Shown here: positions 1 to 64,000 of the stretch, piece after piece
Layout: each line of letters begins with the position of its first letter
How positions within the stretch are numbered: the stretch's first letter is position 1
Assembly (NCBI GenBank): GCA_902623535.1
Contig: CACNUA010000002.1
Span: forward strand, 74,222 to 138,221
Length of the DNA stretch: 64,000 nucleotides
Direction of reading: 5' to 3'
Origin: an uncultured SAR86 cluster bacterium
GTDB lineage: Bacteria; Pseudomonadota; Gammaproteobacteria; Magnimaribacterales; D2472
The notes under the pieces: generated by a model
Seen by the model: the letters and a program-made list of their open reading frames with translations, nothing else
Told to the model about the DNA's origin: nothing
Database searches by the model: none
Made by a program: the position numbers and the translations under genes

Positions 1-246
1 CCCGAACCCCAATGCACCTAAACATTCAATATAGTCAGCATTTTTATCAAGGCCAGCTGCCGTGCCAAGTCTATTTTTGAAGGTTAAATTTTTGAATACA
101 AGCGAATCTTGATTTTTGAAATTAGATTTAATTCCTAGTAAGGAATATAAATTCAATTTATAGGCAATTTTAAGCAATGAAAGACTTAGCGAATGAGAGG
201 TTTCTGGATTAAAAAATTTTATAAGGTTTAAGAGTAAGTCGCTCAA
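1..246 (-). CDS. pyrD: dihydroorotate dehydrogenase (quinone), N-terminal part; CDS continues past the left edge
   Basis: Hand translation of the minus strand (not in the ORF track): (L/M)SDLLLNLIKFFNPETSHSLSLSLLKIAYKLNLYSLLGIKSNFKNQDSLVFKNLTFKNRLGTAAGLDKNADYIECLGALGFG. The FKN-x-LG-x-AAG-x-DKN...LGALGFG pattern is the class 2 PyrD N-terminus. There is no in-frame ATG. The probable TTG start at 246..244 overlaps the galU stop (TTGA). Confidence 0.7.
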   Translation of the reverse strand, partial: MSDLLLNLIKFFNPETSHSLSLSLLKIAYKLNLYSLLGIKSNFKNQDSLVFKNLTFKNRLGTAAGLDKNADYIECLGALGFG

Positions 247-1082
247 CTTATTATGTTTTGTTTTTTTGCAAAATGAATGTTGGCTTGAACAAAACCCTCT
301 TTTGAACCGCAATCAAATTTCAATGCATCGTATTTTAATCCCAGCATTTCACGTTTTTGCAGCATTTTAGCAATTGCGTCAGTTAGTTGGATTTCATTTC
401 CAAAGCCTGGTTCAAGAGTTTTCAGTTCTTCCATAATTTCGCCGCTCAATAAGTATCTTCCTGTTACTGCTAAATTACTTGGAGGATTAGATTGCGGTTT
501 CTCCACAATCTCTTCAATACTTATAAGATTGCCTGAAAGCTCGCCACTAATAACACCATACTTTTTTGTCTCTTCTTCGCTTACCTCGTTAACCGCAATA
601 ATACTTTTGCCATGCAACTTAAATGCATCCACTAGCTGAGAGGTCACCCCAGGATTACCATCAAATAAATCATCTGCAAGCAAAATTGAAAAATACTCAT
701 CTGGAAATATGAGATGAGAAACTTGTGAGATTGCATCACCAAGTCCTTTCTGATCTCTTTGTATTACAAATGAGAACTTGATGCCTTCATACTTACTTAA
801 ATTGACTTTATCTAGGTAACTTTCTTTATTTGAGCTCAATAATTTTGATTCAAGTTCGAGATTTCTACCGAAATGATCTTCGATAGATCGTTTTGTATGA
901 CTAGTTACAAAAATTATTTCCTCGATTCCGGCTTCAATTGCCTCTCTAACAGCAAACTCAACCAATGGTGTATCAACTATTGGAAGCATTTCTTTTGGTA
1001 TTGCTTTGGTAGCAGGAAGAAACCTAGTACCTAGACCAGCGACTGGCAATACAGCTTTTTTAATAGTTTTAGCGTTGCTCAT
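243..1082 (-). CDS. galU: UTP--glucose-1-phosphate uridylyltransferase
   Basis: 279 aa. The N-terminal KAVLPVAGLGTRFLPATKAIPKEMLPIVD sugar-nucleotidyltransferase signature and the length are typical of GalU. It has a 4-nt ATGA overlap with the upstream rhomboid gene. Confidence 0.9.
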   Translation of the reverse strand: MSNAKTIKKAVLPVAGLGTRFLPATKAIPKEMLPIVDTPLVEFAVREAIEAGIEEIIFVTSHTKRSIEDHFGRNLELESKLLSSNKESYLDKVNLSKYEGIKFSFVIQRDQKGLGDAISQVSHLIFPDEYFSILLADDLFDGNPGVTSQLVDAFKLHGKSIIAVNEVSEEETKKYGVISGELSGNLISIEEIVEKPQSNPPSNLAVTGRYLLSGEIMEELKTLEPGFGNEIQLTDAIAKMLQKREMLGLKYDALKFDCGSKEGFVQANIHFAKKQNIIS

Positions 1083-1705
1083 TTTTTAATTAGTGCAAAT
1101 GATATACCGCAAATCAGTCCAGTCAAATGAGCGGTGTTTGCAATTTTCCCAAAACCAAAAAGGTTCAAGATATCAAGGTATCCTAGTGCAAGCCAAACTA
1201 TCATAAAAATATATATTGCCGGAGGCATTCCAAAAACAAATCTTTTTTGAATAAACTCTTTGATATAACAATAACCTAGCAAACCGTAAACACAGCCTGA
1301 TAAGCCGCCAAATACAATGGCTCCTGATGCAGCAGATTCAGCAAAATTACTTAGACTTCCTGAAAAGACAATAAGAAGAATTAACTTTTTAAAGCCTTCT
1401 AAATTTTCAATTCTAGTTCCTAAAATATAAACCCATAACGAATTAAATGCTAAATGAGCCACTGAGAAATGAATAAAGATTGGTGATATTAATCTCCAAA
1501 ATTCATAATCTATGAAATATGTCTTTTCAAACGAGCTAAAGCTTAAAAAGCCATTTGCTATGTCTGCCTTCAAAAAAGTTAAATAAAAAGTGAGTTGATT
1601 TTGTCCAAAAAAGGTAATCAGGCTTACAAGAATCGCTAGTAATATAAGAATGTTTGAAAGAGATAGTCTCAAGATGGCTTGGTATTGGTAATATCTAGAC
1701 TCCAT
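1079..1705 (-). CDS. rhomboid family intramembrane serine protease
   Basis: 208-aa polytopic membrane protein with HLAFNSLW (H-x4-N), GGLSGCVYG (catalytic GxSG) and AHLTGLICG (catalytic His) motifs. The ATG at 1705 overlaps nadK by 37 nt. An in-frame TTG at 1672..1670 would instead give a TTGA stop/start overlap. Confidence 0.8.
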   Translation of the reverse strand: MESRYYQYQAILRLSLSNILILLAILVSLITFFGQNQLTFYLTFLKADIANGFLSFSSFEKTYFIDYEFWRLISPIFIHFSVAHLAFNSLWVYILGTRIENLEGFKKLILLIVFSGSLSNFAESAASGAIVFGGLSGCVYGLLGYCYIKEFIQKRFVFGMPPAIYIFMIVWLALGYLDILNLFGFGKIANTAHLTGLICGISFALIKK

Positions 1706-2535
1706 CCCAGTTTCTCTCTACAAGATTCGTAAAAATTATTATTTTTTGGATGGACAATTTTTAATTTAATTTCATTCTTAGATATTAAAATTTCATCGCC
1801 AAAGTTAACTTGGATATTTTCTTGACCATCAACACATATCATTCCATGCTCAAGAGGACCATCCATTATTTCAACTGAAATATCCTTATTGTTTGGGGAG
1901 ACAAGAGCCCTAGAGGATAAGCTTTGAGACATCATGGGTATAATATTAAAGACAGATAGTTCGGGATCAATAATTGGGCCTCCTGCAGATAATGCATAGG
2001 CTGATGAACCTGTTGGAGTGGCTACAATAAGTCCATCAGAGCGCTGCTCATAAACAACTCTCTCGCCAATTTTTAACTTATATCTCATCAATTGAGCATA
2101 TGAGCCGGAGTGAATAAGGACTTCGTTCAAGCCGAAGTATGTCTGATTAGAAAATGAGGCCCTTACTAAATCTCTTTCTTCTATAATATGCCTACCAGAT
2201 AAGATGTCTTTAATGGTTTCTTCAAAACCCTCAACACTTATATCGGTTAAAAACCCAACGCTGCCAAAATTAACTCCCAACATGGGTATTTCAAACTCTA
2301 AAAATTTTCGGGCTGAGCTGAGGAAAGTTCCATCTCCACCGAATACAATTAATAGATCTAGCGTCTTTGGAAAATCATCTAACACCAAAGCCTCAAAATT
2401 CCCATCAAGATTAACTTCTTCCTCAACAAAAATAGTGCAGTCTGATTTTATCAAGACTGGTATTAATTGCTTAAGACTATTCTTGTCGTTATCTGAAAGA
2501 GAATTCTTAAAAATTAAGCCTATTTTTTTAAACAT
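1669..2535 (-). CDS. nadK: NAD(+) kinase
   Basis: 288 aa with the GGDGTFL motif, NEVLIH and TPTGSSAYALSAGGPI, all characteristic of NAD kinases. Confidence 0.9.
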   Translation of the reverse strand: MFKKIGLIFKNSLSDNDKNSLKQLIPVLIKSDCTIFVEEEVNLDGNFEALVLDDFPKTLDLLIVFGGDGTFLSSARKFLEFEIPMLGVNFGSVGFLTDISVEGFEETIKDILSGRHIIEERDLVRASFSNQTYFGLNEVLIHSGSYAQLMRYKLKIGERVVYEQRSDGLIVATPTGSSAYALSAGGPIIDPELSVFNIIPMMSQSLSSRALVSPNNKDISVEIMDGPLEHGMICVDGQENIQVNFGDEILISKNEIKLKIVHPKNNNFYESCREKLGWSLDITNTKPS

Positions 2536-2570
2536 GCGCGTATTATAACTACTCTAAGCATTTATTCCTT

Positions 2571-3317
2571 ATGAGTAATCGAATTCAAGAATTATCAAAT
2601 CTTATTAAAAATTCAAACCGAATCATTATTCTTACAGGGGCAGGCATTAGCACTGACTCCGGATTACCAGATTTCAGGAGTGATAATGGTTTTTGGAAAT
2701 CAAATAAACCAATTTATTTCAATGATTTTATAAAAAATGAGCAATCGAGAATTCTTTCATGGAAAAGAAATATTGAATTAAATAATTTACTTGAGAAAAT
2801 TAATCCTAATGAAGGGCATATATTTGTTTCAAAACTATTAGATCTCAATGAAGATAATTTTCTAATAACTCAAAATATCGATGGTTTGCATCAAAGAGTA
2901 TTCAAGAAAAATACAAATGTTATTGAAATCCATGGAAATGCAACATTTGCAAAATGTCTTGAATGTAAAAAAGAATATTCTATAAAAATTTTTCACCGAG
3001 CCGTAAAAAATGACGAAACAATTCCAACCTGCCATGACTGCTCAGGCTTAATAAAAGTTGCCACCATTTCATTTGGTCAACCGATGAATACAGAAGACCT
3101 TAATAATGCTAAGAATTTAACTGCGGATTGTGATTTATTTTTAGTGCTTGGATCATCACTAGTTGTTCAACCTGTTGCTTCACTTCCAAAGATTGCATTA
3201 GAAAATAATGCTAGGCTTGCCATCATTAATAATGACGAGACTCCTTACGATGGGTTAGCCGATATTGTTATTAATGCAAAAATAAATGATGTTATTTCAA
3301 AGATAAATCTAGACTAA
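2571..3317 (+). CDS. cobB: NAD-dependent protein deacylase, Sir2 family
   Basis: GAGISTDSGLPDFRS and QNIDGLH sirtuin motifs, plus a four-Cys zinc module (CLECKK...CHDCSG). Confidence 0.85.
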   Translation: MSNRIQELSNLIKNSNRIIILTGAGISTDSGLPDFRSDNGFWKSNKPIYFNDFIKNEQSRILSWKRNIELNNLLEKINPNEGHIFVSKLLDLNEDNFLITQNIDGLHQRVFKKNTNVIEIHGNATFAKCLECKKEYSIKIFHRAVKNDETIPTCHDCSGLIKVATISFGQPMNTEDLNNAKNLTADCDLFLVLGSSLVVQPVASLPKIALENNARLAIINNDETPYDGLADIVINAKINDVISKINLD

Positions 3318-4357
3318 TCATGCATTAATGCTGCTCTTCCAATTATTTTTCCGTCTTTAAGATCTAAAAGAGTCTGATAAGCCTCAGATGCATTTCTCTT
3401 CTCGACTGGTATTGGATCAATTTTATTTGCGCGAACTAACTCCATCAATTCTTCCATATCTCCAGGGCTTCCAACATATGAGCCCTGAATGGTTCTCTCC
3501 ATAATTGGGATTAAGGGTAATGGCATTTTTAATTCGCCACCATAAAGACCCACTATAATGTATTTACCTCCCTTGGCTAAAAGATTAGTTCCAAAGCCTA
3601 CTGATAACTCAGAACCAACAAAATCTATTAGCGTCATTGCACCGCCCTCAGTATGTTCAAGGATCTCCATTAATGATTCTTCTTTACTAGAGTTAAATGC
3701 TTTTGAAGCGCCATTACTCATTGCAATTTCAAGTTTTTCATCATCAACATCAATAACAATTGGATTAACGTTAAACGCAGATTTTGCAATTTGTAATCCC
3801 ATCATTCCAACTCCTCCTATCCCCAAAATGATTACTTTATTATCGGATGTATAGGGTAAGCCTTTTTTTAAAGCGCTATATGCTGTTAAGCCTGAGCATG
3901 CATAGCTTCCTGCGAGATGAGGCTCTATGTCCCCAGCTTCATGTAAATATTTTTGATCAGGAACTAAAATGTGATCTCCAAAACCACCTGGCATCTGCAC
4001 ACCTATGTTTTGAGCTAGATTACATAGATGCTCATCCCCTTTCTTGCATAACTCGCATTCTGCACATCCAATCCATGGGTAAACAACAAATTTAGATCCA
4101 ATTTCAACAGTAGCATCTTCTCCACAGGCAATCACTTCACCAAATACCTCATGCCCAAGGGTATAAGGTCTCTCCAGAGGCAGTTCAAGCATATTACCAC
4201 CCCCAAGATTAAATGCGCCCTCATGAATGTGAACATCAGAATGACAGACGCCACAACTAATAGTTTTTACTAAAACTTCTTTGCCTTGCGGGTTTGGAGT
4301 TTCCACTTCATTACAAACTAAAGGCTTACCTGGCTCTTCGACTTGATAGGCTTTCAT
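3314..4357 (-). CDS. zinc-dependent alcohol dehydrogenase family oxidoreductase
   Basis: GVCHSDVH and GHEVFGEV zinc-ADH signatures and a GIGGVGMMG Rossmann motif. Its stop overlaps the cobB stop (CTAA). Confidence 0.85.
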   Translation of the reverse strand: MKAYQVEEPGKPLVCNEVETPNPQGKEVLVKTISCGVCHSDVHIHEGAFNLGGGNMLELPLERPYTLGHEVFGEVIACGEDATVEIGSKFVVYPWIGCAECELCKKGDEHLCNLAQNIGVQMPGGFGDHILVPDQKYLHEAGDIEPHLAGSYACSGLTAYSALKKGLPYTSDNKVIILGIGGVGMMGLQIAKSAFNVNPIVIDVDDEKLEIAMSNGASKAFNSSKEESLMEILEHTEGGAMTLIDFVGSELSVGFGTNLLAKGGKYIIVGLYGGELKMPLPLIPIMERTIQGSYVGSPGDMEELMELVRANKIDPIPVEKRNASEAYQTLLDLKDGKIIGRAALMHD

Positions 4358-4442
4358 AACTATTCCTTATTACAATTAATTAAATCTTTTGATTATAATA
4401 ACTGTTCAATTTATCAAGTAAATAATCTAGGAAATAACCTTT

Positions 4443-5636
4443 ATGAGTAATTTAGAAAATTTTAGAGCTGAAGTTAGTGAGTGGTTAGAGGAAAACTGTC
4501 CTCCATCCATGAGAACTCCAATGGTAGAAGACGAAGTTGTATGGGGTGGCAGGAACGCTGTCTACAAGAATCCAGAATCAAAAATATGGCTAGATAAAAT
4601 GGGTGAAAAAGGATGGACTGCTCCAGCTTTACCTAAGGAGTATGGTGGAGGCGGTCTTAATAGTGATGAAATTAAAATTCTTAATTCTGAACTCTTCAAA
4701 ATTGGAGCAAGGCCTGCACTAAATAGTTTTGGTATTTGGATGTTGGCCCCAGTAATAATTGAATACGGTAATGAAGTACAAAAAATGGAACACATACCAA
4801 AAATCCTTAAAGGTGAAATTAGATGGTGTCAGGGTTACTCCGAACCAGGATCAGGTTCTGATTTAGCCTCTCTCTCGACAAAAGCTGAAGATATGGGGGA
4901 TCATTATCTGGTAAATGGCCAAAAAGTTTGGACATCATATGCTGATCAGGCTGATTGGATATTTGCTCTGGTTAGAACTGGCCCAAAAGAGCCAAAACAT
5001 AGTGGTATTAGTTTTTTATTGATTGATATGGCTGATCCTGGAGTTACTACAAAACCTATAACCTTAATCAGTGGAAAATCTCCATTTTGTGAAACTTTTT
5101 TTGATAATGTGAAAGTTCCCAAAGAAAACTTGATTGGAGAAGAAAATCAAGGCTGGACGATTGCAAAGAAGCTCCTTCAACATGAAAGAAACTTTATATC
5201 AAACTTTGGGCTTGCTGCAGGTGGTGGCGGTGATGGATCTAGGACTAAAGGCGTGGTAGGACTCGCAAAAACATACCTGGGCGAAGAAAATGGAAAAATC
5301 GCAGATCTAGATTTTAGATCAAGAGTGACTGAGCATAAGATGAAAGAACATTCCTTTGGTTTAACTCTTCAAAGAGCTGGCGATGAAGGTGGAAAAGCCT
5401 CAGCTGCATCATCAATATTTAAATACTACGGGACAGAACATAATAAAGAGAGGTATGAACTCATGATCGAAGCCATGGGCAACAAAGGTTTTATTTGGGA
5501 TGGTGATGAAGCTGAATCTAAAGAGAAAGCCATTACAAGGGCATGGTTGAGAACAAAAGCAAACTCAATTGAGGGTGGTACTTCTGAAGTTCAATTAAAT
5601 GTAATCGCTAAAAGAGTTTTAGATCTTCCGGCCTAA
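4443..5636 (+). CDS. acyl-CoA dehydrogenase family protein (first of a tandem pair)
   Basis: WCQGYSEPGSGSDLASL, VNGQKVWTS and C-terminal GGTSEVQLNVIAKR. It is a clear paralog of ORF 20360..21589. Confidence 0.85.
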   Translation: MSNLENFRAEVSEWLEENCPPSMRTPMVEDEVVWGGRNAVYKNPESKIWLDKMGEKGWTAPALPKEYGGGGLNSDEIKILNSELFKIGARPALNSFGIWMLAPVIIEYGNEVQKMEHIPKILKGEIRWCQGYSEPGSGSDLASLSTKAEDMGDHYLVNGQKVWTSYADQADWIFALVRTGPKEPKHSGISFLLIDMADPGVTTKPITLISGKSPFCETFFDNVKVPKENLIGEENQGWTIAKKLLQHERNFISNFGLAAGGGGDGSRTKGVVGLAKTYLGEENGKIADLDFRSRVTEHKMKEHSFGLTLQRAGDEGGKASAASSIFKYYGTEHNKERYELMIEAMGNKGFIWDGDEAESKEKAITRAWLRTKANSIEGGTSEVQLNVIAKRVLDLPA

Positions 5637-5648
5637 CAAAGAATTGAT

Positions 5649-6788
5649 ATGAAACTAGTTCTAAATGAAGAATTACAGTTCTTAAGAGATACTGCTTCAA
5701 ACTTTGCAAAAGATAAAGCTCCGGTGTCTCACTTAAGAAAACTTAGAGATGAAGATCATCCAAATTCTTGGGATGAAGGTCTATGGAATGAAATGGTTGA
5801 ACTTGGTTGGACGAGCATTCTTATTCCAGAAAAATATGGAGGTTCAGAGTTTGGTCTTGCAGGCATATGCGTGGTGCTTCAAGAGTTAGGCAAAACTCTA
5901 GTTCCCTCTCCATTATTTGCTACAGGTGTTTTAGGCGTTACTTCAATCAATCAAATGGGTTCCGAGTCTCAAAAAAAAGATCTTCTTGGAAAAATTCTTG
6001 AGGGTAACCTGACGACTGCTCTGGCAATTGATGAGGGATCACATCACGAACCTGCAAATACAGAACTTACCGCAGAAAAAAATAATGATGGATGGGTCCT
6101 CAATGGAAAAAAGGTATTTGTAATTGATGGTTCAAGTGCTGATCTTTTGATTGTCATAGCTAGAACCTCTGGTAACAAAGGTGATAACCAAGGATTGTCA
6201 GCATTCATTGTAGATCCTAAGTCAAAGGGTATAAATAGAAGAAAAGTACCAACTGCAGATTCAAGAAATTATGCAAACATATCATTTGATGGTGTAACAA
6301 TTTCAGCTGAGGAAATCCTAGGCGAGGTTGATGGTGCTTCTGATCAAATTCATAAAGTTTTAGATTTTGGAAGAATTGCAATGTCAGCGGAAATGCTAGG
6401 AAATACCGAGGAAGCATTTGCAATAACCTTAAATTATCTTAAGGAAAGAAAACAGTTCGGTGTTCTAATTGGGTCATTTCAGGCTTTGCAACATAGAGCA
6501 GCAAAAATGTTTTGTGAAATCGAGTTAACAAAATCAGCTGTAATAGCTGCAATGCATGCTGCAGATGAAAACTCTAATGAGCTTGAGAGGCTATCAAGCC
6601 TAGCAAAATTTCAAGCTGGCACAACCTTGCACACAGTAAGCAATGAATCAATACAAATGCATGGTGGTATTGGTGTTACAGATGAGTATGACATTGGCTT
6701 TTATCTAAAACGTGCAAGAGTGGCAGAACAAATTTTTGGTTCCTCAACTTATCATAAAGCTAGATACGCAGATATAAGCGGCTACTAA
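5649..6788 (+). CDS. acyl-CoA dehydrogenase family protein (second of a tandem pair)
   Basis: ERKQFGVLIGSFQALQHRAAKM and IQMHGGIGVTDEYDIGFYLKRAR ACAD C-terminal domain motifs. The C-terminal GTSEIQ-type motif is degenerate (FGSSTYH). Confidence 0.8.
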   Translation: MKLVLNEELQFLRDTASNFAKDKAPVSHLRKLRDEDHPNSWDEGLWNEMVELGWTSILIPEKYGGSEFGLAGICVVLQELGKTLVPSPLFATGVLGVTSINQMGSESQKKDLLGKILEGNLTTALAIDEGSHHEPANTELTAEKNNDGWVLNGKKVFVIDGSSADLLIVIARTSGNKGDNQGLSAFIVDPKSKGINRRKVPTADSRNYANISFDGVTISAEEILGEVDGASDQIHKVLDFGRIAMSAEMLGNTEEAFAITLNYLKERKQFGVLIGSFQALQHRAAKMFCEIELTKSAVIAAMHAADENSNELERLSSLAKFQAGTTLHTVSNESIQMHGGIGVTDEYDIGFYLKRARVAEQIFGSSTYHKARYADISGY

Positions 6789-6789
6789 G

Positions 6790-7575
6790 TTGACAGATAT
6801 AAACCCTCTTCTCGAGCTGATGGAAAAGCTTCGAGATAAAGATAAGGGTTGTCCATGGGATATAAAACAAGATCACAACTCAATTGCACATTGCTCCATA
6901 GAAGAAGCCTATGAGTTAGTTGCAGCTATAAACAAAAATGATCAAGAAAATATAAAAGAAGAGCTTGGCGATGTCTTACTTCAAGTAATCTTTCACTCAC
7001 AGATTGCAAAAGAAAATAATGATTTTGACTTTAATGATGTTATCGAGGTTTTGAGCAAAAAATTAATAACAAGACACCCATATGTTTTTGATCCGGATTT
7101 TCATCTAAAGATTTCAGCAGATGAGCAACCAAGACTTTGGGATGAGATAAAAGATAAAGAAAAAAAGCAAAATACAAATAAGGTAAGTTTTGAATCGATT
7201 TCAAGCTCTCTTTCTCCAATTCAAAAATCTAAAGAGATTCAAAAAGAAGCCTCCAAGAAGAGTTTTGATTGGGATTCTACTGAAGATGTATTTGAAAAAG
7301 TTTATGAAGAATTAAACGAATTAAAATCTATTCAACATAAAAAAGACAAGGCAAAAGAGGAGTTAGGAGATCTCTTTTTTATTTTAATTAATTTAGCCAA
7401 ACACCTTGAAATTGATCCTGATATAGCAATTGAATCAGCTAACCAAAAATTTATGAGAAGATTTTTAAAGCTTGAGGAAATTGCAAAAAAAAGAAATCAA
7501 AATATAGAAAATGCTAATATAGATGACCTTGATGAGCTTTGGGAAGAGGTTAAACGGGGTGAAAAGTCTTTATAA
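6790..7575 (+). CDS. mazG: nucleoside triphosphate pyrophosphohydrolase MazG
   Basis: Two MazG repeats (EEAYELVAAI...EELGDVLLQV and YEELNEL...EELGDLFFILINLA). The N-terminal KGCPWD motif is typical of MazG. TTG start as given in the ORF track. Confidence 0.85.
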   Translation: MTDINPLLELMEKLRDKDKGCPWDIKQDHNSIAHCSIEEAYELVAAINKNDQENIKEELGDVLLQVIFHSQIAKENNDFDFNDVIEVLSKKLITRHPYVFDPDFHLKISADEQPRLWDEIKDKEKKQNTNKVSFESISSSLSPIQKSKEIQKEASKKSFDWDSTEDVFEKVYEELNELKSIQHKKDKAKEELGDLFFILINLAKHLEIDPDIAIESANQKFMRRFLKLEEIAKKRNQNIENANIDDLDELWEEVKRGEKSL

Positions 7576-8443
7576 AAATATAATTGGTGTTCTAACAGTT
7601 AACACAATTATTATTATTCTTTCGATCGGGGTAATTGTACTTTCAATTGTTTGCTTGCCTCGCGTATTCCCCTCAAGAAAAATAAAAAAATTTATCACTG
7701 CAATTGCTAATGGAATTGGTGACATTGTTGTGTGGACAATGAAAATTGCATTAATTCCTCTTCATAGACCAAATTGGATGATTGAATTTCCTGATGAGAT
7801 TTCCAAAAAAAGTTGGTACCTGGGCACCAGTAATCATATGTCCTGGGCTGACATATTTGTACTTCTTTTTTCTGCAAATTATAAAGCTCCGCTTTTAAAA
7901 TTCTTTATGAAAAAACAGTTGCAATGGATACCGCTTATTTATTTGGTCCACAAGACTATAGATATGCCATTTGTGAACCGGCACTCTAGGGAAGAAATAA
8001 CTAAAAATCCTAACTTGAAAATAATTGATTTTGAAAATTCAAGAATTGCAGCGAAAAGATTTACAAGGCATCCTGCAACAGCTTTCAGTTTTGCTGAGGG
8101 AACAAGATTCTCAGACGGTAAGAAAGTAGCAATGAAATCAGACTATAAAAATTTACTTAATCCAAAAATTGGGGCACTTGCAACTGCGCTTGCAGGCATG
8201 CCGATGGTAAATGAATTGATTGATTTCACATTGATTTATGAAACAAATAAACGGTCAGCATGGGCATTCGCTTGTGGTGAAATGAAAAATGTAAAAATTA
8301 TAGTTAAAAAATATCAAATACCTACTGAGCTAATTAATCATAATGATAAAAGCTCAAATGACTATAGGAAAGAATTTCAAACTTTCGTTGATGATATTTG
8401 GAAGAAAAAGCAATTGATTATTGATCAAAATTCTAGTTTTTGA
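7523..8443 (+). CDS. lysophospholipid/glycerol-3-phosphate-type acyltransferase family protein
   Basis: NHMSWAD (HX4D) and FAEGTRF acyltransferase motifs, with an N-terminal TM helix. The start is uncertain: the ATG at 7523 overlaps mazG by 53 nt, and an in-frame GTG at 7559 is an alternative. Confidence 0.75.
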   Translation: MTLMSFGKRLNGVKSLYKNIIGVLTVNTIIIILSIGVIVLSIVCLPRVFPSRKIKKFITAIANGIGDIVVWTMKIALIPLHRPNWMIEFPDEISKKSWYLGTSNHMSWADIFVLLFSANYKAPLLKFFMKKQLQWIPLIYLVHKTIDMPFVNRHSREEITKNPNLKIIDFENSRIAAKRFTRHPATAFSFAEGTRFSDGKKVAMKSDYKNLLNPKIGALATALAGMPMVNELIDFTLIYETNKRSAWAFACGEMKNVKIIVKKYQIPTELINHNDKSSNDYRKEFQTFVDDIWKKKQLIIDQNSSF

Positions 8444-8904
8444 CGACTTATCCCAAAATTATTTTCATCAGCATACAGCCAATAGCCCGGTTTAAATACC
8501 AGTCCTGCAAAGGAAATCATGACTCCTATCTTGCCAAGACCAAATTTTTCAGTTTTTTTAAATACACTGCCTCTTGCCATTATTAAAATAGGTAGGTTAT
8601 TTATCTCATTAACATCTCTTATGTATCCATTTAAAACGACTCCCTGCCAATTATTTTTTGCTGCTTCGGCTGCAATTTGATCTCCAATCATGGAAACATG
8701 ATTAACTCCTGCTGCATCAATAACTAATATCCTTCCTCTACCATCTTCTGCAAGAATGGATTTTACTGGGCTGTTATCATCGGTGCAGAAAACAGTCTCT
8801 ATCTCACCATTAAGAATATGAGATTTGCCATACCTAAGAAATCTTTTGTTGGAGACATTTAGCTTCTGAGGATATAGGTCTGATATATCTGGTAAAGTTT
8901 TCAA
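8425..8904 (-). CDS. rraA: RraA family protein (RNase E regulator / 4-hydroxy-4-methyl-2-oxoglutarate aldolase family)
   Basis: 159 aa. DGRGRILVIDAAG...MIGDQIAAEAAKNNWQGVVLNGYIRD is collinear with RraA. Its 3' end overlaps the convergent acyltransferase gene by 19 nt. Confidence 0.75.
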   Translation of the reverse strand: MKTLPDISDLYPQKLNVSNKRFLRYGKSHILNGEIETVFCTDDNSPVKSILAEDGRGRILVIDAAGVNHVSMIGDQIAAEAAKNNWQGVVLNGYIRDVNEINNLPILIMARGSVFKKTEKFGLGKIGVMISFAGLVFKPGYWLYADENNFGISRQKLEF

Positions 8905-9912
8905 TTAAGGCCTTTCATTAAATGCTTTTATAAAGTTGAAGGGTGCTTCGGCATTAGGATTAAAAAAAGTTGGTGCTACTCTTTCAGCAATCTTGGAGTA
9001 CCTTTCACAAATCTGATCTCTAGCAGAATTAATGCTTCCTACAATGGCAATTTTTTCTAACATTTCATCATTAATAAGTTTTGGCATCTCATCCCAAGAT
9101 CCTTGCTTTGAAAGCTTGTTTAGCTCTAAATGTATATTTTCCCAACCATGCTCTTCAAGTACAACTTTATATGCAGGGGTAGAACCATAAAAACCCAGTT
9201 GCGTCCTTAATCCTTCAATTGCTTTATCAAGTTCTTGTTGTTCATCAGCAGCTGCGATCATTACACCTATCGATATTTTAAAATCTTGATTATTTGATAT
9301 CTGCAAACCCTTGTTGACTGCTGGAATTGTAATTGTATTTAGAGATTGAGATGTATGGAACGGGTGTACCATTAACCCATCAGCAACTTCAGCTGCTACA
9401 GATGTCATAAGAGGCCCTACGCCGGCAAGATAAATACTTGGTAGGCCATATTCAGATTTTCCAGGATTGAAAAGTGGTGTCATTAGGGTGTGATTATAAA
9501 ACTCGCCTGTAAAATCTAGATCAGTTCCATTTTCCCAACAATTCCAAATAGATTTGATTGCCTGAATCATCTCTCGCATTCGTTTTGCAGGTGAGGACCA
9601 CGGCATCGAAAAGCGTTTTTCTATGTGAGGCTTTATTTGTGAACCAAGGCCCATTATAAAACGTCCTCTTGATAATAATTGAAGGTCATATCCAATATTG
9701 GCTAGTAACATTGGGTTTCTGGCAAATGCAATTGCTATTGAGGTTATTAATTTAATTTTTGAAGTGTTGAGAGCAGATACTGCTAAAGGCAGAAATGGAT
9801 CATGAGGTCCTTCAAAAGTAAAAAGACCATCAAAACCACTCTTTTCAATTCGTGATGCAATTAAGGATGCATCTTCTGGATTTCTAGTGATAATTGACGC
9901 ATCTATTTTCAT
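8905..9912 (-). CDS. luciferase-like monooxygenase (LLM) class oxidoreductase
   Basis: 335 aa. A TIM-barrel LLM pattern (GFDGLFTFEGPHDPFLPLA, GRFIMGLGSQ) resembles the LLM flavin/F420-dependent oxidoreductase families. The cofactor cannot be assigned from sequence by eye. Confidence 0.65.
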   Translation of the reverse strand: MKIDASIITRNPEDASLIASRIEKSGFDGLFTFEGPHDPFLPLAVSALNTSKIKLITSIAIAFARNPMLLANIGYDLQLLSRGRFIMGLGSQIKPHIEKRFSMPWSSPAKRMREMIQAIKSIWNCWENGTDLDFTGEFYNHTLMTPLFNPGKSEYGLPSIYLAGVGPLMTSVAAEVADGLMVHPFHTSQSLNTITIPAVNKGLQISNNQDFKISIGVMIAAADEQQELDKAIEGLRTQLGFYGSTPAYKVVLEEHGWENIHLELNKLSKQGSWDEMPKLINDEMLEKIAIVGSINSARDQICERYSKIAERVAPTFFNPNAEAPFNFIKAFNERP

Positions 9913-9964
9913 TTTTATAATTTGGATGTTGTATATTCTATCTTACTAAAATTTATTAGATTCA

Positions 9965-11671
9965 ATGGAATTAAAAAAAATAGCTCAAGATGCTGATGAC
10001 GATTTTCGTAATGGAAATTTTGAATCTGCTATTAATGCCTACAAGCTAATACTTGAGAAAGTTCCTAATAATCCAAAAGTCTTATCTAATATGGGAAACT
10101 GCTATTTCAATATAGGTAATTCAGATGAGGCAATCGAATACCTAAATCGAGCAATTTCACTCAGCAATGACCCTATTTATAAAATATATCTTGGTCAGAT
10201 ATATTACAAACTAGATAATTTAATTTTAACTAAAAAGCTTTATGAGTCTGCACTCGTACATAAAAATTTACCTAAAAAATATATAGCATTTCATACTCTT
10301 GGCGATATCAATAAAAGATTATCTGATATACCTAATTCAATTAAATGCTATGAAAATGCTCTTGCTGAAAAACATGACTATGTACCATCTCTTGTTAACT
10401 TAGGAAATATCTATAAAGAGAAAAAGAGTTCAGACTATATAAAAGCTGAGGATTTTTATCTACTGGCAATAAAAGCAAGTCCAAAATTATTATCCGCTTA
10501 TCCGCATTTAATGGATTTTTATGAAAAGACTAATCAGCTTGCAAAATTAAAAGATCTTATAAATCAGGCTCCTAAAGAAGTCAGAGATTTAAAGCCTTTT
10601 TTATTATATGAAGCAATTTTCTTTTATCGTGAATCAAGCTTCAAAAAGTCATTAAATCTTCTTAATAAGATAGGGAAAATAGATAGCTCAAAAAGAGAAT
10701 TCTTTCAACTCGAATCTAGAAGATTGAATTTAATTGCAAAATGCAATGACAAAATTGGAAACTATAGTGATGCATTTATTTTTTTTAAAAAAGCTAATGA
10801 TTACTATTATTTAAATCAGCCTAATAAAGATATTAGAAAAGAAAGATTTCAAAAAATTATTACCAATAGATTAAAGTTTTATAGCTCAACAATGATTGAT
10901 AAGAAAATAACTGAGATGAATTCGCAAGAAGAACCAGTATTTATAATCGGTTTTCCAAGATCAGGTACAACCTTAATAGATAATATTCTTAGTTCTCATA
11001 GTTCAATTAGCTGCATAGAAGAGAAACCTTTCATAAGAAGAATGATTTCTAGAAATTCCCAAGATATTTCTGATCCAAGCTACATCTTAAATACTAAAAG
11101 TGAAGAATTTTTAAAAGCAAATAAATTATATTTGGATGAGATAAAAAAATATGATGGTGACAGTCGCATTTGTATTGATAGGCATCCCTTCAATACTGTT
11201 TATATTGGTGACATCCTATTCCATTTTCCTAAGGCTAAGATTATTTTTATGATCCGTCATCCAATGGATTGTGTTTTAAGTTCGTACATGCAGTACTTTA
11301 AATTAAGTTCTGCAACAGCAGGCCTAATAGATTTGGGAGATACCGCAAGTACCTACATCGATATGATGAAGATGTGGGAAATTTGTAAAGAAAAATTTGA
11401 AATAAATTTCTTAGAGATTAAGTATGAAGATCTTGTAAATAATTTCAAAGATACTACTGAAATTTTGCTTGATTTTCTTGGATGTGATTGGGAGGAAAGT
11501 ATTAACAATTTTTATGATAGGGCTAAGAATAAGAGGATTAATACTGCTAGCTATGATCAAGTTATAAAGCCTATCTACAATAATTCAATTGGTAAATGGG
11601 AAAACTACTCAGTGCATTTGTCTCCAATAGAGAGTAATCTTGCTGGATGGGTTAAAAGATTTAACTATTAA
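9965..11671 (+). CDS. TPR-repeat protein fused to a sulfotransferase domain
   Basis: The N-terminal ~300 aa are TPR-like (AINAYKLILEKVPNNPKVLSNMGNCYFNIGNSDEAIEYLNRAI). The C-terminal domain has a PAPS 5'-phosphosulfate loop (FIIGFPRSGTTLIDNIL) and a 3'-phosphate motif (MIRHPMDCVLSSY). Confidence 0.75.
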   Translation: MELKKIAQDADDDFRNGNFESAINAYKLILEKVPNNPKVLSNMGNCYFNIGNSDEAIEYLNRAISLSNDPIYKIYLGQIYYKLDNLILTKKLYESALVHKNLPKKYIAFHTLGDINKRLSDIPNSIKCYENALAEKHDYVPSLVNLGNIYKEKKSSDYIKAEDFYLLAIKASPKLLSAYPHLMDFYEKTNQLAKLKDLINQAPKEVRDLKPFLLYEAIFFYRESSFKKSLNLLNKIGKIDSSKREFFQLESRRLNLIAKCNDKIGNYSDAFIFFKKANDYYYLNQPNKDIRKERFQKIITNRLKFYSSTMIDKKITEMNSQEEPVFIIGFPRSGTTLIDNILSSHSSISCIEEKPFIRRMISRNSQDISDPSYILNTKSEEFLKANKLYLDEIKKYDGDSRICIDRHPFNTVYIGDILFHFPKAKIIFMIRHPMDCVLSSYMQYFKLSSATAGLIDLGDTASTYIDMMKMWEICKEKFEINFLEIKYEDLVNNFKDTTEILLDFLGCDWEESINNFYDRAKNKRINTASYDQVIKPIYNNSIGKWENYSVHLSPIESNLAGWVKRFNY

Positions 11672-11700
11672 TAATTTATATATCCTGATAAGAAAATATT

Positions 11701-12315
11701 GTGATAAAAATTTTTGGCTGTAATGATTCTAGACACGTTCGTCCTTTATGGACTGCTGAAGAAATGGATTTAAAGATCGAGCTAGAAATGATGCCATTTC
11801 CACCAAGATATTTTGTAAAGGAATATTTGGAAACAAATATTCTTGGTACAGTTCCATATCTAAAAGATGGACAAGTTGAAATGACCGAGTCAGTAGCTAT
11901 GTGTTCCTACTTATGTCATAAATATGGTCCTACTGATTTAATTGTTTCTCCTGATGAAGATGACTATGCTGATTATCTAAATTGGCTTGCACATTCAGAT
12001 GCAACCTTGACATTCCCTCTTACTGTCTACCTAAGATATGCCCTCCAAGAAGTTGGTGTGGCTGATGCAGCTGCAGAAGGTTACAAAAGATGGTTTTTGG
12101 CAAGACTAAGGTTGTTAGAAAAAAAGTTAGAATCTAGGGAATACCTTTGTAGCAACCGATTCACTCTAGCTGATATATGTGTAAGCTATGCTATTTATTT
12201 AGCCACTTCTTTAAATGTTAACGAAGCATTAAAGCCAAATATAGCTCGATGGTCAGAAAAACTATTTAATCGAGATGCCTTTAAACGGGCAACTTCACAA
12301 AGATTTATTGAATAG
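11701..12315 (+). CDS. glutathione S-transferase family protein
   Basis: 204 aa with a GST-like N-terminal fold (LGTVPYLKDG...TESVAMCSYL) and a helical C-terminal domain. GTG start. Confidence 0.7.
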   Translation: MIKIFGCNDSRHVRPLWTAEEMDLKIELEMMPFPPRYFVKEYLETNILGTVPYLKDGQVEMTESVAMCSYLCHKYGPTDLIVSPDEDDYADYLNWLAHSDATLTFPLTVYLRYALQEVGVADAAAEGYKRWFLARLRLLEKKLESREYLCSNRFTLADICVSYAIYLATSLNVNEALKPNIARWSEKLFNRDAFKRATSQRFIE

Positions 12316-12363
12316 AGTTAACTGTTTCTGAGCCAGCCACCAATCAAACAGAAACTAATAAAA

Positions 12364-13503
12364 TTATTCGCCTATAAAATTAACTAGCCTTTCAAAGGCC
12401 TCAATGAAGTCTTCTTTGAATTCTTGGACAACATCGCTGGCAGAAATGCTCTGATTCATTAGCCCTACTCCCTGACCAACCCAGTAGGTAGAAAGATCTT
12501 TAGCTCCATCATGGCCACCCTCTGCTAGTTTATTAACCTTTGCTAATGCTGGTTCAGCGACCATTGGCTGTAAGGGCATTGGAAGTGGTTCAGGTGCACC
12601 ATCAGCTTCCCAAGCTTGAGTCCATGCTGAAACAAGCTGTCTTGAATGTTTACCAGTTCTACTTCGAGAACGAGTTGTCTGACTCGAGGACGCTTCGATC
12701 ATTTTTTGTTTAATTACAGGTGGAACTTCTGACTCAGCTGTTGTTAGCCATACTGATCCACACCATGCACCAGATGCACCCATGCTCATAGCTGCTGCCA
12801 TCTGTTTTCCAGTTGCAATTCCGCCTGCTGCTAAGATTGGAACATCACCATAGGGTTGAATAGCTTCATAAACTTCAGGGATCAAGACCATTGTTGAAAC
12901 ACTACCGCAATGACCACCTGCTTCAGTGCCAGAAACAACTAATATATCGACGCCAGCTTTTACTTGGTTAACAGCATGTTGTGCGGTCCCAAGAAGTGCA
13001 GCAACTCTAACATTGTTATCTTTACCCATTTTTACCATCCAATCGGGTGGCACACCAAGAGCATTAGCAATTATTTTTATAGGATGACTGAACGCAACAT
13101 CTAAAAGTGCCTTAGCTCCATCCTCCTTGGTGTTCTCAGCCATATATGTTGCAGCGGTATTAATTTTTCTTAACTCACTAGCTTCGATATCATGATTTTC
13201 AAGAACATCAGCCCTGAAATCAGCATATTCCTGTGGGATCATTGATGATAGCTTTTCTGCATCAAACTTTTTGTCCTTGTCTGCCATTTTGTTAGGTATC
13301 AAAACATCTACTCCGTATGGCAAGCCATCGATATGATCATCAATCCATTTAAGCTCCTCTTCTAATTGTTCTGGTGTCATGCCAACAGCACCTAGTACAC
13401 CACATCCTCCTGCTTTTGATACAGCAACAACTACATCTCTACAATGAGAGAATGCTACCAGAGGAAATTCGATATCTAATAGTTCGCAGATTCTTGAGTT
13501 CAT
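12364..13503 (-). CDS. nitronate monooxygenase / 2-nitropropane dioxygenase family (FMN-dependent)
   Basis: 379 aa with AGGCGVLGA, VVSGTEAGGHCG and ILAAGGIATG, typical of NMO-family TIM-barrel flavoenzymes. Confidence 0.8.
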   Translation of the reverse strand: MNSRICELLDIEFPLVAFSHCRDVVVAVSKAGGCGVLGAVGMTPEQLEEELKWIDDHIDGLPYGVDVLIPNKMADKDKKFDAEKLSSMIPQEYADFRADVLENHDIEASELRKINTAATYMAENTKEDGAKALLDVAFSHPIKIIANALGVPPDWMVKMGKDNNVRVAALLGTAQHAVNQVKAGVDILVVSGTEAGGHCGSVSTMVLIPEVYEAIQPYGDVPILAAGGIATGKQMAAAMSMGASGAWCGSVWLTTAESEVPPVIKQKMIEASSSQTTRSRSRTGKHSRQLVSAWTQAWEADGAPEPLPMPLQPMVAEPALAKVNKLAEGGHDGAKDLSTYWVGQGVGLMNQSISASDVVQEFKEDFIEAFERLVNFIGE

Positions 13504-13559
13504 AATTAATTATTCCTTTTTTAAATAATAGTTTAACTAATTTTAAAAGAATTATTTAT

Positions 13560-13587
13560 TGGTAATATTAAATACATTATATTACCA
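13560..13587. promoter_or_regulatory. candidate operator: 9-bp perfect inverted repeat TGGTAATAT-N10-ATATTACCA
   Basis: Read directly from the sequence. Arms are 13560..13568 and 13579..13587 in the 101-bp divergent region between the NMO gene and the carboxylase operon, 18 bp upstream of the ATG at 13605. A TetR-family regulator is encoded inside the operon. Confidence 0.4.
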
Positions 13588-13604
13588 TTAATAGATTATC
13601 TGAT

Positions 13605-15257
13605 ATGAAAAATCTTGCACCAAAAATTAAATCCAATCTTGATACTAACTCTGAAGAGTTTTCTCATAACAAAGAAATGATGCTTGATAAGATAAGTTTC
13701 CTTGATGAACTTCTTGATAAAGCAAAACTAGGAGGTGGTACACATCATCATGAAAGACTAGCAAAAAGAGGAAAAATGCCAGTTAGAGAAAGAGTCTTTA
13801 ATCTTCTTGATCCCGACACACCATTTCTTGAAATTGCACCATTTGCAGCCTATGGGACGGAATTTACTGTTGGGGGTGGTTGTGTATGTGGCATAGGAGT
13901 TGTTGCTGGTACAGAATGCGTAATATTTGCAAATGATCCATCTGTGCTAGCAGGAGCCATGACAGTTTATGTCGGAGAAAAGTGGAATCGTGCAATGGAA
14001 ATTGCCAGAGTAAATCGATTGCCATATATAAATTTTGTTGAATCTGCAGGTGGTGATTTAAGAATGGGTACAGGCAAGAAAGGAGATCAGCCTCCGGTAG
14101 CACCCACAATTGGACATACTCATTTTGCCGCGACTGGAAGATTTTTTTATGACATGACAGAACTCTCAAAAATGAGAATACCGGTTATCTCAGTTGTTTT
14201 CGGATCTTCTACAGCCGGTGGTGCATATCAACCTGGAATGTCTGATTACAATATATTTGTTAAAGATCAAGCTAAAGTTTTTTTGGCGGGACCCCCTCTT
14301 GTAAAAATGGCAACTGGCGAAGAGTCTGATGATGAAACCCTTGGCGGCGCAAAGATGCACTCTGAGGTATCAGGCTTATCTGACTATCTTGCTGAAGATG
14401 AAATGGATGCTATTCGTTTATGCCGCAACGTTGTTTCACATCTTCATTGGGAAAAACAGGGAATTGAGCCTACCTCAGTTGGAGATGAGCCCACCTTAGA
14501 TCCTGAAGAGTTATTGGGAATGGTTGATGAAGATCTTAAAAGCCCATTGGATATTAGAGAGGTGATAGGAAGAATTGTTGATGGGTCAAGGTTTGAAGAA
14601 TATAAGCCTCTTTATGGAAAAACAATGATATGTGGGTGGTCAATGATGCATGGCTATCCTGTTGGTATTGTTGGCAACAATGGTCCAATTTATCCAGAGT
14701 CTGCTGAAAAAGCAGCAACATTTATTCAGCTCTGCAATAAAAGAAATATGCCAATAATTTTTTTACAAAATGTTACCGGTTTTCTTGTTGGTAAAGACTT
14801 TGAAAGGCAAGCGATCATTAAAAAAGGCTCTCAACTTATAAATGCAGTATCAAATTCAACCGTACCTCATATTACCATTATTGTGGGATCATCTTATGGG
14901 GCTGGGACATACGCAATGTCAGGTAAGGCCTACGATAATAAGTTCACTTTCCTTTGGCCAACAGCAAAGATTGCTGTGATGGGACCAAAGCAAATTGCTG
15001 GTGTTATGTCGATTGTAAGGAGAGGTCAGGCTGCAAGAAAAGGTGAAAAATTTGATGAAAAAGCTGATACTGAAATTGTAAAAATGGTTGAAAATGCCGC
15101 TGAGCAAATGTCCCTAGGCTTGGTTGCAAGTAGCATGATTACCGATGATGGGATCATTGATCCAAGAGATACAAGAAGAATAATAGGTTTTTGCTTATCT
15201 GTAATTAATAACTCTGAAATTAAAGGTGCAAGTGAGTTTGGAGTCTTCAGATTATGA
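13605..15257 (+). CDS. acyl-CoA carboxylase carboxyltransferase (beta) subunit, methylcrotonyl-/geranyl-CoA carboxylase type
   Basis: 550 aa, collinear with MccB/AtuC-type carboxyltransferases (two crotonase-like halves; ERLAKRGKMPVRERV near the N-terminus). It has a 4-nt ATGA overlap with the alpha subunit gene. Confidence 0.85.
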   Translation: MKNLAPKIKSNLDTNSEEFSHNKEMMLDKISFLDELLDKAKLGGGTHHHERLAKRGKMPVRERVFNLLDPDTPFLEIAPFAAYGTEFTVGGGCVCGIGVVAGTECVIFANDPSVLAGAMTVYVGEKWNRAMEIARVNRLPYINFVESAGGDLRMGTGKKGDQPPVAPTIGHTHFAATGRFFYDMTELSKMRIPVISVVFGSSTAGGAYQPGMSDYNIFVKDQAKVFLAGPPLVKMATGEESDDETLGGAKMHSEVSGLSDYLAEDEMDAIRLCRNVVSHLHWEKQGIEPTSVGDEPTLDPEELLGMVDEDLKSPLDIREVIGRIVDGSRFEEYKPLYGKTMICGWSMMHGYPVGIVGNNGPIYPESAEKAATFIQLCNKRNMPIIFLQNVTGFLVGKDFERQAIIKKGSQLINAVSNSTVPHITIIVGSSYGAGTYAMSGKAYDNKFTFLWPTAKIAVMGPKQIAGVMSIVRRGQAARKGEKFDEKADTEIVKMVENAAEQMSLGLVASSMITDDGIIDPRDTRRIIGFCLSVINNSEIKGASEFGVFRL

Positions 15258-17173
15258 AAATCAACTCCATACTTATAGCTAACCGCGGTGAAATTGCTTG
15301 CAGAATCATAAGAACAGCAAATGAAATGGGCATTAAAACAATTGCTGTTTATGAAGACGCTGATTCAAATGCAACATTTGTAAGCATGTCTGATGTTGCA
15401 GTAAAACTTAAAAATGGCTATTTGGATGCAGATGAAATTGTTGATGCAGCAAAAAAGACAGGAGCCGATGCTATCCATCCTGGCTATGGGTTTCTATCCG
15501 AAAACTCAATTTTTGCAAGAAAAGTAATTCGTAACAACATAATTTGGATTGGACCAACACCTTATGTTATTAAGGTAATGGGAGACAAAATCAAAGCTAA
15601 AGAATTAGCGATAAAAGCAAGCGTACCAACTCTAGAAAAAGCTGAAAGTATTAAAGACACTAAACAACTTGGATTCCCATTGCTAATTAAAGCTGCTGCT
15701 GGAGGTGGCGGTAAAGGGATGAGAATTGTTAATAATAAAAATGAGCTTAAAGATGCGGTTGCAGCTGCAAAAAGAGAAGCAAAAGCTGGTTTTGGAGATG
15801 AGAGAGTATTTATTGAGAAATACATTAAAAAATCAAGACATATTGAGATTCAGATTCTGGGTGATCAACATGGAAATGTTATACATCTTGGTGAAAGAGA
15901 ATGCTCAATTCAGAGACGACACCAAAAAATTATTGAAGAGTCCCCTTCACCCAAACTTGATGATGAGTTAAGAGAGCAAATTGGTAATGCTGCAGTCAAA
16001 TTAGCAAAAAAGATTAAATATCAATCGGCAGGCACTGTCGAATTTATTCTTGATGAAAATACAAATGAGTTTTGGTTTCTTGAAGTTAATACTAGGTTGC
16101 AAGTTGAACATCCTGTTACTGAGGAAGTTACAGGAGTTGATCTTGTAAGAGAACAGATTAACATTGCAAAAAATGAGTATCTAGAATTAAAACAAAAGGA
16201 TATTGAGTTTAATGGGCATGCACTAGAAGTTCGACTTTATGCAGAGAATCCAAATAATGATTTTCTACCTGAAACTGGAAAAATAGTATGTTATGAACCT
16301 TACAAAAATAAATCTATTAGGTGGGATTCAGGTGTCCAGAAAGGATATGAGGTAGGTACAAACTTTGATCCAATGCTCTCAAAAGTAATCAGCTGGGCCC
16401 CCAACAGAGTAGATGCATGCTTGCAACTCGCAACCGCCCTTGAAAAATCCTGTATTGGAGGAGTGAAAACAAATAAAGATTTTTTAGTTGAATGCATTAG
16501 ACATCCAGAGTTTTTGGCCGGAAATACAACATCTGACTTTATTGAGATTCAAAGTCCTAACAGGCAAAAAATTCTTAACGATCATGATAAAAATAACTTA
16601 ATGATCGCAGGCGCTTTGTGGATATCACAAACTAATATCAAAAATAAAAATAAACTTCGATTTATTAAGCAATCTTGGACGAATGGTCGACTTCCGCATC
16701 AGAATATTTCCTTTCAATTTGAAAATGAGATACATCAAATTAAATATAGATATATAAGTAAAGAATCTGTTTCGATTCTTGAAAAAAATGTAGAAATTAT
16801 TTCCTTTGATAATGAAATGTTTGAATGTGTTATTGATGATATTAGAAGTCAATATCAAATTTATAGGGATGAAGATAAGTTATTCGTTTTTGATTCATTT
16901 AATGATATCCAACTAAAAGTTTTACCTAGATTCATTGATCCAAATACTTCATCCATAGAAGGTGGTTTATTGGCTCCGATGCCAGGCAAAATTTCAGAGG
17001 TACTTATAAAAAAAGATCAGAAAGTTAAACCGGGACAATCATTAATGATTATTGAAGCTATGAAGATGGAGCAAACCATCAAGGCACCAAATGCAGGCAA
17101 AATTTCAAAGATTATGGTTAAAAAAGGTCAGCAGGTTGAAAACGGTGAATCACTATTGGTAATTGATGAATAA
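15254..17173 (+). CDS. acyl-CoA carboxylase biotin-carrying (alpha) subunit: biotin carboxylase plus BCCP domain
   Basis: ATP-grasp biotin carboxylase motifs (KAAAGGGGKGMRIV, EVNTRLQVEHPVTE) and a C-terminal biotinyl domain with EAMKME. Confidence 0.9.
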   Translation: MKINSILIANRGEIACRIIRTANEMGIKTIAVYEDADSNATFVSMSDVAVKLKNGYLDADEIVDAAKKTGADAIHPGYGFLSENSIFARKVIRNNIIWIGPTPYVIKVMGDKIKAKELAIKASVPTLEKAESIKDTKQLGFPLLIKAAAGGGGKGMRIVNNKNELKDAVAAAKREAKAGFGDERVFIEKYIKKSRHIEIQILGDQHGNVIHLGERECSIQRRHQKIIEESPSPKLDDELREQIGNAAVKLAKKIKYQSAGTVEFILDENTNEFWFLEVNTRLQVEHPVTEEVTGVDLVREQINIAKNEYLELKQKDIEFNGHALEVRLYAENPNNDFLPETGKIVCYEPYKNKSIRWDSGVQKGYEVGTNFDPMLSKVISWAPNRVDACLQLATALEKSCIGGVKTNKDFLVECIRHPEFLAGNTTSDFIEIQSPNRQKILNDHDKNNLMIAGALWISQTNIKNKNKLRFIKQSWTNGRLPHQNISFQFENEIHQIKYRYISKESVSILEKNVEIISFDNEMFECVIDDIRSQYQIYRDEDKLFVFDSFNDIQLKVLPRFIDPNTSSIEGGLLAPMPGKISEVLIKKDQKVKPGQSLMIIEAMKMEQTIKAPNAGKISKIMVKKGQQVENGESLLVIDE

Positions 17174-17768
17174 AGCTCTTTTAAAAGAAGCAGGTACTTT
17201 AAACCATCGTCATATTGAGGTTATGGATCGGCTTGAAGAGATAATTGATGAAGGTAAGTCATATAAAACAATGGCCGATTTAGCCTCAATGCTTAAGGTA
17301 TCTCTGAGAACGCTTTATGAAATTGCACCGAGTAAGGATGAGCTGATAAATTTAACCATTAATAATGTTTTAACCAAGCATGGCAAAATCGCCATGGAAA
17401 AAATTCAAACTCTAGATTCTCCCATAGAAAAATTGCGTGTTTACTTGAATACTGTTAATCAGGCTGTGGGTCCAAGATTTGAAAAATTTACTTTATCTTT
17501 GAGCAAAAAACATTCAACCAATGAAATGATAGATTTTCATGAAAATTACATTACAAATTTTATTAAGAGCCTTTTGGATGATGCTGTTCAAGCTAATGAA
17601 ATTGCTGATATCGATACCGAAGCAACAGCTTTGGCCTTGGGAGGTTTAGGCAGATACTTCCAAAATAAAAAAATTCACTCTAAGACGTCATTGGCTTCAC
17701 CAGAAGATGCATCAAATTTTTTATCTGATTTAATTTTGTCGGGTTTAATAGAGAAGCAGCATGACTGA
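17163..17768 (+). CDS. TetR-family transcriptional regulator (AtuR-like by context)
   Basis: 201 aa. An N-terminal HTH-like segment (MADLASMLKVSLRTLYEIAPSKDELI) is followed by an all-helical C-terminal region. It overlaps the upstream gene by 11 nt and the downstream gene by 8 nt. Confidence 0.65.
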   Translation: MMNKALLKEAGTLNHRHIEVMDRLEEIIDEGKSYKTMADLASMLKVSLRTLYEIAPSKDELINLTINNVLTKHGKIAMEKIQTLDSPIEKLRVYLNTVNQAVGPRFEKFTLSLSKKHSTNEMIDFHENYITNFIKSLLDDAVQANEIADIDTEATALALGGLGRYFQNKKIHSKTSLASPEDASNFLSDLILSGLIEKQHD

Positions 17769-19542
17769 TCTTATACGAATAGCTAATTGCAGTGGTTATT
17801 ATGGAGATAAGTTATCTGCAGCTAAAGAAATGGTTGAGGGAGGCCCTATAGACGTTCTTACTGGAGATTATTTAGCAGAACTGACAATGACAATTCTTTT
17901 CAATCAAAGAATGCAAAGAGGTGAGGATAAAGGCTACGTAGGAACATTTTTAAAACAAATAAAAGAAATTGCGCACACATGTGAATCGAAGAACATTAAA
18001 GTAGTGACCAATGCTGGAGGTTTAAATCCACAATCAATGGCAAATGAAATTGAAAAGATTCTTGCTGAATTAAAAATTGATCTCAAGGTAGCCTTCATTA
18101 CTGGTGATGACTTGATGCCACGAATGGAAAATTTGATTCAATTAAACGAACCTTTTAATAACATTGATAAAGGTATGCCTCTTCAAGAATCTGAATATCA
18201 TACACTTACAGCAAATGCTTATATAGGAGCATGGGGTATCAAGGAGGCTTTAGATCTAGGAGCAGACATAGTTGTTTGCCCAAGAGTAACTGACGCTGCA
18301 GTAGTTATAGGTCCGGCTGCATGGAAATTTGGTTGGCAGCGTAACGATTATGACAAATTAGCAGGTGCTTTAGCTGCTGGTCATATTATTGAATGTGGCT
18401 GCCAGGCAACAGGTGGTAATTATGCTTTTTTTAAAGAAGTTCCAAGCTTTGATAACGTAGGCTATCCAATAGCAGAAATTCTTGAGGATGGTAGCTTTTA
18501 TATCACGAAGCATCCTGGAACAGGAGGGCTTGTATCGACAGGAACAGTAACGGCACAATTGTTATATGAAATTTCTACTCCTGCTTATATAAATCCTGAT
18601 GTTGTTGCTCATTTTGATACTTTAAAAATTGAACAAACCGAAAAAGATAAAGTATTTGTTTCGGGTTGTAGAGGAAGCTCGCCTCCAGAAAAACATAAAG
18701 TGTGCATTAACCTTGCCGGAGGTTATAGAAATGGTATGGAGCTAGTTTTAACAGGATTGGATATTGAGGAGAAAGCTAAAATATTTACAGATACTTTATT
18801 CAACTCTGTAGGGGGAAGAGAACAATTTGATGAGGTTTCAATTCATCTTGATAGGAATGATAAAGATGATCCTAACACTAATGAAGAAGCAATGGCTGCT
18901 CTAAGAATAAATGTAAAATCAAAAGATAAAGAACTTGTTGGCAGACTTTTTAGTGCAAAGATTATTGAATTAGCATTATCAAACTATCCTGGCTTTTTTG
19001 CTGGTGGTGGAGTTAAATCTGGTGGCCCGGTACTCATTTATTGGCCAGCATTAGTAGACTCAAAGCATATCAATGAAGTGGTTCATTTCAATGGTAAATC
19101 GAAAAAACTTAAGCCAACAAGTCAGTTAAATTTTGAAGAAATTTACTATCAAACAGAGCCTGTAAAAATACCAGATGCTCCAAAAGGTGAAACAAGACAT
19201 GTCCCTCTAGGAACGTTGTTTGGGGCAAGATCAGGAGATAAAGGTGGTTGTGCAAATTTAGGAGTGTGGGCAAAAGATTTAGATGCGTTTGCATTTTTGA
19301 GTTCATTTCTAACAATTGAAAGGCTTAAAGAATTAATGCCTGATCTCAAAGAATTTAAAATAGAGAGATTTGATCTTCCAAACATCCTTTCTCTTAATTT
19401 TTATATTCACGATATTCTAGAAGATGGCGTTTCATCTAATTCACGAAAAGATGCCCAGGCAAAATCTTTAGGAGAATACCTTAGAGCAAAAAAAGCAAAT
19501 ATCCCCTCTTCTCTTTTGGAGACTGTAAATGAATATCGATAA
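17761..19542 (+). CDS. atuA: acyclic terpene utilization AtuA family protein (DUF1446)
   Basis: 593 aa. The N-terminal IANCSGYYGDKLSAAKEMVEGGPIDVLTGDYLAELTM matches the AtuA/DUF1446 signature as I recall it. The context with carboxylase, hydratase and ACAD genes matches the atu cluster. Confidence 0.7.
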   Translation: MTDLIRIANCSGYYGDKLSAAKEMVEGGPIDVLTGDYLAELTMTILFNQRMQRGEDKGYVGTFLKQIKEIAHTCESKNIKVVTNAGGLNPQSMANEIEKILAELKIDLKVAFITGDDLMPRMENLIQLNEPFNNIDKGMPLQESEYHTLTANAYIGAWGIKEALDLGADIVVCPRVTDAAVVIGPAAWKFGWQRNDYDKLAGALAAGHIIECGCQATGGNYAFFKEVPSFDNVGYPIAEILEDGSFYITKHPGTGGLVSTGTVTAQLLYEISTPAYINPDVVAHFDTLKIEQTEKDKVFVSGCRGSSPPEKHKVCINLAGGYRNGMELVLTGLDIEEKAKIFTDTLFNSVGGREQFDEVSIHLDRNDKDDPNTNEEAMAALRINVKSKDKELVGRLFSAKIIELALSNYPGFFAGGGVKSGGPVLIYWPALVDSKHINEVVHFNGKSKKLKPTSQLNFEEIYYQTEPVKIPDAPKGETRHVPLGTLFGARSGDKGGCANLGVWAKDLDAFAFLSSFLTIERLKELMPDLKEFKIERFDLPNILSLNFYIHDILEDGVSSNSRKDAQAKSLGEYLRAKKANIPSSLLETVNEYR

Positions 19543-20344
19543 AAAAATCTTGTCAATGAATAATTTAAAGTTTGGTGCTTTGATAGTGAATGAAAATGAT
19601 CATATCTTAAACCTAAAATTAAACAGACCTGAAAGAAAAAACGCTATCAATGACATGATGGCGAATGAGTTAATTTACTGCCTAACTTATGCAGATCAGA
19701 ATCAAAATATAAGAGTTGTTGTAATTGAAGCAGCTGGAGATATTTTTTGTGCTGGTGGTGATCTCAGAAGTATGTCAGGAAAAGAAGAATCAGAGCAATC
19801 AAGTGTTCCTAAGGTTGGTGGAGGCACTGAGGATATTAGCATTAGAATTAGAAAACTTAACAAACCAGTTATTTGTAAAATACAAGGTAGTGTTTTAGCT
19901 GGAGCGTTGTTAATGGTAACTAACTCAACTCATGCGGTTGCAGTTAGAGAAGCTAAATTTTCAGCACCTGAAATAAAAAGAGGGATCTGGCCTTTCATGG
20001 TCATGGCAGGCTTATTTAGACTAATGCCCAAAAGGCAAGGACTTGACTTCATTATGCGAGGCAATGCTATTGATGCCGAAACGGCAAAAGAATATGGCTT
20101 AATCAACAAAGTAGTAAAGGCTAAAGATCTTGACAAGATTGTTGACGACATTGCTAATGAACTAGCAAGCCTAGCACCTACCACCATGAGACAAGGTCTA
20201 ACTGCTTACAATGCTCAAGATGATTTAAACTTTGATGAGGCAATTCCTTTTTTAAAAGATGAGCTAGCAAAATGTCTAAAAGGTGAAGATGCAAAAGAAG
20301 GCATAACAGCATTCTTAGAAAAGAGACCTCCTAACTGGAAATAA
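19529..20344 (+). CDS. enoyl-CoA hydratase/isomerase family protein
   Basis: Crotonase fold: RPERKNAIN, VVVIEAAGDIFCAGGDLRSM, and a GSVLAGALLM oxyanion-hole region. Confidence 0.85.
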   Translation: MNIDKKILSMNNLKFGALIVNENDHILNLKLNRPERKNAINDMMANELIYCLTYADQNQNIRVVVIEAAGDIFCAGGDLRSMSGKEESEQSSVPKVGGGTEDISIRIRKLNKPVICKIQGSVLAGALLMVTNSTHAVAVREAKFSAPEIKRGIWPFMVMAGLFRLMPKRQGLDFIMRGNAIDAETAKEYGLINKVVKAKDLDKIVDDIANELASLAPTTMRQGLTAYNAQDDLNFDEAIPFLKDELAKCLKGEDAKEGITAFLEKRPPNWK

Positions 20345-20359
20345 TTTTATAGGGTAAAC

Positions 20360-21589
20360 ATGGATCTACATTACAGTAAAGAATATTTAGATTTTGAAAA
20401 AGAAGTGAAGGCTTTTTGTAAAAAATATGATGGTGTTACTTTCACAGATGCAAGCAAGAATCCTCTTGCAAGCTCAAGCAGCAAGAAAAAAAAGATACAA
20501 ATAACCAGGAGTGAGTGGCAAAAAATTCTTATCGAACAAGGTTACTTTGCAAGAGCAGTTCCAAAAGAATATGGGGGATATGGTGGTGAGCCAGACATTC
20601 TAAAAAGCAGAATAATTGCAACTGAGTTCTCTAGAGCAAAGACACCTGCTCCAATGGGAGGCCAAGGGATAGATATGTTGGTACCTACCCTACTTGAAAT
20701 GGGTACGGATCAACAAAAAGAGAAATACATAAAACCAACACTTCATGGTGAGATGATTTGGTGCCAAGGCTACTCTGAGCCAAATGCAGGTAGCGATCTT
20801 GCTGCGCTGCAAACGAAAGGTGAATTAATTGATGGTGAATGGGTAATTAATGGGCAAAAGATTTGGACCTCAACAGCTCAATATTCGCAGATGATGTTTT
20901 GCTTAGTCAGAACAGAACCTGAGGCTCAAAAACATTCAGGTATAAGCTATTTATTAATTCCAATGGATTCAGAGGGTATCGAAGTAAGACCATTAGTAGA
21001 TATGACAATGAAAGCAGGATTTAATGAAGTATTTTTTACTGATGTAAAAATTCCTGAAACAAATATTGTCGGTAAACGTGGTGAAGGCTGGGCGGTTGCA
21101 AATGCAACACTTGGTCATGAGCGAGGATCATTGGCTCCACCTGATGCAATTATGAATAGAGTACACATGCTTATTGATTTAATGAAAGAAGAAAAGCTTG
21201 ACGGTAAGCCACTGATTGAGCATCCAATTTACAGGGATAGGCTTATGAAGATCCAAGGCAAAGTTATGGCTTCCCAGTCTCATGCACTGAGATTATTGTC
21301 AGCTAAGTTGAATCCTGGTCAAGATGTAAAGGTTGGCAAAATGATTCAAAAATTAGTTGGTACTGAGTTAAGACATGAACTGGAGGGGTTAGCGATTGAT
21401 GTTATGGGTGAGATTGGAGTGCTCTATGAGGATAGTCCCCACCTTCGTGATAAAGGATCATGGCAATTTATTTATATGTATTTCCTAGGATTAATTATCG
21501 GTGGTGGCACTAGTCAAATACAAAAAAATATTATTTCCGAACGTGGGCTTGGGCTCCCTAAGGAACCTAAAATTCAAGGAGTACAATAA
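20360..21589 (+). CDS. acyl-CoA dehydrogenase family protein (first of a second tandem pair)
   Basis: WCQGYSEPNAGSDLAAL, INGQKIWTS and C-terminal GGGTSQIQKNIISER. Paralog of ORF 4443..5636. Confidence 0.85.
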   Translation: MDLHYSKEYLDFEKEVKAFCKKYDGVTFTDASKNPLASSSSKKKKIQITRSEWQKILIEQGYFARAVPKEYGGYGGEPDILKSRIIATEFSRAKTPAPMGGQGIDMLVPTLLEMGTDQQKEKYIKPTLHGEMIWCQGYSEPNAGSDLAALQTKGELIDGEWVINGQKIWTSTAQYSQMMFCLVRTEPEAQKHSGISYLLIPMDSEGIEVRPLVDMTMKAGFNEVFFTDVKIPETNIVGKRGEGWAVANATLGHERGSLAPPDAIMNRVHMLIDLMKEEKLDGKPLIEHPIYRDRLMKIQGKVMASQSHALRLLSAKLNPGQDVKVGKMIQKLVGTELRHELEGLAIDVMGEIGVLYEDSPHLRDKGSWQFIYMYFLGLIIGGGTSQIQKNIISERGLGLPKEPKIQGVQ

Positions 21590-21591
21590 AA

Positions 21592-22677
21592 ATGTATTTT
21601 GGTTTATCAGAGGATCAAATTTTCTTTCAAGATAATATTAAGAAATTTCTTGAAGAGAATTTATCAGTAGACATTCTTAGAAAAATTGCAGCTGATGATC
21701 GAACATTCGCAAATGATATTCATGATGGAATTGTTAATTTAGGCATCAATGGTCTTCTAGTCCCAGAGGAATTTGGAGGACTTGGATTAGACATATTGTT
21801 TGCAGCGGCAATATCAGAAGCATTGGGATATGGAGCAGGAGCATCACCTTTCATAGGATCTTATGTCATGGCACCATTAGCTATTATTGGTGGTGGATCA
21901 GATGAACAAAAGCAAAATTATTTAACCAAAATTGCATCTAATGAAGTTAAATTTGGAGTTGGATTTTCGGCGCTCACTGGAGCACGAGACAACTCAGAAA
22001 TTCAAATTAAAGGAAATAAAATTTCAGGCAGATCACTTTTTGTCTTGGATTATGAATATGCAACGCATTTTTTGATCTCTGATATAAATGGGTGCATTGG
22101 AATCATTGATGCGCAAGCAAATGGAATAGATTTAGTTGAACTTAAAACAATTGATAGAACTAGAAATGTATGTGAATTGATACTAAAAAATGTTGATTTT
22201 AAAATACTTGAGCAAACAAAAAATTCAAAAAATACTGCCGAAAAAGTAATTGATGCAGGAAGAATAATGCTGGCAGCTGACTCACTTGGAGCTGCTCAAA
22301 ATATGATTAATAAAGCTGTTGATTATGCAAAAGAAAGAAAACAATTTGGTAGAGCTATCGGTTCTTTTCAGGCTGTAAAGCACATGTGTGCAGAGATGGT
22401 TGCTGAATTAGAGCCCTGCTACGCCTTGGTGTGGCATGCAGCTCATGCACAAAAACATTTGCCTAATGAAGCAAGGCTGATGGCATGCCAAGCTAAATCT
22501 CATTTGAGTGATGTAACTAAAGAAGTAGCAAAAAAGTCAACAGAAGTTCATGGAGGTATGGGTTTTACAGACTTATTAGGACTACATTATTGGTTCAAAA
22601 GAATTGGCTTAAATAGACAATTATTGGGCACGCCAGAACGTGTACGTGAAGAAGCAGCATTACTGCAACTTAACTAA
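21592..22677 (+). CDS. acyl-CoA dehydrogenase family protein (second of a second tandem pair)
   Basis: ERKQFGRAIGSFQAVKHMCAEM and TEVHGGMGFTDLLGLHYWFKR. Paralog of ORF 5649..6788. The C-terminal motif is degenerate (LGTPERV). Confidence 0.8.
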   Translation: MYFGLSEDQIFFQDNIKKFLEENLSVDILRKIAADDRTFANDIHDGIVNLGINGLLVPEEFGGLGLDILFAAAISEALGYGAGASPFIGSYVMAPLAIIGGGSDEQKQNYLTKIASNEVKFGVGFSALTGARDNSEIQIKGNKISGRSLFVLDYEYATHFLISDINGCIGIIDAQANGIDLVELKTIDRTRNVCELILKNVDFKILEQTKNSKNTAEKVIDAGRIMLAADSLGAAQNMINKAVDYAKERKQFGRAIGSFQAVKHMCAEMVAELEPCYALVWHAAHAQKHLPNEARLMACQAKSHLSDVTKEVAKKSTEVHGGMGFTDLLGLHYWFKRIGLNRQLLGTPERVREEAALLQLN

Positions 22678-23275
22678 TCTGCAATTGGTCCTCAAGTAAT
22701 TGAATCCTGTCATTGCCAAAAAACATAGAGTCCTTAAAAAAATATGTTGGTGATCCGAAGCCACCTCTATCAATTAACTCCTGAGTATTTTCCTTTAATG
22801 TATTTTTTGTGGTCTCTTGATTTATAAAATTTAAGAAAACATTTGAATCTACGTTTAAATCCTCACATATTTGAGAAATTACATTATCTTGGGAAATATC
22901 TTTATCGTCTGTCCAGTAAGCTTTAAAAATTCTGAGGGCATAATCAGATATTTGTTCTTGCTTATTAAAAAATAAGGCGCCCCGCATCGCTTTTACAGAA
23001 TTGATGGGAAAGATGGTTGGCCAATTAATTATTATGTTCCTTACTTTGGCCCACATTTTTAGATCTTGGTTGTAGTAACTTGATTTTAATGGGTTTGGTT
23101 TGGCTCTTAATTTATATACTTCATCGTTCACCGAATTAAAGATACCTCCTACGAGAATTGGTAAGAATTTAACCTCAATGTTGTACTTAAAAGAAATCTC
23201 ATTAATGCCAACAAAGCCTAAATATGTCCAAGGGCTTGAACAATCGAAGTAGAATTCGATATAGTTACTATTCAT
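22670..23275 (-). CDS. 2-hydroxychromene-2-carboxylate isomerase / DsbA-like thioredoxin-fold family protein
   Basis: 201 aa. The N-terminal IEFYFDCSSPWTYLGF and C-terminal GGFGSPTYFF...FFGNDRI are typical of the HCCA isomerase family. Confidence 0.7.
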   Translation of the reverse strand: MNSNYIEFYFDCSSPWTYLGFVGINEISFKYNIEVKFLPILVGGIFNSVNDEVYKLRAKPNPLKSSYYNQDLKMWAKVRNIIINWPTIFPINSVKAMRGALFFNKQEQISDYALRIFKAYWTDDKDISQDNVISQICEDLNVDSNVFLNFINQETTKNTLKENTQELIDRGGFGSPTYFFKDSMFFGNDRIQLLEDQLQIS

Positions 23276-23294
23276 CTTTGTAAGTTTATTCCAA

Positions 23295-25352
23295 ATGATA
23301 ATTTTTAGAAATTTAAATTTATTTTTATGCCTGATTTACACAGGTTTTATACTTGCAGTAGATGTTGATTTAGACATCAAACCAACATTAAAAAATCAAA
23401 AAATACAAAAAGAAATTATTAAAAAAGTTAAAGAAGAGCACTTTTTTAAAGTTAATAATATTGTTGATATAAATAATATTTTTCAACAAAAACTAATTGA
23501 AAGTCTTGATCCTTCAAAACTTTACTTTACTAAATTGGAAGTTGAGCAATATCAGAACAATTTCAACAACGAGATTTTTGATCTAAACAATAGCTTTGAA
23601 ATATTGAATAAATATTTTAATAGACTAGTTGAGGCAACTTCATTTCAAATTGAAATCTTAAATGATTATAGTTTTGATTTTTCTAAATCTGAATATATTG
23701 ACATCTATTCTGATGATAACCAATGGAAATCAACTTTTGCAGAACTTCGAAAAGAATGGTTTCTTCTGACAAAAAATGATTTATTAAATGAAGTCCTTGA
23801 TGCAGATATATCTGAAGAAACTGAAATCAAGCAAACACTTATTGATAGATATGAACGTAGAATAAGAAGAATTTCTCAACGCAATAACGAAGATTATTTT
23901 TCTATCATTATGAATAACTTCACTGATCAGTTTGATCCTCATTCAGCTTATCTCTCACCAAAATCTGCAGAAGATTTTGATATGCAAATGAGCCTAAGTC
24001 TTGAGGGGATTGGCGCCCTATTAGGAATTGAGGATGATTATGCAAAAGTTGTTAGTTTAGTTCCTGGCGGGCCTGCAGCTAAATCAAATCAATTATCACC
24101 AGACGATAGGATAGTTTCTATTAGACAAGCATATGAAGAAAAAAGTACTGACGTAGTTGGTTGGAGAATTGATGAAATCGTAAAACTGATTCGCGGAGAT
24201 GCGGGTACTGAAGTTGAGTTAGAAATCATGCCATCAAAATCTCTTGATTCCTCTGAACGAAAATTTGTGACACTTTTAAGAGAAGAAGTTCAACTAGAAG
24301 AACAAGCAGCAAAAAGTAAAATAATCGTTGTCGATTCGGAAATAAGAAACTATAAAGTTGGAATTATCGAGTTGCCAGCATTTTACATAGACTTCAATGC
24401 ATGGAGAGATAGAGACCCTAATTTTAGGAGTAGTTCCAGGGATGTTGAAGATATTCTCAAATTATTTAATCAGGAAAATATTGATGCTGTACTAGTTGAC
24501 CTAAGAGGAAATTCTGGTGGGTCTTTATATGAAGCTAATAAATTAACTGGTTTGTTTGTTGCGTCTGGAGCAACTGTTCAGGTAAAGGAAAGTTCGGGAA
24601 ATATTAGGCCTTGGGGTGATGGAAGGGCTAAACAAATATGGAAAAAACCTGTTGCAGTTCTAGTGGATAGGTACTCAGCCTCTGCTTCAGAAATTTTTGC
24701 GGGGGCAATCCAAGACTACAAAAGAGGTATTGTAATTGGGCATAGAACATTTGGAAAAGGAACTGTCCAGCGTCTTGATGATCTTAGTGATGGTCAAATT
24801 AAAATCACTGAATCAAAATTTTATAGAGTCAGTGGTTCCAGTACACAAGCAAAAGGAATTGAACCAGATATTGTATTGCCTTCTACATGGGATATTGAAG
24901 AAACTGGTGAAAGTTCGTTAGATGAATCGCTCCCTTGGGATACTATTCGGCCTATTAGACATCGAACATATAATCTTAATAACTTTGCAATACAGAAAGC
25001 GTCAGAGAATCACCTTTATAGATTATCCAATGACCCTAATATGCTATATATGCAAAAAGTTCGAAAAAAATATGACCAACGTAAAAATAGAAAGAAGCTT
25101 TCATTAAATATTGAAGAAAGGGAAAAAGATAAATTAGATAGAAGATCTTGGATTTTAAATACTGAAAATTCTAGAAGAAGTCTCTTAAATATGGATGTAT
25201 TTAATTCCTATGATGATTTAGAAGCCTTTAGAGATGATATTGATTTAGATGAAATCTCTATGGAGAATGATTTTCTCCTTAATGAGTCGAAGAATATAAT
25301 TATCGATTACTTAAAATTTAGCTCTCCACTAATTGCAGCTAATAAGAATTGA
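23295..25352 (+). CDS. prc: carboxy-terminal processing (tail-specific) protease, S41 family
   Basis: 685 aa with a signal/anchor N-terminus, a PDZ region (GIGALLG...VVSLVPGGPAAKS) and S41 catalytic motifs (DLRGNSGGSL, SASASEIFAGAIQDY...GTFGKGTVQ). Confidence 0.85.
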   Translation: MIIFRNLNLFLCLIYTGFILAVDVDLDIKPTLKNQKIQKEIIKKVKEEHFFKVNNIVDINNIFQQKLIESLDPSKLYFTKLEVEQYQNNFNNEIFDLNNSFEILNKYFNRLVEATSFQIEILNDYSFDFSKSEYIDIYSDDNQWKSTFAELRKEWFLLTKNDLLNEVLDADISEETEIKQTLIDRYERRIRRISQRNNEDYFSIIMNNFTDQFDPHSAYLSPKSAEDFDMQMSLSLEGIGALLGIEDDYAKVVSLVPGGPAAKSNQLSPDDRIVSIRQAYEEKSTDVVGWRIDEIVKLIRGDAGTEVELEIMPSKSLDSSERKFVTLLREEVQLEEQAAKSKIIVVDSEIRNYKVGIIELPAFYIDFNAWRDRDPNFRSSSRDVEDILKLFNQENIDAVLVDLRGNSGGSLYEANKLTGLFVASGATVQVKESSGNIRPWGDGRAKQIWKKPVAVLVDRYSASASEIFAGAIQDYKRGIVIGHRTFGKGTVQRLDDLSDGQIKITESKFYRVSGSSTQAKGIEPDIVLPSTWDIEETGESSLDESLPWDTIRPIRHRTYNLNNFAIQKASENHLYRLSNDPNMLYMQKVRKKYDQRKNRKKLSLNIEEREKDKLDRRSWILNTENSRRSLLNMDVFNSYDDLEAFRDDIDLDEISMENDFLLNESKNIIIDYLKFSSPLIAANKN

Positions 25353-26161
25353 TGAAAATTATATCTTTCAACATAAATAGTGTTAGGGCTAGGCCTCATC
25401 AACTTGAGTTTATTCGCGACAATCTTAAACCTGACATTATTGGACTTCAAGAAACTAAGGTACATGATGATGAGTTTCCCAAAGAATTGATCAATGATAT
25501 CGGCTATCACTGTGAATTCTGGGGTCAAAAAGGACATTATGGTGTTGCTTTACTGAGCAAAAAAAAGCCATTGGAAATTGTAAAAGGATTTACAAAAGAT
25601 ACTGATGAAGATCAAAAAAGGTTTATTCAGGGGAAATATAAATTTAATAATGATGAAGTCTACATATTGAATGGCTACTTTCCTCAAGGTGAAAATAGAA
25701 ATCATGAATCAAAGTTTCCAAAAAAGATTAAATACTATAAAGATTTAAAAAATCATATTAAAAAATTAAAGAAATCCTCATCGAATATTATTGTTATGGG
25801 GGACTTTAATGTTGCTCCTGGTGTGAATGATATTGGAATTGGTGAAGTAAATGCAAAGAGGTGGCTTCGTGAGGGTAAATGTGCATTTTTACCTGAAGAA
25901 ATTGAGATGTGGAATTCAATAAAGAATCTCGGATTTATCGATAGCTGGAGAGAACAAAATCCAGATGAAAATTCAATATATTCTTGGTTTGATTATAGAT
26001 CAAGAATGTTCGATGATAATCCAAAAAGAGGTCTGAGAATTGATCATATTCTAGTTACAAAAGAATTATCTAAGTCAATCAAATCTACCGGGATTGATTA
26101 TGAGGCTAGAGCAATGGAGAAACCATCAGATCACTGTCCTGTTTGGGTTGAAATCAGTTAA
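25349..26161 (+). CDS. xthA: exodeoxyribonuclease III
   Basis: 270 aa. KIISFNINSVRAR...IIGLQETK at the N-terminus, GDFNVAP, and C-terminal RIDHILV...PSDHCPVWVEI (EEP nuclease family, Xth type). Confidence 0.9.
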   Translation: MMKIISFNINSVRARPHQLEFIRDNLKPDIIGLQETKVHDDEFPKELINDIGYHCEFWGQKGHYGVALLSKKKPLEIVKGFTKDTDEDQKRFIQGKYKFNNDEVYILNGYFPQGENRNHESKFPKKIKYYKDLKNHIKKLKKSSSNIIVMGDFNVAPGVNDIGIGEVNAKRWLREGKCAFLPEEIEMWNSIKNLGFIDSWREQNPDENSIYSWFDYRSRMFDDNPKRGLRIDHILVTKELSKSIKSTGIDYEARAMEKPSDHCPVWVEIS

Positions 26162-26616
26162 TTATTCTTCCTTTTGTTACGAAAGAAATCTTGCAGTAAC
26201 TCAATTGACTCTTTTTCTAAATATCCCCCTTCGGAAATAACTTTATGATTATGAAATGAACTGTCATAAAAATTATCTACTGATTTAATTGATCCAGTCT
26301 TTGGCTCTCGTGCTCCATAATAAAGATTCGAAATTCTTGCATGAATTATTGCTGATGCACACATGTGACATGGTTCCAATGTACAGTAAATTGATGCATC
26401 TATTAGCCTATAATTTGAAATTTTATGACATGCATTCTCTATAGCATTTATTTCAGCATGCTGTGTAGGTGAATTTTTCTCAATGCACCTATTCCTTCCT
26501 AAAGCAATAACCTCATTATTAATTGCAATGACGCAACCAACCGGAACCTCTCCACTAGAAAATGAAATTTTAGCTTGCTCTAAAGCTAATCTCATGAATT
26601 TTTCATTGTAGGCCAA
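26158..26616 (-). CDS. tadA: tRNA adenosine(34) deaminase
   Basis: 152 aa with the HAEINAI and TLEPCHMCASAI CDA zinc motifs and TadA length. Confidence 0.9.
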   Translation of the reverse strand: MAYNEKFMRLALEQAKISFSSGEVPVGCVIAINNEVIALGRNRCIEKNSPTQHAEINAIENACHKISNYRLIDASIYCTLEPCHMCASAIIHARISNLYYGAREPKTGSIKSVDNFYDSSFHNHKVISEGGYLEKESIELLQDFFRNKRKNN

Positions 26617-26620
26617 AAAA

Positions 26621-28660
26621 CTAGTTTAATCTTTTGAATCCACCATGCGAAAGTGGGAAGTCTATTAATTGATCGATTGAACCAGATTTATTGTATTGAT
26701 TTGATATCTTGGAAATTGTATCTTCAAAGGCATCAAGATAGCTTGAAAGGATTTGATCTGAATGCTCAGTGCAAAGGTAAATAGCATTTGATGCAAGGAA
26801 CCCTTTTTGAAGCATATCATGAGTAATGAATGACTTTATCTTGAGGAAATCGTTTTGTTGTGAGGAAAAGGATGGTAAAGGATCGAGACCAGAAATCTCA
26901 AAATTTAAATCATGATCACTAAATATCTTTTTCCAAGATTTTTTTATTTCTTTACCTTTTTTGCAAACAACTTCCCAAGATTTGACTTGATTCATTTCTT
27001 TTAAACTAGCTATTGCAGCAGTTGGGCCGATTCTTTCAGTCCAAAATGTACTGCTTATAAATGAACTTTGAGCATGATCCATCACTTCTTTTTTGCCGAC
27101 AATAGAGGTTATCGCATAACCATTGCCTAATGTTTTGCCATAAATTGCAATATCAGGTTGAACGTTAAATTTTTGATGCAAACCTGAATTTGTTTCCCTA
27201 AAACCTGATGTGCATTCGTCAAAAATCAGAACTATATTATTTTTATTAGCTAATTGACGCACCTCTTCAAGAAAATTATTTTTGGGAGGATCATTGCGCA
27301 TAACTTCCATTTTAATAATACCTATTTCATTATTCTTAATTAAAGTTTTTAAACCCTCAAGATCATTGTATTGAAATGAAAAAGAAGTACCCTCTAAATT
27401 TCTTGGTACGCCGTTAGGCTCTAGTCCAGGCAATAGGTGACCATCAAGATCCTTTGATTTTCCTAGATTTGCAGAGAGGTACCAATCGTGCCAACCATGA
27501 TAACCACAAATTGCAACATTATCTTTCCCAGATGCCGCTCTTGCAATTCTAATAGCAATAGAGTTCGCTTCACCTCCTGTTCTTGCGTACTTAACCATAT
27601 CAGCCCAAGGGTTGAGTTCAATTAATTGTTCGGCTAAATAAACTTCTTCGGGACAATTAAGGGTTGATAAATTACCTGATTCTACGGTTTTCAAGACTGC
27701 ACTATCTACTGCTGAGTTAGCATAACCAAGTAAATTGGTACCAACTCCCATTAAACAAACATCAAAATATTTTTTCTTATCCAGATCCCAAACTGTACAC
27801 CCCTTTGATTTACTAAAATATGAAGGCCATTTATCTGGCAAAAACATCTCTGGTCTCTTGGAAAGAAGCATATTTCCCCCAGGAATTATTTCTTTGGCTT
27901 TTTTATAAAGTTTTTGACCGGAGCTCACAGATGATCCCTCATTTCTTTTAAGGTGTTGGTTAGCAGTAAATAGTTTTTCATTGCGTTTGTATAAATTAAT
28001 TATCTCATCATATGAGAAAAAAATATCGTCAAAATTATCAAAAACATTTTTTATGACCGATAAGTCAGATTTATCGTCCAATGTTAGTCGTAATTCAGAA
28101 TAGTTTATTTGTGACTTTACATTTATTTTCTTAATGCTTTTTTCTTTTTTAGCAAATGTAGTTACATGCTCTCTATCAAATAATTTAGAAGCATTATTAT
28201 GTGAAGTTTGAATAAGTTCTTTTGTAAAAACTTCTATATCGAGGCCATCGGGATAAGTTGGAGGATTAGTATTGCTTAAGTAATCGACATTTGAGTTATT
28301 GAATTTTTCTAAAAAAGTATCAACCAAAATCGGATCTACAAAAGGACAATCGCCTGTAATTCTTACGATTGTTGTTAAATTATATTGAACGGCACAATTA
28401 TGGAACCTTTCAAGAACATCATTTTCTGAACCGACAAAAAATTTAATGTCCTTAGCCTCAAGAAGCTCTTTTAAGTCTTCATTTTCTTTATTATTGGGGA
28501 TTGCAACAATAATTTCATCAAGCTTCTTTGATTTTTTTAATCTCTCTACAATTATCTCAATTACTGACAATCCCTTGAATTCTTTTAAAACTTTTCTTGG
28601 AAGCCTCGTAGAAGTTAGTCTGGCTTGAATAATTGCTGCAATCAATTTAGTTGCATCCAT
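26621..28660 (-). CDS. bifunctional protein: SpsF/NeuA-like cytidylyltransferase domain fused to a class III (GSA-aminomutase-like) PLP aminotransferase
   Basis: Residues ~1-240 carry AAIIQARLTSTRLPRKVLKEF...ITGDCPFVDP (CTP_transf_3/SpsF-like). Residues ~247-679 carry KAKEIIPGGNMLLSKRP..., GGEANSIAIRIARA and IFDECTSGF (class III aminotransferase, HemL-like). Confidence 0.75.
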   Translation of the reverse strand: MDATKLIAAIIQARLTSTRLPRKVLKEFKGLSVIEIIVERLKKSKKLDEIIVAIPNNKENEDLKELLEAKDIKFFVGSENDVLERFHNCAVQYNLTTIVRITGDCPFVDPILVDTFLEKFNNSNVDYLSNTNPPTYPDGLDIEVFTKELIQTSHNNASKLFDREHVTTFAKKEKSIKKINVKSQINYSELRLTLDDKSDLSVIKNVFDNFDDIFFSYDEIINLYKRNEKLFTANQHLKRNEGSSVSSGQKLYKKAKEIIPGGNMLLSKRPEMFLPDKWPSYFSKSKGCTVWDLDKKKYFDVCLMGVGTNLLGYANSAVDSAVLKTVESGNLSTLNCPEEVYLAEQLIELNPWADMVKYARTGGEANSIAIRIARAASGKDNVAICGYHGWHDWYLSANLGKSKDLDGHLLPGLEPNGVPRNLEGTSFSFQYNDLEGLKTLIKNNEIGIIKMEVMRNDPPKNNFLEEVRQLANKNNIVLIFDECTSGFRETNSGLHQKFNVQPDIAIYGKTLGNGYAITSIVGKKEVMDHAQSSFISSTFWTERIGPTAAIASLKEMNQVKSWEVVCKKGKEIKKSWKKIFSDHDLNFEISGLDPLPSFSSQQNDFLKIKSFITHDMLQKGFLASNAIYLCTEHSDQILSSYLDAFEDTISKISNQYNKSGSIDQLIDFPLSHGGFKRLN

Positions 28661-30222
28661 TTAGATGGATTGAGAAGCTGCTCATCATCACAGGAAATAT
28701 CAGGAAAAATAAATGGTCTGTTTGATTGATCAAAGGATTGAGTTAAATCATTGAGGTGCTCGATATTATCTAGACCAACAATTACCTTATCAATCTGAGG
28801 AATCGATAATGGATAATGAAGGCAGGCCGCTAATGGAGAAACCTCATTATCATCCAGCCAATTATGCCAATCATTCCAAAGATTTTTCCATTTACTAAAT
28901 CTAGGTGGGATGTTTTCTCTTGTCAGTAGTAAGAGCCCTTGAAGAAATATAGATCTTGCATGAATTTCTACTCCAGCATCATGAAGCCTATTCAACCAAC
29001 CAGTTTCTAATAATCTTCTGTCTATGATATTGAAAGGTACTTGAACAATGTCTAAATCAATCAATGTAGAGGCTTTCGCTATCTCTTCTGGTGTGTATGC
29101 AGATAAACCTATTTTTTCTATAAGCCCTTCGGATTTAAGATCCATAAAGGTCTTGTTAAAAATTTTACCAAGCTCCTCTATCTGTGATGAATCATGCAAA
29201 AGTAATCCATATGCTTTATTAACATTCAATCTTTCAAGCGAAGATTTAACTTGACTGACAATCCAATCTGGAATGTCAGTAATCCCACCTGGTATTTGTG
29301 GAAGTTTAGTGATGACATACTTATTTTTCATACCAATTTTACCCAAACATTCCTCGCTATCACCATATGAAATAGAAGTATCATAAGTATCTATTCCATG
29401 ATCTTCAGCAATTTTTACAATCTTTGATGCTGTATTAAAATCAACCTGCCCATCATTGTTTGCAACTCCATACGGCATGCCAAATTGCACAGTTCCAATC
29501 GCAATCCTATTCATCTTCTCCTTTGAAAGTTTTATCTGAAAAAGCTGTTCAGCAAACTCAAAGTCATCGGGGGTATCAATATCCACTGCCCTATGCTTTG
29601 GAATAATTAGCATCGAGGAGTTGTTATGGAATTCATCCTCTCCAGAAAGTACTTGTTCTACCTTTGAAAGATATAGTTGTGCTGCATCATGATAGGCTGC
29701 CTCACAGTCTTGAGTTCTAGTGAGAATATAATCGGGTTGAAACATTTCAATTTTATCTTGCTCATTAACAAAAACTGCTCTTTGGATTGGATAGTTATAC
29801 TCTTTGCAAGCAACTATGCTTTTAGAATCAGTCTTTCTCATAAGATTAATCGCTTTTTCTATATCTGTTTCTGTTATAAAAACTGCTGTTGGATAAATAG
29901 TAAGTATCAAGTCTGGCTTGCCTACATTTTTTACATACCACTCTGTAGCATGCTTAATCACCTCTTTTGTACCAGTTTGATCATCTGCAAGCTCAGACGG
30001 CCTAAGGAATGGTACCGTTGCACCATATTGCTCGGCTATTATTTTAATTTTTTTACTTTCTGTTGAGACAATAATGTCATTTACGTAGTTAGAAGCTTTA
30101 AGAACAGAAATAGGCCAGCTAATCATTGGCTGATTACAAAACTCTTTAATATTTTTTAAAGGTATCCTTTCACTTCCACCTCTAGCTGGCAAAATTGCAA
30201 GAATATTCAAATTATCTTTCAT
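28642..30222 (-). CDS. bifunctional protein: N-acylneuraminate(NeuA)-type cytidylyltransferase fused to an aldo/keto reductase
   Basis: Residues 1-~230 carry LAILPARGGSERIPLKNIKEF...PFLRPSELADDQT (NeuA/PseF-like). Residues from Met237 carry MNRIAIGTVQFGMPYG...DTSISYGDSEE (AKR). An AAGGAG-N3-ATG sits exactly at the domain junction (29523..29512). Confidence 0.75.
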   Translation of the reverse strand: MKDNLNILAILPARGGSERIPLKNIKEFCNQPMISWPISVLKASNYVNDIIVSTESKKIKIIAEQYGATVPFLRPSELADDQTGTKEVIKHATEWYVKNVGKPDLILTIYPTAVFITETDIEKAINLMRKTDSKSIVACKEYNYPIQRAVFVNEQDKIEMFQPDYILTRTQDCEAAYHDAAQLYLSKVEQVLSGEDEFHNNSSMLIIPKHRAVDIDTPDDFEFAEQLFQIKLSKEKMNRIAIGTVQFGMPYGVANNDGQVDFNTASKIVKIAEDHGIDTYDTSISYGDSEECLGKIGMKNKYVITKLPQIPGGITDIPDWIVSQVKSSLERLNVNKAYGLLLHDSSQIEELGKIFNKTFMDLKSEGLIEKIGLSAYTPEEIAKASTLIDLDIVQVPFNIIDRRLLETGWLNRLHDAGVEIHARSIFLQGLLLLTRENIPPRFSKWKNLWNDWHNWLDDNEVSPLAACLHYPLSIPQIDKVIVGLDNIEHLNDLTQSFDQSNRPFIFPDISCDDEQLLNPSKWMQLN

Positions 30223-30243
30223 TACTTATCTGAATATAATTCA

Positions 30244-31542
30244 TTATGAAAACAACTTCACAAAATTATTAAATAATTCAATGTTTTCATTTCTATGAAC
30301 TTGTTTTGAAGAATTATTATTTCTTGAGCTCATAACGTCGTTTAACATTGAAATTAACCTATTTTCTACAAAAAAATATTGTTTTCCTAGATTTAGATCC
30401 TGAGTTATTGGCTTAAGTCTCCCTGATGCCAAGCCACATAATGAATCTAATGCTATTATTGGCAAAAATGCAGAAATCTCATTTCTAAGCTCATTAATAC
30501 ATTCATAATCATCTGGATTAAAGCTCATTAATTGAACTAAGGGTCCCTCATCAAGACCTTCAGTCATCAGATGAGTGTTCAACGCAATAGCATCTAGACG
30601 CCCATCAAGTAATGGTGACTCAACAACATCCATCCCTTTATAGTAAGGGAGTAATCCCATGTGGGTGTTAATTACTTTATTATTTAAGTTTTCAAGAGTA
30701 ATTTGATTAATAAGGCCACCCCCAGTAAATATTGTAAAAATATTGTCGGTGGCTGAAAGTTTTTCAATTTCTGAAAAATCTCTTATCTTGAAATAATTTA
30801 TCTTATTAACTCTAGAGAATTTCTTTAGATCTTTGTAATTGGAGATTAATTTATAGAGTTTTTTTAAACTAATCTTAGAAACATAATTATTTTCATCTCC
30901 TCTAATTACTAGTTTGCGCCAAATTCGTTTTGTAAAAAGTTTAATGCCATCTCTTTTGAGTTCATAAAAAAATCTCTTAGGGGTGAATTTGAGGACATAT
31001 ATTCCAATTATTTCAATATCAAGTTTTTTACATAATTCAGCTACTGTTAGAGAAAATAAACTAAATGCAGTTGGGCATAAAATAATCACACCTTTTATAT
31101 GTGTGCTCTCAGAATATAGGTGATCAAAATTATTAGTCAATTGAGGAGATAACTTCTGTAGCTTAATTTTTAATTCGTTATCAATTAATGCTTGCTTAAT
31201 TTCTGCAACAATATCTTTAGTGTATCCATTTAACTTTGGTGGACTTGATAAAGCATTATCTATAAGCATAAATGCGTTAAGGTAACTATTATCAAAGGGT
31301 GGCGATTTGTGATTCTTTTTTATCTCTGATTTAAATATTTTTGCATACCACATTAATTCATCTTCATGTGCAAACCCAAATCTTGATTTAGATTCTGAGT
31401 ACAAATTATGATTGTAGAATGATACATACCGCCTTAACTTTTCAAGCCATTTTTTTCCTAAAATAGTATTTGTTTGAATTTCAGATTCGATAACGAGTTT
31501 TTCTTCCTTAGTTAGGGTCCTCAAAATTTTGGGAACTTGCAT
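30244..31542 (-). CDS. formyltransferase-domain protein with an uncharacterised N-terminal extension
   Basis: 432 aa. The C-terminal half has VINTHMGLLPYYKGMDVVESPLLDG...THLMTEGLDEGPL, resembling the Fmt/ArnA/sugar N-formyltransferase core (N-x-H ... D). The first ~150 aa have no motif I recognise. Confidence 0.55.
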   Translation of the reverse strand: MQVPKILRTLTKEEKLVIESEIQTNTILGKKWLEKLRRYVSFYNHNLYSESKSRFGFAHEDELMWYAKIFKSEIKKNHKSPPFDNSYLNAFMLIDNALSSPPKLNGYTKDIVAEIKQALIDNELKIKLQKLSPQLTNNFDHLYSESTHIKGVIILCPTAFSLFSLTVAELCKKLDIEIIGIYVLKFTPKRFFYELKRDGIKLFTKRIWRKLVIRGDENNYVSKISLKKLYKLISNYKDLKKFSRVNKINYFKIRDFSEIEKLSATDNIFTIFTGGGLINQITLENLNNKVINTHMGLLPYYKGMDVVESPLLDGRLDAIALNTHLMTEGLDEGPLVQLMSFNPDDYECINELRNEISAFLPIIALDSLCGLASGRLKPITQDLNLGKQYFFVENRLISMLNDVMSSRNNNSSKQVHRNENIELFNNFVKLFS

Positions 31543-31545
31543 TTA

Positions 31546-32574
31546 CTAGTTTTCCTTGATTGAACAATGCCATGAACGCCCATCAAGTCCTAATAAAGCC
31601 TCACCGGAAATTGTAAAGTCATCTTTAGTTTGATGTCCTTCAGAGAAAGAAATCACACCGAATTTAAATAAAACCATTGGAAGGAAATCTTTTTTAAAAC
31701 TAGCAATTTGATACCAGTTTGAGAGATCATTAGAATAAAAAATCTTTGAATGCTTTGACTTAACTGCACTTCCAGGTTCAATTGAAGTTTGAACAAGATA
31801 AGAACCATCACCTAGTCTTTTTGTATACCAAACTGGAGCATCAAATGACTTACCTTGACTGAGCTCCATAGTATTTCTATCTAAAATTTGGAGTTTTGGA
31901 GATTCATTGGGAGAATCCATAATCCAATAAATTTTATCCTCCCTAAACATTAATGAGACAGTTCTCCATTTCTGCGAGCCATCACCATGAAATTTTGGAT
32001 TCGAGAAATCCTCATCTGAAAACTCAATTAAAAAGCATTCACCATCATTATCACCAGTGGTAATCCAGATCGAATTTTTATAATGGTCTTTGTAGGCTCC
32101 GTGAATATGCTTAATATTTTTTATTTCATTTACAACTTTGAAAGATTCACCATCATCTCTGGATACCCATAGAGGAACATCATTCCCGGTTGTATTTCTT
32201 CCATACTCACCAAAGACAATACATCCTTTGCTTATTGCGATTGAATTATGAAGAACACAGCGAGATTGTCTTAACTTGGATAAAGTCTTCAATGATTTTT
32301 TTTTGATATGAAAACTGTAAATCATTCCCTGATATATAACTATCACAACAGTTTTCTTATAATTAAAGAAGGCATTTGATTTATCTAGTCGAAATAACCT
32401 TCTAAAGATTCTAAGTTTAAGAAATGGATTGTTGTTTTTAATTTTGAAGTAAATTACTTCTTTATTAAGTGAAAATTCAAAAGCATTTCCATTACTAACT
32501 ATATAGTCACCAGTTAGAGAATCATAAAAATGAATTATTTCATATCTCATCAAGTTTCTTTTAATGATTTGCAT
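31546..32574 (-). CDS. hypothetical protein, probably beta-propeller with Asp-box-like motifs
   Basis: 342 aa with one good Asp-box (VSRDDGESF) and degenerate ones (HGDGSQKW, TGDNDGECF, RLGDGSYL). No confident family assignment. Confidence 0.4.
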   Translation of the reverse strand: MQIIKRNLMRYEIIHFYDSLTGDYIVSNGNAFEFSLNKEVIYFKIKNNNPFLKLRIFRRLFRLDKSNAFFNYKKTVVIVIYQGMIYSFHIKKKSLKTLSKLRQSRCVLHNSIAISKGCIVFGEYGRNTTGNDVPLWVSRDDGESFKVVNEIKNIKHIHGAYKDHYKNSIWITTGDNDGECFLIEFSDEDFSNPKFHGDGSQKWRTVSLMFREDKIYWIMDSPNESPKLQILDRNTMELSQGKSFDAPVWYTKRLGDGSYLVQTSIEPGSAVKSKHSKIFYSNDLSNWYQIASFKKDFLPMVLFKFGVISFSEGHQTKDDFTISGEALLGLDGRSWHCSIKEN

Positions 32575-32750
32575 GATATTTTTTACCGTTAGGAATTAGA
32601 GATACGATTGTACATCTATTATATAGTCATAAATTGATTACTTTTTAGGAAAATTACAAGTCAAAGATTGGTGACAGTATTAAGATTTAAATCTAAAAAA
32701 TTACTTTCATATTTTAGTATTGCTTTTTGAAACAGGATTTAATTAAATTT

Positions 32751-33314
32751 CTAGGAAACTTCATAAGTATCAGAACCAATAATTGAATCAATTACTGAAG
32801 TTAGCCAAATCATATGTATACACTCAACAATGTTGTAAGCATGGCTATCAACCCAAAAACTAATATCAGATATTTTTGACAACGAGTTTGTAGCTTCCCT
32901 GCCAGTGAAAGTTATAACTTTAAGACCCATTTTTTTTGCGGTTTCTGCACCCTTTACAAGATTTAAAGACTCCCCGCTTACACTAATGAGAATTACAGCA
33001 TCATTACTATTTGCATAAATATTTAATGCTTCAGAAACCCAATTTTCATAGCCATAATCATTAGACAAGCATGTAATAAGATTTGCTTCATTAAATGTTA
33101 AAGATTTTATTTTTGCTTGTTTAGAAAAATCAACTGCTCCGTGAGCAGATATTGAAGCACTGGCACCATTACCAGCAAATATAAGTTTTGAATTATTTTT
33201 TTTTACCTCTTTAACAATATCCTCGAAAGCTAAGAGGTTATTTTCAAGATTTTCATTGATTAAAAGATGATTATATTTTTTAAAATAGTCTTTATAGAAT
33301 TTATTTAAAATCAT
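32751..33314 (-). CDS. SIS-domain sugar-phosphate isomerase (GmhA-like)
   Basis: 187 aa. FAGNGASASISAHGAVDF and ILISVSGES are typical of the phosphoheptose isomerase-type SIS domain. No CBS domains are present. Confidence 0.7.
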   Translation of the reverse strand: MILNKFYKDYFKKYNHLLINENLENNLLAFEDIVKEVKKNNSKLIFAGNGASASISAHGAVDFSKQAKIKSLTFNEANLITCLSNDYGYENWVSEALNIYANSNDAVILISVSGESLNLVKGAETAKKMGLKVITFTGREATNSLSKISDISFWVDSHAYNIVECIHMIWLTSVIDSIIGSDTYEVS

Positions 33315-33337
33315 TACTTATTTTATATTAATATCAG

Positions 33338-34375
33338 TTAATCATGTTCAGGTATAGAAAATTTTGTTTTCCATTTTGAGTCACTTGTATAAATTTTATT
33401 TACCAATTTCATGGTTCTTAGTGCGTCTATAGGACTTCCGTTTTTAACTTCTTTATTCTTAATGATTATATTTAAAAAATAATCAACTTCGGACTGCCAT
33501 GAAGGATCATTATTATATTTAATTATTTGCTCTGTGGGATCTCCCATATCATTATCTGGGTCTGATTCAATGATGGTTAAGGTTTCTGCGCCATAACTTT
33601 TTGAGCCAGATAGGATGCCACCTAAAATTAGCGATCCTTTTTCAAAATTTATTTCTAGATTAAATTTGTGCCTCCACTGAGTTGCTGAGGAATGAATAAA
33701 CGCCACAACACCAGATTTAGTTTGCATTAATGCATATGCATTATCTTCTACATCATGTTTCCAAAAATCATTTGAAACAAAGCTATGTATTCTTTCAAAT
33801 TCTCCACCAAATAATCTCATAAGATCAAGCATATGAATACCTTGATCAAGCAGTACACCACCACCCGCAATTTTTCTCTTAGTTCTCCATATAGGCTGAT
33901 TAAATGTAATTAGTTTTGACTTACCATAGGTACCTTTTAAATTAATTATTCTTCCCATTTTCTTAGAATTTATAATTCTTTGTGCCTCTAAAACCGAATC
34001 ATGATATCGATGATTAAAACCATACATTAGTTTCAGTGAAGGGTTTTCGTTGTAAACCTCTATAACTTTGCTAATATCATCTACAGATCTGCCAGGTGGC
34101 TTTTCACAAAAAACATGGATTCCTTTATGTAACGCCTTTATTGTTACCTTAGGTGCAATATCATTTGGCATACAAATAAATATTGCATCAATCGAATCCT
34201 TGAGTAATTCTTCATAATTTTCATGTACGTCAATCCCTTCAAGTTTGAGGGGCTGTTTTTTAAACTTCTCATCACAAATACTTACAACTGTTGCATATTG
34301 ATGATTCTGTAGACAATCAAATCTTTTTGATCCCACAACTCCAAAGCCTGCAATACCAATTTTAAGTCTTTTCAT
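33338..34375 (-). CDS. Gfo/Idh/MocA family NAD(P)-dependent oxidoreductase
   Basis: LKIGIAGFGVVGSKRF Rossmann N-terminus and the CEKPPGRS (EKP) motif. Confidence 0.8.
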   Translation of the reverse strand: MKRLKIGIAGFGVVGSKRFDCLQNHQYATVVSICDEKFKKQPLKLEGIDVHENYEELLKDSIDAIFICMPNDIAPKVTIKALHKGIHVFCEKPPGRSVDDISKVIEVYNENPSLKLMYGFNHRYHDSVLEAQRIINSKKMGRIINLKGTYGKSKLITFNQPIWRTKRKIAGGGVLLDQGIHMLDLMRLFGGEFERIHSFVSNDFWKHDVEDNAYALMQTKSGVVAFIHSSATQWRHKFNLEINFEKGSLILGGILSGSKSYGAETLTIIESDPDNDMGDPTEQIIKYNNDPSWQSEVDYFLNIIIKNKEVKNGSPIDALRTMKLVNKIYTSDSKWKTKFSIPEHD

Positions 34376-34390
34376 ATTTCCTATATTAAT

Positions 34391-36187
34391 CTAAAAACTC
34401 CTAAAAAAATTGACCCATTCACTTGTTGAGTTTTTTGAAACTGTATTACATATCTCGTTAAAGAATTTTCTGGATTCAATTATTTCACTTGAATTCCACC
34501 ACTCATGCTCATGTTGGAAAATATTTTCAAGATGATCTGCTGCAAATTTTGGATCAGTATGGATTATTTTTTTTGTCTTTAGGTCGCTGATAAGTTCTAA
34601 ATACATTGAATCAATCTCCCACAAATCCTCTCTAAATAGCAAAATTGTTGGCACACCAGAGTACATACCTTCAGAGAAAGTAGTTTGAGGATATCCAGAA
34701 ATGATAAGTCTTGAGTTTTGGATTATTGAATTCAAATCGTTATTTCTTGAAATAATTTCCTTCCCAAATGTTTGTATGTATGAATGCTCTAAGTGCCAAC
34801 TTCCAAGGTACTTCGGTTTTACCTTTAGTAAATCAAGAACATTTTTTGAGAGCAATTTTAAGAAGCTTAGCTTTTGAATATGTTCCTCTAGAACAAGAGG
34901 CCCAACTGGAGCTCCAACAGCCCTGTAGGAATATTTAACACTTTCAAAATCAAATAAGGTGATTTTATCTTCTTTCTTGAAAGGTATTTTCCTTCTAATG
35001 CTCAGCTTATTTGGTGGCAATCTCGTGTAATTGTTATTTAGTTCTTTTCCCCATGAAACATTTACATCTGCAATATCCTCTAGATGATCCATTGTATTCA
35101 TTTTGAGTTGAAAGCTACCTCCGTGTTCAAGGATAATAAATTTAGCACCTCTTAAAATTTGCTGTGATGTCCAGACTTTAAATAGTTCGTTATACCAATA
35201 GCTATAGCCTGTAATAATTGTCTTAGCAGGCAATTCCTTTAAAGATTTTTTTTCAATGTATTGATATTCTTCAAGATATGCATAAGGTAGATGATTCCAA
35301 ATAATTTCAAAAAGAAATTCTTCAAATTCATTTTTTGAGCGCAATCCATTAATGGAGAATTTAGATCTATTTTTGTGTTTCTTTATATGTAATTGCTTTC
35401 TAAAGTTGATATAAAAAAGAGGAAATGTTTTTAAAGACAGCAGAATCTTAGAAAAAAATTTTTTGTTAAATCCAGACTCGTAAAAAACAAACCTTTTTTT
35501 ATAACCAATGAGAAAAATAATTTTTTTTATAATTTCCTCAAAAAAATTAATAAAAAAATAAAAAAATTTTTTTGTAATATTTTTTGTTGGATTAAATTTC
35601 TTTCTAAAGATATTTTTTTCAAAGATATTTTTTTTATAAAGAATATTAAATTCTTTATTTGGAAATTGACTGATTAAGATTTCTGAAAAAATCTTGTAGT
35701 TCCAAGCATCGTCATCCAGCAAACTTCGAAATTCAATAAAATCTTTTGGTATGGGCTGACTGTCAACTAAAATTCTACAATCAAAATCTTCTCCAAAATC
35801 GTGCTTAATTGATCTTATGATCTCCCACCTGTCAAAAATTACAGATATAAAATTTATCAACCAAGGCCCCAAAATAATTCTCCAATAATTTTTTGGATAT
35901 GTCTTTTTATGAACTTTGTTTAAATGATTGGAAAGATTATTTAGGACTTTTTCTTTAAGCTCATACAAATACCTATAATCTCTCCTAAACTTTTCTCTGT
36001 CTTCCCAATGATATTTAAGGCATCTTATTTTATCCTGTCTCCAATTTTTATCTTTGAGATTTAAACACCAATTACCTAGAAGAAATGATTGATTATTTGA
36101 TAGTCCCTCTGTATCGAGTGGAGAAATAACTATATAAGATGAGGGTAAAGAGTTTTTTTTACTGAATGCATAAATGCTATCTTTCAT
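34391..36187 (-). CDS. uncharacterised ~600-aa putative transferase (paralog A; possibly LIC12162-type family)
   Basis: Clear paralog of ORF 38098..39897. Shared blocks: YHW(E/N)DR, YWRII(L/I)GPWL, VIFDRW, (E/A)HGG, RLPPNKL, YPQTT(F/L)SE, SG(V/I)PTILL, WWNS. From memory this resembles the TIGR04331 putative O-antigen transferase family. Unverified. Confidence 0.5.
   Translation of the reverse strand: MKDSIYAFSKKNSLPSSYIVISPLDTEGLSNNQSFLLGNWCLNLKDKNWRQDKIRCLKYHWEDREKFRRDYRYLYELKEKVLNNLSNHLNKVHKKTYPKNYWRIILGPWLINFISVIFDRWEIIRSIKHDFGEDFDCRILVDSQPIPKDFIEFRSLLDDDAWNYKIFSEILISQFPNKEFNILYKKNIFEKNIFRKKFNPTKNITKKFFYFFINFFEEIIKKIIFLIGYKKRFVFYESGFNKKFFSKILLSLKTFPLFYINFRKQLHIKKHKNRSKFSINGLRSKNEFEEFLFEIIWNHLPYAYLEEYQYIEKKSLKELPAKTIITGYSYWYNELFKVWTSQQILRGAKFIILEHGGSFQLKMNTMDHLEDIADVNVSWGKELNNNYTRLPPNKLSIRRKIPFKKEDKITLFDFESVKYSYRAVGAPVGPLVLEEHIQKLSFLKLLSKNVLDLLKVKPKYLGSWHLEHSYIQTFGKEIISRNNDLNSIIQNSRLIISGYPQTTFSEGMYSGVPTILLFREDLWEIDSMYLELISDLKTKKIIHTDPKFAADHLENIFQHEHEWWNSSEIIESRKFFNEICNTVSKNSTSEWVNFFRSF
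35606..35635. repeat. 15-nt tandem duplication (AAAGATATTTTTTTC / AAAGATATTTTTTTT) inside CDS 34391..36187
   Basis: Read directly from the sequence, 14/15 identical. It encodes the repeated NIFEK/NIFRK on the minus strand and sits in a ~150-bp stretch packed with A7-8/T7-8 runs. Confidence 0.8.
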
Positions 36188-36191
36188 CAGC

Positions 36192-38021
36192 CTAGGAAGA
36201 CTTTACATAAATAACATCCACCCAATCAGTCCTTCCATTCATTGGATTTTTTGAAATATGAGAGATGTCATATAACTTAAAGCCAAATGGATTGAGTAAA
36301 GATTCAAGCTCATGAAAAGAAAGTTGCTTTTCATAATAATCATAAAACTTAACCTCTGAAATTATAATATCGATAATTGAAAGGCTTTTCCCTAGACCCT
36401 TAAGAATATCAATTTCAAAACTCTGCGTATCAAGTTTTAATAAATTAATTCTTTTAATGTTATTCTCATTGATATATTCATCCAAATTTTTGACCATGAC
36501 TTTTCGGGGATGATTGATAGTCTCAGAGTAGTTTTTAAGTGGTTTATCTTCACTAATAATTTTATTTAAATCTATTGAATCCTTGCTCTTCAAATTAATT
36601 TTGTTGAATCCAGAGATGCCTGAGTTCAAATCATGCGTATAAAATTCTTTATCTTTTTCAGTAATTTCTCCTGCTGCAAATTTATTAACTATAATTTCTG
36701 AGTATTGATTGGCTAACTGATCAAGTGATTCCCAACATTCATGCTGAGGCTCAAAGCAATGAATAGTAGATTTAGGCCATATTTGCTTAAATTGCAAAAT
36801 TGAAACACCATCATTTGAACCAACATCAAAAATTACTGGATCATCAATCTCAATAAGATATTTAAGTACCTTTTCTCTGTTAAATTTTTCAAAATATTCT
36901 TGTGTTCTTAATTTATTCTGACCTAAATCAACTGGGGTTAATTTTTCTGTTTCCTCGTTATCTTGTTTTGATACAACTTTTTTAGCCAATACCGCCATAT
37001 GCGAGCTGGCGCCAAGTTCCCTAATTACATTTTGGAAAACTGCAAGGCTTTGTTTAGATTTAATTGACTTTAAATGGGTAAATGTACTGCTCTCGTTCTG
37101 GAGGAAGTTTTTAATAATATCTATATCAAAATTACCAGGGGTTGAGATATCTTTAACCTCAAAGTTAGCCCTTAATAAAAAATGTGTAATATTCTGGGTT
37201 GTAAAAGCTTGAAGATGCATTGGAGGAAAAATACCATGAGCTAATGGTCTAAATTCATTATAACCAATAGCTTGATTATCTAAACCCAGTGCGTTTGGAG
37301 TCTGAAAATACATCAGACCATTATCATTCAGTAAATCTCTTAATGAAGTAATAAATAAAAAAGGATCATGTAGGTGCTCTAGTAATTCAAAGTGAAGTAT
37401 CAGATCAAAGGAGTTTTTGTTTTTTTTAACATAATCCTCAACAGATGTATGAGATAAATTCAGATTATGGCTTATTGGGTTATTTATAGCATTTTCGTCA
37501 ATGTCAATTCCATAGAGTTCAATCTTTGAAGATAGTCCTAGGCCATCTATCGCAACATCAAGTTCATGAAGAAATGCTCCTGAACTGCAGCCAACATCTA
37601 AAACTTTTATAGTTTTTTGTGATGTATTTTGAAGAAGATCTTTAATTTGGTTTAATACTAAATCTGTTCTTTCACTGAGAATAACTCCTCCCACACCTGA
37701 TCTTGCTTTAAGAAGTTTTTCAAATTTTTTATTACACTCACAAAAATTATAATAAAAATCTAAGGCCTTAAGATTTGGTGCTGGGTTTACATAGTTAGTT
37801 AGGCATTTCTTGCATTGAGAAATATCATAACGATCATCAAATTTTGCAAGATTATTCTGTTCTTCAGAACCGCATACGGGACATTTCCTGCTATAAAAAT
37901 CATTAGAAAACTTATCAAATACCTTTCGACTATCAGAAATCCTTAAGTTATAAATATTTCTTGCCTGCTCAATAGTCCTGTTTTCTTTCAAAAAAGATAT
38001 GTAGTTAATTTTTTCTTTCAT
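36192..38021 (-). CDS. double methyltransferase: Zn-ribbon plus class I SAM-MTase domain fused to an FkbM-family MTase domain
   Basis: CPVCGS...CKKC, then motif I VLDVGCSSGAFL (residues ~140-150). After a linker around residues 349-370 there is a second MTase domain with VIFDVGSNDGVS (FkbM-type). Confidence 0.7.
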   Translation of the reverse strand: MKEKINYISFLKENRTIEQARNIYNLRISDSRKVFDKFSNDFYSRKCPVCGSEEQNNLAKFDDRYDISQCKKCLTNYVNPAPNLKALDFYYNFCECNKKFEKLLKARSGVGGVILSERTDLVLNQIKDLLQNTSQKTIKVLDVGCSSGAFLHELDVAIDGLGLSSKIELYGIDIDENAINNPISHNLNLSHTSVEDYVKKNKNSFDLILHFELLEHLHDPFLFITSLRDLLNDNGLMYFQTPNALGLDNQAIGYNEFRPLAHGIFPPMHLQAFTTQNITHFLLRANFEVKDISTPGNFDIDIIKNFLQNESSTFTHLKSIKSKQSLAVFQNVIRELGASSHMAVLAKKVVSKQDNEETEKLTPVDLGQNKLRTQEYFEKFNREKVLKYLIEIDDPVIFDVGSNDGVSILQFKQIWPKSTIHCFEPQHECWESLDQLANQYSEIIVNKFAAGEITEKDKEFYTHDLNSGISGFNKINLKSKDSIDLNKIISEDKPLKNYSETINHPRKVMVKNLDEYINENNIKRINLLKLDTQSFEIDILKGLGKSLSIIDIIISEVKFYDYYEKQLSFHELESLLNPFGFKLYDISHISKNPMNGRTDWVDVIYVKSS

Positions 38022-38097
38022 AGATTTCTATAAACTGATAAATAATCGGGTCATAATTAAACATGTTAGGTCGAGCTAAAACCTATTAGCAAACAAA

Positions 38098-39897
38098 TTA
38101 TGCATTTTTAAAGTCAATAAAAAAGTCTGACCAAGCCTTAATAGGTTTTTTGTGCTCTGTTAAACAAATTTTTTTAAATTCGTGAATTGCCTCCCTACAA
38201 AGATCACTATTCCACCATAATAATGGATCATTATGTATTTTATTAATATGTTTTGCTGCATCTTTTGGGCACGTATGATAAATGTTTGCTTTTTTTAGGA
38301 TATCAACTACCTCGTTGTGAAGATCAATGACTTCAAACAATTCTTCTTTCATCAGCAAAATTGTAGGTATGCCTGAGAAGATTGATTCTGAAAGTGTAGT
38401 CTGTGGATAGGTGCATATTATTATTTTTGATTTTTTTATTACAGGAATAAATTTTGCATCATTTAGTAAATTTTTATTTCCAAAATAGTGAGCAAGCTTC
38501 TTTTGATCTAATACATCACGACCATCAATATAAGCAGGTGGAGTCTTTATTCTTAATTTATCTCTGGCATTTTTATCAAGATGATTTGAGAAATCTTTCC
38601 ACTGATACAATAGTTGCTTAATTTGAGACGAGCCTAAGGCTTGTGATGTAAGCCTAGAACATAGTATAGGTCCATTAAAGGCAACAAGGGTAATTAAAGA
38701 ATTTTTTTTATACTTCCAATTTTTAAAAAAAAGTTTGTTAGGTGGTAATCGGTGATGATTTTCCACCCACTCTTTCCCCCAAACAATTTTTTTGTCGCTT
38801 ATTTTTTCTTGATGATTAAAAACACTGTACTTTGGATAAAGTCCACCCCCATGTGCAGATACTATAATATTCGAACCATTTCTTTTGCACTCTGCCATCC
38901 AGATTTTAAATAAGTCATTATTAAAGTGAGCGTTTGATGTGAAAATTAGTTTTGTCTGTTTAATATTCGATTGCAGGGAATGTAATTCATCAAAATCTTC
39001 TAGGTATGTTTTTGGTATATCTTTTGAGATTCTGCTACACAAAAATTTCTCGAAATCATTTACATAATCAAATTGCGACAAAAATTCATAACCTAAAACT
39101 TCACTATTGCCTTTTGCTTTTATGCTTAAAGAATTATAGGATCTTGGCAAAACTCCTAATTTCAAAGCAAGCCTAAAATGAAAAAATTTTGGAAAGTAAG
39201 TGTGATAGAGAGTTATAAAACCATCATTTTTGAGTAAGAATTTATTAATAAATTTTGCAAGTAAATCATAAATTCTTATAAGCCTCTGTTTAATAGCAAA
39301 AACGTAACCATCTTCGTTTAGGCGTTTATCGTTGGTTTTTGGCTTATAAAGGTAATTACTTTCTATAACATCGAGTTCTACATTATCAAATTTTCTAAAA
39401 AAAAGTATTGATGAAAATAATTCGTAATTCCACTCTTGTTGTGAAAATATTGGAATAGCCTCATTATATTCAAGTGGTGGACTTCTTCTGTTGTTTAAAA
39501 TTATTGATGCTTTAAAGTTACGTTTTTCTCTCTTAATACAGTCAGATACACTCCATCTGTCAAATATCACACCAATATATTGAAGGAGCCAAGGACCTAT
39601 TATAATTCTCCAGTAATCAACACTCCTTTCTTTTGCGTGGATTTTAGATAATTCAATTGATAGCTCTTTGAGAATCTTTTCATATAATTTTTCAAGATAT
39701 TGATGATCTAGTTTAATTTTATTTCTATCATTCCAATGATATTCAAAAAAAGAGTAATTTTTAAGAATATCAAAATTGTTAAAAAAAGGAGAAATGCACC
39801 ACTCGCCAATAAAGAAATTGTTCACATTATTCAGTGCATCTTCTTTATTTCCATAAATAACTAAGTTGACTGGTTTGATATAATGCATTCTCTCCAT
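38098..39897 (-). CDS. uncharacterised ~600-aa putative transferase (paralog B)
   Basis: Paralog of ORF 34391..36187 (see the shared motif blocks there). Its start codon overlaps the start codon of the divergent sulfotransferase gene (CATG at 39895..39898). An alternative Met lies at residue 4. Confidence 0.5.
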   Translation of the reverse strand: MERMHYIKPVNLVIYGNKEDALNNVNNFFIGEWCISPFFNNFDILKNYSFFEYHWNDRNKIKLDHQYLEKLYEKILKELSIELSKIHAKERSVDYWRIIIGPWLLQYIGVIFDRWSVSDCIKREKRNFKASIILNNRRSPPLEYNEAIPIFSQQEWNYELFSSILFFRKFDNVELDVIESNYLYKPKTNDKRLNEDGYVFAIKQRLIRIYDLLAKFINKFLLKNDGFITLYHTYFPKFFHFRLALKLGVLPRSYNSLSIKAKGNSEVLGYEFLSQFDYVNDFEKFLCSRISKDIPKTYLEDFDELHSLQSNIKQTKLIFTSNAHFNNDLFKIWMAECKRNGSNIIVSAHGGGLYPKYSVFNHQEKISDKKIVWGKEWVENHHRLPPNKLFFKNWKYKKNSLITLVAFNGPILCSRLTSQALGSSQIKQLLYQWKDFSNHLDKNARDKLRIKTPPAYIDGRDVLDQKKLAHYFGNKNLLNDAKFIPVIKKSKIIICTYPQTTLSESIFSGIPTILLMKEELFEVIDLHNEVVDILKKANIYHTCPKDAAKHINKIHNDPLLWWNSDLCREAIHEFKKICLTEHKKPIKAWSDFFIDFKNA

Positions 39898-40954
39898 GAA
39901 AAAATTTATAAAAAAAGTATTAATTAATGTACTTGGAATAAGGTTTTTTAACTTAATTATACCCCTAGTCAGTTCTACAGAGCATAATATAAAGAAATTC
40001 TCATATTCTTTAAATTACACTTTTTTTAAAGATAAAAATCACGATTATATTAAAGTTAACCAGCCTCTATTACTGATAACTCAAGTGCAAAGAAGTGGAG
40101 GCACATTAATATCTCAACTTCTCGATAATCATAGAGAATTACATGCTTTTCCTAGCGAACTAATTCTTACAAATCCAAAGTGGGATTGGTCAAAAAAGAA
40201 AAATTTTATTTCCTATAGATCTAGAGAAATGAGAGAGTATTCAGAATTAGGTTTCTATATCAAAAGATCCAAAGCAAATAATGATTTAGCAAATAAATTT
40301 GACTTTGATCTTTTAAAGCAAAGATCCATTTATGAAAGTATTTCGAAGAAAACTGAACGCGACTATTTCAATGCATATTTCACATCATTTTTTAATAGCT
40401 TTGATAATTATATTAACAACGGAAAGAATAAAAAATTTATTTCGGCATTTACTCCACGTGCAATAATGTATGACAAAACAATATCAAATTTTTTTTCAAT
40501 TTATCCAGATGGTCACATAGTTACGGTTGTAAGAAATCCATTGTCGTGGCTTGCGAGTGCTACAAAACATGATAAAAAATATAAAAAAGATTTAAATGCC
40601 TCTATTTCGATTTGGAAAAAATCAACTAAAGCATCGATTACTAATGCCATATCAAATCAAAATATAACTCTTATTATATTTGAAGACTTTTTAGAAGATA
40701 TTGAGCTTGGTGTGCTAAAACTTTGTAAAAGATTAAATTTAAGCTTTGAAAAAAGTTTACTAACACCAACATTTAATGGAAACCCTGTACTCTCAGATTC
40801 TTCATTCAAAGCATCAAAAGGAATTGACAAGTCTGCATTAGACAGATCAAAGCTTATAGATATGTCTAAAATAGACACAGTATTGATTGAGGAAGTAAAT
40901 GCACTGTATGAAGAAGCTCAGCAAGTTGTAAAAAAATTATACGGTGATAATTAA
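39896..40954 (+). CDS. sulfotransferase family protein
   Basis: 352 aa with a PAPS 5'-PSB loop (TQVQRSGGTLISQLLDNH) and a 3'-PB motif (VVRNPLSWLASA). Confidence 0.7.
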   Translation: MKKFIKKVLINVLGIRFFNLIIPLVSSTEHNIKKFSYSLNYTFFKDKNHDYIKVNQPLLLITQVQRSGGTLISQLLDNHRELHAFPSELILTNPKWDWSKKKNFISYRSREMREYSELGFYIKRSKANNDLANKFDFDLLKQRSIYESISKKTERDYFNAYFTSFFNSFDNYINNGKNKKFISAFTPRAIMYDKTISNFFSIYPDGHIVTVVRNPLSWLASATKHDKKYKKDLNASISIWKKSTKASITNAISNQNITLIIFEDFLEDIELGVLKLCKRLNLSFEKSLLTPTFNGNPVLSDSSFKASKGIDKSALDRSKLIDMSKIDTVLIEEVNALYEEAQQVVKKLYGDN

Positions 40955-40990
40955 GCTCAGAACTTTAGTTTAATCAATATTTTAGAATGA

Positions 40991-41007
40991 ATGCTCTCTA
41001 GGAGCAT
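40991..41007. terminator. weak hairpin between convergent genes (ATGCTC-tctag-GAGCAT)
   Basis: A 6-bp stem and 5-nt loop read from the sequence, with T/A runs on both sides. It is short and only half G/C. Confidence 0.2.
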
Positions 41008-41037
41008 ATTGATTTTGAATATTATGATCAAATGATT

Positions 41038-41697
41038 TCATTTATTTAAGTTTTTTTCTTTAAACAATAATTGAATTGACATTCTTTGATGAAGATCTTC
41101 ATTAAAATAAAAACCATTTTCTGAAAAAGATAACTTATTTATCAATGTAAATTGAGATGTTTTTGTAAATGAGTGACTATGATCAAGTTTATTTATTTTG
41201 TTTAAATCTTTATGGTGTATGTATTCATTTGTAATCTTATGGGGCGTATCAAAATCATAAATTGATAAGAATCCACCAGATTTAAGAACTCTGTTAATTT
41301 CTGATATTGTTTTGGAATAATATTCACCTTCTAATAAATATAAAAAAAAGCCAAGATGAATATAGTCAAATGATTTCTCTTCGAACATGCTAAGGTCGTA
41401 AGATACTCCATTAAATAATTTAAGATCTGGATATAATTCAGAAGCATATCGATTGGCTTTATCGCTTGGATCAATCCCATAACCCTTTAATGATAACTCT
41501 TTGCTCAAGTAGTTCAGAACAAAACAAGAGCCAGATCCAATCTCTAACATATTTGTTAATTTATGCTTTGAGCACAAAGGTTTCATCCAAACTACTAAGG
41601 ATTCAAACTGCGATTTTTCTCTATCATTAAGTCTAGATAAATTCCTTTCATGGTAATCATTTCCATGCTCTCTTAGAATTTTGAAAAAACTACTCAT
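41038..41697 (-). CDS. class I SAM-dependent methyltransferase
   Basis: 219 aa with motif I MLEIGSGSCFVLNYL, a post-I acidic GIDPS, and LKSGGFLSIYDF. Confidence 0.7.
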   Translation of the reverse strand: MSSFFKILREHGNDYHERNLSRLNDREKSQFESLVVWMKPLCSKHKLTNMLEIGSGSCFVLNYLSKELSLKGYGIDPSDKANRYASELYPDLKLFNGVSYDLSMFEEKSFDYIHLGFFLYLLEGEYYSKTISEINRVLKSGGFLSIYDFDTPHKITNEYIHHKDLNKINKLDHSHSFTKTSQFTLINKLSFSENGFYFNEDLHQRMSIQLLFKEKNLNK

Positions 41698-41851
41698 AAT
41701 CCTCAGCTAATGTATCATTCCCAGTCGATAACAAAATATTCTGTAGATCGCACCACTATAAAACTTTTAAATTACTTTTACTAACTTTGTATTTTTTAAC
41801 AAGTACACTGTGCAATCAGTAACTTGCCAATATGTTTGTATAAAATTTTTT

Positions 41852-42460
41852 TCATTTTAGACTTCTTGCAAATTTTCTTACTTTTTGCATATGCTTTTCA
41901 AAGTCACTTTTTTTCATATTTGGAAGGACTGAATAGAATCTTAAATATTTTGTCTTTAATCCTCCTAATTGAAATACGGACTTTTTTAATCTTCTATAGG
42001 GGATATTGTCAAAAAGAGAAAAATTAAAATAGCTTATCATTGGTCCTCCATAAGTCATTGAAACAATCCCAATTTTATTTTTCATTGCTCCAGCAACAGG
42101 ATATCCATAATTTCCAAAAAACTTACTATCAGGTAATAATGATTTGTAAGAAAAAAACCAAGTTGGATGAAGAACCCAGTCAATCCAATTCTCTAAAACT
42201 CCGCTCATTCTTAAGTTATGACAAGCGCTCATTAGAAACATAACATCAGCATCCTCAAGTCTATTTCTATAATCAGTTACTAACTTTGGTGGAGGATTAA
42301 TATCACTTCTATAAAAAGGTAATTGTTCTTCTTCATCAAATAAATTAATCAAGTCTACTTCATGTCCAATATTTTTTGCTTCATCGATAAAAGTATCTCT
42401 TACAGATGCATTAAACGAATTTTTAGTGTTGTAATGACCAAAAACTATACAAATTTTCAT
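41852..42460 (-). CDS. flavodoxin-like fold NAD(P)H dehydrogenase (quinone) family protein
   Basis: 202 aa. MKICIVFGHYNTKNSFNASVRD...GHEVDLINL is typical of the Flavodoxin_2/NQO-type family. Confidence 0.65.
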   Translation of the reverse strand: MKICIVFGHYNTKNSFNASVRDTFIDEAKNIGHEVDLINLFDEEEQLPFYRSDINPPPKLVTDYRNRLEDADVMFLMSACHNLRMSGVLENWIDWVLHPTWFFSYKSLLPDSKFFGNYGYPVAGAMKNKIGIVSMTYGGPMISYFNFSLFDNIPYRRLKKSVFQLGGLKTKYLRFYSVLPNMKKSDFEKHMQKVRKFARSLK

Positions 42461-42470
42461 GCTTCAAGGT

Positions 42471-42929
42471 TTATACAATGTAAATTAGCAGTAGTATTAT
42501 GATGATAATCCCTATAGGTGTTAAATTATCAATTTTTTCTAAAATAGCCCGTTTATTTAGCTTTTTAGAAGTAATATTGTCTATTTTGTACCCATGATTA
42601 TCTTCTTTTATATCTATGAGTACATTTTCAGTATGAGATGTTGTAATATCTTCGTTGTACTCATAAGAAAGAGTTAAATCTCCCTCTGTGGGTACATTAT
42701 TTTTTACCTGAATATAAGGTTTCTTGGCCTTTTTCTCAATTTCATTCAGTTCTTCAAGAATTGCGTCTCTTTTTTTTCTAGCTATATGAATGTCGCCTGT
42801 TTCTAAAGACTTTTTAATAAAATCTTTCCCAATAATTGATGATATCTTTTTCGAGACCCTTTTTTGAATAAAATAAATATTCTTATTTTTTCCCCTTAAA
42901 ACAAGGTATTTATCTTTATTTGTACTCAT
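42471..42929 (-). CDS. hypothetical tail-anchored protein whose N-terminus resembles a tyrosine-integrase N-terminal domain; possible integrase remnant
   Basis: YLVLRGKNKNIYFIQKRVSKKISSIIGKDFIKKSLETGDIHIARKKRDAILEEL resembles the YL-x-RG-x-YYF-RRRVP...SL-x-T-x-D integrase N-terminal (DUF6538-like) pattern from memory. There is no catalytic domain. The C-terminal tail is hydrophobic (LTPIGIIIIILLLIYIV). Confidence 0.35.
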   Translation of the reverse strand: MSTNKDKYLVLRGKNKNIYFIQKRVSKKISSIIGKDFIKKSLETGDIHIARKKRDAILEELNEIEKKAKKPYIQVKNNVPTEGDLTLSYEYNEDITTSHTENVLIDIKEDNHGYKIDNITSKKLNKRAILEKIDNLTPIGIIIIILLLIYIV

Positions 42930-42930
42930 G

Positions 42931-42978
42931 ATGTACGCATATTCTATTATTTTATCAATAATTACACAAATGTACGCA
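42931..42978. repeat. 9-bp direct repeat ATGTACGCA x2 (42931..42939 and 42970..42978)
   Basis: Read directly from the sequence, in the 138-bp spacer between the integrase-like fragment and the guaA stop. Confidence 0.7.
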
Positions 42979-43030
42979 CAAATTTATTAAAATATGTAAT
43001 TTTTATTAAGTTTAGCAAACTTTGTCAAAC

Positions 43031-43056
43031 GAAAACCATATAAGAATAGGGGTTTC
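43031..43056 (-). terminator. possible guaA terminator hairpin (GAAACC...GGTTT(T)C with one bulge)
   Basis: On the minus strand, GAAACCCC-tattcttatat-GGTTTTC followed by GTTTG, 12 nt after the guaA stop. The stem is imperfect and the T-tract is weak. Confidence 0.2.
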
Positions 43057-43067
43057 AGAGTATTTTG

Positions 43068-44648
43068 TTATTCCCACTCAATAGTGGCAGGTGGTTTGCC
43101 TGAAATGTCATAAACTACCCTGCTTACTCCTTCTAATTCATTTACGATTCTGTTTGATACTCTGCTTAAAAAGTCAAACGGTAGCTTTGACCATTCAGCA
43201 GTCATAAAGTCAACTGTCTTTACAGACCTTAAAGCTATAACATCTGCATAACGCCGCTCATCTCCAACTACACCAACAGATTTTACTGGCAGGTATACAC
43301 AAAATGCTTGGCTAACCTCATCATAAAAACCTTCCTTTTTTAATTCATCAATAAAAATTGAGTCTGCCTCTTGAAGTATGGAAATCTTTTCCTGATTTAT
43401 CTCACCCAATATTCTTACTCCTAGTCCAGGACCAGGGAAGGGATGTCTTTTAAGTATTTCATCGGGTAAGCCTAAGAGAGCACCCATTTTTCTGACCTCA
43501 TCTTTAAATAGGTCCCTGAGAGGTTCTACTAAATTCATCTTCATTTCTTCTGGTAAGCCACCTACGTTATGGTGTGACTTAATAATTCTTGCTTCTTTAG
43601 ATTCAGACTCAGATGATTCAATCACATCCGGATAAATTGTTCCTTGTGCTAAGAAACTTATCTCACTGGAAGCATGTAAATTTACTGATTCATTATCAAA
43701 AATATCTATGAAAGTCCTGCCAATTACTTTTCTTTTTTGCTCAGGATCAGTTACGCCCTTGAGGTGTCTTAAAAATGTTTTTTTTGCATCGACAACTTCA
43801 AGATTTAGATCAATTTTATTTTTAAAGAGATCTATCACCTCCTGGACTTCATTTTTTCTTAATAGGCCATTATCAACAAACATGCAAATTAGATTTTTAC
43901 CTATCGCTCTATCGAGCAACATAGCAGTAACAGATGAATCGACGCCTCCAGATAATCCTAACAAAACTTTTTTATCTCCAACTTGGGCTTTAATTTCCTT
44001 TATTCTTTGGTTAATTAAATCGTCTAATACCCATGTCTTTTTTGATTTACAAATTTCTATAGTGAAGTTTTCTATGATTTTTTGACCCTTATCTGTATGT
44101 GTTACTTCTGGATGGAATTGAAGAGCATAATAAGGCTTATCTTTATGTTCCATAGCCGCAATGGGCGCAGATTCAGTTGAAGCACTCAAGACAAAATCGT
44201 CAGGTAAGATTGAAACATGATCTCCATGACTCATCCAAACATCTAGATTACCAGTATCTAGACCATTAAAGATTTTTGATGAATGCTCGATCTTTAATTC
44301 TGCGAAACCAAACTCCTTCTTAGAGGAAGTTTGTACGCTTCCTCCATTTTGCTCTGCAAGTGTTTGCATCCCATAACAAATGCCGAGAATAGGAATATCT
44401 AAGTTAAAAATAATTTCTGGAATCCTTGGAGTATTTTCTTTAGTTACGGATTCAGGTCCTCCAGAAAGAATAACGCCCTTTGGACTTAATGAGGATATTT
44501 TATCTAGTGCAATATCCCATGGAAATATTTCTGAATATACTCCCAACTCTCTCACTCTTCTAGCTATTAATTGAGTATATTGAGATCCAAAGTCTAAAAC
44601 TAAAATAGTATCAAGATCTGACTTAGACAAAGTATTATTAATTCTCAT
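43068..44648 (-). CDS. guaA: GMP synthase (glutamine-hydrolysing)
   Basis: 526 aa. It has a class I GATase domain (ILGICYGMQ), an ATP-PPase loop ([11 protein letters not shown]) and the canonical C-terminus [10 protein letters not shown]. Confidence 0.95.
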
Positions 44649-45211
44649 TCTACAAGATGAGATATTTGATCGATTAGCTTAGAAACTTCAGGTTTATTAT
44701 TCTTAATTTCTTGTAGTGATAGCCCTTCAAGTTCATGCGGAAATACTAACCATTTATCAGTCTCGTAAAGGTAATAATCTGGTTTTCTTTCTGTTTTATT
44801 TTTTGATGGCTTAAAATAAGGTGTTGCAACTCTTATTTCTGGCGTATTTTTTTTACAAGCGAACTTAAGGTCAGAAATTATCTTTTCAATTGAGATGCCA
44901 GTGTCATGAACGTCATCAACTATAAGCAGCGAATCTTCAGATTCAACTTGCTTGATAATATAGTTAAGTCCATATACTTGAACTTCATTTTCTTTTTGAT
45001 TGATAGCTTTATAGTGAGAGGTTCTGATGGCAATGTGATCTGAAGTAACGCCTAGGACGCTCAAAAGTTCTTGAACAGCAATTCCTATAGGGGCTCCGCC
45101 TCTCCAAACACCAATAATATAATTCGGTCTGTAACCATCCTCATAGACTTCCAAAGCTAGGTTAAATGAGTCCTGAATAAGATCTTCGGCTCTAATAAAA
45201 TGCTTTTCCAT
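44645..45211 (-). CDS. phosphoribosyltransferase family protein (purine PRTase-like)
   Basis: 188 aa with the PRPP-binding motif [15 protein letters not shown]. It has a 4-nt ATGA overlap with guaA. Base specificity cannot be determined by eye. Confidence 0.7.
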
Positions 45212-45263
45212 GGCTAATTATATATTGATAACCAGGAAATTTAAGAGTAGAGCTGTATAACTT

Positions 45264-47600
45264 TTAGTAATTCATGCTCAATCTAAGCATATATTGTCTT
45301 GGTGGAATTAATTCTAAACCAGTAGCTGCAACTCCAAACACATCTGTCATACTGGAATTAACTCCATCTTCATCAGTTGCATTCAGGATCATAAAATCTA
45401 ATCCCCATTTATCACCAACAAAATCAAATCCTAAAGTAAAATTAATAAGTTCATATGAATCAATAGCATCAACTGCTGGATTGTTAGAGACTCGCTGTTG
45501 AAAGTCACCTCTATGAATAAACTGAAAAATACTTGTAACCAATGTTCCAGATGGCAACGATCTTTCATAGGTCAAGTTTATATCTGCGGTGAATTCAGGA
45601 CTTTTTGCTAGTTCATTTCCTTTAACATTCTCACGAAGACTATATCTAAGATCTTCCTGGCCAAAGAAATATTGATAAGCATCAACATTATCAAGAACCA
45701 TGTAGTCAGAAGTTACTTCTGAATCTAAAAAAGCTAAATTCATATCAAATGTTAAGGAATCAGAGACTAAGCTCTTAAGTTCAACTTCGAAACCAGACAT
45801 TTCTGACTCAGGAATGTTTGCAACTCCACCACGATATGGATCAGGATCTGTAGCCTGGAACTGAAGGTTATCATAGGTATAGGTAAAGTATGCAAGGTTT
45901 GCACGTGTCCTACTCTCATTAAGGTCTGCTTTGAGGCCAATCTCAATAGAATCTACAGTCTCTGCTTCAAAGGTTGGAAAAACTAGTGCGGGTGCCACCG
46001 GTCTTCCAGCTTCTAAATCTTGAGCTTCAGTGAATCCAAAAGTGAGGTTAGATCCGCCTGGTTTGAAGCCTCTAGTGAATGAGAGGTATGCCATTGAGGA
46101 ATCACTTAAATCTCTCTCTCCAGTGAGCCTCCAGGTTGTCTCATCATTGGTTCCCTTTTCTTGAAAACTTTCAACATTGAAAAAGTTTGTCACGTCAGTT
46201 GTAAAAGTATCTTCAGAATACCTTAAGCCTGAAATTAAACGTGAATTCTCACTTAAACTGTAAGTAATCTGTCCGTATACAGAATAAGATTCTCTCGATG
46301 GAAAAGCATCGGTCACAAAATCCCAATCTGCTCCAAAGACATCAAACCTTCCAGGAATTCCAAAGTCATGTGTATAACAGTAATCAGACGAAGCAAAACT
46401 TTCACTGCACAAATACCTCAGCTGGCCTGTAAGATCATTATCTCTGTAACCGCGAATAACATTTTCAATTTCATGCTCCATGTAGAAGGCACCAATAGTC
46501 CAATCTAGTTTGCCTTCCATTGCTGGTTCGTTTGAGATTAAGTTAATTTCAAAAGTAGTAGTATCAGCTAGAGACGTTTCAGGATTAAATTCAGCTCGTT
46601 GATAAACTGCACCAGAGCCAAGACCAGGTATCGATAGAACAAGGTCGCCAAAATTATGTCTATCATTATCTCTTACAACCAATATGTCGTCCTCTTGAAT
46701 ACTAGCCATTATTTTTAAAGTAGCAAAGTCAAGGTCTGCCTCATAAATACCTGCAATAATTGATGAGGTAAGCTCATGCTTTGAAACAGTATCCTGAGAA
46801 AGCTTTCTTAAATCTGGTGTAGGATCATCTATTCCTCTCATAGCGGAACCATTTCGATCTACATCAAAATATTGAGCAAAGAGTCTTAGAGAAGATGTCT
46901 CACTTAACTCAAACATTAAATCTGTTCTGAAGCTTATGTTGCTCGCATCATCCAATTCTTGACCAGTAAAAACATTCTTACTGAAGCCATCTCTTTCTGT
47001 CACTGAGATTGCAAATCTTGCAGCTGATGACTTTGATAAAGGGATGTTGCTTGAAGAGCGGAACTTTACAAGTCCATAGTTACCAAAACTTAAATCATAT
47101 TTACCCGATCTCTCATCGAGTATAGGTTTTTTACTTATTACATTAATGGCACCACCAGTAGAATTTTGGCCAAACAAGGTTCCTTGAGGCCCCCTTAAAA
47201 CTTCAATTCTGTCTACATCTATAAAATCAGTTTGCAGAGAAAAGGGAGAGGCTATAAAAATACCATCCATGTGAAAAGCAACCGAAGGGGCTGCGATTGC
47301 GTTTTGATTGGTTTCATTTCCAACACCTCTTATAGATATTACCGTCTTATAACCTTCATTCTTTGCGACAGTTACTCCTGGAACAATTGCACTAAGATCT
47401 ACAAAAGAGGTAATGTTTTTATTTTCTATATCCTCATCGCTTATTGCTGTAACCGCTTGTGATATGTCTTGCAAGCTTTCACTTCTCTTCTCAGCAGTTA
47501 CGAATACTTCTTCTATAAAACTATCCTGTGCACTCAGACCTATACAGCCAAAAAGAAGTGTAAAAAACTTAAAACTTTTTAGATAACTTTTTGATTTCAT
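45264..47600 (-). CDS. TonB-dependent outer-membrane receptor
   Basis: 778 aa with a signal peptide, a TonB-box/plug region (EEVFVTAEKRSESLQDISQAVTAI...IEVLRGPQGTLFGQNSTGGAINV) and a beta-barrel C-terminus ending in an aromatic residue (LSMNY). Confidence 0.9.
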   Translation of the reverse strand: MKSKSYLKSFKFFTLLFGCIGLSAQDSFIEEVFVTAEKRSESLQDISQAVTAISDEDIENKNITSFVDLSAIVPGVTVAKNEGYKTVISIRGVGNETNQNAIAAPSVAFHMDGIFIASPFSLQTDFIDVDRIEVLRGPQGTLFGQNSTGGAINVISKKPILDERSGKYDLSFGNYGLVKFRSSSNIPLSKSSAARFAISVTERDGFSKNVFTGQELDDASNISFRTDLMFELSETSSLRLFAQYFDVDRNGSAMRGIDDPTPDLRKLSQDTVSKHELTSSIIAGIYEADLDFATLKIMASIQEDDILVVRDNDRHNFGDLVLSIPGLGSGAVYQRAEFNPETSLADTTTFEINLISNEPAMEGKLDWTIGAFYMEHEIENVIRGYRDNDLTGQLRYLCSESFASSDYCYTHDFGIPGRFDVFGADWDFVTDAFPSRESYSVYGQITYSLSENSRLISGLRYSEDTFTTDVTNFFNVESFQEKGTNDETTWRLTGERDLSDSSMAYLSFTRGFKPGGSNLTFGFTEAQDLEAGRPVAPALVFPTFEAETVDSIEIGLKADLNESRTRANLAYFTYTYDNLQFQATDPDPYRGGVANIPESEMSGFEVELKSLVSDSLTFDMNLAFLDSEVTSDYMVLDNVDAYQYFFGQEDLRYSLRENVKGNELAKSPEFTADINLTYERSLPSGTLVTSIFQFIHRGDFQQRVSNNPAVDAIDSYELINFTLGFDFVGDKWGLDFMILNATDEDGVNSSMTDVFGVAATGLELIPPRQYMLRLSMNY

Positions 47601-47803
47601 AATTTTTTTAATCCCTTATTAAAGAAAATGTTCTCATATAATATTGATGCAATATTAATGCCATTTTTTGTTAGATAATTTTTAAAATTTGGAACCTTGA
47701 AAAGTATGAGAGATTTACTTTTGGTTGTTAAATGCATTTAAAAGCTATAACAAAAATATAGTATAAGTTGTAAACTTAATTTTTAAATACCTTTTAATAA
47801 AAA

Positions 47804-49093
47804 ATGCTGGAAAAAATCTTCAAATTAAAAAATTTTAATACAGATTTTAAAAGTGAGGTTCTTGCAGGCATTACTACATTCATAACCATGGCATACATTA
47901 TCTTTGTAAATCCACAAATGATGGCTGCAAGTGGCATGGATATTGGTGCCAGTTTCGTTGGAACATGTATTGCTGCTTCTATTGCCTGTATTGCAATGGG
48001 AGTATATGCAAATTGGCCTGTTGGTTTAGCGCCCGGCATGGGTCTAAATGCATTTTTTACCTACACAGTAGTTTCTGAGATGGGTTACTCATGGGAAGTG
48101 GCTTTAGGTGCAGTATTTCTAGCTGGAATTCTATTTTTTATAATGAGTGTAACGCCACTTAGGCAATGGATGTTAGAGAGTATTCCTTTCAATTTACGAA
48201 TTGCAATGGGTGCTGGTGTTGGTCTATTCATTGGGATTATTGGTCTTAAAAGTGGCGGGATAATTATTTCAAATGAAGCCACCCTCCTTACCATGGGTGA
48301 TCTTACAAAGCCCGAAACAATTTTAGCAATGGTGGGTTTTTTAGTAATTGCAGTGCTTTCAATCCGCAAAATACCAGGCGCCATTGTCATAGGAATATTT
48401 CTAGTGACTTCCATAGCTCTAGCTCTAGATCTAATTAAATTTAATGGGATTGTTTCATCACCCCCCTCATTAATGCCTGTTTTGTTGAAACTTGAAATTT
48501 CTAAAGCCTTTGATTTAGCCATGATAAGTATCATTATGTCCTTTCTCTTTGTTAACTTATTCGATACAGCTGGAACCCTTGTTGGAGTTGCTAACCAAGC
48601 TAGACTTATTAACGCTGATGGTGATATTGATAATTTAGATAGAGCACTGAAAGCTGATAGTAGTTCAAGTGCTATTGGTTCTTTATTTGGATGCTCTCCT
48701 GTAACTAGTTACGTTGAAAGCTCTGCTGGAATAGAGGCTGGTGGAAGAACTGGTTTAACTGCGGTTACTGTTGGAATTTTGTTTCTTTTGGCAATATTTT
48801 TTGCTCCACTAGCTACAATGATTCCTGCTTATGCAACATCTGGTGCATTGATCTACGTAGCAATATTGATGCTAGGAAGCATGGAAAAACTGAATTGGTC
48901 TGATTTAAGCGACCTACTGCCGGCTCTTGTAATAATTGTAATGATGCCATTAACCTTTTCAATCGCCAATGGTATAGCACTAGGATTTTTATCTTATGTG
49001 ATAATAAAAATTTTTTCAGGACAACTTAAAGCTATTTCCTCAGGAGCATGGTTTCTTACAATAATCTTTTTATCAAAATTTATTTTTTTATAA
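47804..49093 (+). CDS. NCS2-family nucleobase permease (adenine/guanine/hypoxanthine type)
   Basis: 429 aa, polytopic. The N-terminal FKSEVLAGITTFITMAYIIFVNPQ is typical of the AzgA/PurP/PbuG group. Confidence 0.85.
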   Translation: MLEKIFKLKNFNTDFKSEVLAGITTFITMAYIIFVNPQMMAASGMDIGASFVGTCIAASIACIAMGVYANWPVGLAPGMGLNAFFTYTVVSEMGYSWEVALGAVFLAGILFFIMSVTPLRQWMLESIPFNLRIAMGAGVGLFIGIIGLKSGGIIISNEATLLTMGDLTKPETILAMVGFLVIAVLSIRKIPGAIVIGIFLVTSIALALDLIKFNGIVSSPPSLMPVLLKLEISKAFDLAMISIIMSFLFVNLFDTAGTLVGVANQARLINADGDIDNLDRALKADSSSSAIGSLFGCSPVTSYVESSAGIEAGGRTGLTAVTVGILFLLAIFFAPLATMIPAYATSGALIYVAILMLGSMEKLNWSDLSDLLPALVIIVMMPLTFSIANGIALGFLSYVIIKIFSGQLKAISSGAWFLTIIFLSKFIFL

Positions 49094-49094
49094 A

Positions 49095-50558
49095 CTAGCT
49101 TCTTTGATAATTTGGAGCTTCTTTGGTGATCATGACGTCATGAACATGACTTTCCATCATCCCAGCATTAGTTACCTCAATGAATTCTGTTTCAGTTTGC
49201 ATCGATTCTATGGTTTTGCATCCAACGTATCCCATGCTTTGACGCAGCCCACCCTCAAACTGATCTAAAACTTTAACTACAACGCCTTTATAAGGCACCC
49301 TGCCTTCAACTCCTTCAGGAACAAGCTTTTCTGCCTCGACCTTATCTTGAGAATATCTATTTGCATCGTTTCTTTCTGACATTGCACCCAAAGAACCCAT
49401 TCCTCTATAAGTTTTAAAGCTTCTACCTTGATAAAGTTCTATTTCGCCTGGAGCTTCTTCTGTACCTGCCAACATACTGCCAAGCATTACTGAGGATGCG
49501 CCAGCAGCAATTGCTTTTGCTAAATCGCCTGAAAATCTTATGCCGCCATCAGCAATTAATGGTGTTGTTGAATTTTTCATAGCATTTTTTATTGATAATA
49601 TTGCTGTAATTTGAGGGACGCCCATTCCAGCAATGATTCTCGTAGTGCATATGGAACCAGGACCCATGCCTATCTTTATTGCATCTGCTCCAGCTTCATC
49701 CAAAGCAACAGCACCATCAGGTGTTGCAACATTTCCAGCAATCACTTGAACATCTTTAAAGTTATTTTTTAAAAGTTTGATTGTTTCAATAACATTTTTT
49801 GAATGGCCGTGAGCTGAATCTACAACAAATACATCTACGCCCATTTCATTGAGGGCTTCTGCCCTATCCAGTGTATCAGTTCCTGTTCCTAAAGCAGCGG
49901 CAACCAGCAACTGTCCAGAGGTATCTTTGGTTGCCAGGGGGAATTCAGCAGACTTATCTATGTCCTTCATGGTAACCAGTCCAGAAAGACTGCCAGCTTT
50001 ATCAAGCACTAATACCTTTTCAATACGGTTCTGGTACATTAATTTTTTTACTTCATCTTGATCAGTTCCCTCATTAACAGTAATTAATCTCTCAAGTGGA
50101 GTCATGATAGAACTTACAGATTCATTTAAATTATCTGCATACCTAAAATCTCTAGAAGTAACGATGCCTTTTAAAACTCCATTATCAACAACTGGCATAC
50201 CAGAGATATTGAGTTCACTTGTTAGCTTAACTAAGTCTTCGATGGATTGAGTTGACTCAATTGTTATCGGATCTTTAACAATTCCACTCTCATATTTCTT
50301 GACTGTTCGAACATAGGCGGCCTGATCTTCAACGGTGTTGTTTTTGTGTATAACACCGATGCCTCCACTTTCAGCCATAGCAATTGCCATTCTGGATTCA
50401 GTTACTGTATCCATTGCAGCTGAAATTATTGGGAGGTTTAGAGATATTTCTCTAGTGAGGTTTGTTCTTAAAGAAGCTTCTTTTGGAGTAAAGTCGGAGT
50501 ATCTTGGTAAAAGCAAGACATCATCATACGTAAGGGCTTTGAATTTGATCTTTTCCAT
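49095..50558 (-). CDS. guaB: IMP dehydrogenase
   Basis: 487 aa. [10 protein letters not shown] at the N-terminus, tandem CBS domains, the catalytic loop [11 protein letters not shown] and GGIRFSGD. Confidence 0.95.
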
Positions 50559-50608
50559 ATGGAATTATACTTTTAGGGAAAAGAAAAAACAAAAATAACT
50601 CTATGAAG

Positions 50609-50944
50609 TTAGTTGATCAGTGTTTCAGTTTTGGCTGCACAAATAAAGTCATTCATGTGTAAGCCTTTAATCTTGTGTGACCACCATTGGACTCTTACCG
50701 AACCCCACTCTAATAAAATTGATGGATGGTGATCTTCGTCTTCCGCTAATTTCGCTATGTCTGTGGCAAACTTGACCGAGTCTTCATAGTTATCAAATGA
50801 ATAGGTTTTAGAGAGTATATTTATATCTTCATAAATAATTTCCCAGCCATCAAGATCCTTTAAAAGTTCAGTAAATCTTTTTTTATCTACCAATGGAGCA
50901 TCGATCGTGCACGCTTCACACTTTTGTTTTGTTAGATCCGTCAA
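50609..50944 (-). CDS. phhB: 4a-hydroxytetrahydrobiopterin (pterin-4-alpha-carbinolamine) dehydratase
   Basis: 111 aa with the EDHHPSILLEWGSVRVQWWSH PCD signature. Confidence 0.85.
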   Translation of the reverse strand: MTDLTKQKCEACTIDAPLVDKKRFTELLKDLDGWEIIYEDINILSKTYSFDNYEDSVKFATDIAKLAEDEDHHPSILLEWGSVRVQWWSHKIKGLHMNDFICAAKTETLIN

Positions 50945-52330
50945 TTAAATGCCGCCTTTGGTAAGCTTTTTTGGATCTAATATTGAATTTAATCTATTAA
51001 TTGATATCCCTGTCTCTTCATGAGCTACATCAATTATGGGTCTATTTTCCTTGTAAGCTTTTTTAGCAATCAACGCAGCCTTTTCATAGCCAATTTCTCT
51101 ATTTAGAGCAGTAACTAAAATAGGATTTTTAGATAATTGTTTTTCGATATTTTTTTTATTGACCCTAAAAGTTTTGATTCCTTTTGAAGCCAACAAAGTA
51201 CATGAGTTAGCTGCAAGAGTAATACTTTTAAGCAAGTTATATGCGATGACAGGCAACATAACATTCAATTGAAAGTTTCCAGCTTGATTGGCATAAGAAA
51301 CAGTCAAATCATTTCCTAATATATCAGCCGAAGCCATCATGACCGATTCACTTACGACAGGATTAACCTTTCCAGGCATGATGCTGCTTCCTGGCTGAAG
51401 AGCCTGAAGTTCAATTTCACCTAAACCAGTCAGTGGACCACTATTCATCCATCGCAAGTCATTTGAGATTTTTAAAAGCACTAATGCCAAGTTCTTTACT
51501 GCACTAGACATATTTGTAGCAGCATCTTGACTGCTAAGAGATTTAAAATAATTTCTTGATGACTTAAATTTTGTCTTTGTCAGTTTTGAAACCTCAATAG
51601 CGAAAATATTTCCAAAATTCTTAGGTGCATTAATTCCAGTTCCTATTGCTGTGCCCCCTTGAGGCAATGATTTTAAACCATCAGCCGCTAGCTTAATTTG
51701 CTTGTACTGATCACTTAACTGAGCAGCCCAACCTGATAGTTCTTGCGCCATATCGATGGGCATAGCATCCATAAGATGAGTTCTGCCAGTTTTAACTACG
51801 CCCTTAACTTTGAGTTCCTTAGATTTTATTTGGTTTATAAGGCTTTTTAAGGATGGTAATAAGAGCCTTTCAACATCAAGCAAAGCAGAAATATGAATTG
51901 CTGTTGGAATAACATCATTACTGCTCTGACTCATATTTACATCATCATTTGGATGTATCGATGTTTTACCTTTTTTTGATGCAATAGTTGCCATGACCTC
52001 ATTTGCATTCATATTTGTGCTTGTTCCTGAACCTGTTTGGAAAATATCTAAAGGAAATTGATCATCATACTTGCCATCAATAATCTCTTTTGCTGCATAC
52101 TTTATAAGTTTTGATTTACTTGATGGTAGCAATTTTAATGCCACATTAGAGCTAGCTGCAGCGTGTTTAATTATTCCAAGTGCCTCTATGAAAGATCTTC
52201 CAAAAGGAAATGCAAACTTAATTCCGCTGATTTGGAAATTATCCAATGCTCTTTGCGTTTGAGCACCCCAAAGAGCGGTTGATGGCACCTTAACTTCACC
52301 AAGAGAGTCTTTTTCTATTCTATATTTCAT
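50945..52330 (-). CDS. fumC: class II fumarate hydratase
   Basis: 461 aa. EKDSLGEVKVPSTALWGAQTQRA (FumC-type rather than AspA-type N-terminus) and the GSSIMPGKVNP signature. Confidence 0.9.
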   Translation of the reverse strand: MKYRIEKDSLGEVKVPSTALWGAQTQRALDNFQISGIKFAFPFGRSFIEALGIIKHAAASSNVALKLLPSSKSKLIKYAAKEIIDGKYDDQFPLDIFQTGSGTSTNMNANEVMATIASKKGKTSIHPNDDVNMSQSSNDVIPTAIHISALLDVERLLLPSLKSLINQIKSKELKVKGVVKTGRTHLMDAMPIDMAQELSGWAAQLSDQYKQIKLAADGLKSLPQGGTAIGTGINAPKNFGNIFAIEVSKLTKTKFKSSRNYFKSLSSQDAATNMSSAVKNLALVLLKISNDLRWMNSGPLTGLGEIELQALQPGSSIMPGKVNPVVSESVMMASADILGNDLTVSYANQAGNFQLNVMLPVIAYNLLKSITLAANSCTLLASKGIKTFRVNKKNIEKQLSKNPILVTALNREIGYEKAALIAKKAYKENRPIIDVAHEETGISINRLNSILDPKKLTKGGI

Positions 52331-52377
52331 ATCCGCCTCGATTTGGTTAAACTATTTTACACTCTGGAGAAAGAATT

Positions 52378-53187
52378 ATGGCAAAAGTTTCACCTTTAAG
52401 GATTGATACTGAATTAGGAAAATTACCCTTAAAAGATAAGGGGCTTGAAATGGTTGAATTTGAATCTCCGACTGAGTTAAGAAGAAACCAGCTTGAAAAA
52501 CTGGTCGCTGGCTTTAGATTGTTCTCATGTTTTGGCTATGATGAAGGAGTTGCTGGGCATATTACTTTTAGAGATCCTGAATTTAGTGATCATTTTTGGG
52601 TGAATCCTCTGGGAGTTCACTTCAGTCAAATTAAAATATCTGATCTATTACTAGTAAATCATGATGGTGAAGTAGTTCAAGGTAATAGGCCTGTCAATGT
52701 CGCGGCTTTTGCAATACATTCAAGACTTCATAAAGCCAGACCTGATGTTAATGCAGCAGCTCATTCACATTCAATGTATGGAAGAACCTTCTCATCTCTT
52801 GGCAAGTTACTTGATCCAATCACTCAAGATTCGTGTGCTTTTTATGAAAGACAAGCAATGTACGATCATTTTTCTGGTGTGGTAGAAGAAACTGAGGAAG
52901 GTGATAGAATTGCAAATTCTCTAGGAGATAAGCAAGTAATTATCTTGAAGAATCATGGAATTTTGACTACTGGTAGCTCTGTAGATATAGCTCTTTGGTA
53001 CTTTTTATCTATGGAAAAATGCTGTCAGTCCCAACTGATGGCAGAAGCAGCAGGAAAACCAACTTTGATTCCTCATGAAGTAGCAATTAAAACCAGAGGT
53101 TTTATTGCTAACGATGTTGCTTTATGGGCAAGCTTTCAACCACTGTTTGATATGATTGTAAGTTCGCAGCCTGATCTTTTAGATTAA
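52378..53187 (+). CDS. class II aldolase/adducin family protein
   Basis: 269 aa with AGHITFRD, a metal-binding AAAHSHSMYG and LKNHGILTTG. Confidence 0.8.
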   Translation: MAKVSPLRIDTELGKLPLKDKGLEMVEFESPTELRRNQLEKLVAGFRLFSCFGYDEGVAGHITFRDPEFSDHFWVNPLGVHFSQIKISDLLLVNHDGEVVQGNRPVNVAAFAIHSRLHKARPDVNAAAHSHSMYGRTFSSLGKLLDPITQDSCAFYERQAMYDHFSGVVEETEEGDRIANSLGDKQVIILKNHGILTTGSSVDIALWYFLSMEKCCQSQLMAEAAGKPTLIPHEVAIKTRGFIANDVALWASFQPLFDMIVSSQPDLLD

Positions 53188-54608
53188 TTTCCAATAATTG
53201 CTTTGGTTTCAAGGCACTCAACAAGGCCTAATCTGCCATGCTCTCTTCCATTCCCAGATGTTTTAAATCCTCCAAATGGTGCTGCCGGTCCAGCATTTGA
53301 ACCGCCATTAATAGCAATCTGTCCTGCTCTTATTTTTGTTGCAACTTCTTTTGCATGATCAAAATTCTCAGATTGAACGTACCCCGCTAATCCATATGGA
53401 GTATCGTTTGCTATGGTAACTGCCTCATCTTCAGATTCATAAGAAAGCATGCACAAGACAGGACCGAATATCTCCTCTCTGGCTATTGTCATATCATTGG
53501 TAACATTTGAAAAAATTGTTGGTTTTACAAAGAACCCATGCTCAAGTCCTTCAGGTAAATCAGTCCCACCGCAAACAAGAGTTGCTCCTTCTTCAATACC
53601 AATATCAATAAGTCTTTTTACTTTTTCATATTGAGTTCTATTAGAAATGGGGCCTATTCTTACTCCTTCATCATTTGGTTTCCCAACAACGATAGAATTA
53701 GCTACATTTTTAGCAATTTCAACTGCCTCATCGTATTGAGACGAATGTACCAACATTCTTGTAGGAGCATTACATGATTGCCCAGTATTTAAAAAACAAT
53801 GATTTGCGCCTGCAGCTACTGCCTTTTCAAGATTTGCATCTTGAAGAATTATATTTGCCGATTTTCCTCCTAACTCTTGAGCAACCCTTTTAACAGTTGG
53901 AGCAGATGCTTGAGCAACGGCTACACCAGCTCTAGTTGATCCTGTAAAGTGCATCATATCCACATCAGGATGCTCAGATAAAGCTGCTCCAACAACAGGT
54001 CCATATCCATGAACTAAGTTAAAAACTCCATTAGGTAAATTAGATTTATCTAAGATGTCAGTGAGCATTACTGCACAGAAAGGGGTTATTTCACTAGGTT
54101 TAAGGACCATGGTGCAGCCAGCAGCCAATGCTGAAGCAATTTTTGTACACATTTGATTCATGGGCCAATTCCATGGAGTGATCATTCCAACAACACCAAT
54201 TGGTTCTTTTCTGACTAAGTAATGGTCTTCATTTGACTCAAATTCAAAGTCTTTCAAGACCGCTAAAGTATCTTTAAAGTGCCCTAAGCCCGATGCAACT
54301 TGCGCGACTTGAGAAAGCCATAGTGGTGCACCCATCTCTTCAGATATGCACAATGCTAAATCCTCAGCTGATGTTTCATAGTTTTTTATAATTTCTTCTA
54401 AAATTGCAATCCTGTCTTCCTTTGATGAAAACCCAAAGGATTTAAATGCGTTTTTTGCTGCAGCAACTGCAAGATCTATATCATCTTTTGTACCAGCAGA
54501 AATAGTACCAATAACTTCCTCAGTTGAAGGATTTTCAATCTCTATAAGCTCTTTTGAGGATGAATTAATCCATTCACCATTGATATAAAATCTGTGCTCT
54601 TTTTTCAT
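53184..54608 (-). CDS. NAD(P)-dependent aldehyde dehydrogenase
   Basis: 474 aa with ELGGKSANII (catalytic Glu motif), FLNTGQSCNAPTR (catalytic Cys), ITPWNWP and EEIFGPV. Confidence 0.9.
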   Translation of the reverse strand: MKKEHRFYINGEWINSSSKELIEIENPSTEEVIGTISAGTKDDIDLAVAAAKNAFKSFGFSSKEDRIAILEEIIKNYETSAEDLALCISEEMGAPLWLSQVAQVASGLGHFKDTLAVLKDFEFESNEDHYLVRKEPIGVVGMITPWNWPMNQMCTKIASALAAGCTMVLKPSEITPFCAVMLTDILDKSNLPNGVFNLVHGYGPVVGAALSEHPDVDMMHFTGSTRAGVAVAQASAPTVKRVAQELGGKSANIILQDANLEKAVAAGANHCFLNTGQSCNAPTRMLVHSSQYDEAVEIAKNVANSIVVGKPNDEGVRIGPISNRTQYEKVKRLIDIGIEEGATLVCGGTDLPEGLEHGFFVKPTIFSNVTNDMTIAREEIFGPVLCMLSYESEDEAVTIANDTPYGLAGYVQSENFDHAKEVATKIRAGQIAINGGSNAGPAAPFGGFKTSGNGREHGRLGLVECLETKAIIGN

Positions 54609-54698
54609 GTAATTTTCCCTATTTAAGTAAAGAGATTATACATAAACAGTAATGATTATTAATAATATTTATTTACAAAATAAGTGATATTTATATTG

Positions 54699-56108
54699 TT
54701 ATTTGTTGGCTTTAAATACTTCAATAGCTCTTAACCTAGAAGATTTAAGATCAACAATTTGGCTAGGATAATTAATTTCATATAGATGCTCAGGTGAGGG
54801 TAAATGAATTTCCCTATCATTGAGTGAGGCCAATTGAGGTAAATATTTTTTAATAAATCGCCCTTCCGAATCAAAATTTTGTGATTGTGTTACAGGGTTA
54901 AAAATTCTAAAGTATGGCGCAGCATCTGTTCCTGTTGAGGCGCTCCACTGCCAACCTCCATTATTAGATGCAAAGTCGCCATCAATTAAGTTTTCCATAA
55001 AAAAAGCTTCACCGATTCGCCAATCATGGAGCAAATTCTTTGTAAAAAACATTGCTACTACCATTCTTAACCTGTTATGCATCCAGCCTTCGTATTTTAA
55101 TTGAAGCATTGCAGCATCAATTAAAGGAAAGCCTGTTTTACCATCTTTCCAGGCCTTTATTTCCTCTTCGTTATACCTCCACTGAATTGATTTGGTAGAC
55201 ATATTAAATGGCTGATTCATGCTTACTCTTGGAAAGGAATGCATAATATTTTTATAAAATTCTCTCCAAATAATCTCATCAATCCATTTACATATCCCTT
55301 TGTTACCAGCCTGTAATTCAAAATTATTTAACTTAAGAGCTTCCAATATGCAGCGACGATTTGAAATGACTCCTACAGCAAGATAGGGAGATATTCTGCT
55401 TGTGCCATCGAGTATTGGATCATTTCTATCTTTTGAGTAATTAGAAACTTTATGATTAAGAAAGTTTTCTAATCTTGTTTTTGCAGCCAGCTCACCAGCA
55501 GGCCATAAACTCATGTCTACATCATGATCTTGAACGAAAGATATTTCATTGTTAAATGTATTGATAACATTAAAATTTTTTTTAACAGTTATATCTGATT
55601 CTATTTCCAAATGATCTATTGAAAAGTTTTCAATCCATTTTTTCTTAAATGGGGTAAAAACTGAAAAAGGTTTACCTTGACCAGTTAATAAAGTTCCTGG
55701 CTTAAATACAATTTGTTCATCAAAAAACTGATAATCAATTTGAGAAATTTCAAGCATATTTTGAACCTTCTGATCTCTTTCATGCTCATCGATACCAAAC
55801 TCATTACTCCAATAACATTTTGAAATATTATTGGATTTAGAAAATTCAGCGATTTGATTTGGTATTGAATCAAAGTTTTTAATAGATGCGGTAATCAAAG
55901 GTATGTTTAGCTTTTTAAGACCTTTGGATAAGTTTGATAAATTTTGAGTTATGAAGTCTAGCTTTACATTTGCGTTGTTATGAGTCTTCCATTCTTCCTC
56001 AGATAGCAAGTATAAGCACACAATCTTTTCACATTCATTATCTGCTATGCTTAGCGCTGGATTATCGTCTAATCTTAAATCTGATCTCAACCATACTAAA
56101 CCATTCAT
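54699..56108 (-). CDS. phrB: deoxyribodipyrimidine photolyase (CPD class I type)
   Basis: 469 aa with WLRSDLRLDDNPAL, WREFY, GWMHNRLRM and DGDFASNNGGWQW. Confidence 0.9.
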   Translation of the reverse strand: MNGLVWLRSDLRLDDNPALSIADNECEKIVCLYLLSEEEWKTHNNANVKLDFITQNLSNLSKGLKKLNIPLITASIKNFDSIPNQIAEFSKSNNISKCYWSNEFGIDEHERDQKVQNMLEISQIDYQFFDEQIVFKPGTLLTGQGKPFSVFTPFKKKWIENFSIDHLEIESDITVKKNFNVINTFNNEISFVQDHDVDMSLWPAGELAAKTRLENFLNHKVSNYSKDRNDPILDGTSRISPYLAVGVISNRRCILEALKLNNFELQAGNKGICKWIDEIIWREFYKNIMHSFPRVSMNQPFNMSTKSIQWRYNEEEIKAWKDGKTGFPLIDAAMLQLKYEGWMHNRLRMVVAMFFTKNLLHDWRIGEAFFMENLIDGDFASNNGGWQWSASTGTDAAPYFRIFNPVTQSQNFDSEGRFIKKYLPQLASLNDREIHLPSPEHLYEINYPSQIVDLKSSRLRAIEVFKANK

Positions 56109-56125
56109 AATTATATTAATTTGTT

Positions 56126-56881
56126 TTAAGTGTACTTATCACTATATGAACTAAGAAATTTATCTCCAGCAAATAAAGATATAACCTTTTCTAAATCTTT
56201 CGGTCTATCGACACCAATTACATGAGAAAAAGACTCATGAGCAATTATTGAAATATCATTATCTAGAAATCTCATCATGTCTATAGACTCTAATTCTTCG
56301 TGATAGCTAGGCGTAAGAGCTGAATATTCCTTTAATGCTCTATTCGAGAAAGCTATCATTCCCATTTGTCTATAAAATTTCTCTCCATTAAATGGGATTT
56401 TTGATCTCGAAAAAATTAGTACATTGTTATCTTGACCGATTATGGCCTTTACGACATCTGAACTTTCAGCCTCTATAGAATCAACTTGAATTACTGTATT
56501 GACCACACTTGCATTAGTATTTTTTATGGTGTGAATAATGCTATCTATTTCATTCGGACTAACCTGAGGTTCATCGCCCTGCACTAAGACTATATGTTCA
56601 AAGATATTATTTTGTTTTTCTAAGATTCTAAGCGTTTCTTCTGCTCTATCAGTAGCTCTCTCATGATGACTTCCGGTTAAAACACATGAAATATTCATTT
56701 GTTTACACCAATCAACAATTTCCATATTAGGTGTAGAAATATAAACAGCGTCGCAATCAGAAAGCAATGCTCTTTCATAACAATGAGCTAGCATAGGAAT
56801 ACCATGAATTAGTTGAAGCGGCTTACCTGGAAACCTAGATGATTCCATTCGAACTGGAACAACACCCAGAGTCTTACCCAT
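56126..56881 (-). CDS. KdsB-like cytidylyltransferase (3-deoxy-ulosonate cytidylyltransferase family)
   Basis: 251 aa. LGVVPVRMESSRFPGKPL, VQGDEP and a C-terminal VDRPKDLEKV are collinear with E. coli KdsB. The substrate is not assignable. Confidence 0.75.
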   Translation of the reverse strand: MGKTLGVVPVRMESSRFPGKPLQLIHGIPMLAHCYERALLSDCDAVYISTPNMEIVDWCKQMNISCVLTGSHHERATDRAEETLRILEKQNNIFEHIVLVQGDEPQVSPNEIDSIIHTIKNTNASVVNTVIQVDSIEAESSDVVKAIIGQDNNVLIFSRSKIPFNGEKFYRQMGMIAFSNRALKEYSALTPSYHEELESIDMMRFLDNDISIIAHESFSHVIGVDRPKDLEKVISLFAGDKFLSSYSDKYT

Positions 56882-57609
56882 TACTCAAATGGTTTTGAGG
56901 AAGCATTTTCAAGCATGCGAAAATCAACGCTATATGCTACTTTTGAGTAGCCCTTATTAAATAGGTTTTCAAGCTCTTCTGGAGATGGTTCCACAAGATG
57001 AAAGCCTCTTTCAAGTCCTCTTTTTTTTGCAGCATTTAGAACAAACTCCTCTGCTTCTACAAATTTACTTGAATTAAAATCTCCTGGAGCACCTAATGAG
57101 GTTGAAAGGTCATATGGCCCAATAAAATAGCCATCTATTGGCAGTTCAAATATTTTTTCAATGTTTTCTACACATTCTTTAGATTCTACTTGAAAGTAAA
57201 CCTTTATCTCTTTGGATGTTTGAGTTAAATATTGTTCTTTTCTATGTTTACTTCCATATCCCTGTGCTCTGTACAGCCCCATACTTCGCTTACCATCAGG
57301 ATAATATTTTGAGGCTTCTAAAATATTTTTTCCTTGCTCATAAGTATCAACCATGGGAGCGATAATACCTGTAGCACCAAAGTCTAATACTCTTTTAATT
57401 TGATTAGAGTCATGGCCTGAAAGTCGAACCATGGGTTTTGAACCTGCAAGATCAATCACCCTAATTAATTTCTCAGCTTGATTAATATTAATTGCAGAGT
57501 GTTCTAAATCAATTACTATCCATTCAAATCCAGATTGAGCAAAAATTTCGGCTATGGCCTCGCTTGGGATAGTTAACCAAGTGCCAATTGATAAATTTCT
57601 TTTATTCAT
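56881..57609 (-). CDS. HpcH/HpaI family (class II, pyruvate-dependent) aldolase
   Basis: 242 aa. GTWLTIPSEAIAEIFAQSGFEWIVIDLEHS, VRL and QVES...GPYDLS are typical of 2-keto-3-deoxy-acid aldolases (HpaI/GarL group). Confidence 0.75.
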   Translation of the reverse strand: MNKRNLSIGTWLTIPSEAIAEIFAQSGFEWIVIDLEHSAININQAEKLIRVIDLAGSKPMVRLSGHDSNQIKRVLDFGATGIIAPMVDTYEQGKNILEASKYYPDGKRSMGLYRAQGYGSKHRKEQYLTQTSKEIKVYFQVESKECVENIEKIFELPIDGYFIGPYDLSTSLGAPGDFNSSKFVEAEEFVLNAAKKRGLERGFHLVEPSPEELENLFNKGYSKVAYSVDFRMLENASSKPFE

Positions 57610-58540
57610 TTTTTAATAAGCCTCTAATTGCAGCCCTACCCATAGATAGAATACCATCTATGCTTAAGCTTGCCCTATGTGATGTCGCAAAAAAATTTTC
57701 TAAAGTTAGTAATTTATTGTCAAAAGCTGGCTCTACTTCAAAAACATCAAAAGATGCAAAAGATTTAGGATAATTTTTTAAAAAACTAAATAATGAATCT
57801 TCATCTACAATTCCACCCCGAGCAGTATTTATCAAAATGACATCTTTTTTCATTTTCTCTAAGACTTCAGAGTTTATTATATTTTGCGTTCCAGGAGTAA
57901 GTGGTAAATGAATAGAAATTATTTCGCTATTCGTTAACAATTCATCGAGGGTGACTTGTGAAATCTTTATTGATTTATTGACTTCGACAGTTTGCGGAAC
58001 CTGATCATAAAAAAATATTTCGGTGTCAAATGGTGCTAATAATTTAATTAATTCCTTGCCGATATTACCCATACCTAAAATGCCGATTCTTTTTCCTAAA
58101 AGCCCTCGCCCCTTTTGTTGTGACCAATAATTGTTGATAATTTCATCTTTATTTGAATCAATTCTCCTCAATGCATTCAATATAAGTAGCAATGCAAACT
58201 CTGCAACACTTGATTTATTTGCACCAGGGGTAAATGCAATTTCAACGCCTAGCTCTTTGCATGCTTCAATATCAATGTTGTTAAGTCCAACACCATATTT
58301 ACTGATCATTTTTAATTTAGGTAATTGACTCAGTAAGCCTTTATTTATTTCTTCGATTCCGATAATTGCTTTATCAACATTATCTAAAAAAACCCTTAGA
58401 GATTCTCCTTTAAGAGTTTCACCGGTTTCATTAAGTTTCACTTGACTAAAATAATTTTTTAATTCATTTACAAGCACCTCATTTTGTGAGAATGATCTAG
58501 AGGTAACTGCTACTGAATCCGAAGATTTTAACTTCACCAT
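57602..58540 (-). CDS. D-isomer-specific 2-hydroxyacid dehydrogenase family protein
   Basis: 312 aa with the GILGMGNIGKEL NAD motif and LINTARGGIVDE. It overlaps both neighbours (8 nt and 7 nt). Confidence 0.8.
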   Translation of the reverse strand: MVKLKSSDSVAVTSRSFSQNEVLVNELKNYFSQVKLNETGETLKGESLRVFLDNVDKAIIGIEEINKGLLSQLPKLKMISKYGVGLNNIDIEACKELGVEIAFTPGANKSSVAEFALLLILNALRRIDSNKDEIINNYWSQQKGRGLLGKRIGILGMGNIGKELIKLLAPFDTEIFFYDQVPQTVEVNKSIKISQVTLDELLTNSEIISIHLPLTPGTQNIINSEVLEKMKKDVILINTARGGIVDEDSLFSFLKNYPKSFASFDVFEVEPAFDNKLLTLENFFATSHRASLSIDGILSMGRAAIRGLLKNE

Positions 58541-59280
58541 AACAACCCATTAGAGAAAATAGCATTAACACGAAATTCTTTTGTTGGTTCAGAAATTGAA
58601 ATTTTACCTCCTGCCTCTTTAACCAAGACTGCTCCTGCGGCAATATCCCATAAAAAAATATCATTCTCTTGATAAAGATCGGCTTTTCCTGATGCTACAA
58701 AAACATTTGCCATAGTTGCAGATCCAATCATTCTTACTTTTTTCCATGACTGGAAATAATCTATCATTTTTTCAAATTCAGAATTTGAGTAATGATCTTT
58801 TGCTGGGATCCCTGTCATTAAAGTTCCCTCCGATTTAGAGCTAACGTTAGAAACTTGAATAGGCATTTCATTACAATAAGCACCCATGCCATTGGCACCC
58901 CAATAGAGATTATTATTTAAAAAATCATAAATAACTCCTATACAAGGATTGCCATCCTTAAAGAGTGAAATTGACGAAGAACAAATTGGTATGCTCCTAG
59001 AGAAGTTTGAGGTTCCATCTAATGGATCAACAACCCAGAATTCAGACCCAAGATCATCTGTTATTCCAGCTTCCTCAGATAATATAGGTAATTTTGAATC
59101 TTCTTTTAAGCAATCAATAATTATTTTCTCAGCAATCTCATCTACTGCTAATTTTATGTCCCTACCTTTACTTAGAAGTACTTCTTGTGGTCTCTGAAAT
59201 TCTTCAAGGAGCTTTTTTCCAGCATTTTTAGCAGCTTCTTTAGCAACATTTGCCAAAGAAAGTAAGTTTGATGATTTCAT
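58534..59280 (-). CDS. inositol monophosphatase family phosphatase (SuhB-like)
   Basis: 248 aa with LSEEAG, WVVDPLDGTSNF and WDIAAGAVLVKEAGG motifs. Confidence 0.8.
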   Translation of the reverse strand: MKSSNLLSLANVAKEAAKNAGKKLLEEFQRPQEVLLSKGRDIKLAVDEIAEKIIIDCLKEDSKLPILSEEAGITDDLGSEFWVVDPLDGTSNFSRSIPICSSSISLFKDGNPCIGVIYDFLNNNLYWGANGMGAYCNEMPIQVSNVSSKSEGTLMTGIPAKDHYSNSEFEKMIDYFQSWKKVRMIGSATMANVFVASGKADLYQENDIFLWDIAAGAVLVKEAGGKISISEPTKEFRVNAIFSNGLLW

Positions 59281-59299
59281 GAGATATTTTAAGAGCTTT

Positions 59300-60445
59300 C
59301 TAACCCTCGTAGCTTATTCTATAAATATTACCCAGTTTATCATCAGAAATTAAGAGGCTACCATCTGACATTTCAAACGGAGAGGAAGGTCTACCTAAGA
59401 CTTCCTCACCTTTTAGGAAACCAACCAAAAAATCTTGCATTTTGGGTTGATTATCGGCATCAAAAATAATTCTTACAACTTTATATCCTGATTTTTGAGA
59501 CCTATTCCAAGATCCATGCAAGGTAACAAAAAGATTATTCTTGTAGCTATCAGGAAACATATTTCCAGAATAGAAATCTGCTCCTGTTGGAGCAACATGG
59601 GGCCCTAACTCAAAGATTGGTTTAATAATTTCATAACCATGATTGATATTTCCGAATTCAGGATCCTGAACATCTTTTCCATGATGATATGGAAAACCAA
59701 AAAACTGCTCAGGCTGATTGGCAATATTTAATTCACAAGAAGGCGAATCATCTCCTAGCCAGTCACGACCATTGTCTGTAAAAAATAGCTTGTTTGTTTG
59801 AGGATGAAAATCAAAACCTACGCTATTCCTAACACCTCGAGCATATACAGAGTATTCACCATCAATAAATTTTAGAATGGTCGCATAGCGATCATCATCA
59901 TTTAAGCAAACATTGCATGGAGCTCCAATATTAAAATACAGTCCTCCATCTGCTCCGAATTTTAGCCACTTTCTCCCATGCCACCTATCTGCAGGCAAGT
60001 TATCAATTACGTTCACAACCTCTGCTTCAAAAGATTGTTCTTGATTATTAAGTTTTGAGTCTATATCGATAATTTTTGAGATTTTGCTAATCTCTGAAAA
60101 GAAGACTGACCCATTATTAAAAGCTATTCCGGAAGGTTGTTCTAAGGATGAAAGAATTTTTTTTGAATAATCAGCTTGGCCGTTTCCATCAGTGTCCTTG
60201 AGAGCGTATATATCTCCTTCTCTGATAGTACCCACAATAATATACCCATCATCAGTTTCAGTCATTTGCCGAGGTGTACCTAATCCACTCGCAAAGAGCT
60301 CTATCTTAAATCCCTCTGGAAGAGAAAGATTAAAAACATCTGATGATTGAATGCTTAAGTTATGGTTGACCATTTTTCCAGAGTCAGAGGAACCTATTAG
60401 AATTATTAACATTAAAGGTAAAGCAAACAAAAAGCTCTTATTCAT
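59300..60445 (-). CDS. PQQ-dependent sugar (sorbosone/glucose) dehydrogenase family protein, secreted
   Basis: Beta-propeller sGDH-like blocks (YFNIGAPCNVC, RGVRNSVGFDFHP, FFTDNGRDWLGDDSPSCELN, FGFPYHHG). I prefer the start at Met7 (60445), which gives the signal peptide MNKSFLFALPLMLIILIGS and avoids a 26-nt overlap with the upstream gene. The ORF track starts at 60463. Confidence 0.75.
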   Translation of the reverse strand: MNKSFLFALPLMLIILIGSSDSGKMVNHNLSIQSSDVFNLSLPEGFKIELFASGLGTPRQMTETDDGYIIVGTIREGDIYALKDTDGNGQADYSKKILSSLEQPSGIAFNNGSVFFSEISKISKIIDIDSKLNNQEQSFEAEVVNVIDNLPADRWHGRKWLKFGADGGLYFNIGAPCNVCLNDDDRYATILKFIDGEYSVYARGVRNSVGFDFHPQTNKLFFTDNGRDWLGDDSPSCELNIANQPEQFFGFPYHHGKDVQDPEFGNINHGYEIIKPIFELGPHVAPTGADFYSGNMFPDSYKNNLFVTLHGSWNRSQKSGYKVVRIIFDADNQPKMQDFLVGFLKGEEVLGRPSSPFEMSDGSLLISDDKLGNIYRISYEG

Positions 60446-62342
60446 ATTTAAACCCATCCACATATTTTGTCATTATTTCTGTTATTTTATTAGTATCGTT
60501 TTTTATAATTGCGTCAGACATATCCTTAATAATTTCATTAAGTTCCTCATTTGTTACAAATGATTCATTGGATTTAAAGATCCTAGAATTAGAGGTTTTT
60601 TCTTCATTTCCAGAAATTAGTAATTCCTCAAACATTTTTTCTCCATCTCTTAGACCAACTTCAATAATTTCAATTCCTTCTCTGTTAGATGTTTCAGCAA
60701 CACTCCTACCTGAAAGGTGAATTAATTTTCTTGCAATGTCGATAACCTTCATTTGCTCTCCCATATCAAGAATAAAAACTTCTCCACCCTTTGACATTTC
60801 TCCTGCCTGTAAAACTAAATTTGATGCCTCAGGGATTGTCATAAAATACCTTTCTACGTCTTTGTGAGTAATTGTTACTGGGCCTCCATTAGCAATTTGA
60901 TCTAAAAAAAGTGGGATGACTGATCCAGATGAGTTAATTACATTTCCAAATCTGACCATACATAATTTTGTAATCAGTTTTTTATCATTTAAAACTTGTA
61001 TAGCAATTTCAGCAAGCCTTTTTGTTGCACCCATAATGTTTTTTGGCCTAACAGCTTTATCAGTTGAAATGAGTACAAAAGATTTAACTTTTGCAGAAAT
61101 TGATTCCTCTGCAAGATTAAAAGTACCTAATAAATTATTCTCAATAGATTTTGAAATATTATTAACATCTTCAACAAGTGGAACATGCTTATATGCAGCA
61201 GCGTGATATATAGTATCTATATCATGCGAATTAAAAATTCTTCTTAAATGATTTCTGTCTTTTATATCACCTAGAATTGGATAAATCTCTGTTCCAAGAT
61301 CCTTTTCTTTTATTAACGCTTTGATTTCTTCAAATATCTTAAAAAGATTAAATTCTGAAATCTCAAAAAGTATAATTTTTTTTGGATTATAGTTTATTAA
61401 TTGTCTAACTATCTCAGAACCTATTGAGCCCCCTGCTCCAGTAACTAAAAATTCTCTTGATTCACTATTATTTACTGTTAAATTATCGATTTCTCTTGGA
61501 GGCAACAAATCATCTAGAGATAAATTCTGAATATCAGACATTTTTTTTGAATCAAAAATTAACTCATGAAATGCTGGGACAGTTCTTACAGATATCTTTA
61601 ATTTTTCAAGTTTTGCAATAACATCTCTCCTTTTTTCTGATTCAAGACTGGGTATTGCTAATAAAACCTCTAGATTATTATTGTTATCTCGGAGTGATTT
61701 TAATTTTTCCATAGAGCCGTAAATTGGAATATTATTAATTAATCTATTCTTTAAATCTTTGGAGTCATCGAAAAAAGCAACAAGATTTTTAGTTCTATCT
61801 AAAAGTATGGTCTGCATTAACTCTTTTCCGGCTGCGCCCGCTCCGTAAATGACCACAGGGTTAGCAGTATCTTCGATTGTGTAAGGATATAAGATTAATT
61901 TGGCAATATCTCGTGTAGTATTTAAAAGCGCATAGAACATTACTGAAAGAACAAACCCTTGTAAAATTGCAACAAAAAAAATTGTTGAAGTGGCCTGAGT
62001 AATCTGTGAAAGATATATTAATGACCAACCAAATCCAAATATCATTGATCCAAAAATTGAAACCATAATTGAATCAACAGAGTCAAAAAATCTTATGATT
62101 GACCTATAAAATCCAAAGAAATTCATAAATAGGACTGCTAAGACCGCAGGGAAAAAAAACTGAAAAAACTGATTAAGCACTGTATCAAGAATTGTTATGC
62201 TGAAATTTGTACCTACAGCATTAATTAATGGTGGCCCAAAAATTATCCAAGCAGTTAAAGCCATTATTAAATCGCTTGAAACAATAATGGCAAGTTTTGT
62301 TTTTCTATTCAGGCTCGAAAGCCTATTGCCGATTACGTTCAT
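60438..62342 (-). CDS. membrane-bound nucleotide-sugar 4,6-dehydratase (CapD/WbpM/PglF family)
   Basis: 634 aa. Four N-terminal TM helices, then an SDR domain with LVTGAGGSIGSE and STDKAVRPKNIMGATKRLAE. Confidence 0.85.
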   Translation of the reverse strand: MNVIGNRLSSLNRKTKLAIIVSSDLIMALTAWIIFGPPLINAVGTNFSITILDTVLNQFFQFFFPAVLAVLFMNFFGFYRSIIRFFDSVDSIMVSIFGSMIFGFGWSLIYLSQITQATSTIFFVAILQGFVLSVMFYALLNTTRDIAKLILYPYTIEDTANPVVIYGAGAAGKELMQTILLDRTKNLVAFFDDSKDLKNRLINNIPIYGSMEKLKSLRDNNNNLEVLLAIPSLESEKRRDVIAKLEKLKISVRTVPAFHELIFDSKKMSDIQNLSLDDLLPPREIDNLTVNNSESREFLVTGAGGSIGSEIVRQLINYNPKKIILFEISEFNLFKIFEEIKALIKEKDLGTEIYPILGDIKDRNHLRRIFNSHDIDTIYHAAAYKHVPLVEDVNNISKSIENNLLGTFNLAEESISAKVKSFVLISTDKAVRPKNIMGATKRLAEIAIQVLNDKKLITKLCMVRFGNVINSSGSVIPLFLDQIANGGPVTITHKDVERYFMTIPEASNLVLQAGEMSKGGEVFILDMGEQMKVIDIARKLIHLSGRSVAETSNREGIEIIEVGLRDGEKMFEELLISGNEEKTSNSRIFKSNESFVTNEELNEIIKDMSDAIIKNDTNKITEIMTKYVDGFKYE

Positions 62343-63208
62343 AGTTCAATTGAATTCTGTGTTTCGAGTAGAGAGCAATTATAGCGCTTTTCAAAGCGTG
62401 AAACATTTAGCGAGGAATTATTTGTTAAATTAAAATAAATCTTCTTAATGATGGGTATTTTCGAAACAAAAATCTCGATGAACTTCGGCATAAAAATATA
62501 AACAACATGACTTTCCATTTTTTTATGAAAAGCCTTAACAAGATCGTTTGTTGAGATAGGTCTTTTATCAGCAACATTAAAAACTGATAAATTATCTGAA
62601 TTATCTTGCTCTCTTGAAATAGCCTTTTCTACGACACTGATGAGATTTTTTTTTGTTAGAAATGACTTTCTGTTTTTATTTGCTCCTTCAAAAATAGGAA
62701 AAACCCTTAATCTTGAACTGAATTTTATTAATTTTGATACCTTGGTGCTACTTTTTAGGTCCACAAAAGGAGGTAATCTAAGGATGGTCAAGTCAATATC
62801 ATATTCTTTGCAAGCCTCTAATAAAAATTCTTCGCACTCTAATTTAGCACTAGCATAAATGTTTTCTGGTTGAATGATAGCTGCCTCATCTATAGATCCA
62901 TTGATGGAATTTTTCTTAGAATATATTTGAGATGTGCTAAAAAAAATTATATGTTTTATTTTTCTCTTAATACAAAAACTTAATGCCTTTTTAGATAGAT
63001 TGACCTCTTCTTGAAAATGGCTATGATTTTGAAGATTTGCATTTAAAGAGGCTAGATGAATGAACACATCAAAATTTTCCAAATCATGCTCAAATTCAAA
63101 TCTATCATTGCGCATGTTATATGGAAAAAAATTATATTCCGTGGAAACAAAACTATTGAATATAGTTTTTCCTATAGAACCACTGAAACCACTCAGAACA
63201 ATATTCAT
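62339..63208 (-). CDS. NAD-dependent epimerase/dehydratase (extended SDR) family protein
   Basis: 289 aa with IVLSGFSGSIGKT and YASAKLECE (YxxxK). It has a 4-nt overlap with the downstream CapD-like gene. Confidence 0.65.
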   Translation of the reverse strand: MNIVLSGFSGSIGKTIFNSFVSTEYNFFPYNMRNDRFEFEHDLENFDVFIHLASLNANLQNHSHFQEEVNLSKKALSFCIKRKIKHIIFFSTSQIYSKKNSINGSIDEAAIIQPENIYASAKLECEEFLLEACKEYDIDLTILRLPPFVDLKSSTKVSKLIKFSSRLRVFPIFEGANKNRKSFLTKKNLISVVEKAISREQDNSDNLSVFNVADKRPISTNDLVKAFHKKMESHVVYIFMPKFIEIFVSKIPIIKKIYFNLTNNSSLNVSRFEKRYNCSLLETQNSIEL

Positions 63209-63289
63209 TAGTCATATTATAATTAAGTTTTAATGAATAACTTTAAATTTGAATCTATGGAAGATTTTTAATCAAATACATATTTTTTA

Positions 63290-63871
63290 ATGTTTAAGAT
63301 ATTACTAAGAAATATTATTTGTGTTGCAGGCCTGATTATTGTGTTGCCATTTTTTTTAGTATATTCATTTCTATTATTGTTAGAGGATGGAAGACCTTTG
63401 TTATTTTCACAACAAAGGTTAGGTAAAAATAAAAGGTGCTTCGATATTTATAAATTGAGAACAATGAAAAATGGTACGCCAAATAAAGGCACTCATGAAA
63501 TTCAGCATGATAATTATTTAACTATTGGAAGATTTGCAAGAAAAATAAAGCTAGATGAATTTCCGCAACTTATAAATGTTTTGAAGGGAGATTTAAATTT
63601 AATTGGACATAGACCTGGTCTTAGTAATCAAGTTGCTCTAAGGGATAATAGAGATAGCTTGTCAGTGTTTGATCATAAGCCTGGAATAACAGGGCTTTCA
63701 CAGGTTACAGGCCATGATATGAGTGATCCAAAACTGTTAAGTAAAATTGATTCTATATATCCGAAAATTAAATCAATAAAACTTGATATGAAAATTCTAT
63801 TTGCCACTATTACAGGCATTTTTAGAAATAACTTATTAGAAATTGTTAAAAGAGAGCTTAAAGATGTTTAA
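63290..63871 (+). CDS. small bacterial sugar transferase (polyprenyl-phosphate phosphoglycosyltransferase, PglC/WbaP-C type)
   Basis: 193 aa with one N-terminal re-entrant helix, then EDGRPLLFSQQRLGKNKRCFDIYKLRTM and DEFPQLINVLKGDLNLIGHRP. Confidence 0.85.
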   Translation: MFKILLRNIICVAGLIIVLPFFLVYSFLLLLEDGRPLLFSQQRLGKNKRCFDIYKLRTMKNGTPNKGTHEIQHDNYLTIGRFARKIKLDEFPQLINVLKGDLNLIGHRPGLSNQVALRDNRDSLSVFDHKPGITGLSQVTGHDMSDPKLLSKIDSIYPKIKSIKLDMKILFATITGIFRNNLLEIVKRELKDV

Positions 63872-64000
63872 TTTTTTAAAAAAAAATAAAGAGGTTGTTG
63901 AAGAAGTCAAAAAAATAGATTTTGTTGCTCTTGATCTTTTAATGCATGTTGCTTTGGCTGATGGGAGTATCGCAAAAGATGAAATAGATAATGTATTGCA
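63864..64000 (+). CDS. TerB-like domain protein, N-terminal fragment; CDS continues past the right edge
   Basis: Hand translation from the ATG at 63864 (an ATGTTTAA overlap with the preceding stop): MFNFLKKNKEVVEEVKKIDFVALDLLMHVALADGSIAKDEIDNVL. The LL-x-VA-x-ADG-x-I-x-x-E pattern is TerB/DjlA-N-like. Confidence 0.45.
   Translation, partial: MFNFLKKNKEVVEEVKKIDFVALDLLMHVALADGSIAKDEIDNVL

Follow-up and report, generated by a model that had tools for sequence, protein, structure and literature searches.

Several nonulosonic acid clusters contain units comparable to those of the locus described here. A Vibrio pseudaminic acid (Pse) cluster carries a fusion of a cytidylyltransferase and an aldo/keto reductase (AKR) (PMC7371886), and the O-antigen cluster of Legionella pneumophila Sg6/Sg12 lists a trio composed of AKR, cytidylyltransferase, and class III aminotransferase (PMC3694923). 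In Herbaspirillum, a gene of the LIC12162 family lies downstream of neuABC (PMC6679464), and a preprint reports that nonulosonic acids are formylated and methylated at the CMP level (10.64898/2026.04.20.719630).

The island studied here lies in a 64-kb window (the whole stretch of DNA analyzed) of a SAR86 gammaproteobacterium, between tadA (26158-26616) and guaA (43068-44648). It holds 13 ORFs, all intact: nine in the same orientation on the minus strand (26621 to 39897), a divergent one on the plus strand (39896-40954), and three more on the minus strand (41038-41697, 41852-42460, and 42471-42929). These coordinates agree with the layout given in the first-pass annotation (nine co-oriented minus-strand genes, a divergent sulfotransferase, and three more minus-strand genes), and the Pfam/NCBIfam profile scores of the 13 ORFs confirmed nearly all its domain calls.

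In gammaproteobacteria other than SAR86, guaA and tadA are direct neighbors with 25-200 bp between them, while in SAR86 relatives the gap starts at 1.4 kb, can exceed 10 kb, and is filled with differing glycan genes. Clustering at 90% identity left the middle island genes as singletons, with 119-367 members per cluster for the flank genes. As this synteny variability shows, the guaA-tadA interval is a hypervariable "flexible island" slot in this SAR86 gammaproteobacterium. The block is a real, strain-variable cell-surface sugar-decoration cassette, largely ordinary in kind; its earlier reading as a strain-variable surface-glycan cassette between housekeeping genes is upheld by the variable gap and the singleton middle genes, and the synteny comparison found differing slot contents and not a block conserved in relatives. 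The island genes are mosaic, and they evolve under purifying selection: dN/dS against the related variant L001 is 0.065-0.165, with dS from 0.3 to more than 1. The gene order is retained in at least four divergent variants. The island is also more A/T- and homopolymer-rich than its flanks, as had been judged by eye: GC is 0.305 overall and 0.292 in the distal half, versus 0.350-0.361 in the flanks, and runs of six or more A/T occur 6.5 times per kb, versus 3.4-3.7. GC3 does not differ (0.19-0.26 in the island and 0.20-0.30 in the flanks), so a foreign codon signature is absent.

The most likely role of the island, in our view, is to activate acidic sugars by linkage to CMP, tailor them, and transfer them, given the family and fold of its LIC12162 proteins, the co-occurrence of this family with NeuB, and the fusion units shared with Pse clusters. 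The first of these units (26621..28660, minus strand), whose stop codon is followed after 4 nt by the tadA start, joins a SpsF-like CTP_transf_3 cytidylyltransferase (residues 8-195; Pfam, 97.6 bits) to a GSA-aminomutase-like class III PLP aminotransferase (residues ~245-650; 110.9 bits). In the PDB, its sequence is best matched by 6oew ("Cytidylyltransferase"), GSAM, and C-6' aminotransferases; for the aminotransferase domain, the nearest proteins are GSAM and C-6' aminotransferases of sugars, the latter acting after an oxidase. The protein has 120 members in its 90% cluster. The second unit (28642..30222, minus strand) joins a PseF-type CMP-nonulosonate synthetase (CTP_transf_3, residues 8-229; TIGR03584, 246.1 bits, cut-off 205.7) to an aldo/keto reductase (residues 239-498; Aldo_ket_red, 103.5 bits). 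It matches PDB 9ftb ("NeuA") at 2.6e-53 and is alike in architecture to the fusion of the Vibrio Pse cluster (PMC7371886). The unit of cytidylyltransferase and class III aminotransferase is recurrent in Pse clusters, and the trio that adds AKR was found in them repeatedly among metagenomic loci. Both fusions are recurrent accessory units of Pse clusters, such as that of Legionella Sg6/12. What had been described as a nearly complete tailoring kit is better read as accessory or late modules of nonulosonic acid clusters, usually found beside PseC/PseG/NeuB.

The two proteins of ~600 aa encoded at 34391-36187 and 38098..39897 (both minus strand) are paralogs (32% identity, E 5e-85) scoring 346.5 and 328.5 bits, respectively, against TIGR04331 (LIC12162 family, cut-off 225); homologs of the former carry PF27859, the newer Pfam entry for the same family. 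The public gene call of 38098..39897 starts 9 nt later (596 aa), and this gene is 100% identical to one on MDTD01164063.1. The AlphaFold model of 34391..36187 (pLDDT 91.6) predicts a GT-B fold into which a helical segment of ~200 aa is inserted. All 16 of its Foldseek PDB matches at E<1e-3 have a GT-B fold, and 15 are named glycosyltransferases or related GT-B enzymes; matches include 6eji, HMW1C, MGD1, MurG, and UGTs. The best ones are GT4/GT28/GT1/GT41 enzymes using UDP/TDP sugars, not sialyltransferases. A PDB sequence search with the LIC12162 protein detected no relative, the profile comparison with a GT4 protein gave no significant similarity, and a literature search yielded no experimentally characterized member. 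The two proteins belong to a large catalogued family with a predicted glycosyltransferase-like fold. The first-pass annotation had recognized their paralogy but considered them orphans, which the TIGR04331 scores contradict, and its view that the island has no recognizable glycosyltransferase is superseded, both being members of the TIGR04331/PF27859 transferase family and the model of 34391-36187 being confidently GT-B. Pfam found no GT2, GT4, Wzx, or Wzy domain in the island, and ABC, NeuB, and KdsA domains are likewise absent.

The neighborhoods of 45 metagenomic LIC12162 loci, each of at least 10 kb, also favor a role in acidic-sugar decoration. A NeuB-type synthase gene was found near LIC12162 in 26/45 loci and a CTP_transf_3 gene in 24/45, with one or the other in 33/45. 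The Gfo gene is directly downstream of LIC12162 in 18 loci, the SIS isomerase gene adjoins Gfo and LIC12162 in 20, and an FkbM gene lies beside LIC12162 in 13. In two loci (L003 and L103) LIC12162 sits within complete Pse clusters, and in a third (L076) a LIC-FkbM-LIC-Gfo-SIS block sits within a Wzy/GT2 O-antigen locus with PseC/PseG/NeuB. Copy-number counts did not support a pairing of two cytidylyltransferases with two transferases.

The remaining genes encode mainly tailoring functions. The formyltransferase-like protein (30244..31542, minus strand) weakly matches Formyl_trans_N (28 bits, cut-off 26.1): an N-terminal extension of ~150 aa precedes the catalytic domain (roughly residues 150-400), in which alignment to PurN 3tqr shows a conserved Asn-His-Asp triad ("viNtHmgllPyykG", "teglDeGpl"). 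Part of the N-terminal extension (residues 30-56) resembles the one at the C terminus of a Kordiimonas propeller protein. The adjacent gene (31546..32574, minus strand) encodes a cytoplasmic beta-propeller of 342 aa with one Asp-box, its only domain match being of this type; the AlphaFold model (pLDDT 96.7) bears out the earlier propeller-like call, and Foldseek returned only generic propellers (TM ~0.6). Its invariant residues are R58, Y124, H156, H158, D163, D175, D220, and D296. The propeller is an obligate neighbor of the formyltransferase-like gene, with a Formyl_trans_N gene coming after it in four independent loci. Then come a GmhA-like SIS-domain sugar-phosphate isomerase (32751..33314, minus strand; SIS_2, 46.8 bits), which scores 73.7 bits against TIGR00441 gmhA, under the equivalog cut-off of 209, and a Gfo/Idh/MocA NAD(P)-dependent sugar oxidoreductase (33338..34375, minus strand; Pfam, 89.8 and 66 bits). 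Between the two LIC12162 genes lies a double methyltransferase (36192..38021, minus strand) with Methyltransf_23 (residues 127-289, 70.5 bits) and FkbM (residues 399-583, 58.8 bits) domains. The divergent gene (39896..40954, plus strand) encodes a PAPS-type sulfotransferase (Sulfotransfer_3, 46.8 bits, cut-off 27), and 41038..41697 (minus strand) a class I SAM methyltransferase (Methyltransf_11, 47.5 bits) with 57% identity to a gene of L001. The arrangement of methyltransferase, sulfotransferase, and LIC12162 also occurs in L002.

On the whole, we favor, with moderate confidence, a late-stage cassette that decorates an O-antigen- or capsule-like surface glycan with CMP-activated nonulosonic/ulosonic acidic sugars, and we infer the enzymatic steps, the donors, and the acceptor as follows. 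The two CTP_transf_3 enzymes, i.e., the PseF equivalog fused to AKR and the SpsF-like protein fused to the class III aminotransferase, would produce the CMP-sugar donors. An extra amino group may be introduced through oxidation by Gfo/Idh/MocA followed by transamination by the class III aminotransferase, and the new amine could be N-formylated by the formyltransferase-like enzyme with its beta-propeller partner. The aldo-keto reductase, the three methyltransferase domains, and the sulfotransferase would perform further tailoring, and the two LIC12162 paralogs, with their predicted GT-B fold, would transfer the activated sugars to the glycan. Initiation, polymerization, and export of the glycan would be encoded outside the island; a PglC-type phosphoglycosyltransferase and a PglF-type dehydratase are found 20 kb from it. 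The sugar skeleton would also be made elsewhere, either by pse-type core genes in the genome or by a four-gene cluster of the window together with the island SIS and Gfo.

It counts against this reading that NeuB, PseB, PseC, PseG, and PseH are absent from the 64-kb window, from the 10 kb past its right end, and from the four closest island variants (L074, L075, L077, and L078, of which L074 has the gene order of L001), which leaves a Pse-type donor with no source in these stretches. The four-gene cluster (56126..59280, minus strand; NCBIfam), outside the island and 22 kb off, encodes a KdsB-like cytidylyltransferase, an HpcH/HpaI class II aldolase, a D-2-hydroxyacid dehydrogenase, and an IMPase-family phosphatase. 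With 211-249 members per 90% cluster, it is conserved at core-gene frequency. It may supply the island with an ulosonic acid made without NeuB, with HpcH as the candidate synthase.

It is possible, although rather doubtful, that this route is self-sufficient and yields an ulosonic acid, Kdo-like or higher, with no need of a synthase of the NeuB/KdsA type. SIS would isomerize a sugar phosphate, and the IMPase-like phosphatase would dephosphorylate it; once Gfo and the 2-hydroxyacid dehydrogenase had adjusted its redox state, HpcH would condense it with pyruvate or hydroxypyruvate, and the KdsB-like enzyme would activate the product with CMP. The LIC12162 proteins would be devoted to the transfer of that sugar, and the PseF/SpsF-like fusions would serve tailored derivatives. 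Kdo aldolase activity on pyruvate and arabinose is established enzymology and offers a precedent. Coherently, NeuB is absent from all five closest SAR86 island variants, and homologs of the cluster are contiguous with Gfo-SIS-LIC12162 in three loci: L106 holds the six genes of this route in a co-oriented row next to LIC12162 (LIC-FkbM-HpcH-KdsB-like-Gfo-SIS-phosphatase-2-hydroxyacid dehydrogenase), L117 has 6/6 genes, its dehydrogenase gene preceding LIC12162, and L093 has 5/6. HpcH-KdsB-like pairs occur with LIC12162 in five loci (L003, L114, L122, L138, and L140). However, a full or near-full contiguous set is limited to these 3/45 loci, and the majority of Gfo-SIS loci carry NeuB instead. 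Moreover, the KdsB-like gene (206 bits versus 193 for one NCBIfam subfamily, but 140 versus 155 for the TIGR00466 equivalog, which it fails) may be a mere housekeeping KdsB, the literature search yielded no HpcH-family ulosonate synthase, and the PseF equivalog is left unexplained.

A polyol-phosphate (teichoic acid-like) cassette, an option raised in the first-pass annotation, appears improbable. In this case, the fusions would make CDP-polyol and CDP-aminopolyol, as in TarIJ/Bcs1, and the LIC12162 proteins would act as TagF-type phosphotransferases. The logic of fusing a cytidylyltransferase to a reductase resembles that of the CDP-ribitol synthase Bcs1, the TagF fold is likewise GT-B-like, and the window lacks NeuB. 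Nevertheless, both cytidylyltransferases are CTP_transf_3 (the CMP-ulosonate synthetase family), not IspD/TagD types, and one exceeds the PseF equivalog cut-off; Pfam found no Glyphos_transf domain, TagF structures are absent from the top 50 fold matches, and LIC12162 occurs alongside NeuB in more than half of the loci.

Slightly less probable still is a non-functional block, either what is left of a formerly complete Pse O-antigen locus or the passive cargo of an element that inserted at the guaA 3' end: the missing core Pse genes, the weak DUF6538 ORF adjoining guaA, the mobile flavodoxin-like gene, and, in the relative L012, a second copy of 163 nt from the guaA 3' end, which lies 1.3 kb farther downstream and is typical of site-specific integration, would fit it, but the intact ORFs, the low dN/dS, the gene order maintained in divergent variants, the flank-like GC3, the absence of att repeats or att-like direct repeats from the window, and the lack of a catalytic integrase domain in the Pfam search of the island ORFs speak against it.

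The flavodoxin-fold NAD(P)H oxidoreductase gene (41852..42460, minus strand; Flavodoxin_2, 71.4 bits) is 90-91% identical in nucleotides across SAR86 lineages in which guaA is only 69-71% identical, and has 2108 members in its 90% cluster; it is probably a separate cargo of the slot, outside the glycan pathway. Beside guaA, 42471..42929 (minus strand) had been taken for an integrase-like fragment, a weak reading that is not demonstrable: its DUF6538 (integrase N-terminus) score is below threshold (25.9, cut-off 27), and it is a conserved, full-length ORF of 152 aa with a hydrophobic C-terminal tail, whose full-length ortholog in another SAR86 (L009) has 78% identity.

The ORF map of the region between tadA (26158-26616) and guaA (43068-44648) showed nine genes on the minus strand, all in the same direction (26621-39897), followed by a divergent gene on the plus strand (39896-40954) and by three further minus-strand genes ending at position 42929. 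This is exactly the layout proposed by the first-pass annotation, and the Pfam and NCBIfam searches agreed almost item by item with the domain content that it had listed. Indeed, starting from tadA, the island encodes a CTP_transf_3 domain fused to a class III aminotransferase (CT–AT, 26621-28660), a CTP_transf_3 domain fused to an aldo/keto reductase (PseF–AKR, 28642-30222), a protein with a weak Formyl_trans_N match (30244-31542), a 342-aa protein whose one match is of the Asp-box type (31546-32574), a GmhA-like SIS protein (32751-33314), a Gfo/Idh/MocA protein (33338-34375), and a double methyltransferase (Methyltransf_23 and FkbM, 36192-38021) lying between two ~600-aa proteins (34391-36187 and 38098-39897). 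Then come a Sulfotransfer_3 protein, encoded by the divergent gene, another methyltransferase, and a Flavodoxin_2 protein. No GT2/GT4, Wzx, Wzy, ABC, NeuB, or KdsA domain was found by these searches in 26621-42929.

Spacing between the genes is very tight. The end of the CT–AT gene comes 4 nt short of the tadA start (26616-26621), so tadA may share a transcript with the island, and the CT–AT and PseF–AKR genes share 19 nt (28642-28660). When the longest ORFs are taken, the starts of the second ~600-aa protein and of the divergent sulfotransferase have 2 nt in common (39896-39897); with the public 596-aa call of the former, the distance to the sulfotransferase becomes 8 nt, thus leaving no intergenic promoter space. 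Promoter and terminator scans gave counts not above those of shuffled sequence. An antisense ORF of 129 aa with a TTG start (29677-30066, plus strand), rich in Cys, Phe, and Ile, lies inside PseF–AKR and is probably spurious, arising from A/T-rich sequence.

The island had been described as richer in A/T and in homopolymers than its flanks, and this holds: its GC content is 0.305 (0.292 in the distal half) versus 0.350-0.361 in the flanks, and A/T runs of at least 6 nt occur at 6.5 per kb versus 3.4-3.7 per kb. The GC content at the third codon position is the same in the island and flanks; thus, the lower GC stems from the amino-acid composition of the proteins and is not a sign of foreign codon usage.

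We compared the guaA–tadA junction across SAR86 and other gammaproteobacteria. The GuaA sequence had no exact match on record; at the protein level it shares 90-92% identity with GuaA of SAR86 single-cell and metagenome-assembled genomes, and the order guaB–permease–TonB receptor–HPRT–guaA is kept throughout the SAR86 compared. Outside SAR86, guaA is followed by tadA within 25-200 bp (loci L031, L032, L034, L038, and L058). Within SAR86, the gap measures 1.4 kb in L006, 1.8 kb in L019, 6.7-9.6 kb in seven loci, more than 10 kb in eleven, and 16.4 kb in the window. The cargo also changes. The slot of SAR86 AH-324-F14 (L009, 14325-21557) carries genes unlike those of the window, encoding an AT3 acyltransferase, an NTP-transferase, a LicD-like protein, an Fe-ADH, and the C-terminal domain of a TPP enzyme, a set reminiscent of phosphonate or choline/phosphocholine-type glycan decoration. 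GT8-like and GT2 genes, an ABC exporter, and methyltransferases occupy the slot of L007, and a GMC oxidoreductase with two AT3-SGNH O-acyltransferases that of L005. With flanks constant and cargo swapped in these three loci, the proposal of a strain-variable cassette between housekeeping genes was borne out: the guaA–tadA junction houses a flexible glycan island of the replacement type.

We found no earlier description in the literature of the guaA–tadA slot as a SAR86 island. A hypervariable outer-membrane-modification region has already been reported from a SAR86 single cell (Rusch et al. 2013, PMC3569297), and the slot shares with that region and with SAR11 HVR2 the conserved flanks, the strain-swapped cargo, the glycan-modification genes, an apparent rarity of specific alleles in metagenomes, as judged from cluster sizes, and a GC content below that of the flanks.

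The metagenomic contig L001 has the same gene order as the window, and its identity to the window shifts stepwise along the island. Amino-acid identity was 94% for CT–AT and 96% for PseF–AKR (dS 0.29-0.33 for both), 76-80% for the formyltransferase-like, Asp-box, and Gfo proteins (dS 0.65-1.06), 79% for the SIS protein, and 58% for the first ~600-aa protein, with dS saturated in the last two. For the island genes in which it could be calculated, dN/dS between the window and L001 was 0.065-0.165. Purifying selection acts on these genes, and recombination has shaped the island. As a crude stand-in for metagenomic recruitment, we considered the size of the clusters at 90% identity: by this proxy, flank genes had 119-367 members and the middle and distal island genes overall 1-24, with 1-3 for the formyltransferase-like, Asp-box, SIS, and Gfo genes and 21-24 for the first ~600-aa protein and the double methyltransferase. 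Unlike in an all-or-none hypervariable replacement, the two tadA-proximal genes are near-core by the same proxy (117-120 members), so the slot is a mosaic.

The two ~600-aa proteins had been taken for orphans, in an island with no recognisable glycosyltransferase. Both turned out to belong to the NCBIfam family TIGR04331, “LIC12162 family transferase,” with 346.5 and 328.5 bits (cut-off 225) over model positions 11-585 and 2-585 of 585; they are paralogues with 32% identity. Neither matched a family of the Pfam-A copy used, because PF27859 (“LIC12162”), which is present in the precomputed annotation of homologues of both, is newer than that copy. The family is large, with 7,424 representatives at 50% identity in a profile search (E ≤ 1e-10), and takes its name from a gene of the Leptospira interrogans O-antigen region. 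In the literature, we found no biochemical or structural characterisation of TIGR04331/PF27859, and the only mention found of the family was a paper on Herbaspirillum, in which a LIC12162-family gene lies downstream of neuABC (PMC6679464). The transferase activity implied by the family name is thus putative. One protein of the representative library (P0136, 1,224 aa) consists of two tandem full-length LIC12162 modules, echoing the two paralogues of the window.

The AlphaFold model of the first paralogue (pLDDT 91.6, pTM 0.92, built on 51 sequences) predicts two Rossmann-like domains in a GT-B architecture. Searched with Foldseek against the PDB, all 16 matches at E < 1e-3 had the GT-B fold, and 15 of them are named glycosyltransferases or related GT-B enzymes; the best was PglH (6eji, E 4.8e-6), and the others included HMW1C, MGD1, MurG, and GT1 UGTs (probability 1.00, target-normalised TM-score up to 0.53). 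The LIC12162 profile had no match at E ≤ 10 among PDB sequences, its hhalign comparison with a GT4 protein was not significant (probability 0.5%), and tblastn against plasmids gave no match. The family has invariant HGG (355-357) and WW (563-564) motifs and a C-terminal “TTFxE…PTIL” segment, which aligns with the GT4 nucleotide-binding helix in an hhalign match that is itself not significant. Having the predicted fold, no sequence relative in the PDB, and no significant profile match to the GT4 protein, LIC12162 would be an outlier among GT-B proteins, with invariant motifs of its own: it shares with PglH, MurG, MGD1, HMW1C, and the GT1 UGTs the predicted two-Rossmann architecture and differs from the solved enzymes in being ~200 residues longer, in a helical insertion, and in the family-specific HGG and WW motifs. 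The putative transfer enzymes are recognisable as a catalogued family with a predicted GT-B fold.

The gene neighbourhoods of the family were studied on 80 metagenomic LIC12162 loci, and the counts refer to the 45 with a length of at least 10 kb. A NeuB-like synthase was present in 26/45, a CTP_transf_3 gene in 24/45, and one or the other in 33/45. Gfo and SIS genes lie directly downstream of LIC12162 in 18-20 of the 45, an FkbM methyltransferase adjoins it in 13, and two LIC12162 copies occur in 10. In L003 and L103, LIC12162 is found within complete Pse clusters (PseC, PseF, a PseG–formyltransferase fusion, PIG-L, and NeuB), and in L076 a LIC–FkbM–LIC–Gfo–SIS block is part of a Wzy/GT2 O-antigen locus with PseC, PseG, and NeuB. 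The family at large thus has nonulosonic-acid genes as neighbours here as in Herbaspirillum; the window differs in that LIC12162 is duplicated, with the FkbM methyltransferase between the copies. A pairing of the two cytidylyltransferases with the two LIC12162 transferases was also considered and found no support in copy numbers, in a test confounded by flank length. Between NeuB and the LIC12162 pair of L076 (4422-7450), there are three genes, for a DUF4910/DUF2172 aminopeptidase-like protein, a 306-aa HpcH/citrate-lyase-beta-like protein, and an aminoglycoside-3-N-acetyltransferase-like protein; in the published Legionella Sg6/12 cluster (PMC3694923), too, NeuB has a “putative aminopeptidase” beside it.

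The tadA-proximal genes point in the same direction. The trio of aldo/keto reductase, SpsF-like cytidylyltransferase, and class III aminotransferase recurs in LIC12162-bearing Pse clusters and is present in the O-antigen cluster of Legionella pneumophila Sg6/Sg12 (PMC3694923), and a cytidylyltransferase–AKR fusion is known from the Pse cluster of Vibrio sp. B9-25K2 (PMC7371886). PseF–AKR matches the PseF equivalog TIGR03584 over residues 8-229 with 246.1 bits (cut-off 205.7). On the basis of the shared neighbourhoods and these precedents, the island parts are accessory and late modules of nonulosonic-acid loci. The island has in common with the Legionella and Vibrio Pse clusters the PseF-type cytidylyltransferase with aldo/keto reductase, the SpsF-like cytidylyltransferase beside a GSA-aminomutase-like class III aminotransferase, the formyl-/acyl-transferases, and the methyltransferases, whereas it has neither their PseB, PseC, PseG, PseH, and PseI/NeuB nor the HisH/HisF/WbuX amidotransferase set that attends these genes elsewhere.

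The 342-aa Asp-box protein is a beta-propeller in its AlphaFold model (pLDDT 96.7), with generic Foldseek matches (WD40/Kelch/Drp35). We dropped the idea of a sialidase-like enzyme, as Foldseek gave nothing sialidase-specific; the invariant His/Asp/Arg set of the propeller suggests an active or metal-binding site. In four independent loci of other bacteria, the propeller gene is followed by a Formyl_trans_N gene. Furthermore, a domain of ~150 aa found at the N-terminus of the SAR86 formyltransferase-like protein is found at the C-terminus of a Kordiimonas propeller (L069, 10001-12299), where residues 401-427 match residues 30-56 of the window protein (E 3e-6). By this swapped extension, the two proteins are connected in Rosetta-stone fashion. 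In L072, another propeller paralogue and a 97-aa ORF stand between the two genes of the pair.

The Formyl_trans_N match of the formyltransferase-like protein is just above threshold (28.0 bits, cut-off 26.1), and the Asn-His-Asp catalytic triad is kept in its core when aligned to PurN (3tqr). By these residues, it has the signature of an N10-formyl-THF-dependent sugar N-formyltransferase, with putative enzyme activity. It shares the Formyl_trans_N core and the triad with PseJ (which is among its remote PDB matches), QdtF, and WlaRD; unlike these, it has the ~150-aa N-terminal extension and a dedicated propeller partner. To our knowledge, no characterised sugar formyltransferase has such a partner.

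The ORFs scanned in the window (before 9965 and after 20344) included no PseB/C/G/H/I or other NeuB-type gene, and such genes were likewise missing from the 10 kb past its right end and from the closest island variants (L074, L075, L077, and L078). Similarly, 26621-42929 encodes no Wzx/Wzy flippase, polymerase, ABC exporter, or initiating transferase; Wzy, GT2, or ABC genes are present in related LIC12162 loci, and a divergent gene for a PglC-like initiating phosphoglycosyltransferase lies outside the island (63290-63871). The first-pass interpretation stands as to the strain-variable glycan cassette and fails as to the unrecognisable transferases and the nearly complete kit: the island is rather the late half of a nonulosonic/ulosonic-acid system, with the Pse core absent from it.

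We lean, with modest confidence, towards a mechanism in three stages. The two CTP_transf_3 enzymes would make CMP-sugars; these would be tailored by oxidation/transamination, N-formylation, reduction, methylation, and sulfation; and both LIC12162 proteins would transfer the sugar onto a glycan whose assembly machinery would be encoded elsewhere.

The main competing explanation is a NeuB-independent aldolase route, which we consider possible though rather unlikely. It involves a conserved minus-strand cluster 22 kb away (56126-59280), encoding a KdsB-like cytidylyltransferase, an HpcH/HpaI aldolase, a D-2-hydroxyacid dehydrogenase, and an IMPase-like phosphatase. In L106 and L117, the homologues of all four form one contiguous stretch with Gfo–SIS and LIC12162, as they mostly do in L093. 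Gene neighbourhood, on which the whole explanation is based, suggests a six-gene class II aldolase pathway leading to a CMP-activated keto-deoxy acid, the genes of which would here lie partly in the variable island and partly in the conserved locus. The KdsB-like gene could equally be read as a housekeeping enzyme. A literature search on HpcH-based ulosonate synthesis found nothing relevant. PtmF of the legionaminic pathway was rejected as an analogue of the SIS gene, being listed in the literature as a 326-aa oxidoreductase. Further genes in 56126-63871 encode a GSDH/PQQ-type propeller dehydrogenase-like protein, a 634-aa PglF/CapD-like dehydratase, and an SDR; this second sugar cluster is followed by the divergent PglC-like gene and then by housekeeping genes.

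A broader combination of these elements seems to us unlikely. In it, the LIC12162 family would be an unrecognised GT-B family of CMP-ulosonic/nonulosonic-acid transferases, fed in this SAR86 lineage independently of NeuB: the HpcH class II aldolase would build the keto-deoxy acid together with the GmhA-like isomerase, the IMPase-like phosphatase, two dehydrogenases, and the KdsB-like activator, in a pathway divided between island and conserved cluster. As a separate part, the exchanged domain would join propeller and formyltransferase-like protein in a new, two-component sugar N-formylation module.

Polyol-phosphate (teichoic-acid-like, CDP-polyol) decoration is very unlikely, as both cytidylyltransferases fall under CTP_transf_3 rather than IspD/TagD, no Glyphos_transf match was found, and no TagF structure is among the top 50 fold matches. 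That the island is a decaying remnant is very unlikely as well.

SAR86 is among the most abundant uncultured bacterial groups of the surface ocean, and its surface glycans probably mediate contact with phages and grazers. The comparison shows the guaA–tadA junction to be a recombination-prone glycan slot, and the cargo of putative acidic-sugar (nonulosonic-type) decoration makes it a definite locus on which studies of population genomics and phage receptors can focus. Nonulosonic-acid transferases are poorly known beyond sialyltransferases and Maf proteins; LIC12162, having gained a predicted GT-B fold and a statistical tie to NeuB/CMP-synthetase genes, becomes a tractable candidate for those missing from O-antigen/capsule loci. 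Should the split aldolase cluster prove real, it would provide another way into ulosonic acids. Current understanding is not overturned by these results, which refine annotation and nominate targets.

At the guaA side, the ORF proposed as an integrase-like fragment (42471-42929) is intact (152 aa) and kept at 78% identity in another SAR86. Its DUF6538 match is below threshold (25.9, cut-off 27), it has no tyrosine recombinase catalytic domain, and in 25900-43400 there are no guaA-derived direct repeats, the att-like candidates being chance-level A/T-rich matches; the proposal was therefore not upheld. A GIsul2-like integrative element at the guaA 3′ end, with a tyrosine recombinase gene and flanking att repeats, is not supported by these searches. 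The tRNA and Rfam scans of the window found nothing, thus giving no sign of tRNA-linked integration. Site-specific insertion at guaA does occur in the clade: SAR86 AG-893-O10 (L012) has a 163-nt copy of the guaA 3′ end at 12740-12901, 1.3 kb past guaA on its downstream side. The two copies enclose a GuaB/CBS-like ORF, as is also the case in L054 and L056.

Finally, the flavodoxin-fold gene (41852-42460) shows 90-91% nucleotide identity to its SAR86 homologues (L027, 11562-12171; L054, 7794-8396) where guaA is only 69-71% identical, and the homology ends at the gene ends. It looks like a single-gene cassette that has been swapped within the clade next to the guaA 3′ end; it is probably independently mobile slot cargo, outside the glycan pathway, and its cluster at 90% identity counts 2,108 members.

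Follow-up and report, generated by a model that had tools for sequence, protein, structure and literature searches.

Two paralogous LIC12162 family proteins with a predicted GT-B fold in a surface-sugar island of an uncultured SAR86 bacterium: candidate transferases for CMP-activated ulosonic acids

Introduction

The 64-kb stretch of SAR86 cluster DNA analyzed here (hereinafter the window) contains a surface-sugar island in which two genes for proteins of about 600 aa bracket a methyltransferase gene, and the question arises whether these two proteins could be the enzymes that transfer the activated sugars made by their neighbors. In the first-pass annotation, they were described as a candidate novel transferase family and as the only candidates in the island for the transfer step, with a C-terminal motif arrangement resembling the donor-binding half of GT-B-like or TagF-like enzymes. 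We examined the family membership, predicted structure and genomic context of both proteins and weighed the alternative explanations of their function.

The two paralogs are members of the LIC12162 family

The two open reading frames, denoted LIC-A (34391..36187, minus strand, 598 aa) and LIC-B (38098..39897, minus strand, 599 aa), have exactly the coordinates and lengths given in the first-pass annotation, which did not specify the strand; translation of both strands shows that the open frames of both genes are on the minus strand and that the plus strand is riddled with stop codons. The called start of LIC-B (39897) overlaps the start of the divergent sulfotransferase gene (39896) by 2 nt, and in public gene calls (P0018) this protein starts at Met4 and comprises 596 aa. 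LIC-B is 100% identical to the product of a gene in locus L001 (NCBI GCA_001757125.1).

LIC-A and LIC-B are collinear from end to end, as claimed originally, with 32% identity over 593 residues and 21 gaps in the BLASTP alignment (E=5e-85), a similarity far above chance that demonstrates paralogy. All the shared blocks quoted previously are present in the translations, namely YHWEDR/YHWNDR, YWRIILGPWL/YWRIIIGPWL, VIFDRW, EHGG/AHGG, RLPPNKL, YPQTTFSE/YPQTTLSE, SGVPTILL/SGIPTILL and WWNS. The resemblance to TIGR04331 (NCBIfam "LIC12162 family transferase"; 585 profile positions, curated cutoff 225 bits), suggested in the first-pass annotation, was borne out by the HMM search, in which LIC-A scored 346.5 bits (profile positions 11-585) and LIC-B scored 328.5 bits (positions 2-585). 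The two proteins are bona fide, anciently diverged members of this family. Their homologs are 566-622 aa long and all carry the PF27859:LIC12162 assignment. Given these assignments and the scores above the TIGR04331 cutoff, the family is known and large rather than novel, being already catalogued in both NCBIfam and Pfam; clustering at 50% identity gives over 4,700 clusters, and a 50%-identity library contains approximately 9,200 representatives that match at E<=1e-3. As proteins, LIC-A and LIC-B are not set apart from the family by any feature: they share with it the full-length match, the length (about 590 aa), the invariant residues and the usual neighborhood, with genes for sugar-modifying enzymes and cytidylyltransferases.

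In our Pfam search, neither LIC-A nor LIC-B matched any family at E<=1, including PF04464 (TagF), and searches of the PDB sequences at E<=10 yielded no matches, and therefore no solved structure, with either a single sequence or a 52-sequence family profile. A literature search found no paper with biochemistry on the LIC12162 family, in agreement with the earlier statement; the word "transferase" in the family name appears to rest on context. The alignment of 196 family sequences contains 45 columns that are conserved in at least 85% of the sequences, and every conserved polar residue is retained in both LIC-A and LIC-B. The retained residues include H93, D119-R120, N163, E306, K337, H355-G-G, T502, E506, P513 and WW563-564; in 95-98% of the 196 sequences, G-G comes directly after the conserved histidine, and no HP motif is found among the conserved columns.

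Predicted structure

The AlphaFold2 model of LIC-A (pLDDT 91.3, pTM 0.92) is chiefly helical, with few beta-strands, in the first ~400 residues. We compared the full model and a separate model of the C-terminal domain (residues 400-598; pLDDT 91.1) to the PDB using Foldseek and considered the best 50 of 380 and the best 50 of 860 matches, respectively. Among those listed for the full model, 25 have E<=1e-3, and all of these are GT-B fold proteins, including the PglH-like 6eji (E 4e-6), OtsA, MurG, MGD1, WaaG, GT1 enzymes and UDP-GlcNAc 2-epimerases, with a Foldseek probability of 1.00 for 6eji, OtsA, MurG and WaaG. Known GT-B enzymes resemble the model only distantly, with a TM-score of ~0.3 when normalised by the query and at most 0.52 when normalised by the target, at 7-15% identity. 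The model of the C-terminal domain superposes on the UDP-binding C-terminal domains of WaaG, UGT2B7, UGT2B15, LpcC and PglH (query-normalised TM-score 0.43-0.57), and its top-ranking match is a UDP-GlcNAc 2-epimerase (1f6d, E 1e-3).

LIC-A and LIC-B are accordingly predicted to be GT-B enzymes of ~600 aa with two Rossmann-like domains, and the PQTT-x-SE...G-x-PTILL block maps, in the model, to the domain that superposes on the nucleotide-binding domains of GT-B enzymes. The GT-B part of the original proposal for this block is thus supported by the models, whereas the TagF part is not: in addition to the lack of a PF04464 match, TagF and TagB are missing from the best 50 Foldseek matches of both models. 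The same holds for the GT-B sialyltransferases. No confident homology to a non-transferase family was detected. Because the Foldseek matches include non-transferase GT-B enzymes, the UDP-GlcNAc 2-epimerases, which match as well as the glycosyltransferases do, transfer cannot be deduced from the fold alone.

The surface-sugar island

The gene between the two paralogs (36192..38021, minus strand, 609 aa) indeed encodes a double methyltransferase, a fusion of Methyltransf_23 (PF13489, 70.5 bits, residues 127-289) and FkbM/Methyltransf_21 (PF05050, 58.8 bits, residues 399-583) domains. Next to LIC-A, on the same strand, are genes for a GFO/IDH/MocA oxidoreductase (33338..34375) and a GmhA-like SIS_2 sugar-phosphate isomerase (32751..33314), both identified by Pfam matches. 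An FkbM-type methyltransferase is also encoded between two LIC12162 genes in loci L005 and L006, and orthologs of the oxidoreductase (56-66% identical) and of the isomerase (49-64% identical) occupy the same positions in L005-L008, so the LIC-MT-LIC-GFO-SIS array is a conserved module.

The minus strand further encodes a PseF-type CMP-nonulosonate synthetase fused to an aldo/keto reductase (28642..30222; Pfam CTP_transf_3 and Aldo_ket_red), which scores 246.1 bits against TIGR03584 (PseF; cutoff 205.7, residues 8-229), and a CTP_transf_3 cytidylyltransferase fused to a class-III aminotransferase (26621..28660; PF02348 97.6 bits, PF00202 110.9 bits), a fusion that recurs with 49% identity in the LIC12162 locus L004. 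These are the two nearby cytidylyltransferases mentioned in the first-pass annotation; they are of the CMP-ulosonate type (CTP_transf_3, with one PseF equivalog), not of the CDP-alditol type, and match none of the CDP-glycerol/CDP-ribitol synthase families. An operon-like gene run with the cytidylyltransferase genes also includes a gene for a 432-aa formyltransferase-like protein (30244..31542, minus strand; Formyl_trans_N 28 bits, barely over the gathering cutoff of 26.1), and formyltransferase domains recur in loci L004, L085 and L088. On the other side of the pair, a Sulfotransferase_3 gene (39896..40954, plus strand; PF13469, 46.8 bits) diverges from LIC-B and is followed by a class-I methyltransferase gene (41038..41697, minus strand; Pfam Methyltransf_11); both are also neighbors in L001, and sulfotransferases are encoded in L004 and L085 as well. 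Within the island (26.6-42.5 kb), LIC-A and LIC-B are the only glycosyltransferase-like genes, as originally proposed for the transfer step.

At a distance of 16 kb from the paralogs, a minus-strand module of four genes with overlapping starts and stops (56126..59280; Pfam and NCBIfam matches) encodes a KdsB-like CTP_transf_3 protein, an HpcH/HpaI aldolase, a D-2-hydroxyacid dehydrogenase and an IMPase-family phosphatase, and might provide a second donor in the form of a CMP-activated keto-deoxy acid. A KdsB/HpcH-type module directly adjoins LIC12162 genes in L085, L086 and L089. PglF-like and PglC-like proteins are encoded at 60-64 kb of the window. Compared to the usual context of the family, the particulars of this window are a tandem pair that encloses the double methyltransferase fusion and the lack of any NeuB homolog throughout the 64 kb, so that the donor pathway is locally incomplete.

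LIC12162 loci in other genomes

For the neighborhood counts, we used 45 genome loci in which the flanks are complete (at least 18 kb). The nonulosonate synthase NeuB is encoded within 10 kb of the LIC12162 gene in 38 of these loci, and the tabulation of CTP_transf_3 genes called for in the first-pass annotation places one within the same distance in 35; the median gap in these associations is ~4 kb, and NeuB is on the same strand for 50 of 53 genes. Homologs of HpcH and PseG-like genes are less widespread (10/45 and 11/45 loci, respectively). Apart from NeuB and CTP_transf_3, 278 same-strand neighbors within 5 kb, from 38 loci, were counted in two halves. The common families among these neighbors are SDRs, methyltransferases (the class-I methyltransferases in particular), PseB-like dehydratases, AP_endonuc_2 and aminotransferases. 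Members of Glycos_transf_1 and Glycos_transf_2 are scarce, with 3 per family in one half and fewer than 4 in the other, and Epimerase_2 (NeuC/LegG) is not found among the top 25 neighbor families. PseB/PglF-like dehydratases, NTP_transferase genes, flippases and ABC transporters are present in LIC12162 loci as well.

In L002, L004, L086 and L087, the LIC12162 gene is the sole glycosyltransferase-like gene, and in L085 it is the only one besides PseG. Since L085 also encodes PseC, PseF and NeuB, the LIC12162 protein there comes on top of a Pse pathway of which most steps can be recognised. In one natural protein (P0052; 1224 aa), two LIC12162 domains are fused, the halves being 41% identical. 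In Herbaspirillum AU14040, neuABC is followed by a gene of this family (PMC6679464). Although LIC12162 genes clearly co-localize with NeuB and CTP_transf_3, this does not by itself distinguish transfer of the sugar from its modification.

Comparison with known transferases

With the classical GT-B enzymes (GT4 PglH/WaaG, GT28 MurG/MGD1, GT20 OtsA and the UGT-type GT1), LIC-A shares the predicted two-Rossmann-domain architecture and a C-terminal beta-alpha-beta domain in which the T-x3-E helix start is followed by a G-x-P strand, as in donor-binding motifs. However, no sequence homology is detectable (the family profile has 0 PDB matches), the query-normalised TM-score is as low as noted above, and LIC12162 proteins are ~200 aa larger, their N-terminal half containing long conserved helices (residues 64-131) along with further insertions; furthermore, the nucleotide is likely to be CMP instead of UDP.

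Several ulosonic-acid transferases have modified GT-B folds, namely GT99 WbbB, GT107 KpsC, GT118 KpsS1 (a Pse5Ac7Ac transferase) and GT140 KrkA (PMC12887879), and the two-module arrangement of KpsC (PMC12887879) recalls both the LIC12162 fusion and the tandem pair in the window. These enzymes use CMP-activated 2-keto-3-deoxy sugars, the donor class expected for LIC12162, and have a fold derived from GT-B, with a reduced N-terminal domain and additional helices, to which the predicted helix-rich, strand-poor N-terminal half of LIC-A may or may not correspond. Nevertheless, none of the four families was found in sequence searches or among the best 50 listed Foldseek matches, where WaaA is likewise missing. 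Their signature motifs are HP, QxxxKD and an Asp nucleophile; the conserved set of LIC12162 includes H-G-G, E306, K337, T502/E506 and WW.

The sialyltransferases of GT38, GT52 and GT80 and the TagB-like enzymes of Tannerella would have their job in common with LIC12162 proteins, namely to attach a nonulosonic acid from its CMP-activated form to a glycan, and are also alike in adjoining CMP-NulO biosynthesis genes and in having a beta-strand followed by a conserved His. The GT-B sialyltransferase motifs HP and D/E-D/E-G (PMC5420450) are missing in the LIC12162 family, which has H-G-G instead, and GT38, GT52 and GT80 gave no sequence match (0 PDB at E<=10).

Alternative explanations

We favor, with moderate confidence, the explanation that LIC-A and LIC-B are GT-B transferases whose donor is a nonulosonic or ulosonic acid activated by CMP, and that the pair probably differs in linkage or donor. 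Such a donor is suggested by the prevalence of NeuB and CTP_transf_3 in the family loci. Conceivably, the proximity to these genes could reflect nothing but a shared surface-polysaccharide locus, with LIC12162 proteins being ordinary transferases of UDP-, GDP- or dTDP-activated hexoses or hexosamines that build the glycan receiving or carrying the nonulosonic acid. All listed structural neighbors are UDP- or TDP-dependent GT-B enzymes, and the dehydratases, nucleotidyltransferases, flippases and transporters of the loci, together with the PglF-like and PglC-like proteins of the window, fit this possibility. We consider it unlikely given that the association with NeuB and CTP_transf_3 is specifically tight, that the additional glycosyltransferases required for a multi-sugar repeat unit are almost absent within 5 kb, and that in the loci where LIC12162 is the sole glycosyltransferase-like gene beside a NulO pathway the nonulosonic acid would be left without a transferase.

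The 2-epimerases among the best structural matches, along with neighbors that are typically sugar-modifying enzymes (SDRs, methyltransferases and aminotransferases), would also be compatible with GT-B-fold proteins that act in the biosynthesis or remodelling of nonulosonic acids, as a nucleotide-sugar hydrolase, a hydrolysing 2-epimerase (the PseG/LegG/NeuC step) or an enzyme acting on the CMP-sugar. Because Epimerase_2 is not among the frequent neighbors, such a role is possible in loci that lack PseG, and PseG-like genes are indeed scarce. Yet L085 has a PseG of its own, and NeuC adjoins the LIC12162 gene in Herbaspirillum (PMC6679464); LIC12162 proteins are ~200 aa longer than epimerases and hydrolases and show no detectable sequence similarity to them; the existence of paralogs in tandem and of a double-domain fusion suits transferases forming several linkages better than a single biosynthetic step; and the window, with its two copies, has no NeuB that they could feed. 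Altogether, a biosynthetic role appears unlikely. The TagF/TagB-like polyol-phosphate or sugar-phosphate transferases with CDP-activated donors, the alternative raised in the first-pass annotation, have a variant GT-B fold with a similar C-terminal motif arrangement, and the Pse/Leg transferases of Tannerella that are implicated genetically are TagB-like (PMC5420450). These, however, are proteins of 445 aa with a TagB superfamily domain (PMC5420450) and belong to a different family. With no PF04464 match at E<=1, no TagF among the best 50 Foldseek matches of either model, and local cytidylyltransferases of the CMP-ulosonate type, this assignment is very improbable.

Proposed function

Under the favored scenario of CMP-ulosonate transfer, the compact C-terminal domain (approximately residues 400-560) would bind the nucleotide of the activated sugar through the conserved T502-x3-E506...P513 block, the putative counterpart of the "...S/T-T-x-x-E...G-x-P" donor motif of MurG and GT1 enzymes, and the helix-rich N-terminal ~400 residues would bind the acceptor, presumably a surface glycan that is polymeric or linked to a lipid. 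Candidate catalytic or phosphate-binding residues are H355-G-G, E306 and K337, which are assumed to lie in the cleft between the domains. The donor would most likely be a CMP-activated nonulosonic acid of the pseudaminic/legionaminic type, or another CMP-ulosonic acid, supplied by the adjacent PseF-type and CTP_transf_3 enzymes. As for the division of labor, we infer that LIC-A and LIC-B add two different residues or form two different linkages, and that the methyltransferases between and flanking them, the sulfotransferase and the formyltransferase-like enzyme may decorate the sugar or the product. LIC-A and LIC-B are the best candidates for the attachment of sialic-acid-like sugars to the cell surface of this bacterium.

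Family membership and relationship of the two paralogs

The two open reading frames predicted by the first-pass annotation, here denoted LIC-A (34391..36187, 598 aa) and LIC-B (38098..39897, 599 aa), were found at these coordinates on the minus strand, the plus-strand translation being full of stops. Both proteins match the whole NCBIfam profile TIGR04331 ("LIC12162 family transferase"), with 346.5 bits for LIC-A and 328.5 bits for LIC-B against a curated cutoff of 225, so that the likeness to this family proposed in the first-pass annotation was correct. Contrary to that annotation, the family is not novel; it is large and already present in both NCBIfam and Pfam (PF27859), and by membership, LIC-A and LIC-B are ordinary LIC12162 family proteins. 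A Pfam scan of the two proteins at E<=1 yielded no match; this result reflects a local Pfam copy older than the PF27859 entry and is not a sign of novelty. All homologs carry a precomputed PF27859 assignment, named LIC12162. The same null scan at E<=1 rules out PF04464 (TagF), PF05159 and the classical GT families.

A search of a library of 1.84 billion proteins with a 52-member family profile, for which the best 150 proteins were listed, retrieved, as representatives of clusters at 50% identity, 9,182 proteins at E<=1e-3 and 4,722 at E<=1e-30. In the genome scan, the closest members (35-44% identity) come from SAR86 and other Gammaproteobacteria, and the family is also represented in Leptospira, Prochlorococcus, Chlorobium, Nitrospina, Bacteroidota, Elusimicrobia and a Methanocalculus MAG. 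LIC-B and its neighbors are 100% identical to an NCBI metagenome-assembly contig, and the exact sequence of LIC-A is likewise recorded from an NCBI contig. The nearest relatives and the GC content point to a SAR86-like marine gammaproteobacterium as the probable source. Literature searches turned up no biochemical study of LIC12162 proteins. The one paper found that mentions the family describes a clinical Herbaspirillum strain in which a LIC12162 family gene directly follows neuABC, and its authors suggest that this gene could transfer Neu5Ac to LPS (PMC6679464). The text of a paper on nonulosonic acids (NulO) of Leptospira mentions neither LIC121xx tags nor a transferase.

The BLASTP alignment of LIC-A and LIC-B spans 593 residues with 21 gap positions and 32% identity (E=5e-85), which makes their collinear paralogy certain, and all eight motifs quoted in the first-pass annotation are found in the translations. 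The double methyltransferase described between them is also present, as a fusion of Methyltransf_23 with an FkbM-type Methyltransf_21 (36192..38021, minus strand). Two LIC12162 copies per locus are rare, occurring in 3 of 80 loci by an ORF-level count that includes L067, where the two copies look like one split gene, leaving L005 and L006. These two syntenic, SAR86-like loci are the closest to the window and keep the module LIC - FkbM methyltransferase - LIC - GFO/IDH/MocA - SIS, with the nonulosonate synthase gene NeuB located three genes upstream of the first LIC copy; the window has sulfotransferase, methyltransferase and flavodoxin-like genes in place of this NeuB-bearing segment. Compared with either copy in L005 and L006, LIC-A and LIC-B each show 33-44% identity; judging from the sequences, the two copies in the window are old. 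When orthologs are mapped onto the L005 and L006 pairs, only the GFO-proximal copy of L005 is clearly nearer to LIC-A (44%), and the remaining comparisons are approximately equally distant (33-41%).

The best match of the family profile among those listed is a 1224-aa protein, P0052, that consists of two fused LIC12162 domains with 41% identity between the halves (L089:1681-5355) and whose gene adjoins a Methyltransf_23 gene and a 2-Hacid_dh/epimerase/HAD/HpcH module. Two-module ulosonic-acid transferases are known: in KpsC, for example, two GT107 modules differ in linkage specificity (PMC12887879).

Genomic context in the window

The paralogs belong to a tightly packed minus-strand run between a tadA-like deaminase gene (26158..26616) and guaA (43068..44648). 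Beyond LIC-A, this run encodes, all on the minus strand, a GFO/IDH/MocA oxidoreductase (33338..34375), a SIS_2 isomerase (32751..33314), a 342-aa protein (31546..32574) that lacks an NCBIfam match and may be a beta-propeller (sub-threshold Pfam match to Sortilin-Vps10, E 0.003), a formyltransferase-like protein (30244..31542), a 526-aa fusion of a PseF equivalog (246 bits, cutoff 205.7) with an aldo/keto reductase (28642..30222), and a 679-aa fusion of CTP_transf_3 with a class-III (GSA-like) aminotransferase (26621..28660). The two cytidylyltransferase fusion genes, both unusual in their domain combination, overlap by 19 nt; the CTP_transf_3-aminotransferase fusion recurs in locus L004 (L004:19795-21701, 49% identity), where the aldo/keto reductase is encoded separately. 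The opposite flank of LIC-B carries genes for a divergent sulfotransferase, for a class-I methyltransferase and for a flavodoxin-like protein. The GC content is 0.28-0.31 across 30-42 kb versus 0.34-0.39 in most of the flanking sequence.

The called starts of LIC-B (39897, minus strand) and of the divergent sulfotransferase (39896, plus strand) overlap by 2 nt (window positions 39895..39898), with no intergenic promoter region between them; in public gene calls, LIC-B begins at Met4 (596 aa). The window encodes two Sulfotransfer_3 proteins (9965..11671 and 39896..40954, both on the plus strand), one of which, of 568 aa, is fused to N-terminal TPR repeats; sulfotransferases are also present in the LIC12162 loci L004 and L085.

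No other glycosyltransferase-like protein was found in the island, and no NeuB/PseI/LegI homolog was detected in the 64-kb window with a NeuB HMM that finds 64-67 copies in the genome loci. Given the absence of NeuB from the window, synthesis of the donor would have to rely on genes elsewhere in the genome or on a different route. The NeuB-less window still carries the PseF equivalog and the second CTP_transf_3 in the island.

An operon-like module of four genes with overlapping starts and stops (56126..59280, minus strand) encodes a KdsB-like CTP_transf_3 (NF003952, 206 bits, cutoff 193), an HpcH/HpaI class-II pyruvate aldolase, a D-2-hydroxyacid dehydrogenase and an IMPase-family phosphatase. 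This set of genes recurs, with HAD instead of IMPase and often with an FkbM methyltransferase, an aminotransferase, an epimerase and Methyltransf_23, immediately beside LIC12162 genes in three unrelated loci (L085:16491-18043, L086:12610-17457, L089:7305-10664). The module may produce a CMP-activated keto-deoxy acid independently of NeuB; we know of no described pathway like it. At the window edge (60438..63871), genes for a 634-aa PglF-like membrane 4,6-dehydratase (Polysacc_synt_2), a short epimerase-like ORF (289 aa) and a 193-aa PglC-like initiating phosphoglycosyltransferase (Bac_transf) indicate that a further polysaccharide locus begins here, a potential source of the acceptor glycan.

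Predicted fold and conserved residues

Neither LIC-A alone nor the 52-sequence family profile detects any solved structure by sequence (0 PDB matches at E<=10). AlphaFold2 modeling of LIC-A with the 52-sequence alignment gave a confident structure (mean pLDDT 91.3, pTM 0.92), and all 25 Foldseek matches to PDB at E<=1e-3 are GT-B fold proteins. These include 6eji (E 4e-6), deposited as "Structure of a glycosyltransferase", which we take to be Campylobacter PglH, along with OtsA, MurG, MGD1, WaaG, GT1 enzymes, VldE and UDP-GlcNAc 2-epimerases. The GT-B likeness is distant (TM-score ~0.3 when query-normalized and <=0.52 when target-normalized, 7-15% identity), as expected for a 600-aa protein in which the first ~400 residues are modeled largely as helices with few strands; among these, the long conserved helices 64-93 and 99-131 carry YWRIILGPWL...FDRW. 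Residues 400-598 modeled alone (pLDDT 91.1) match the nucleotide-binding C-domains of WaaG, UGT2B7, UGT2B15, LpcC and PglH (query-normalized TM-score 0.43-0.57) as well as 2-epimerases, which would place the PQTT-x-SE...G-x-PTILL block where GT-B enzymes bind the donor nucleotide. The proposal that this block belongs to a donor-binding half is therefore borne out by the models as far as GT-B is concerned and finds no support for TagF, which is absent among the 50 matches listed; the GT-B sialyltransferases, WaaA, WbbB and KpsC are likewise absent among the 50 matches listed in either Foldseek search. The C-domain search, intended to show whether the donor domain resembles CMP-dependent enzymes, gave nothing beyond generic UDP-binding GT-B domains at E>=1e-3, which does not discriminate between donors.

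Across 196 family sequences, conservation reaches at least 85% in 45 columns. The polar positions among them are H60, D70, H93, D119-R120, N163, E306, K337, H355-G-G, T502, E506 and P513-T, and the tryptophans W40, W102, W109, W379 and W563-W564 are conserved as well. All these residues are retained in both paralogs, which suggests that both copies are likely functional and that neither is a decayed copy.

WaaA (GT30) and the GT-B sialyltransferases (GT38, GT52, GT80) can be added to a comparison with ulosonic-acid transferases. None of these families, nor GT99, GT107, GT118 or GT140, appears among the structural matches listed. The conserved His of LIC12162 proteins is followed by G-G, whereas in the HP motif of sialyltransferases it is followed by P. 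By likely mechanism, the LIC12162 family would stand beside GT99, GT107, GT118 (KpsS1) and GT140, the characterized ulosonic-acid transferase families (PMC12887879). The genetically implicated pseudaminic/legionaminic acid (Pse/Leg) transferases of Tannerella are not LIC12162 members but 445-aa, TagB-like proteins (PMC5420450).

Gene neighborhoods across genomes

Using HMMs derived from Pfam-annotated seeds, we searched 80 genome loci, with counts made on the 45 loci that comprise at least 18 kb of sequence. NeuB is encoded within 10 kb of the LIC12162 gene in 38 of the 45 loci and CTP_transf_3 in 35, followed by DegT aminotransferase (21), SIS (19), GFO/IDH/MocA (16), PseG-like proteins (11) and HpcH/HpaI aldolase (10). 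The LIC12162 and NeuB genes are separated by a median of 4.2 kb, and 50 of the 53 NeuB genes share the strand of the LIC12162 gene. The remaining 278 same-strand neighbors within 5 kb in the 38 NeuB-positive loci were scanned against Pfam in two halves, with the top 25 families of each considered. The counts in the first and second halves, respectively, were 20 and 18 for SDRs, ~12 and ~16 for class-I methyltransferases, 8 and 10 for the Epimerase family (which includes PseB-like dehydratases), 7 and 8 for AP_endonuc_2, 6 and 7 for class-III aminotransferases, and 7 and 4 for Radical SAM. Glycos_transf_1 and Glycos_transf_2 have 3 members each in the second half and fall below the top 25 (<4) in the first.

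Among the Pfam-annotated loci, LIC12162 is the only GT-like gene in L002, L004, L086 and L087, and the only one apart from PseG in L085. The latter locus encodes PseC, PseF, PseG and NeuB, so that LIC12162 is there extra to most recognizable steps of the Pse pathway.

A recurrent, non-canonical gene set beside LIC12162 combines NeuB, CTP_transf_3, a class-IV aminotransferase (Aminotran_4), AP_endonuc_2 (a xylose-isomerase-like TIM barrel) and two SDRs (L002:3626-9977, L003, L004:1-5178, L087:5549-9946), often with radical SAM/SPASM, HMGL-like and GDSL genes. No PseG or NeuC is recognizable in the sets of these four loci, and this arrangement may represent an undescribed variant nonulosonate pathway.

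Proposed role and alternatives

The family assignment is confirmed, as is, at the level of structural models, the GT-B fold; the function we infer from fold and context. On balance, we favor LIC12162 proteins being GT-B glycosyltransferases that use a CMP-activated nonulosonic or related ulosonic acid as the donor. The two copies in the window would then provide two linkages or two donor specificities, and the interleaved methyl-, sulfo- and formyl-transferases would decorate the sugar. An ordinary NDP-sugar donor appears unlikely. The GT-B fold also houses non-transferases, UDP-GlcNAc 2-epimerases are among the best structural matches and Epimerase_2 is not a frequent neighbor; these points speak for a biosynthetic role, which we nevertheless consider unlikely. 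There is a small chance that the function is none of those considered here, and a TagF-like role, which is poorly supported, appears the least probable.

A broader extension of the CMP-ulosonate transferase reading, which we consider doubtful, is that LIC12162 constitutes a new CAZy-level family of such enzymes, with donors that would include both NeuB-derived NulO and an undescribed CMP-activated keto-deoxy acid produced by the HpcH-aldolase/2-hydroxyacid-dehydrogenase/phosphatase/KdsB-like module. The paired copies in the window or the fused copies in P0052 would then act as a two-module polymerase, and SAR86 and other abundant marine bacteria would use it to make an acidic polymer for their surface.

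Implications

To our knowledge, only a handful of enzymes that attach Pse, Leg or related acids to lipopolysaccharide, capsules or non-flagellar glycoproteins are known, namely Maf, FlmG, KpsS1/GT118 and the TagB-like Tannerella enzymes. With a predicted GT-B fold, a location within ~4 kb of NeuB and CMP-synthetase genes in most loci, and usually no other GT-like gene nearby, LIC12162 is a concrete candidate for a transferase class that has been missing, and one that can be tested. The window itself is ordinary and adds two more members to a large, catalogued family for which the models and context predict a well-supported, testable role. Members of the family form over 4,700 clusters at 50% identity, across a range of organisms that includes Leptospira, Herbaspirillum, SAR86, Prochlorococcus and Nitrospina. 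Such a transferase class would bear on pathogen surface mimicry and glyco-engineering, as well as on the hypervariable surface-glycan islands that shape how abundant marine bacteria interact with phages and grazers.
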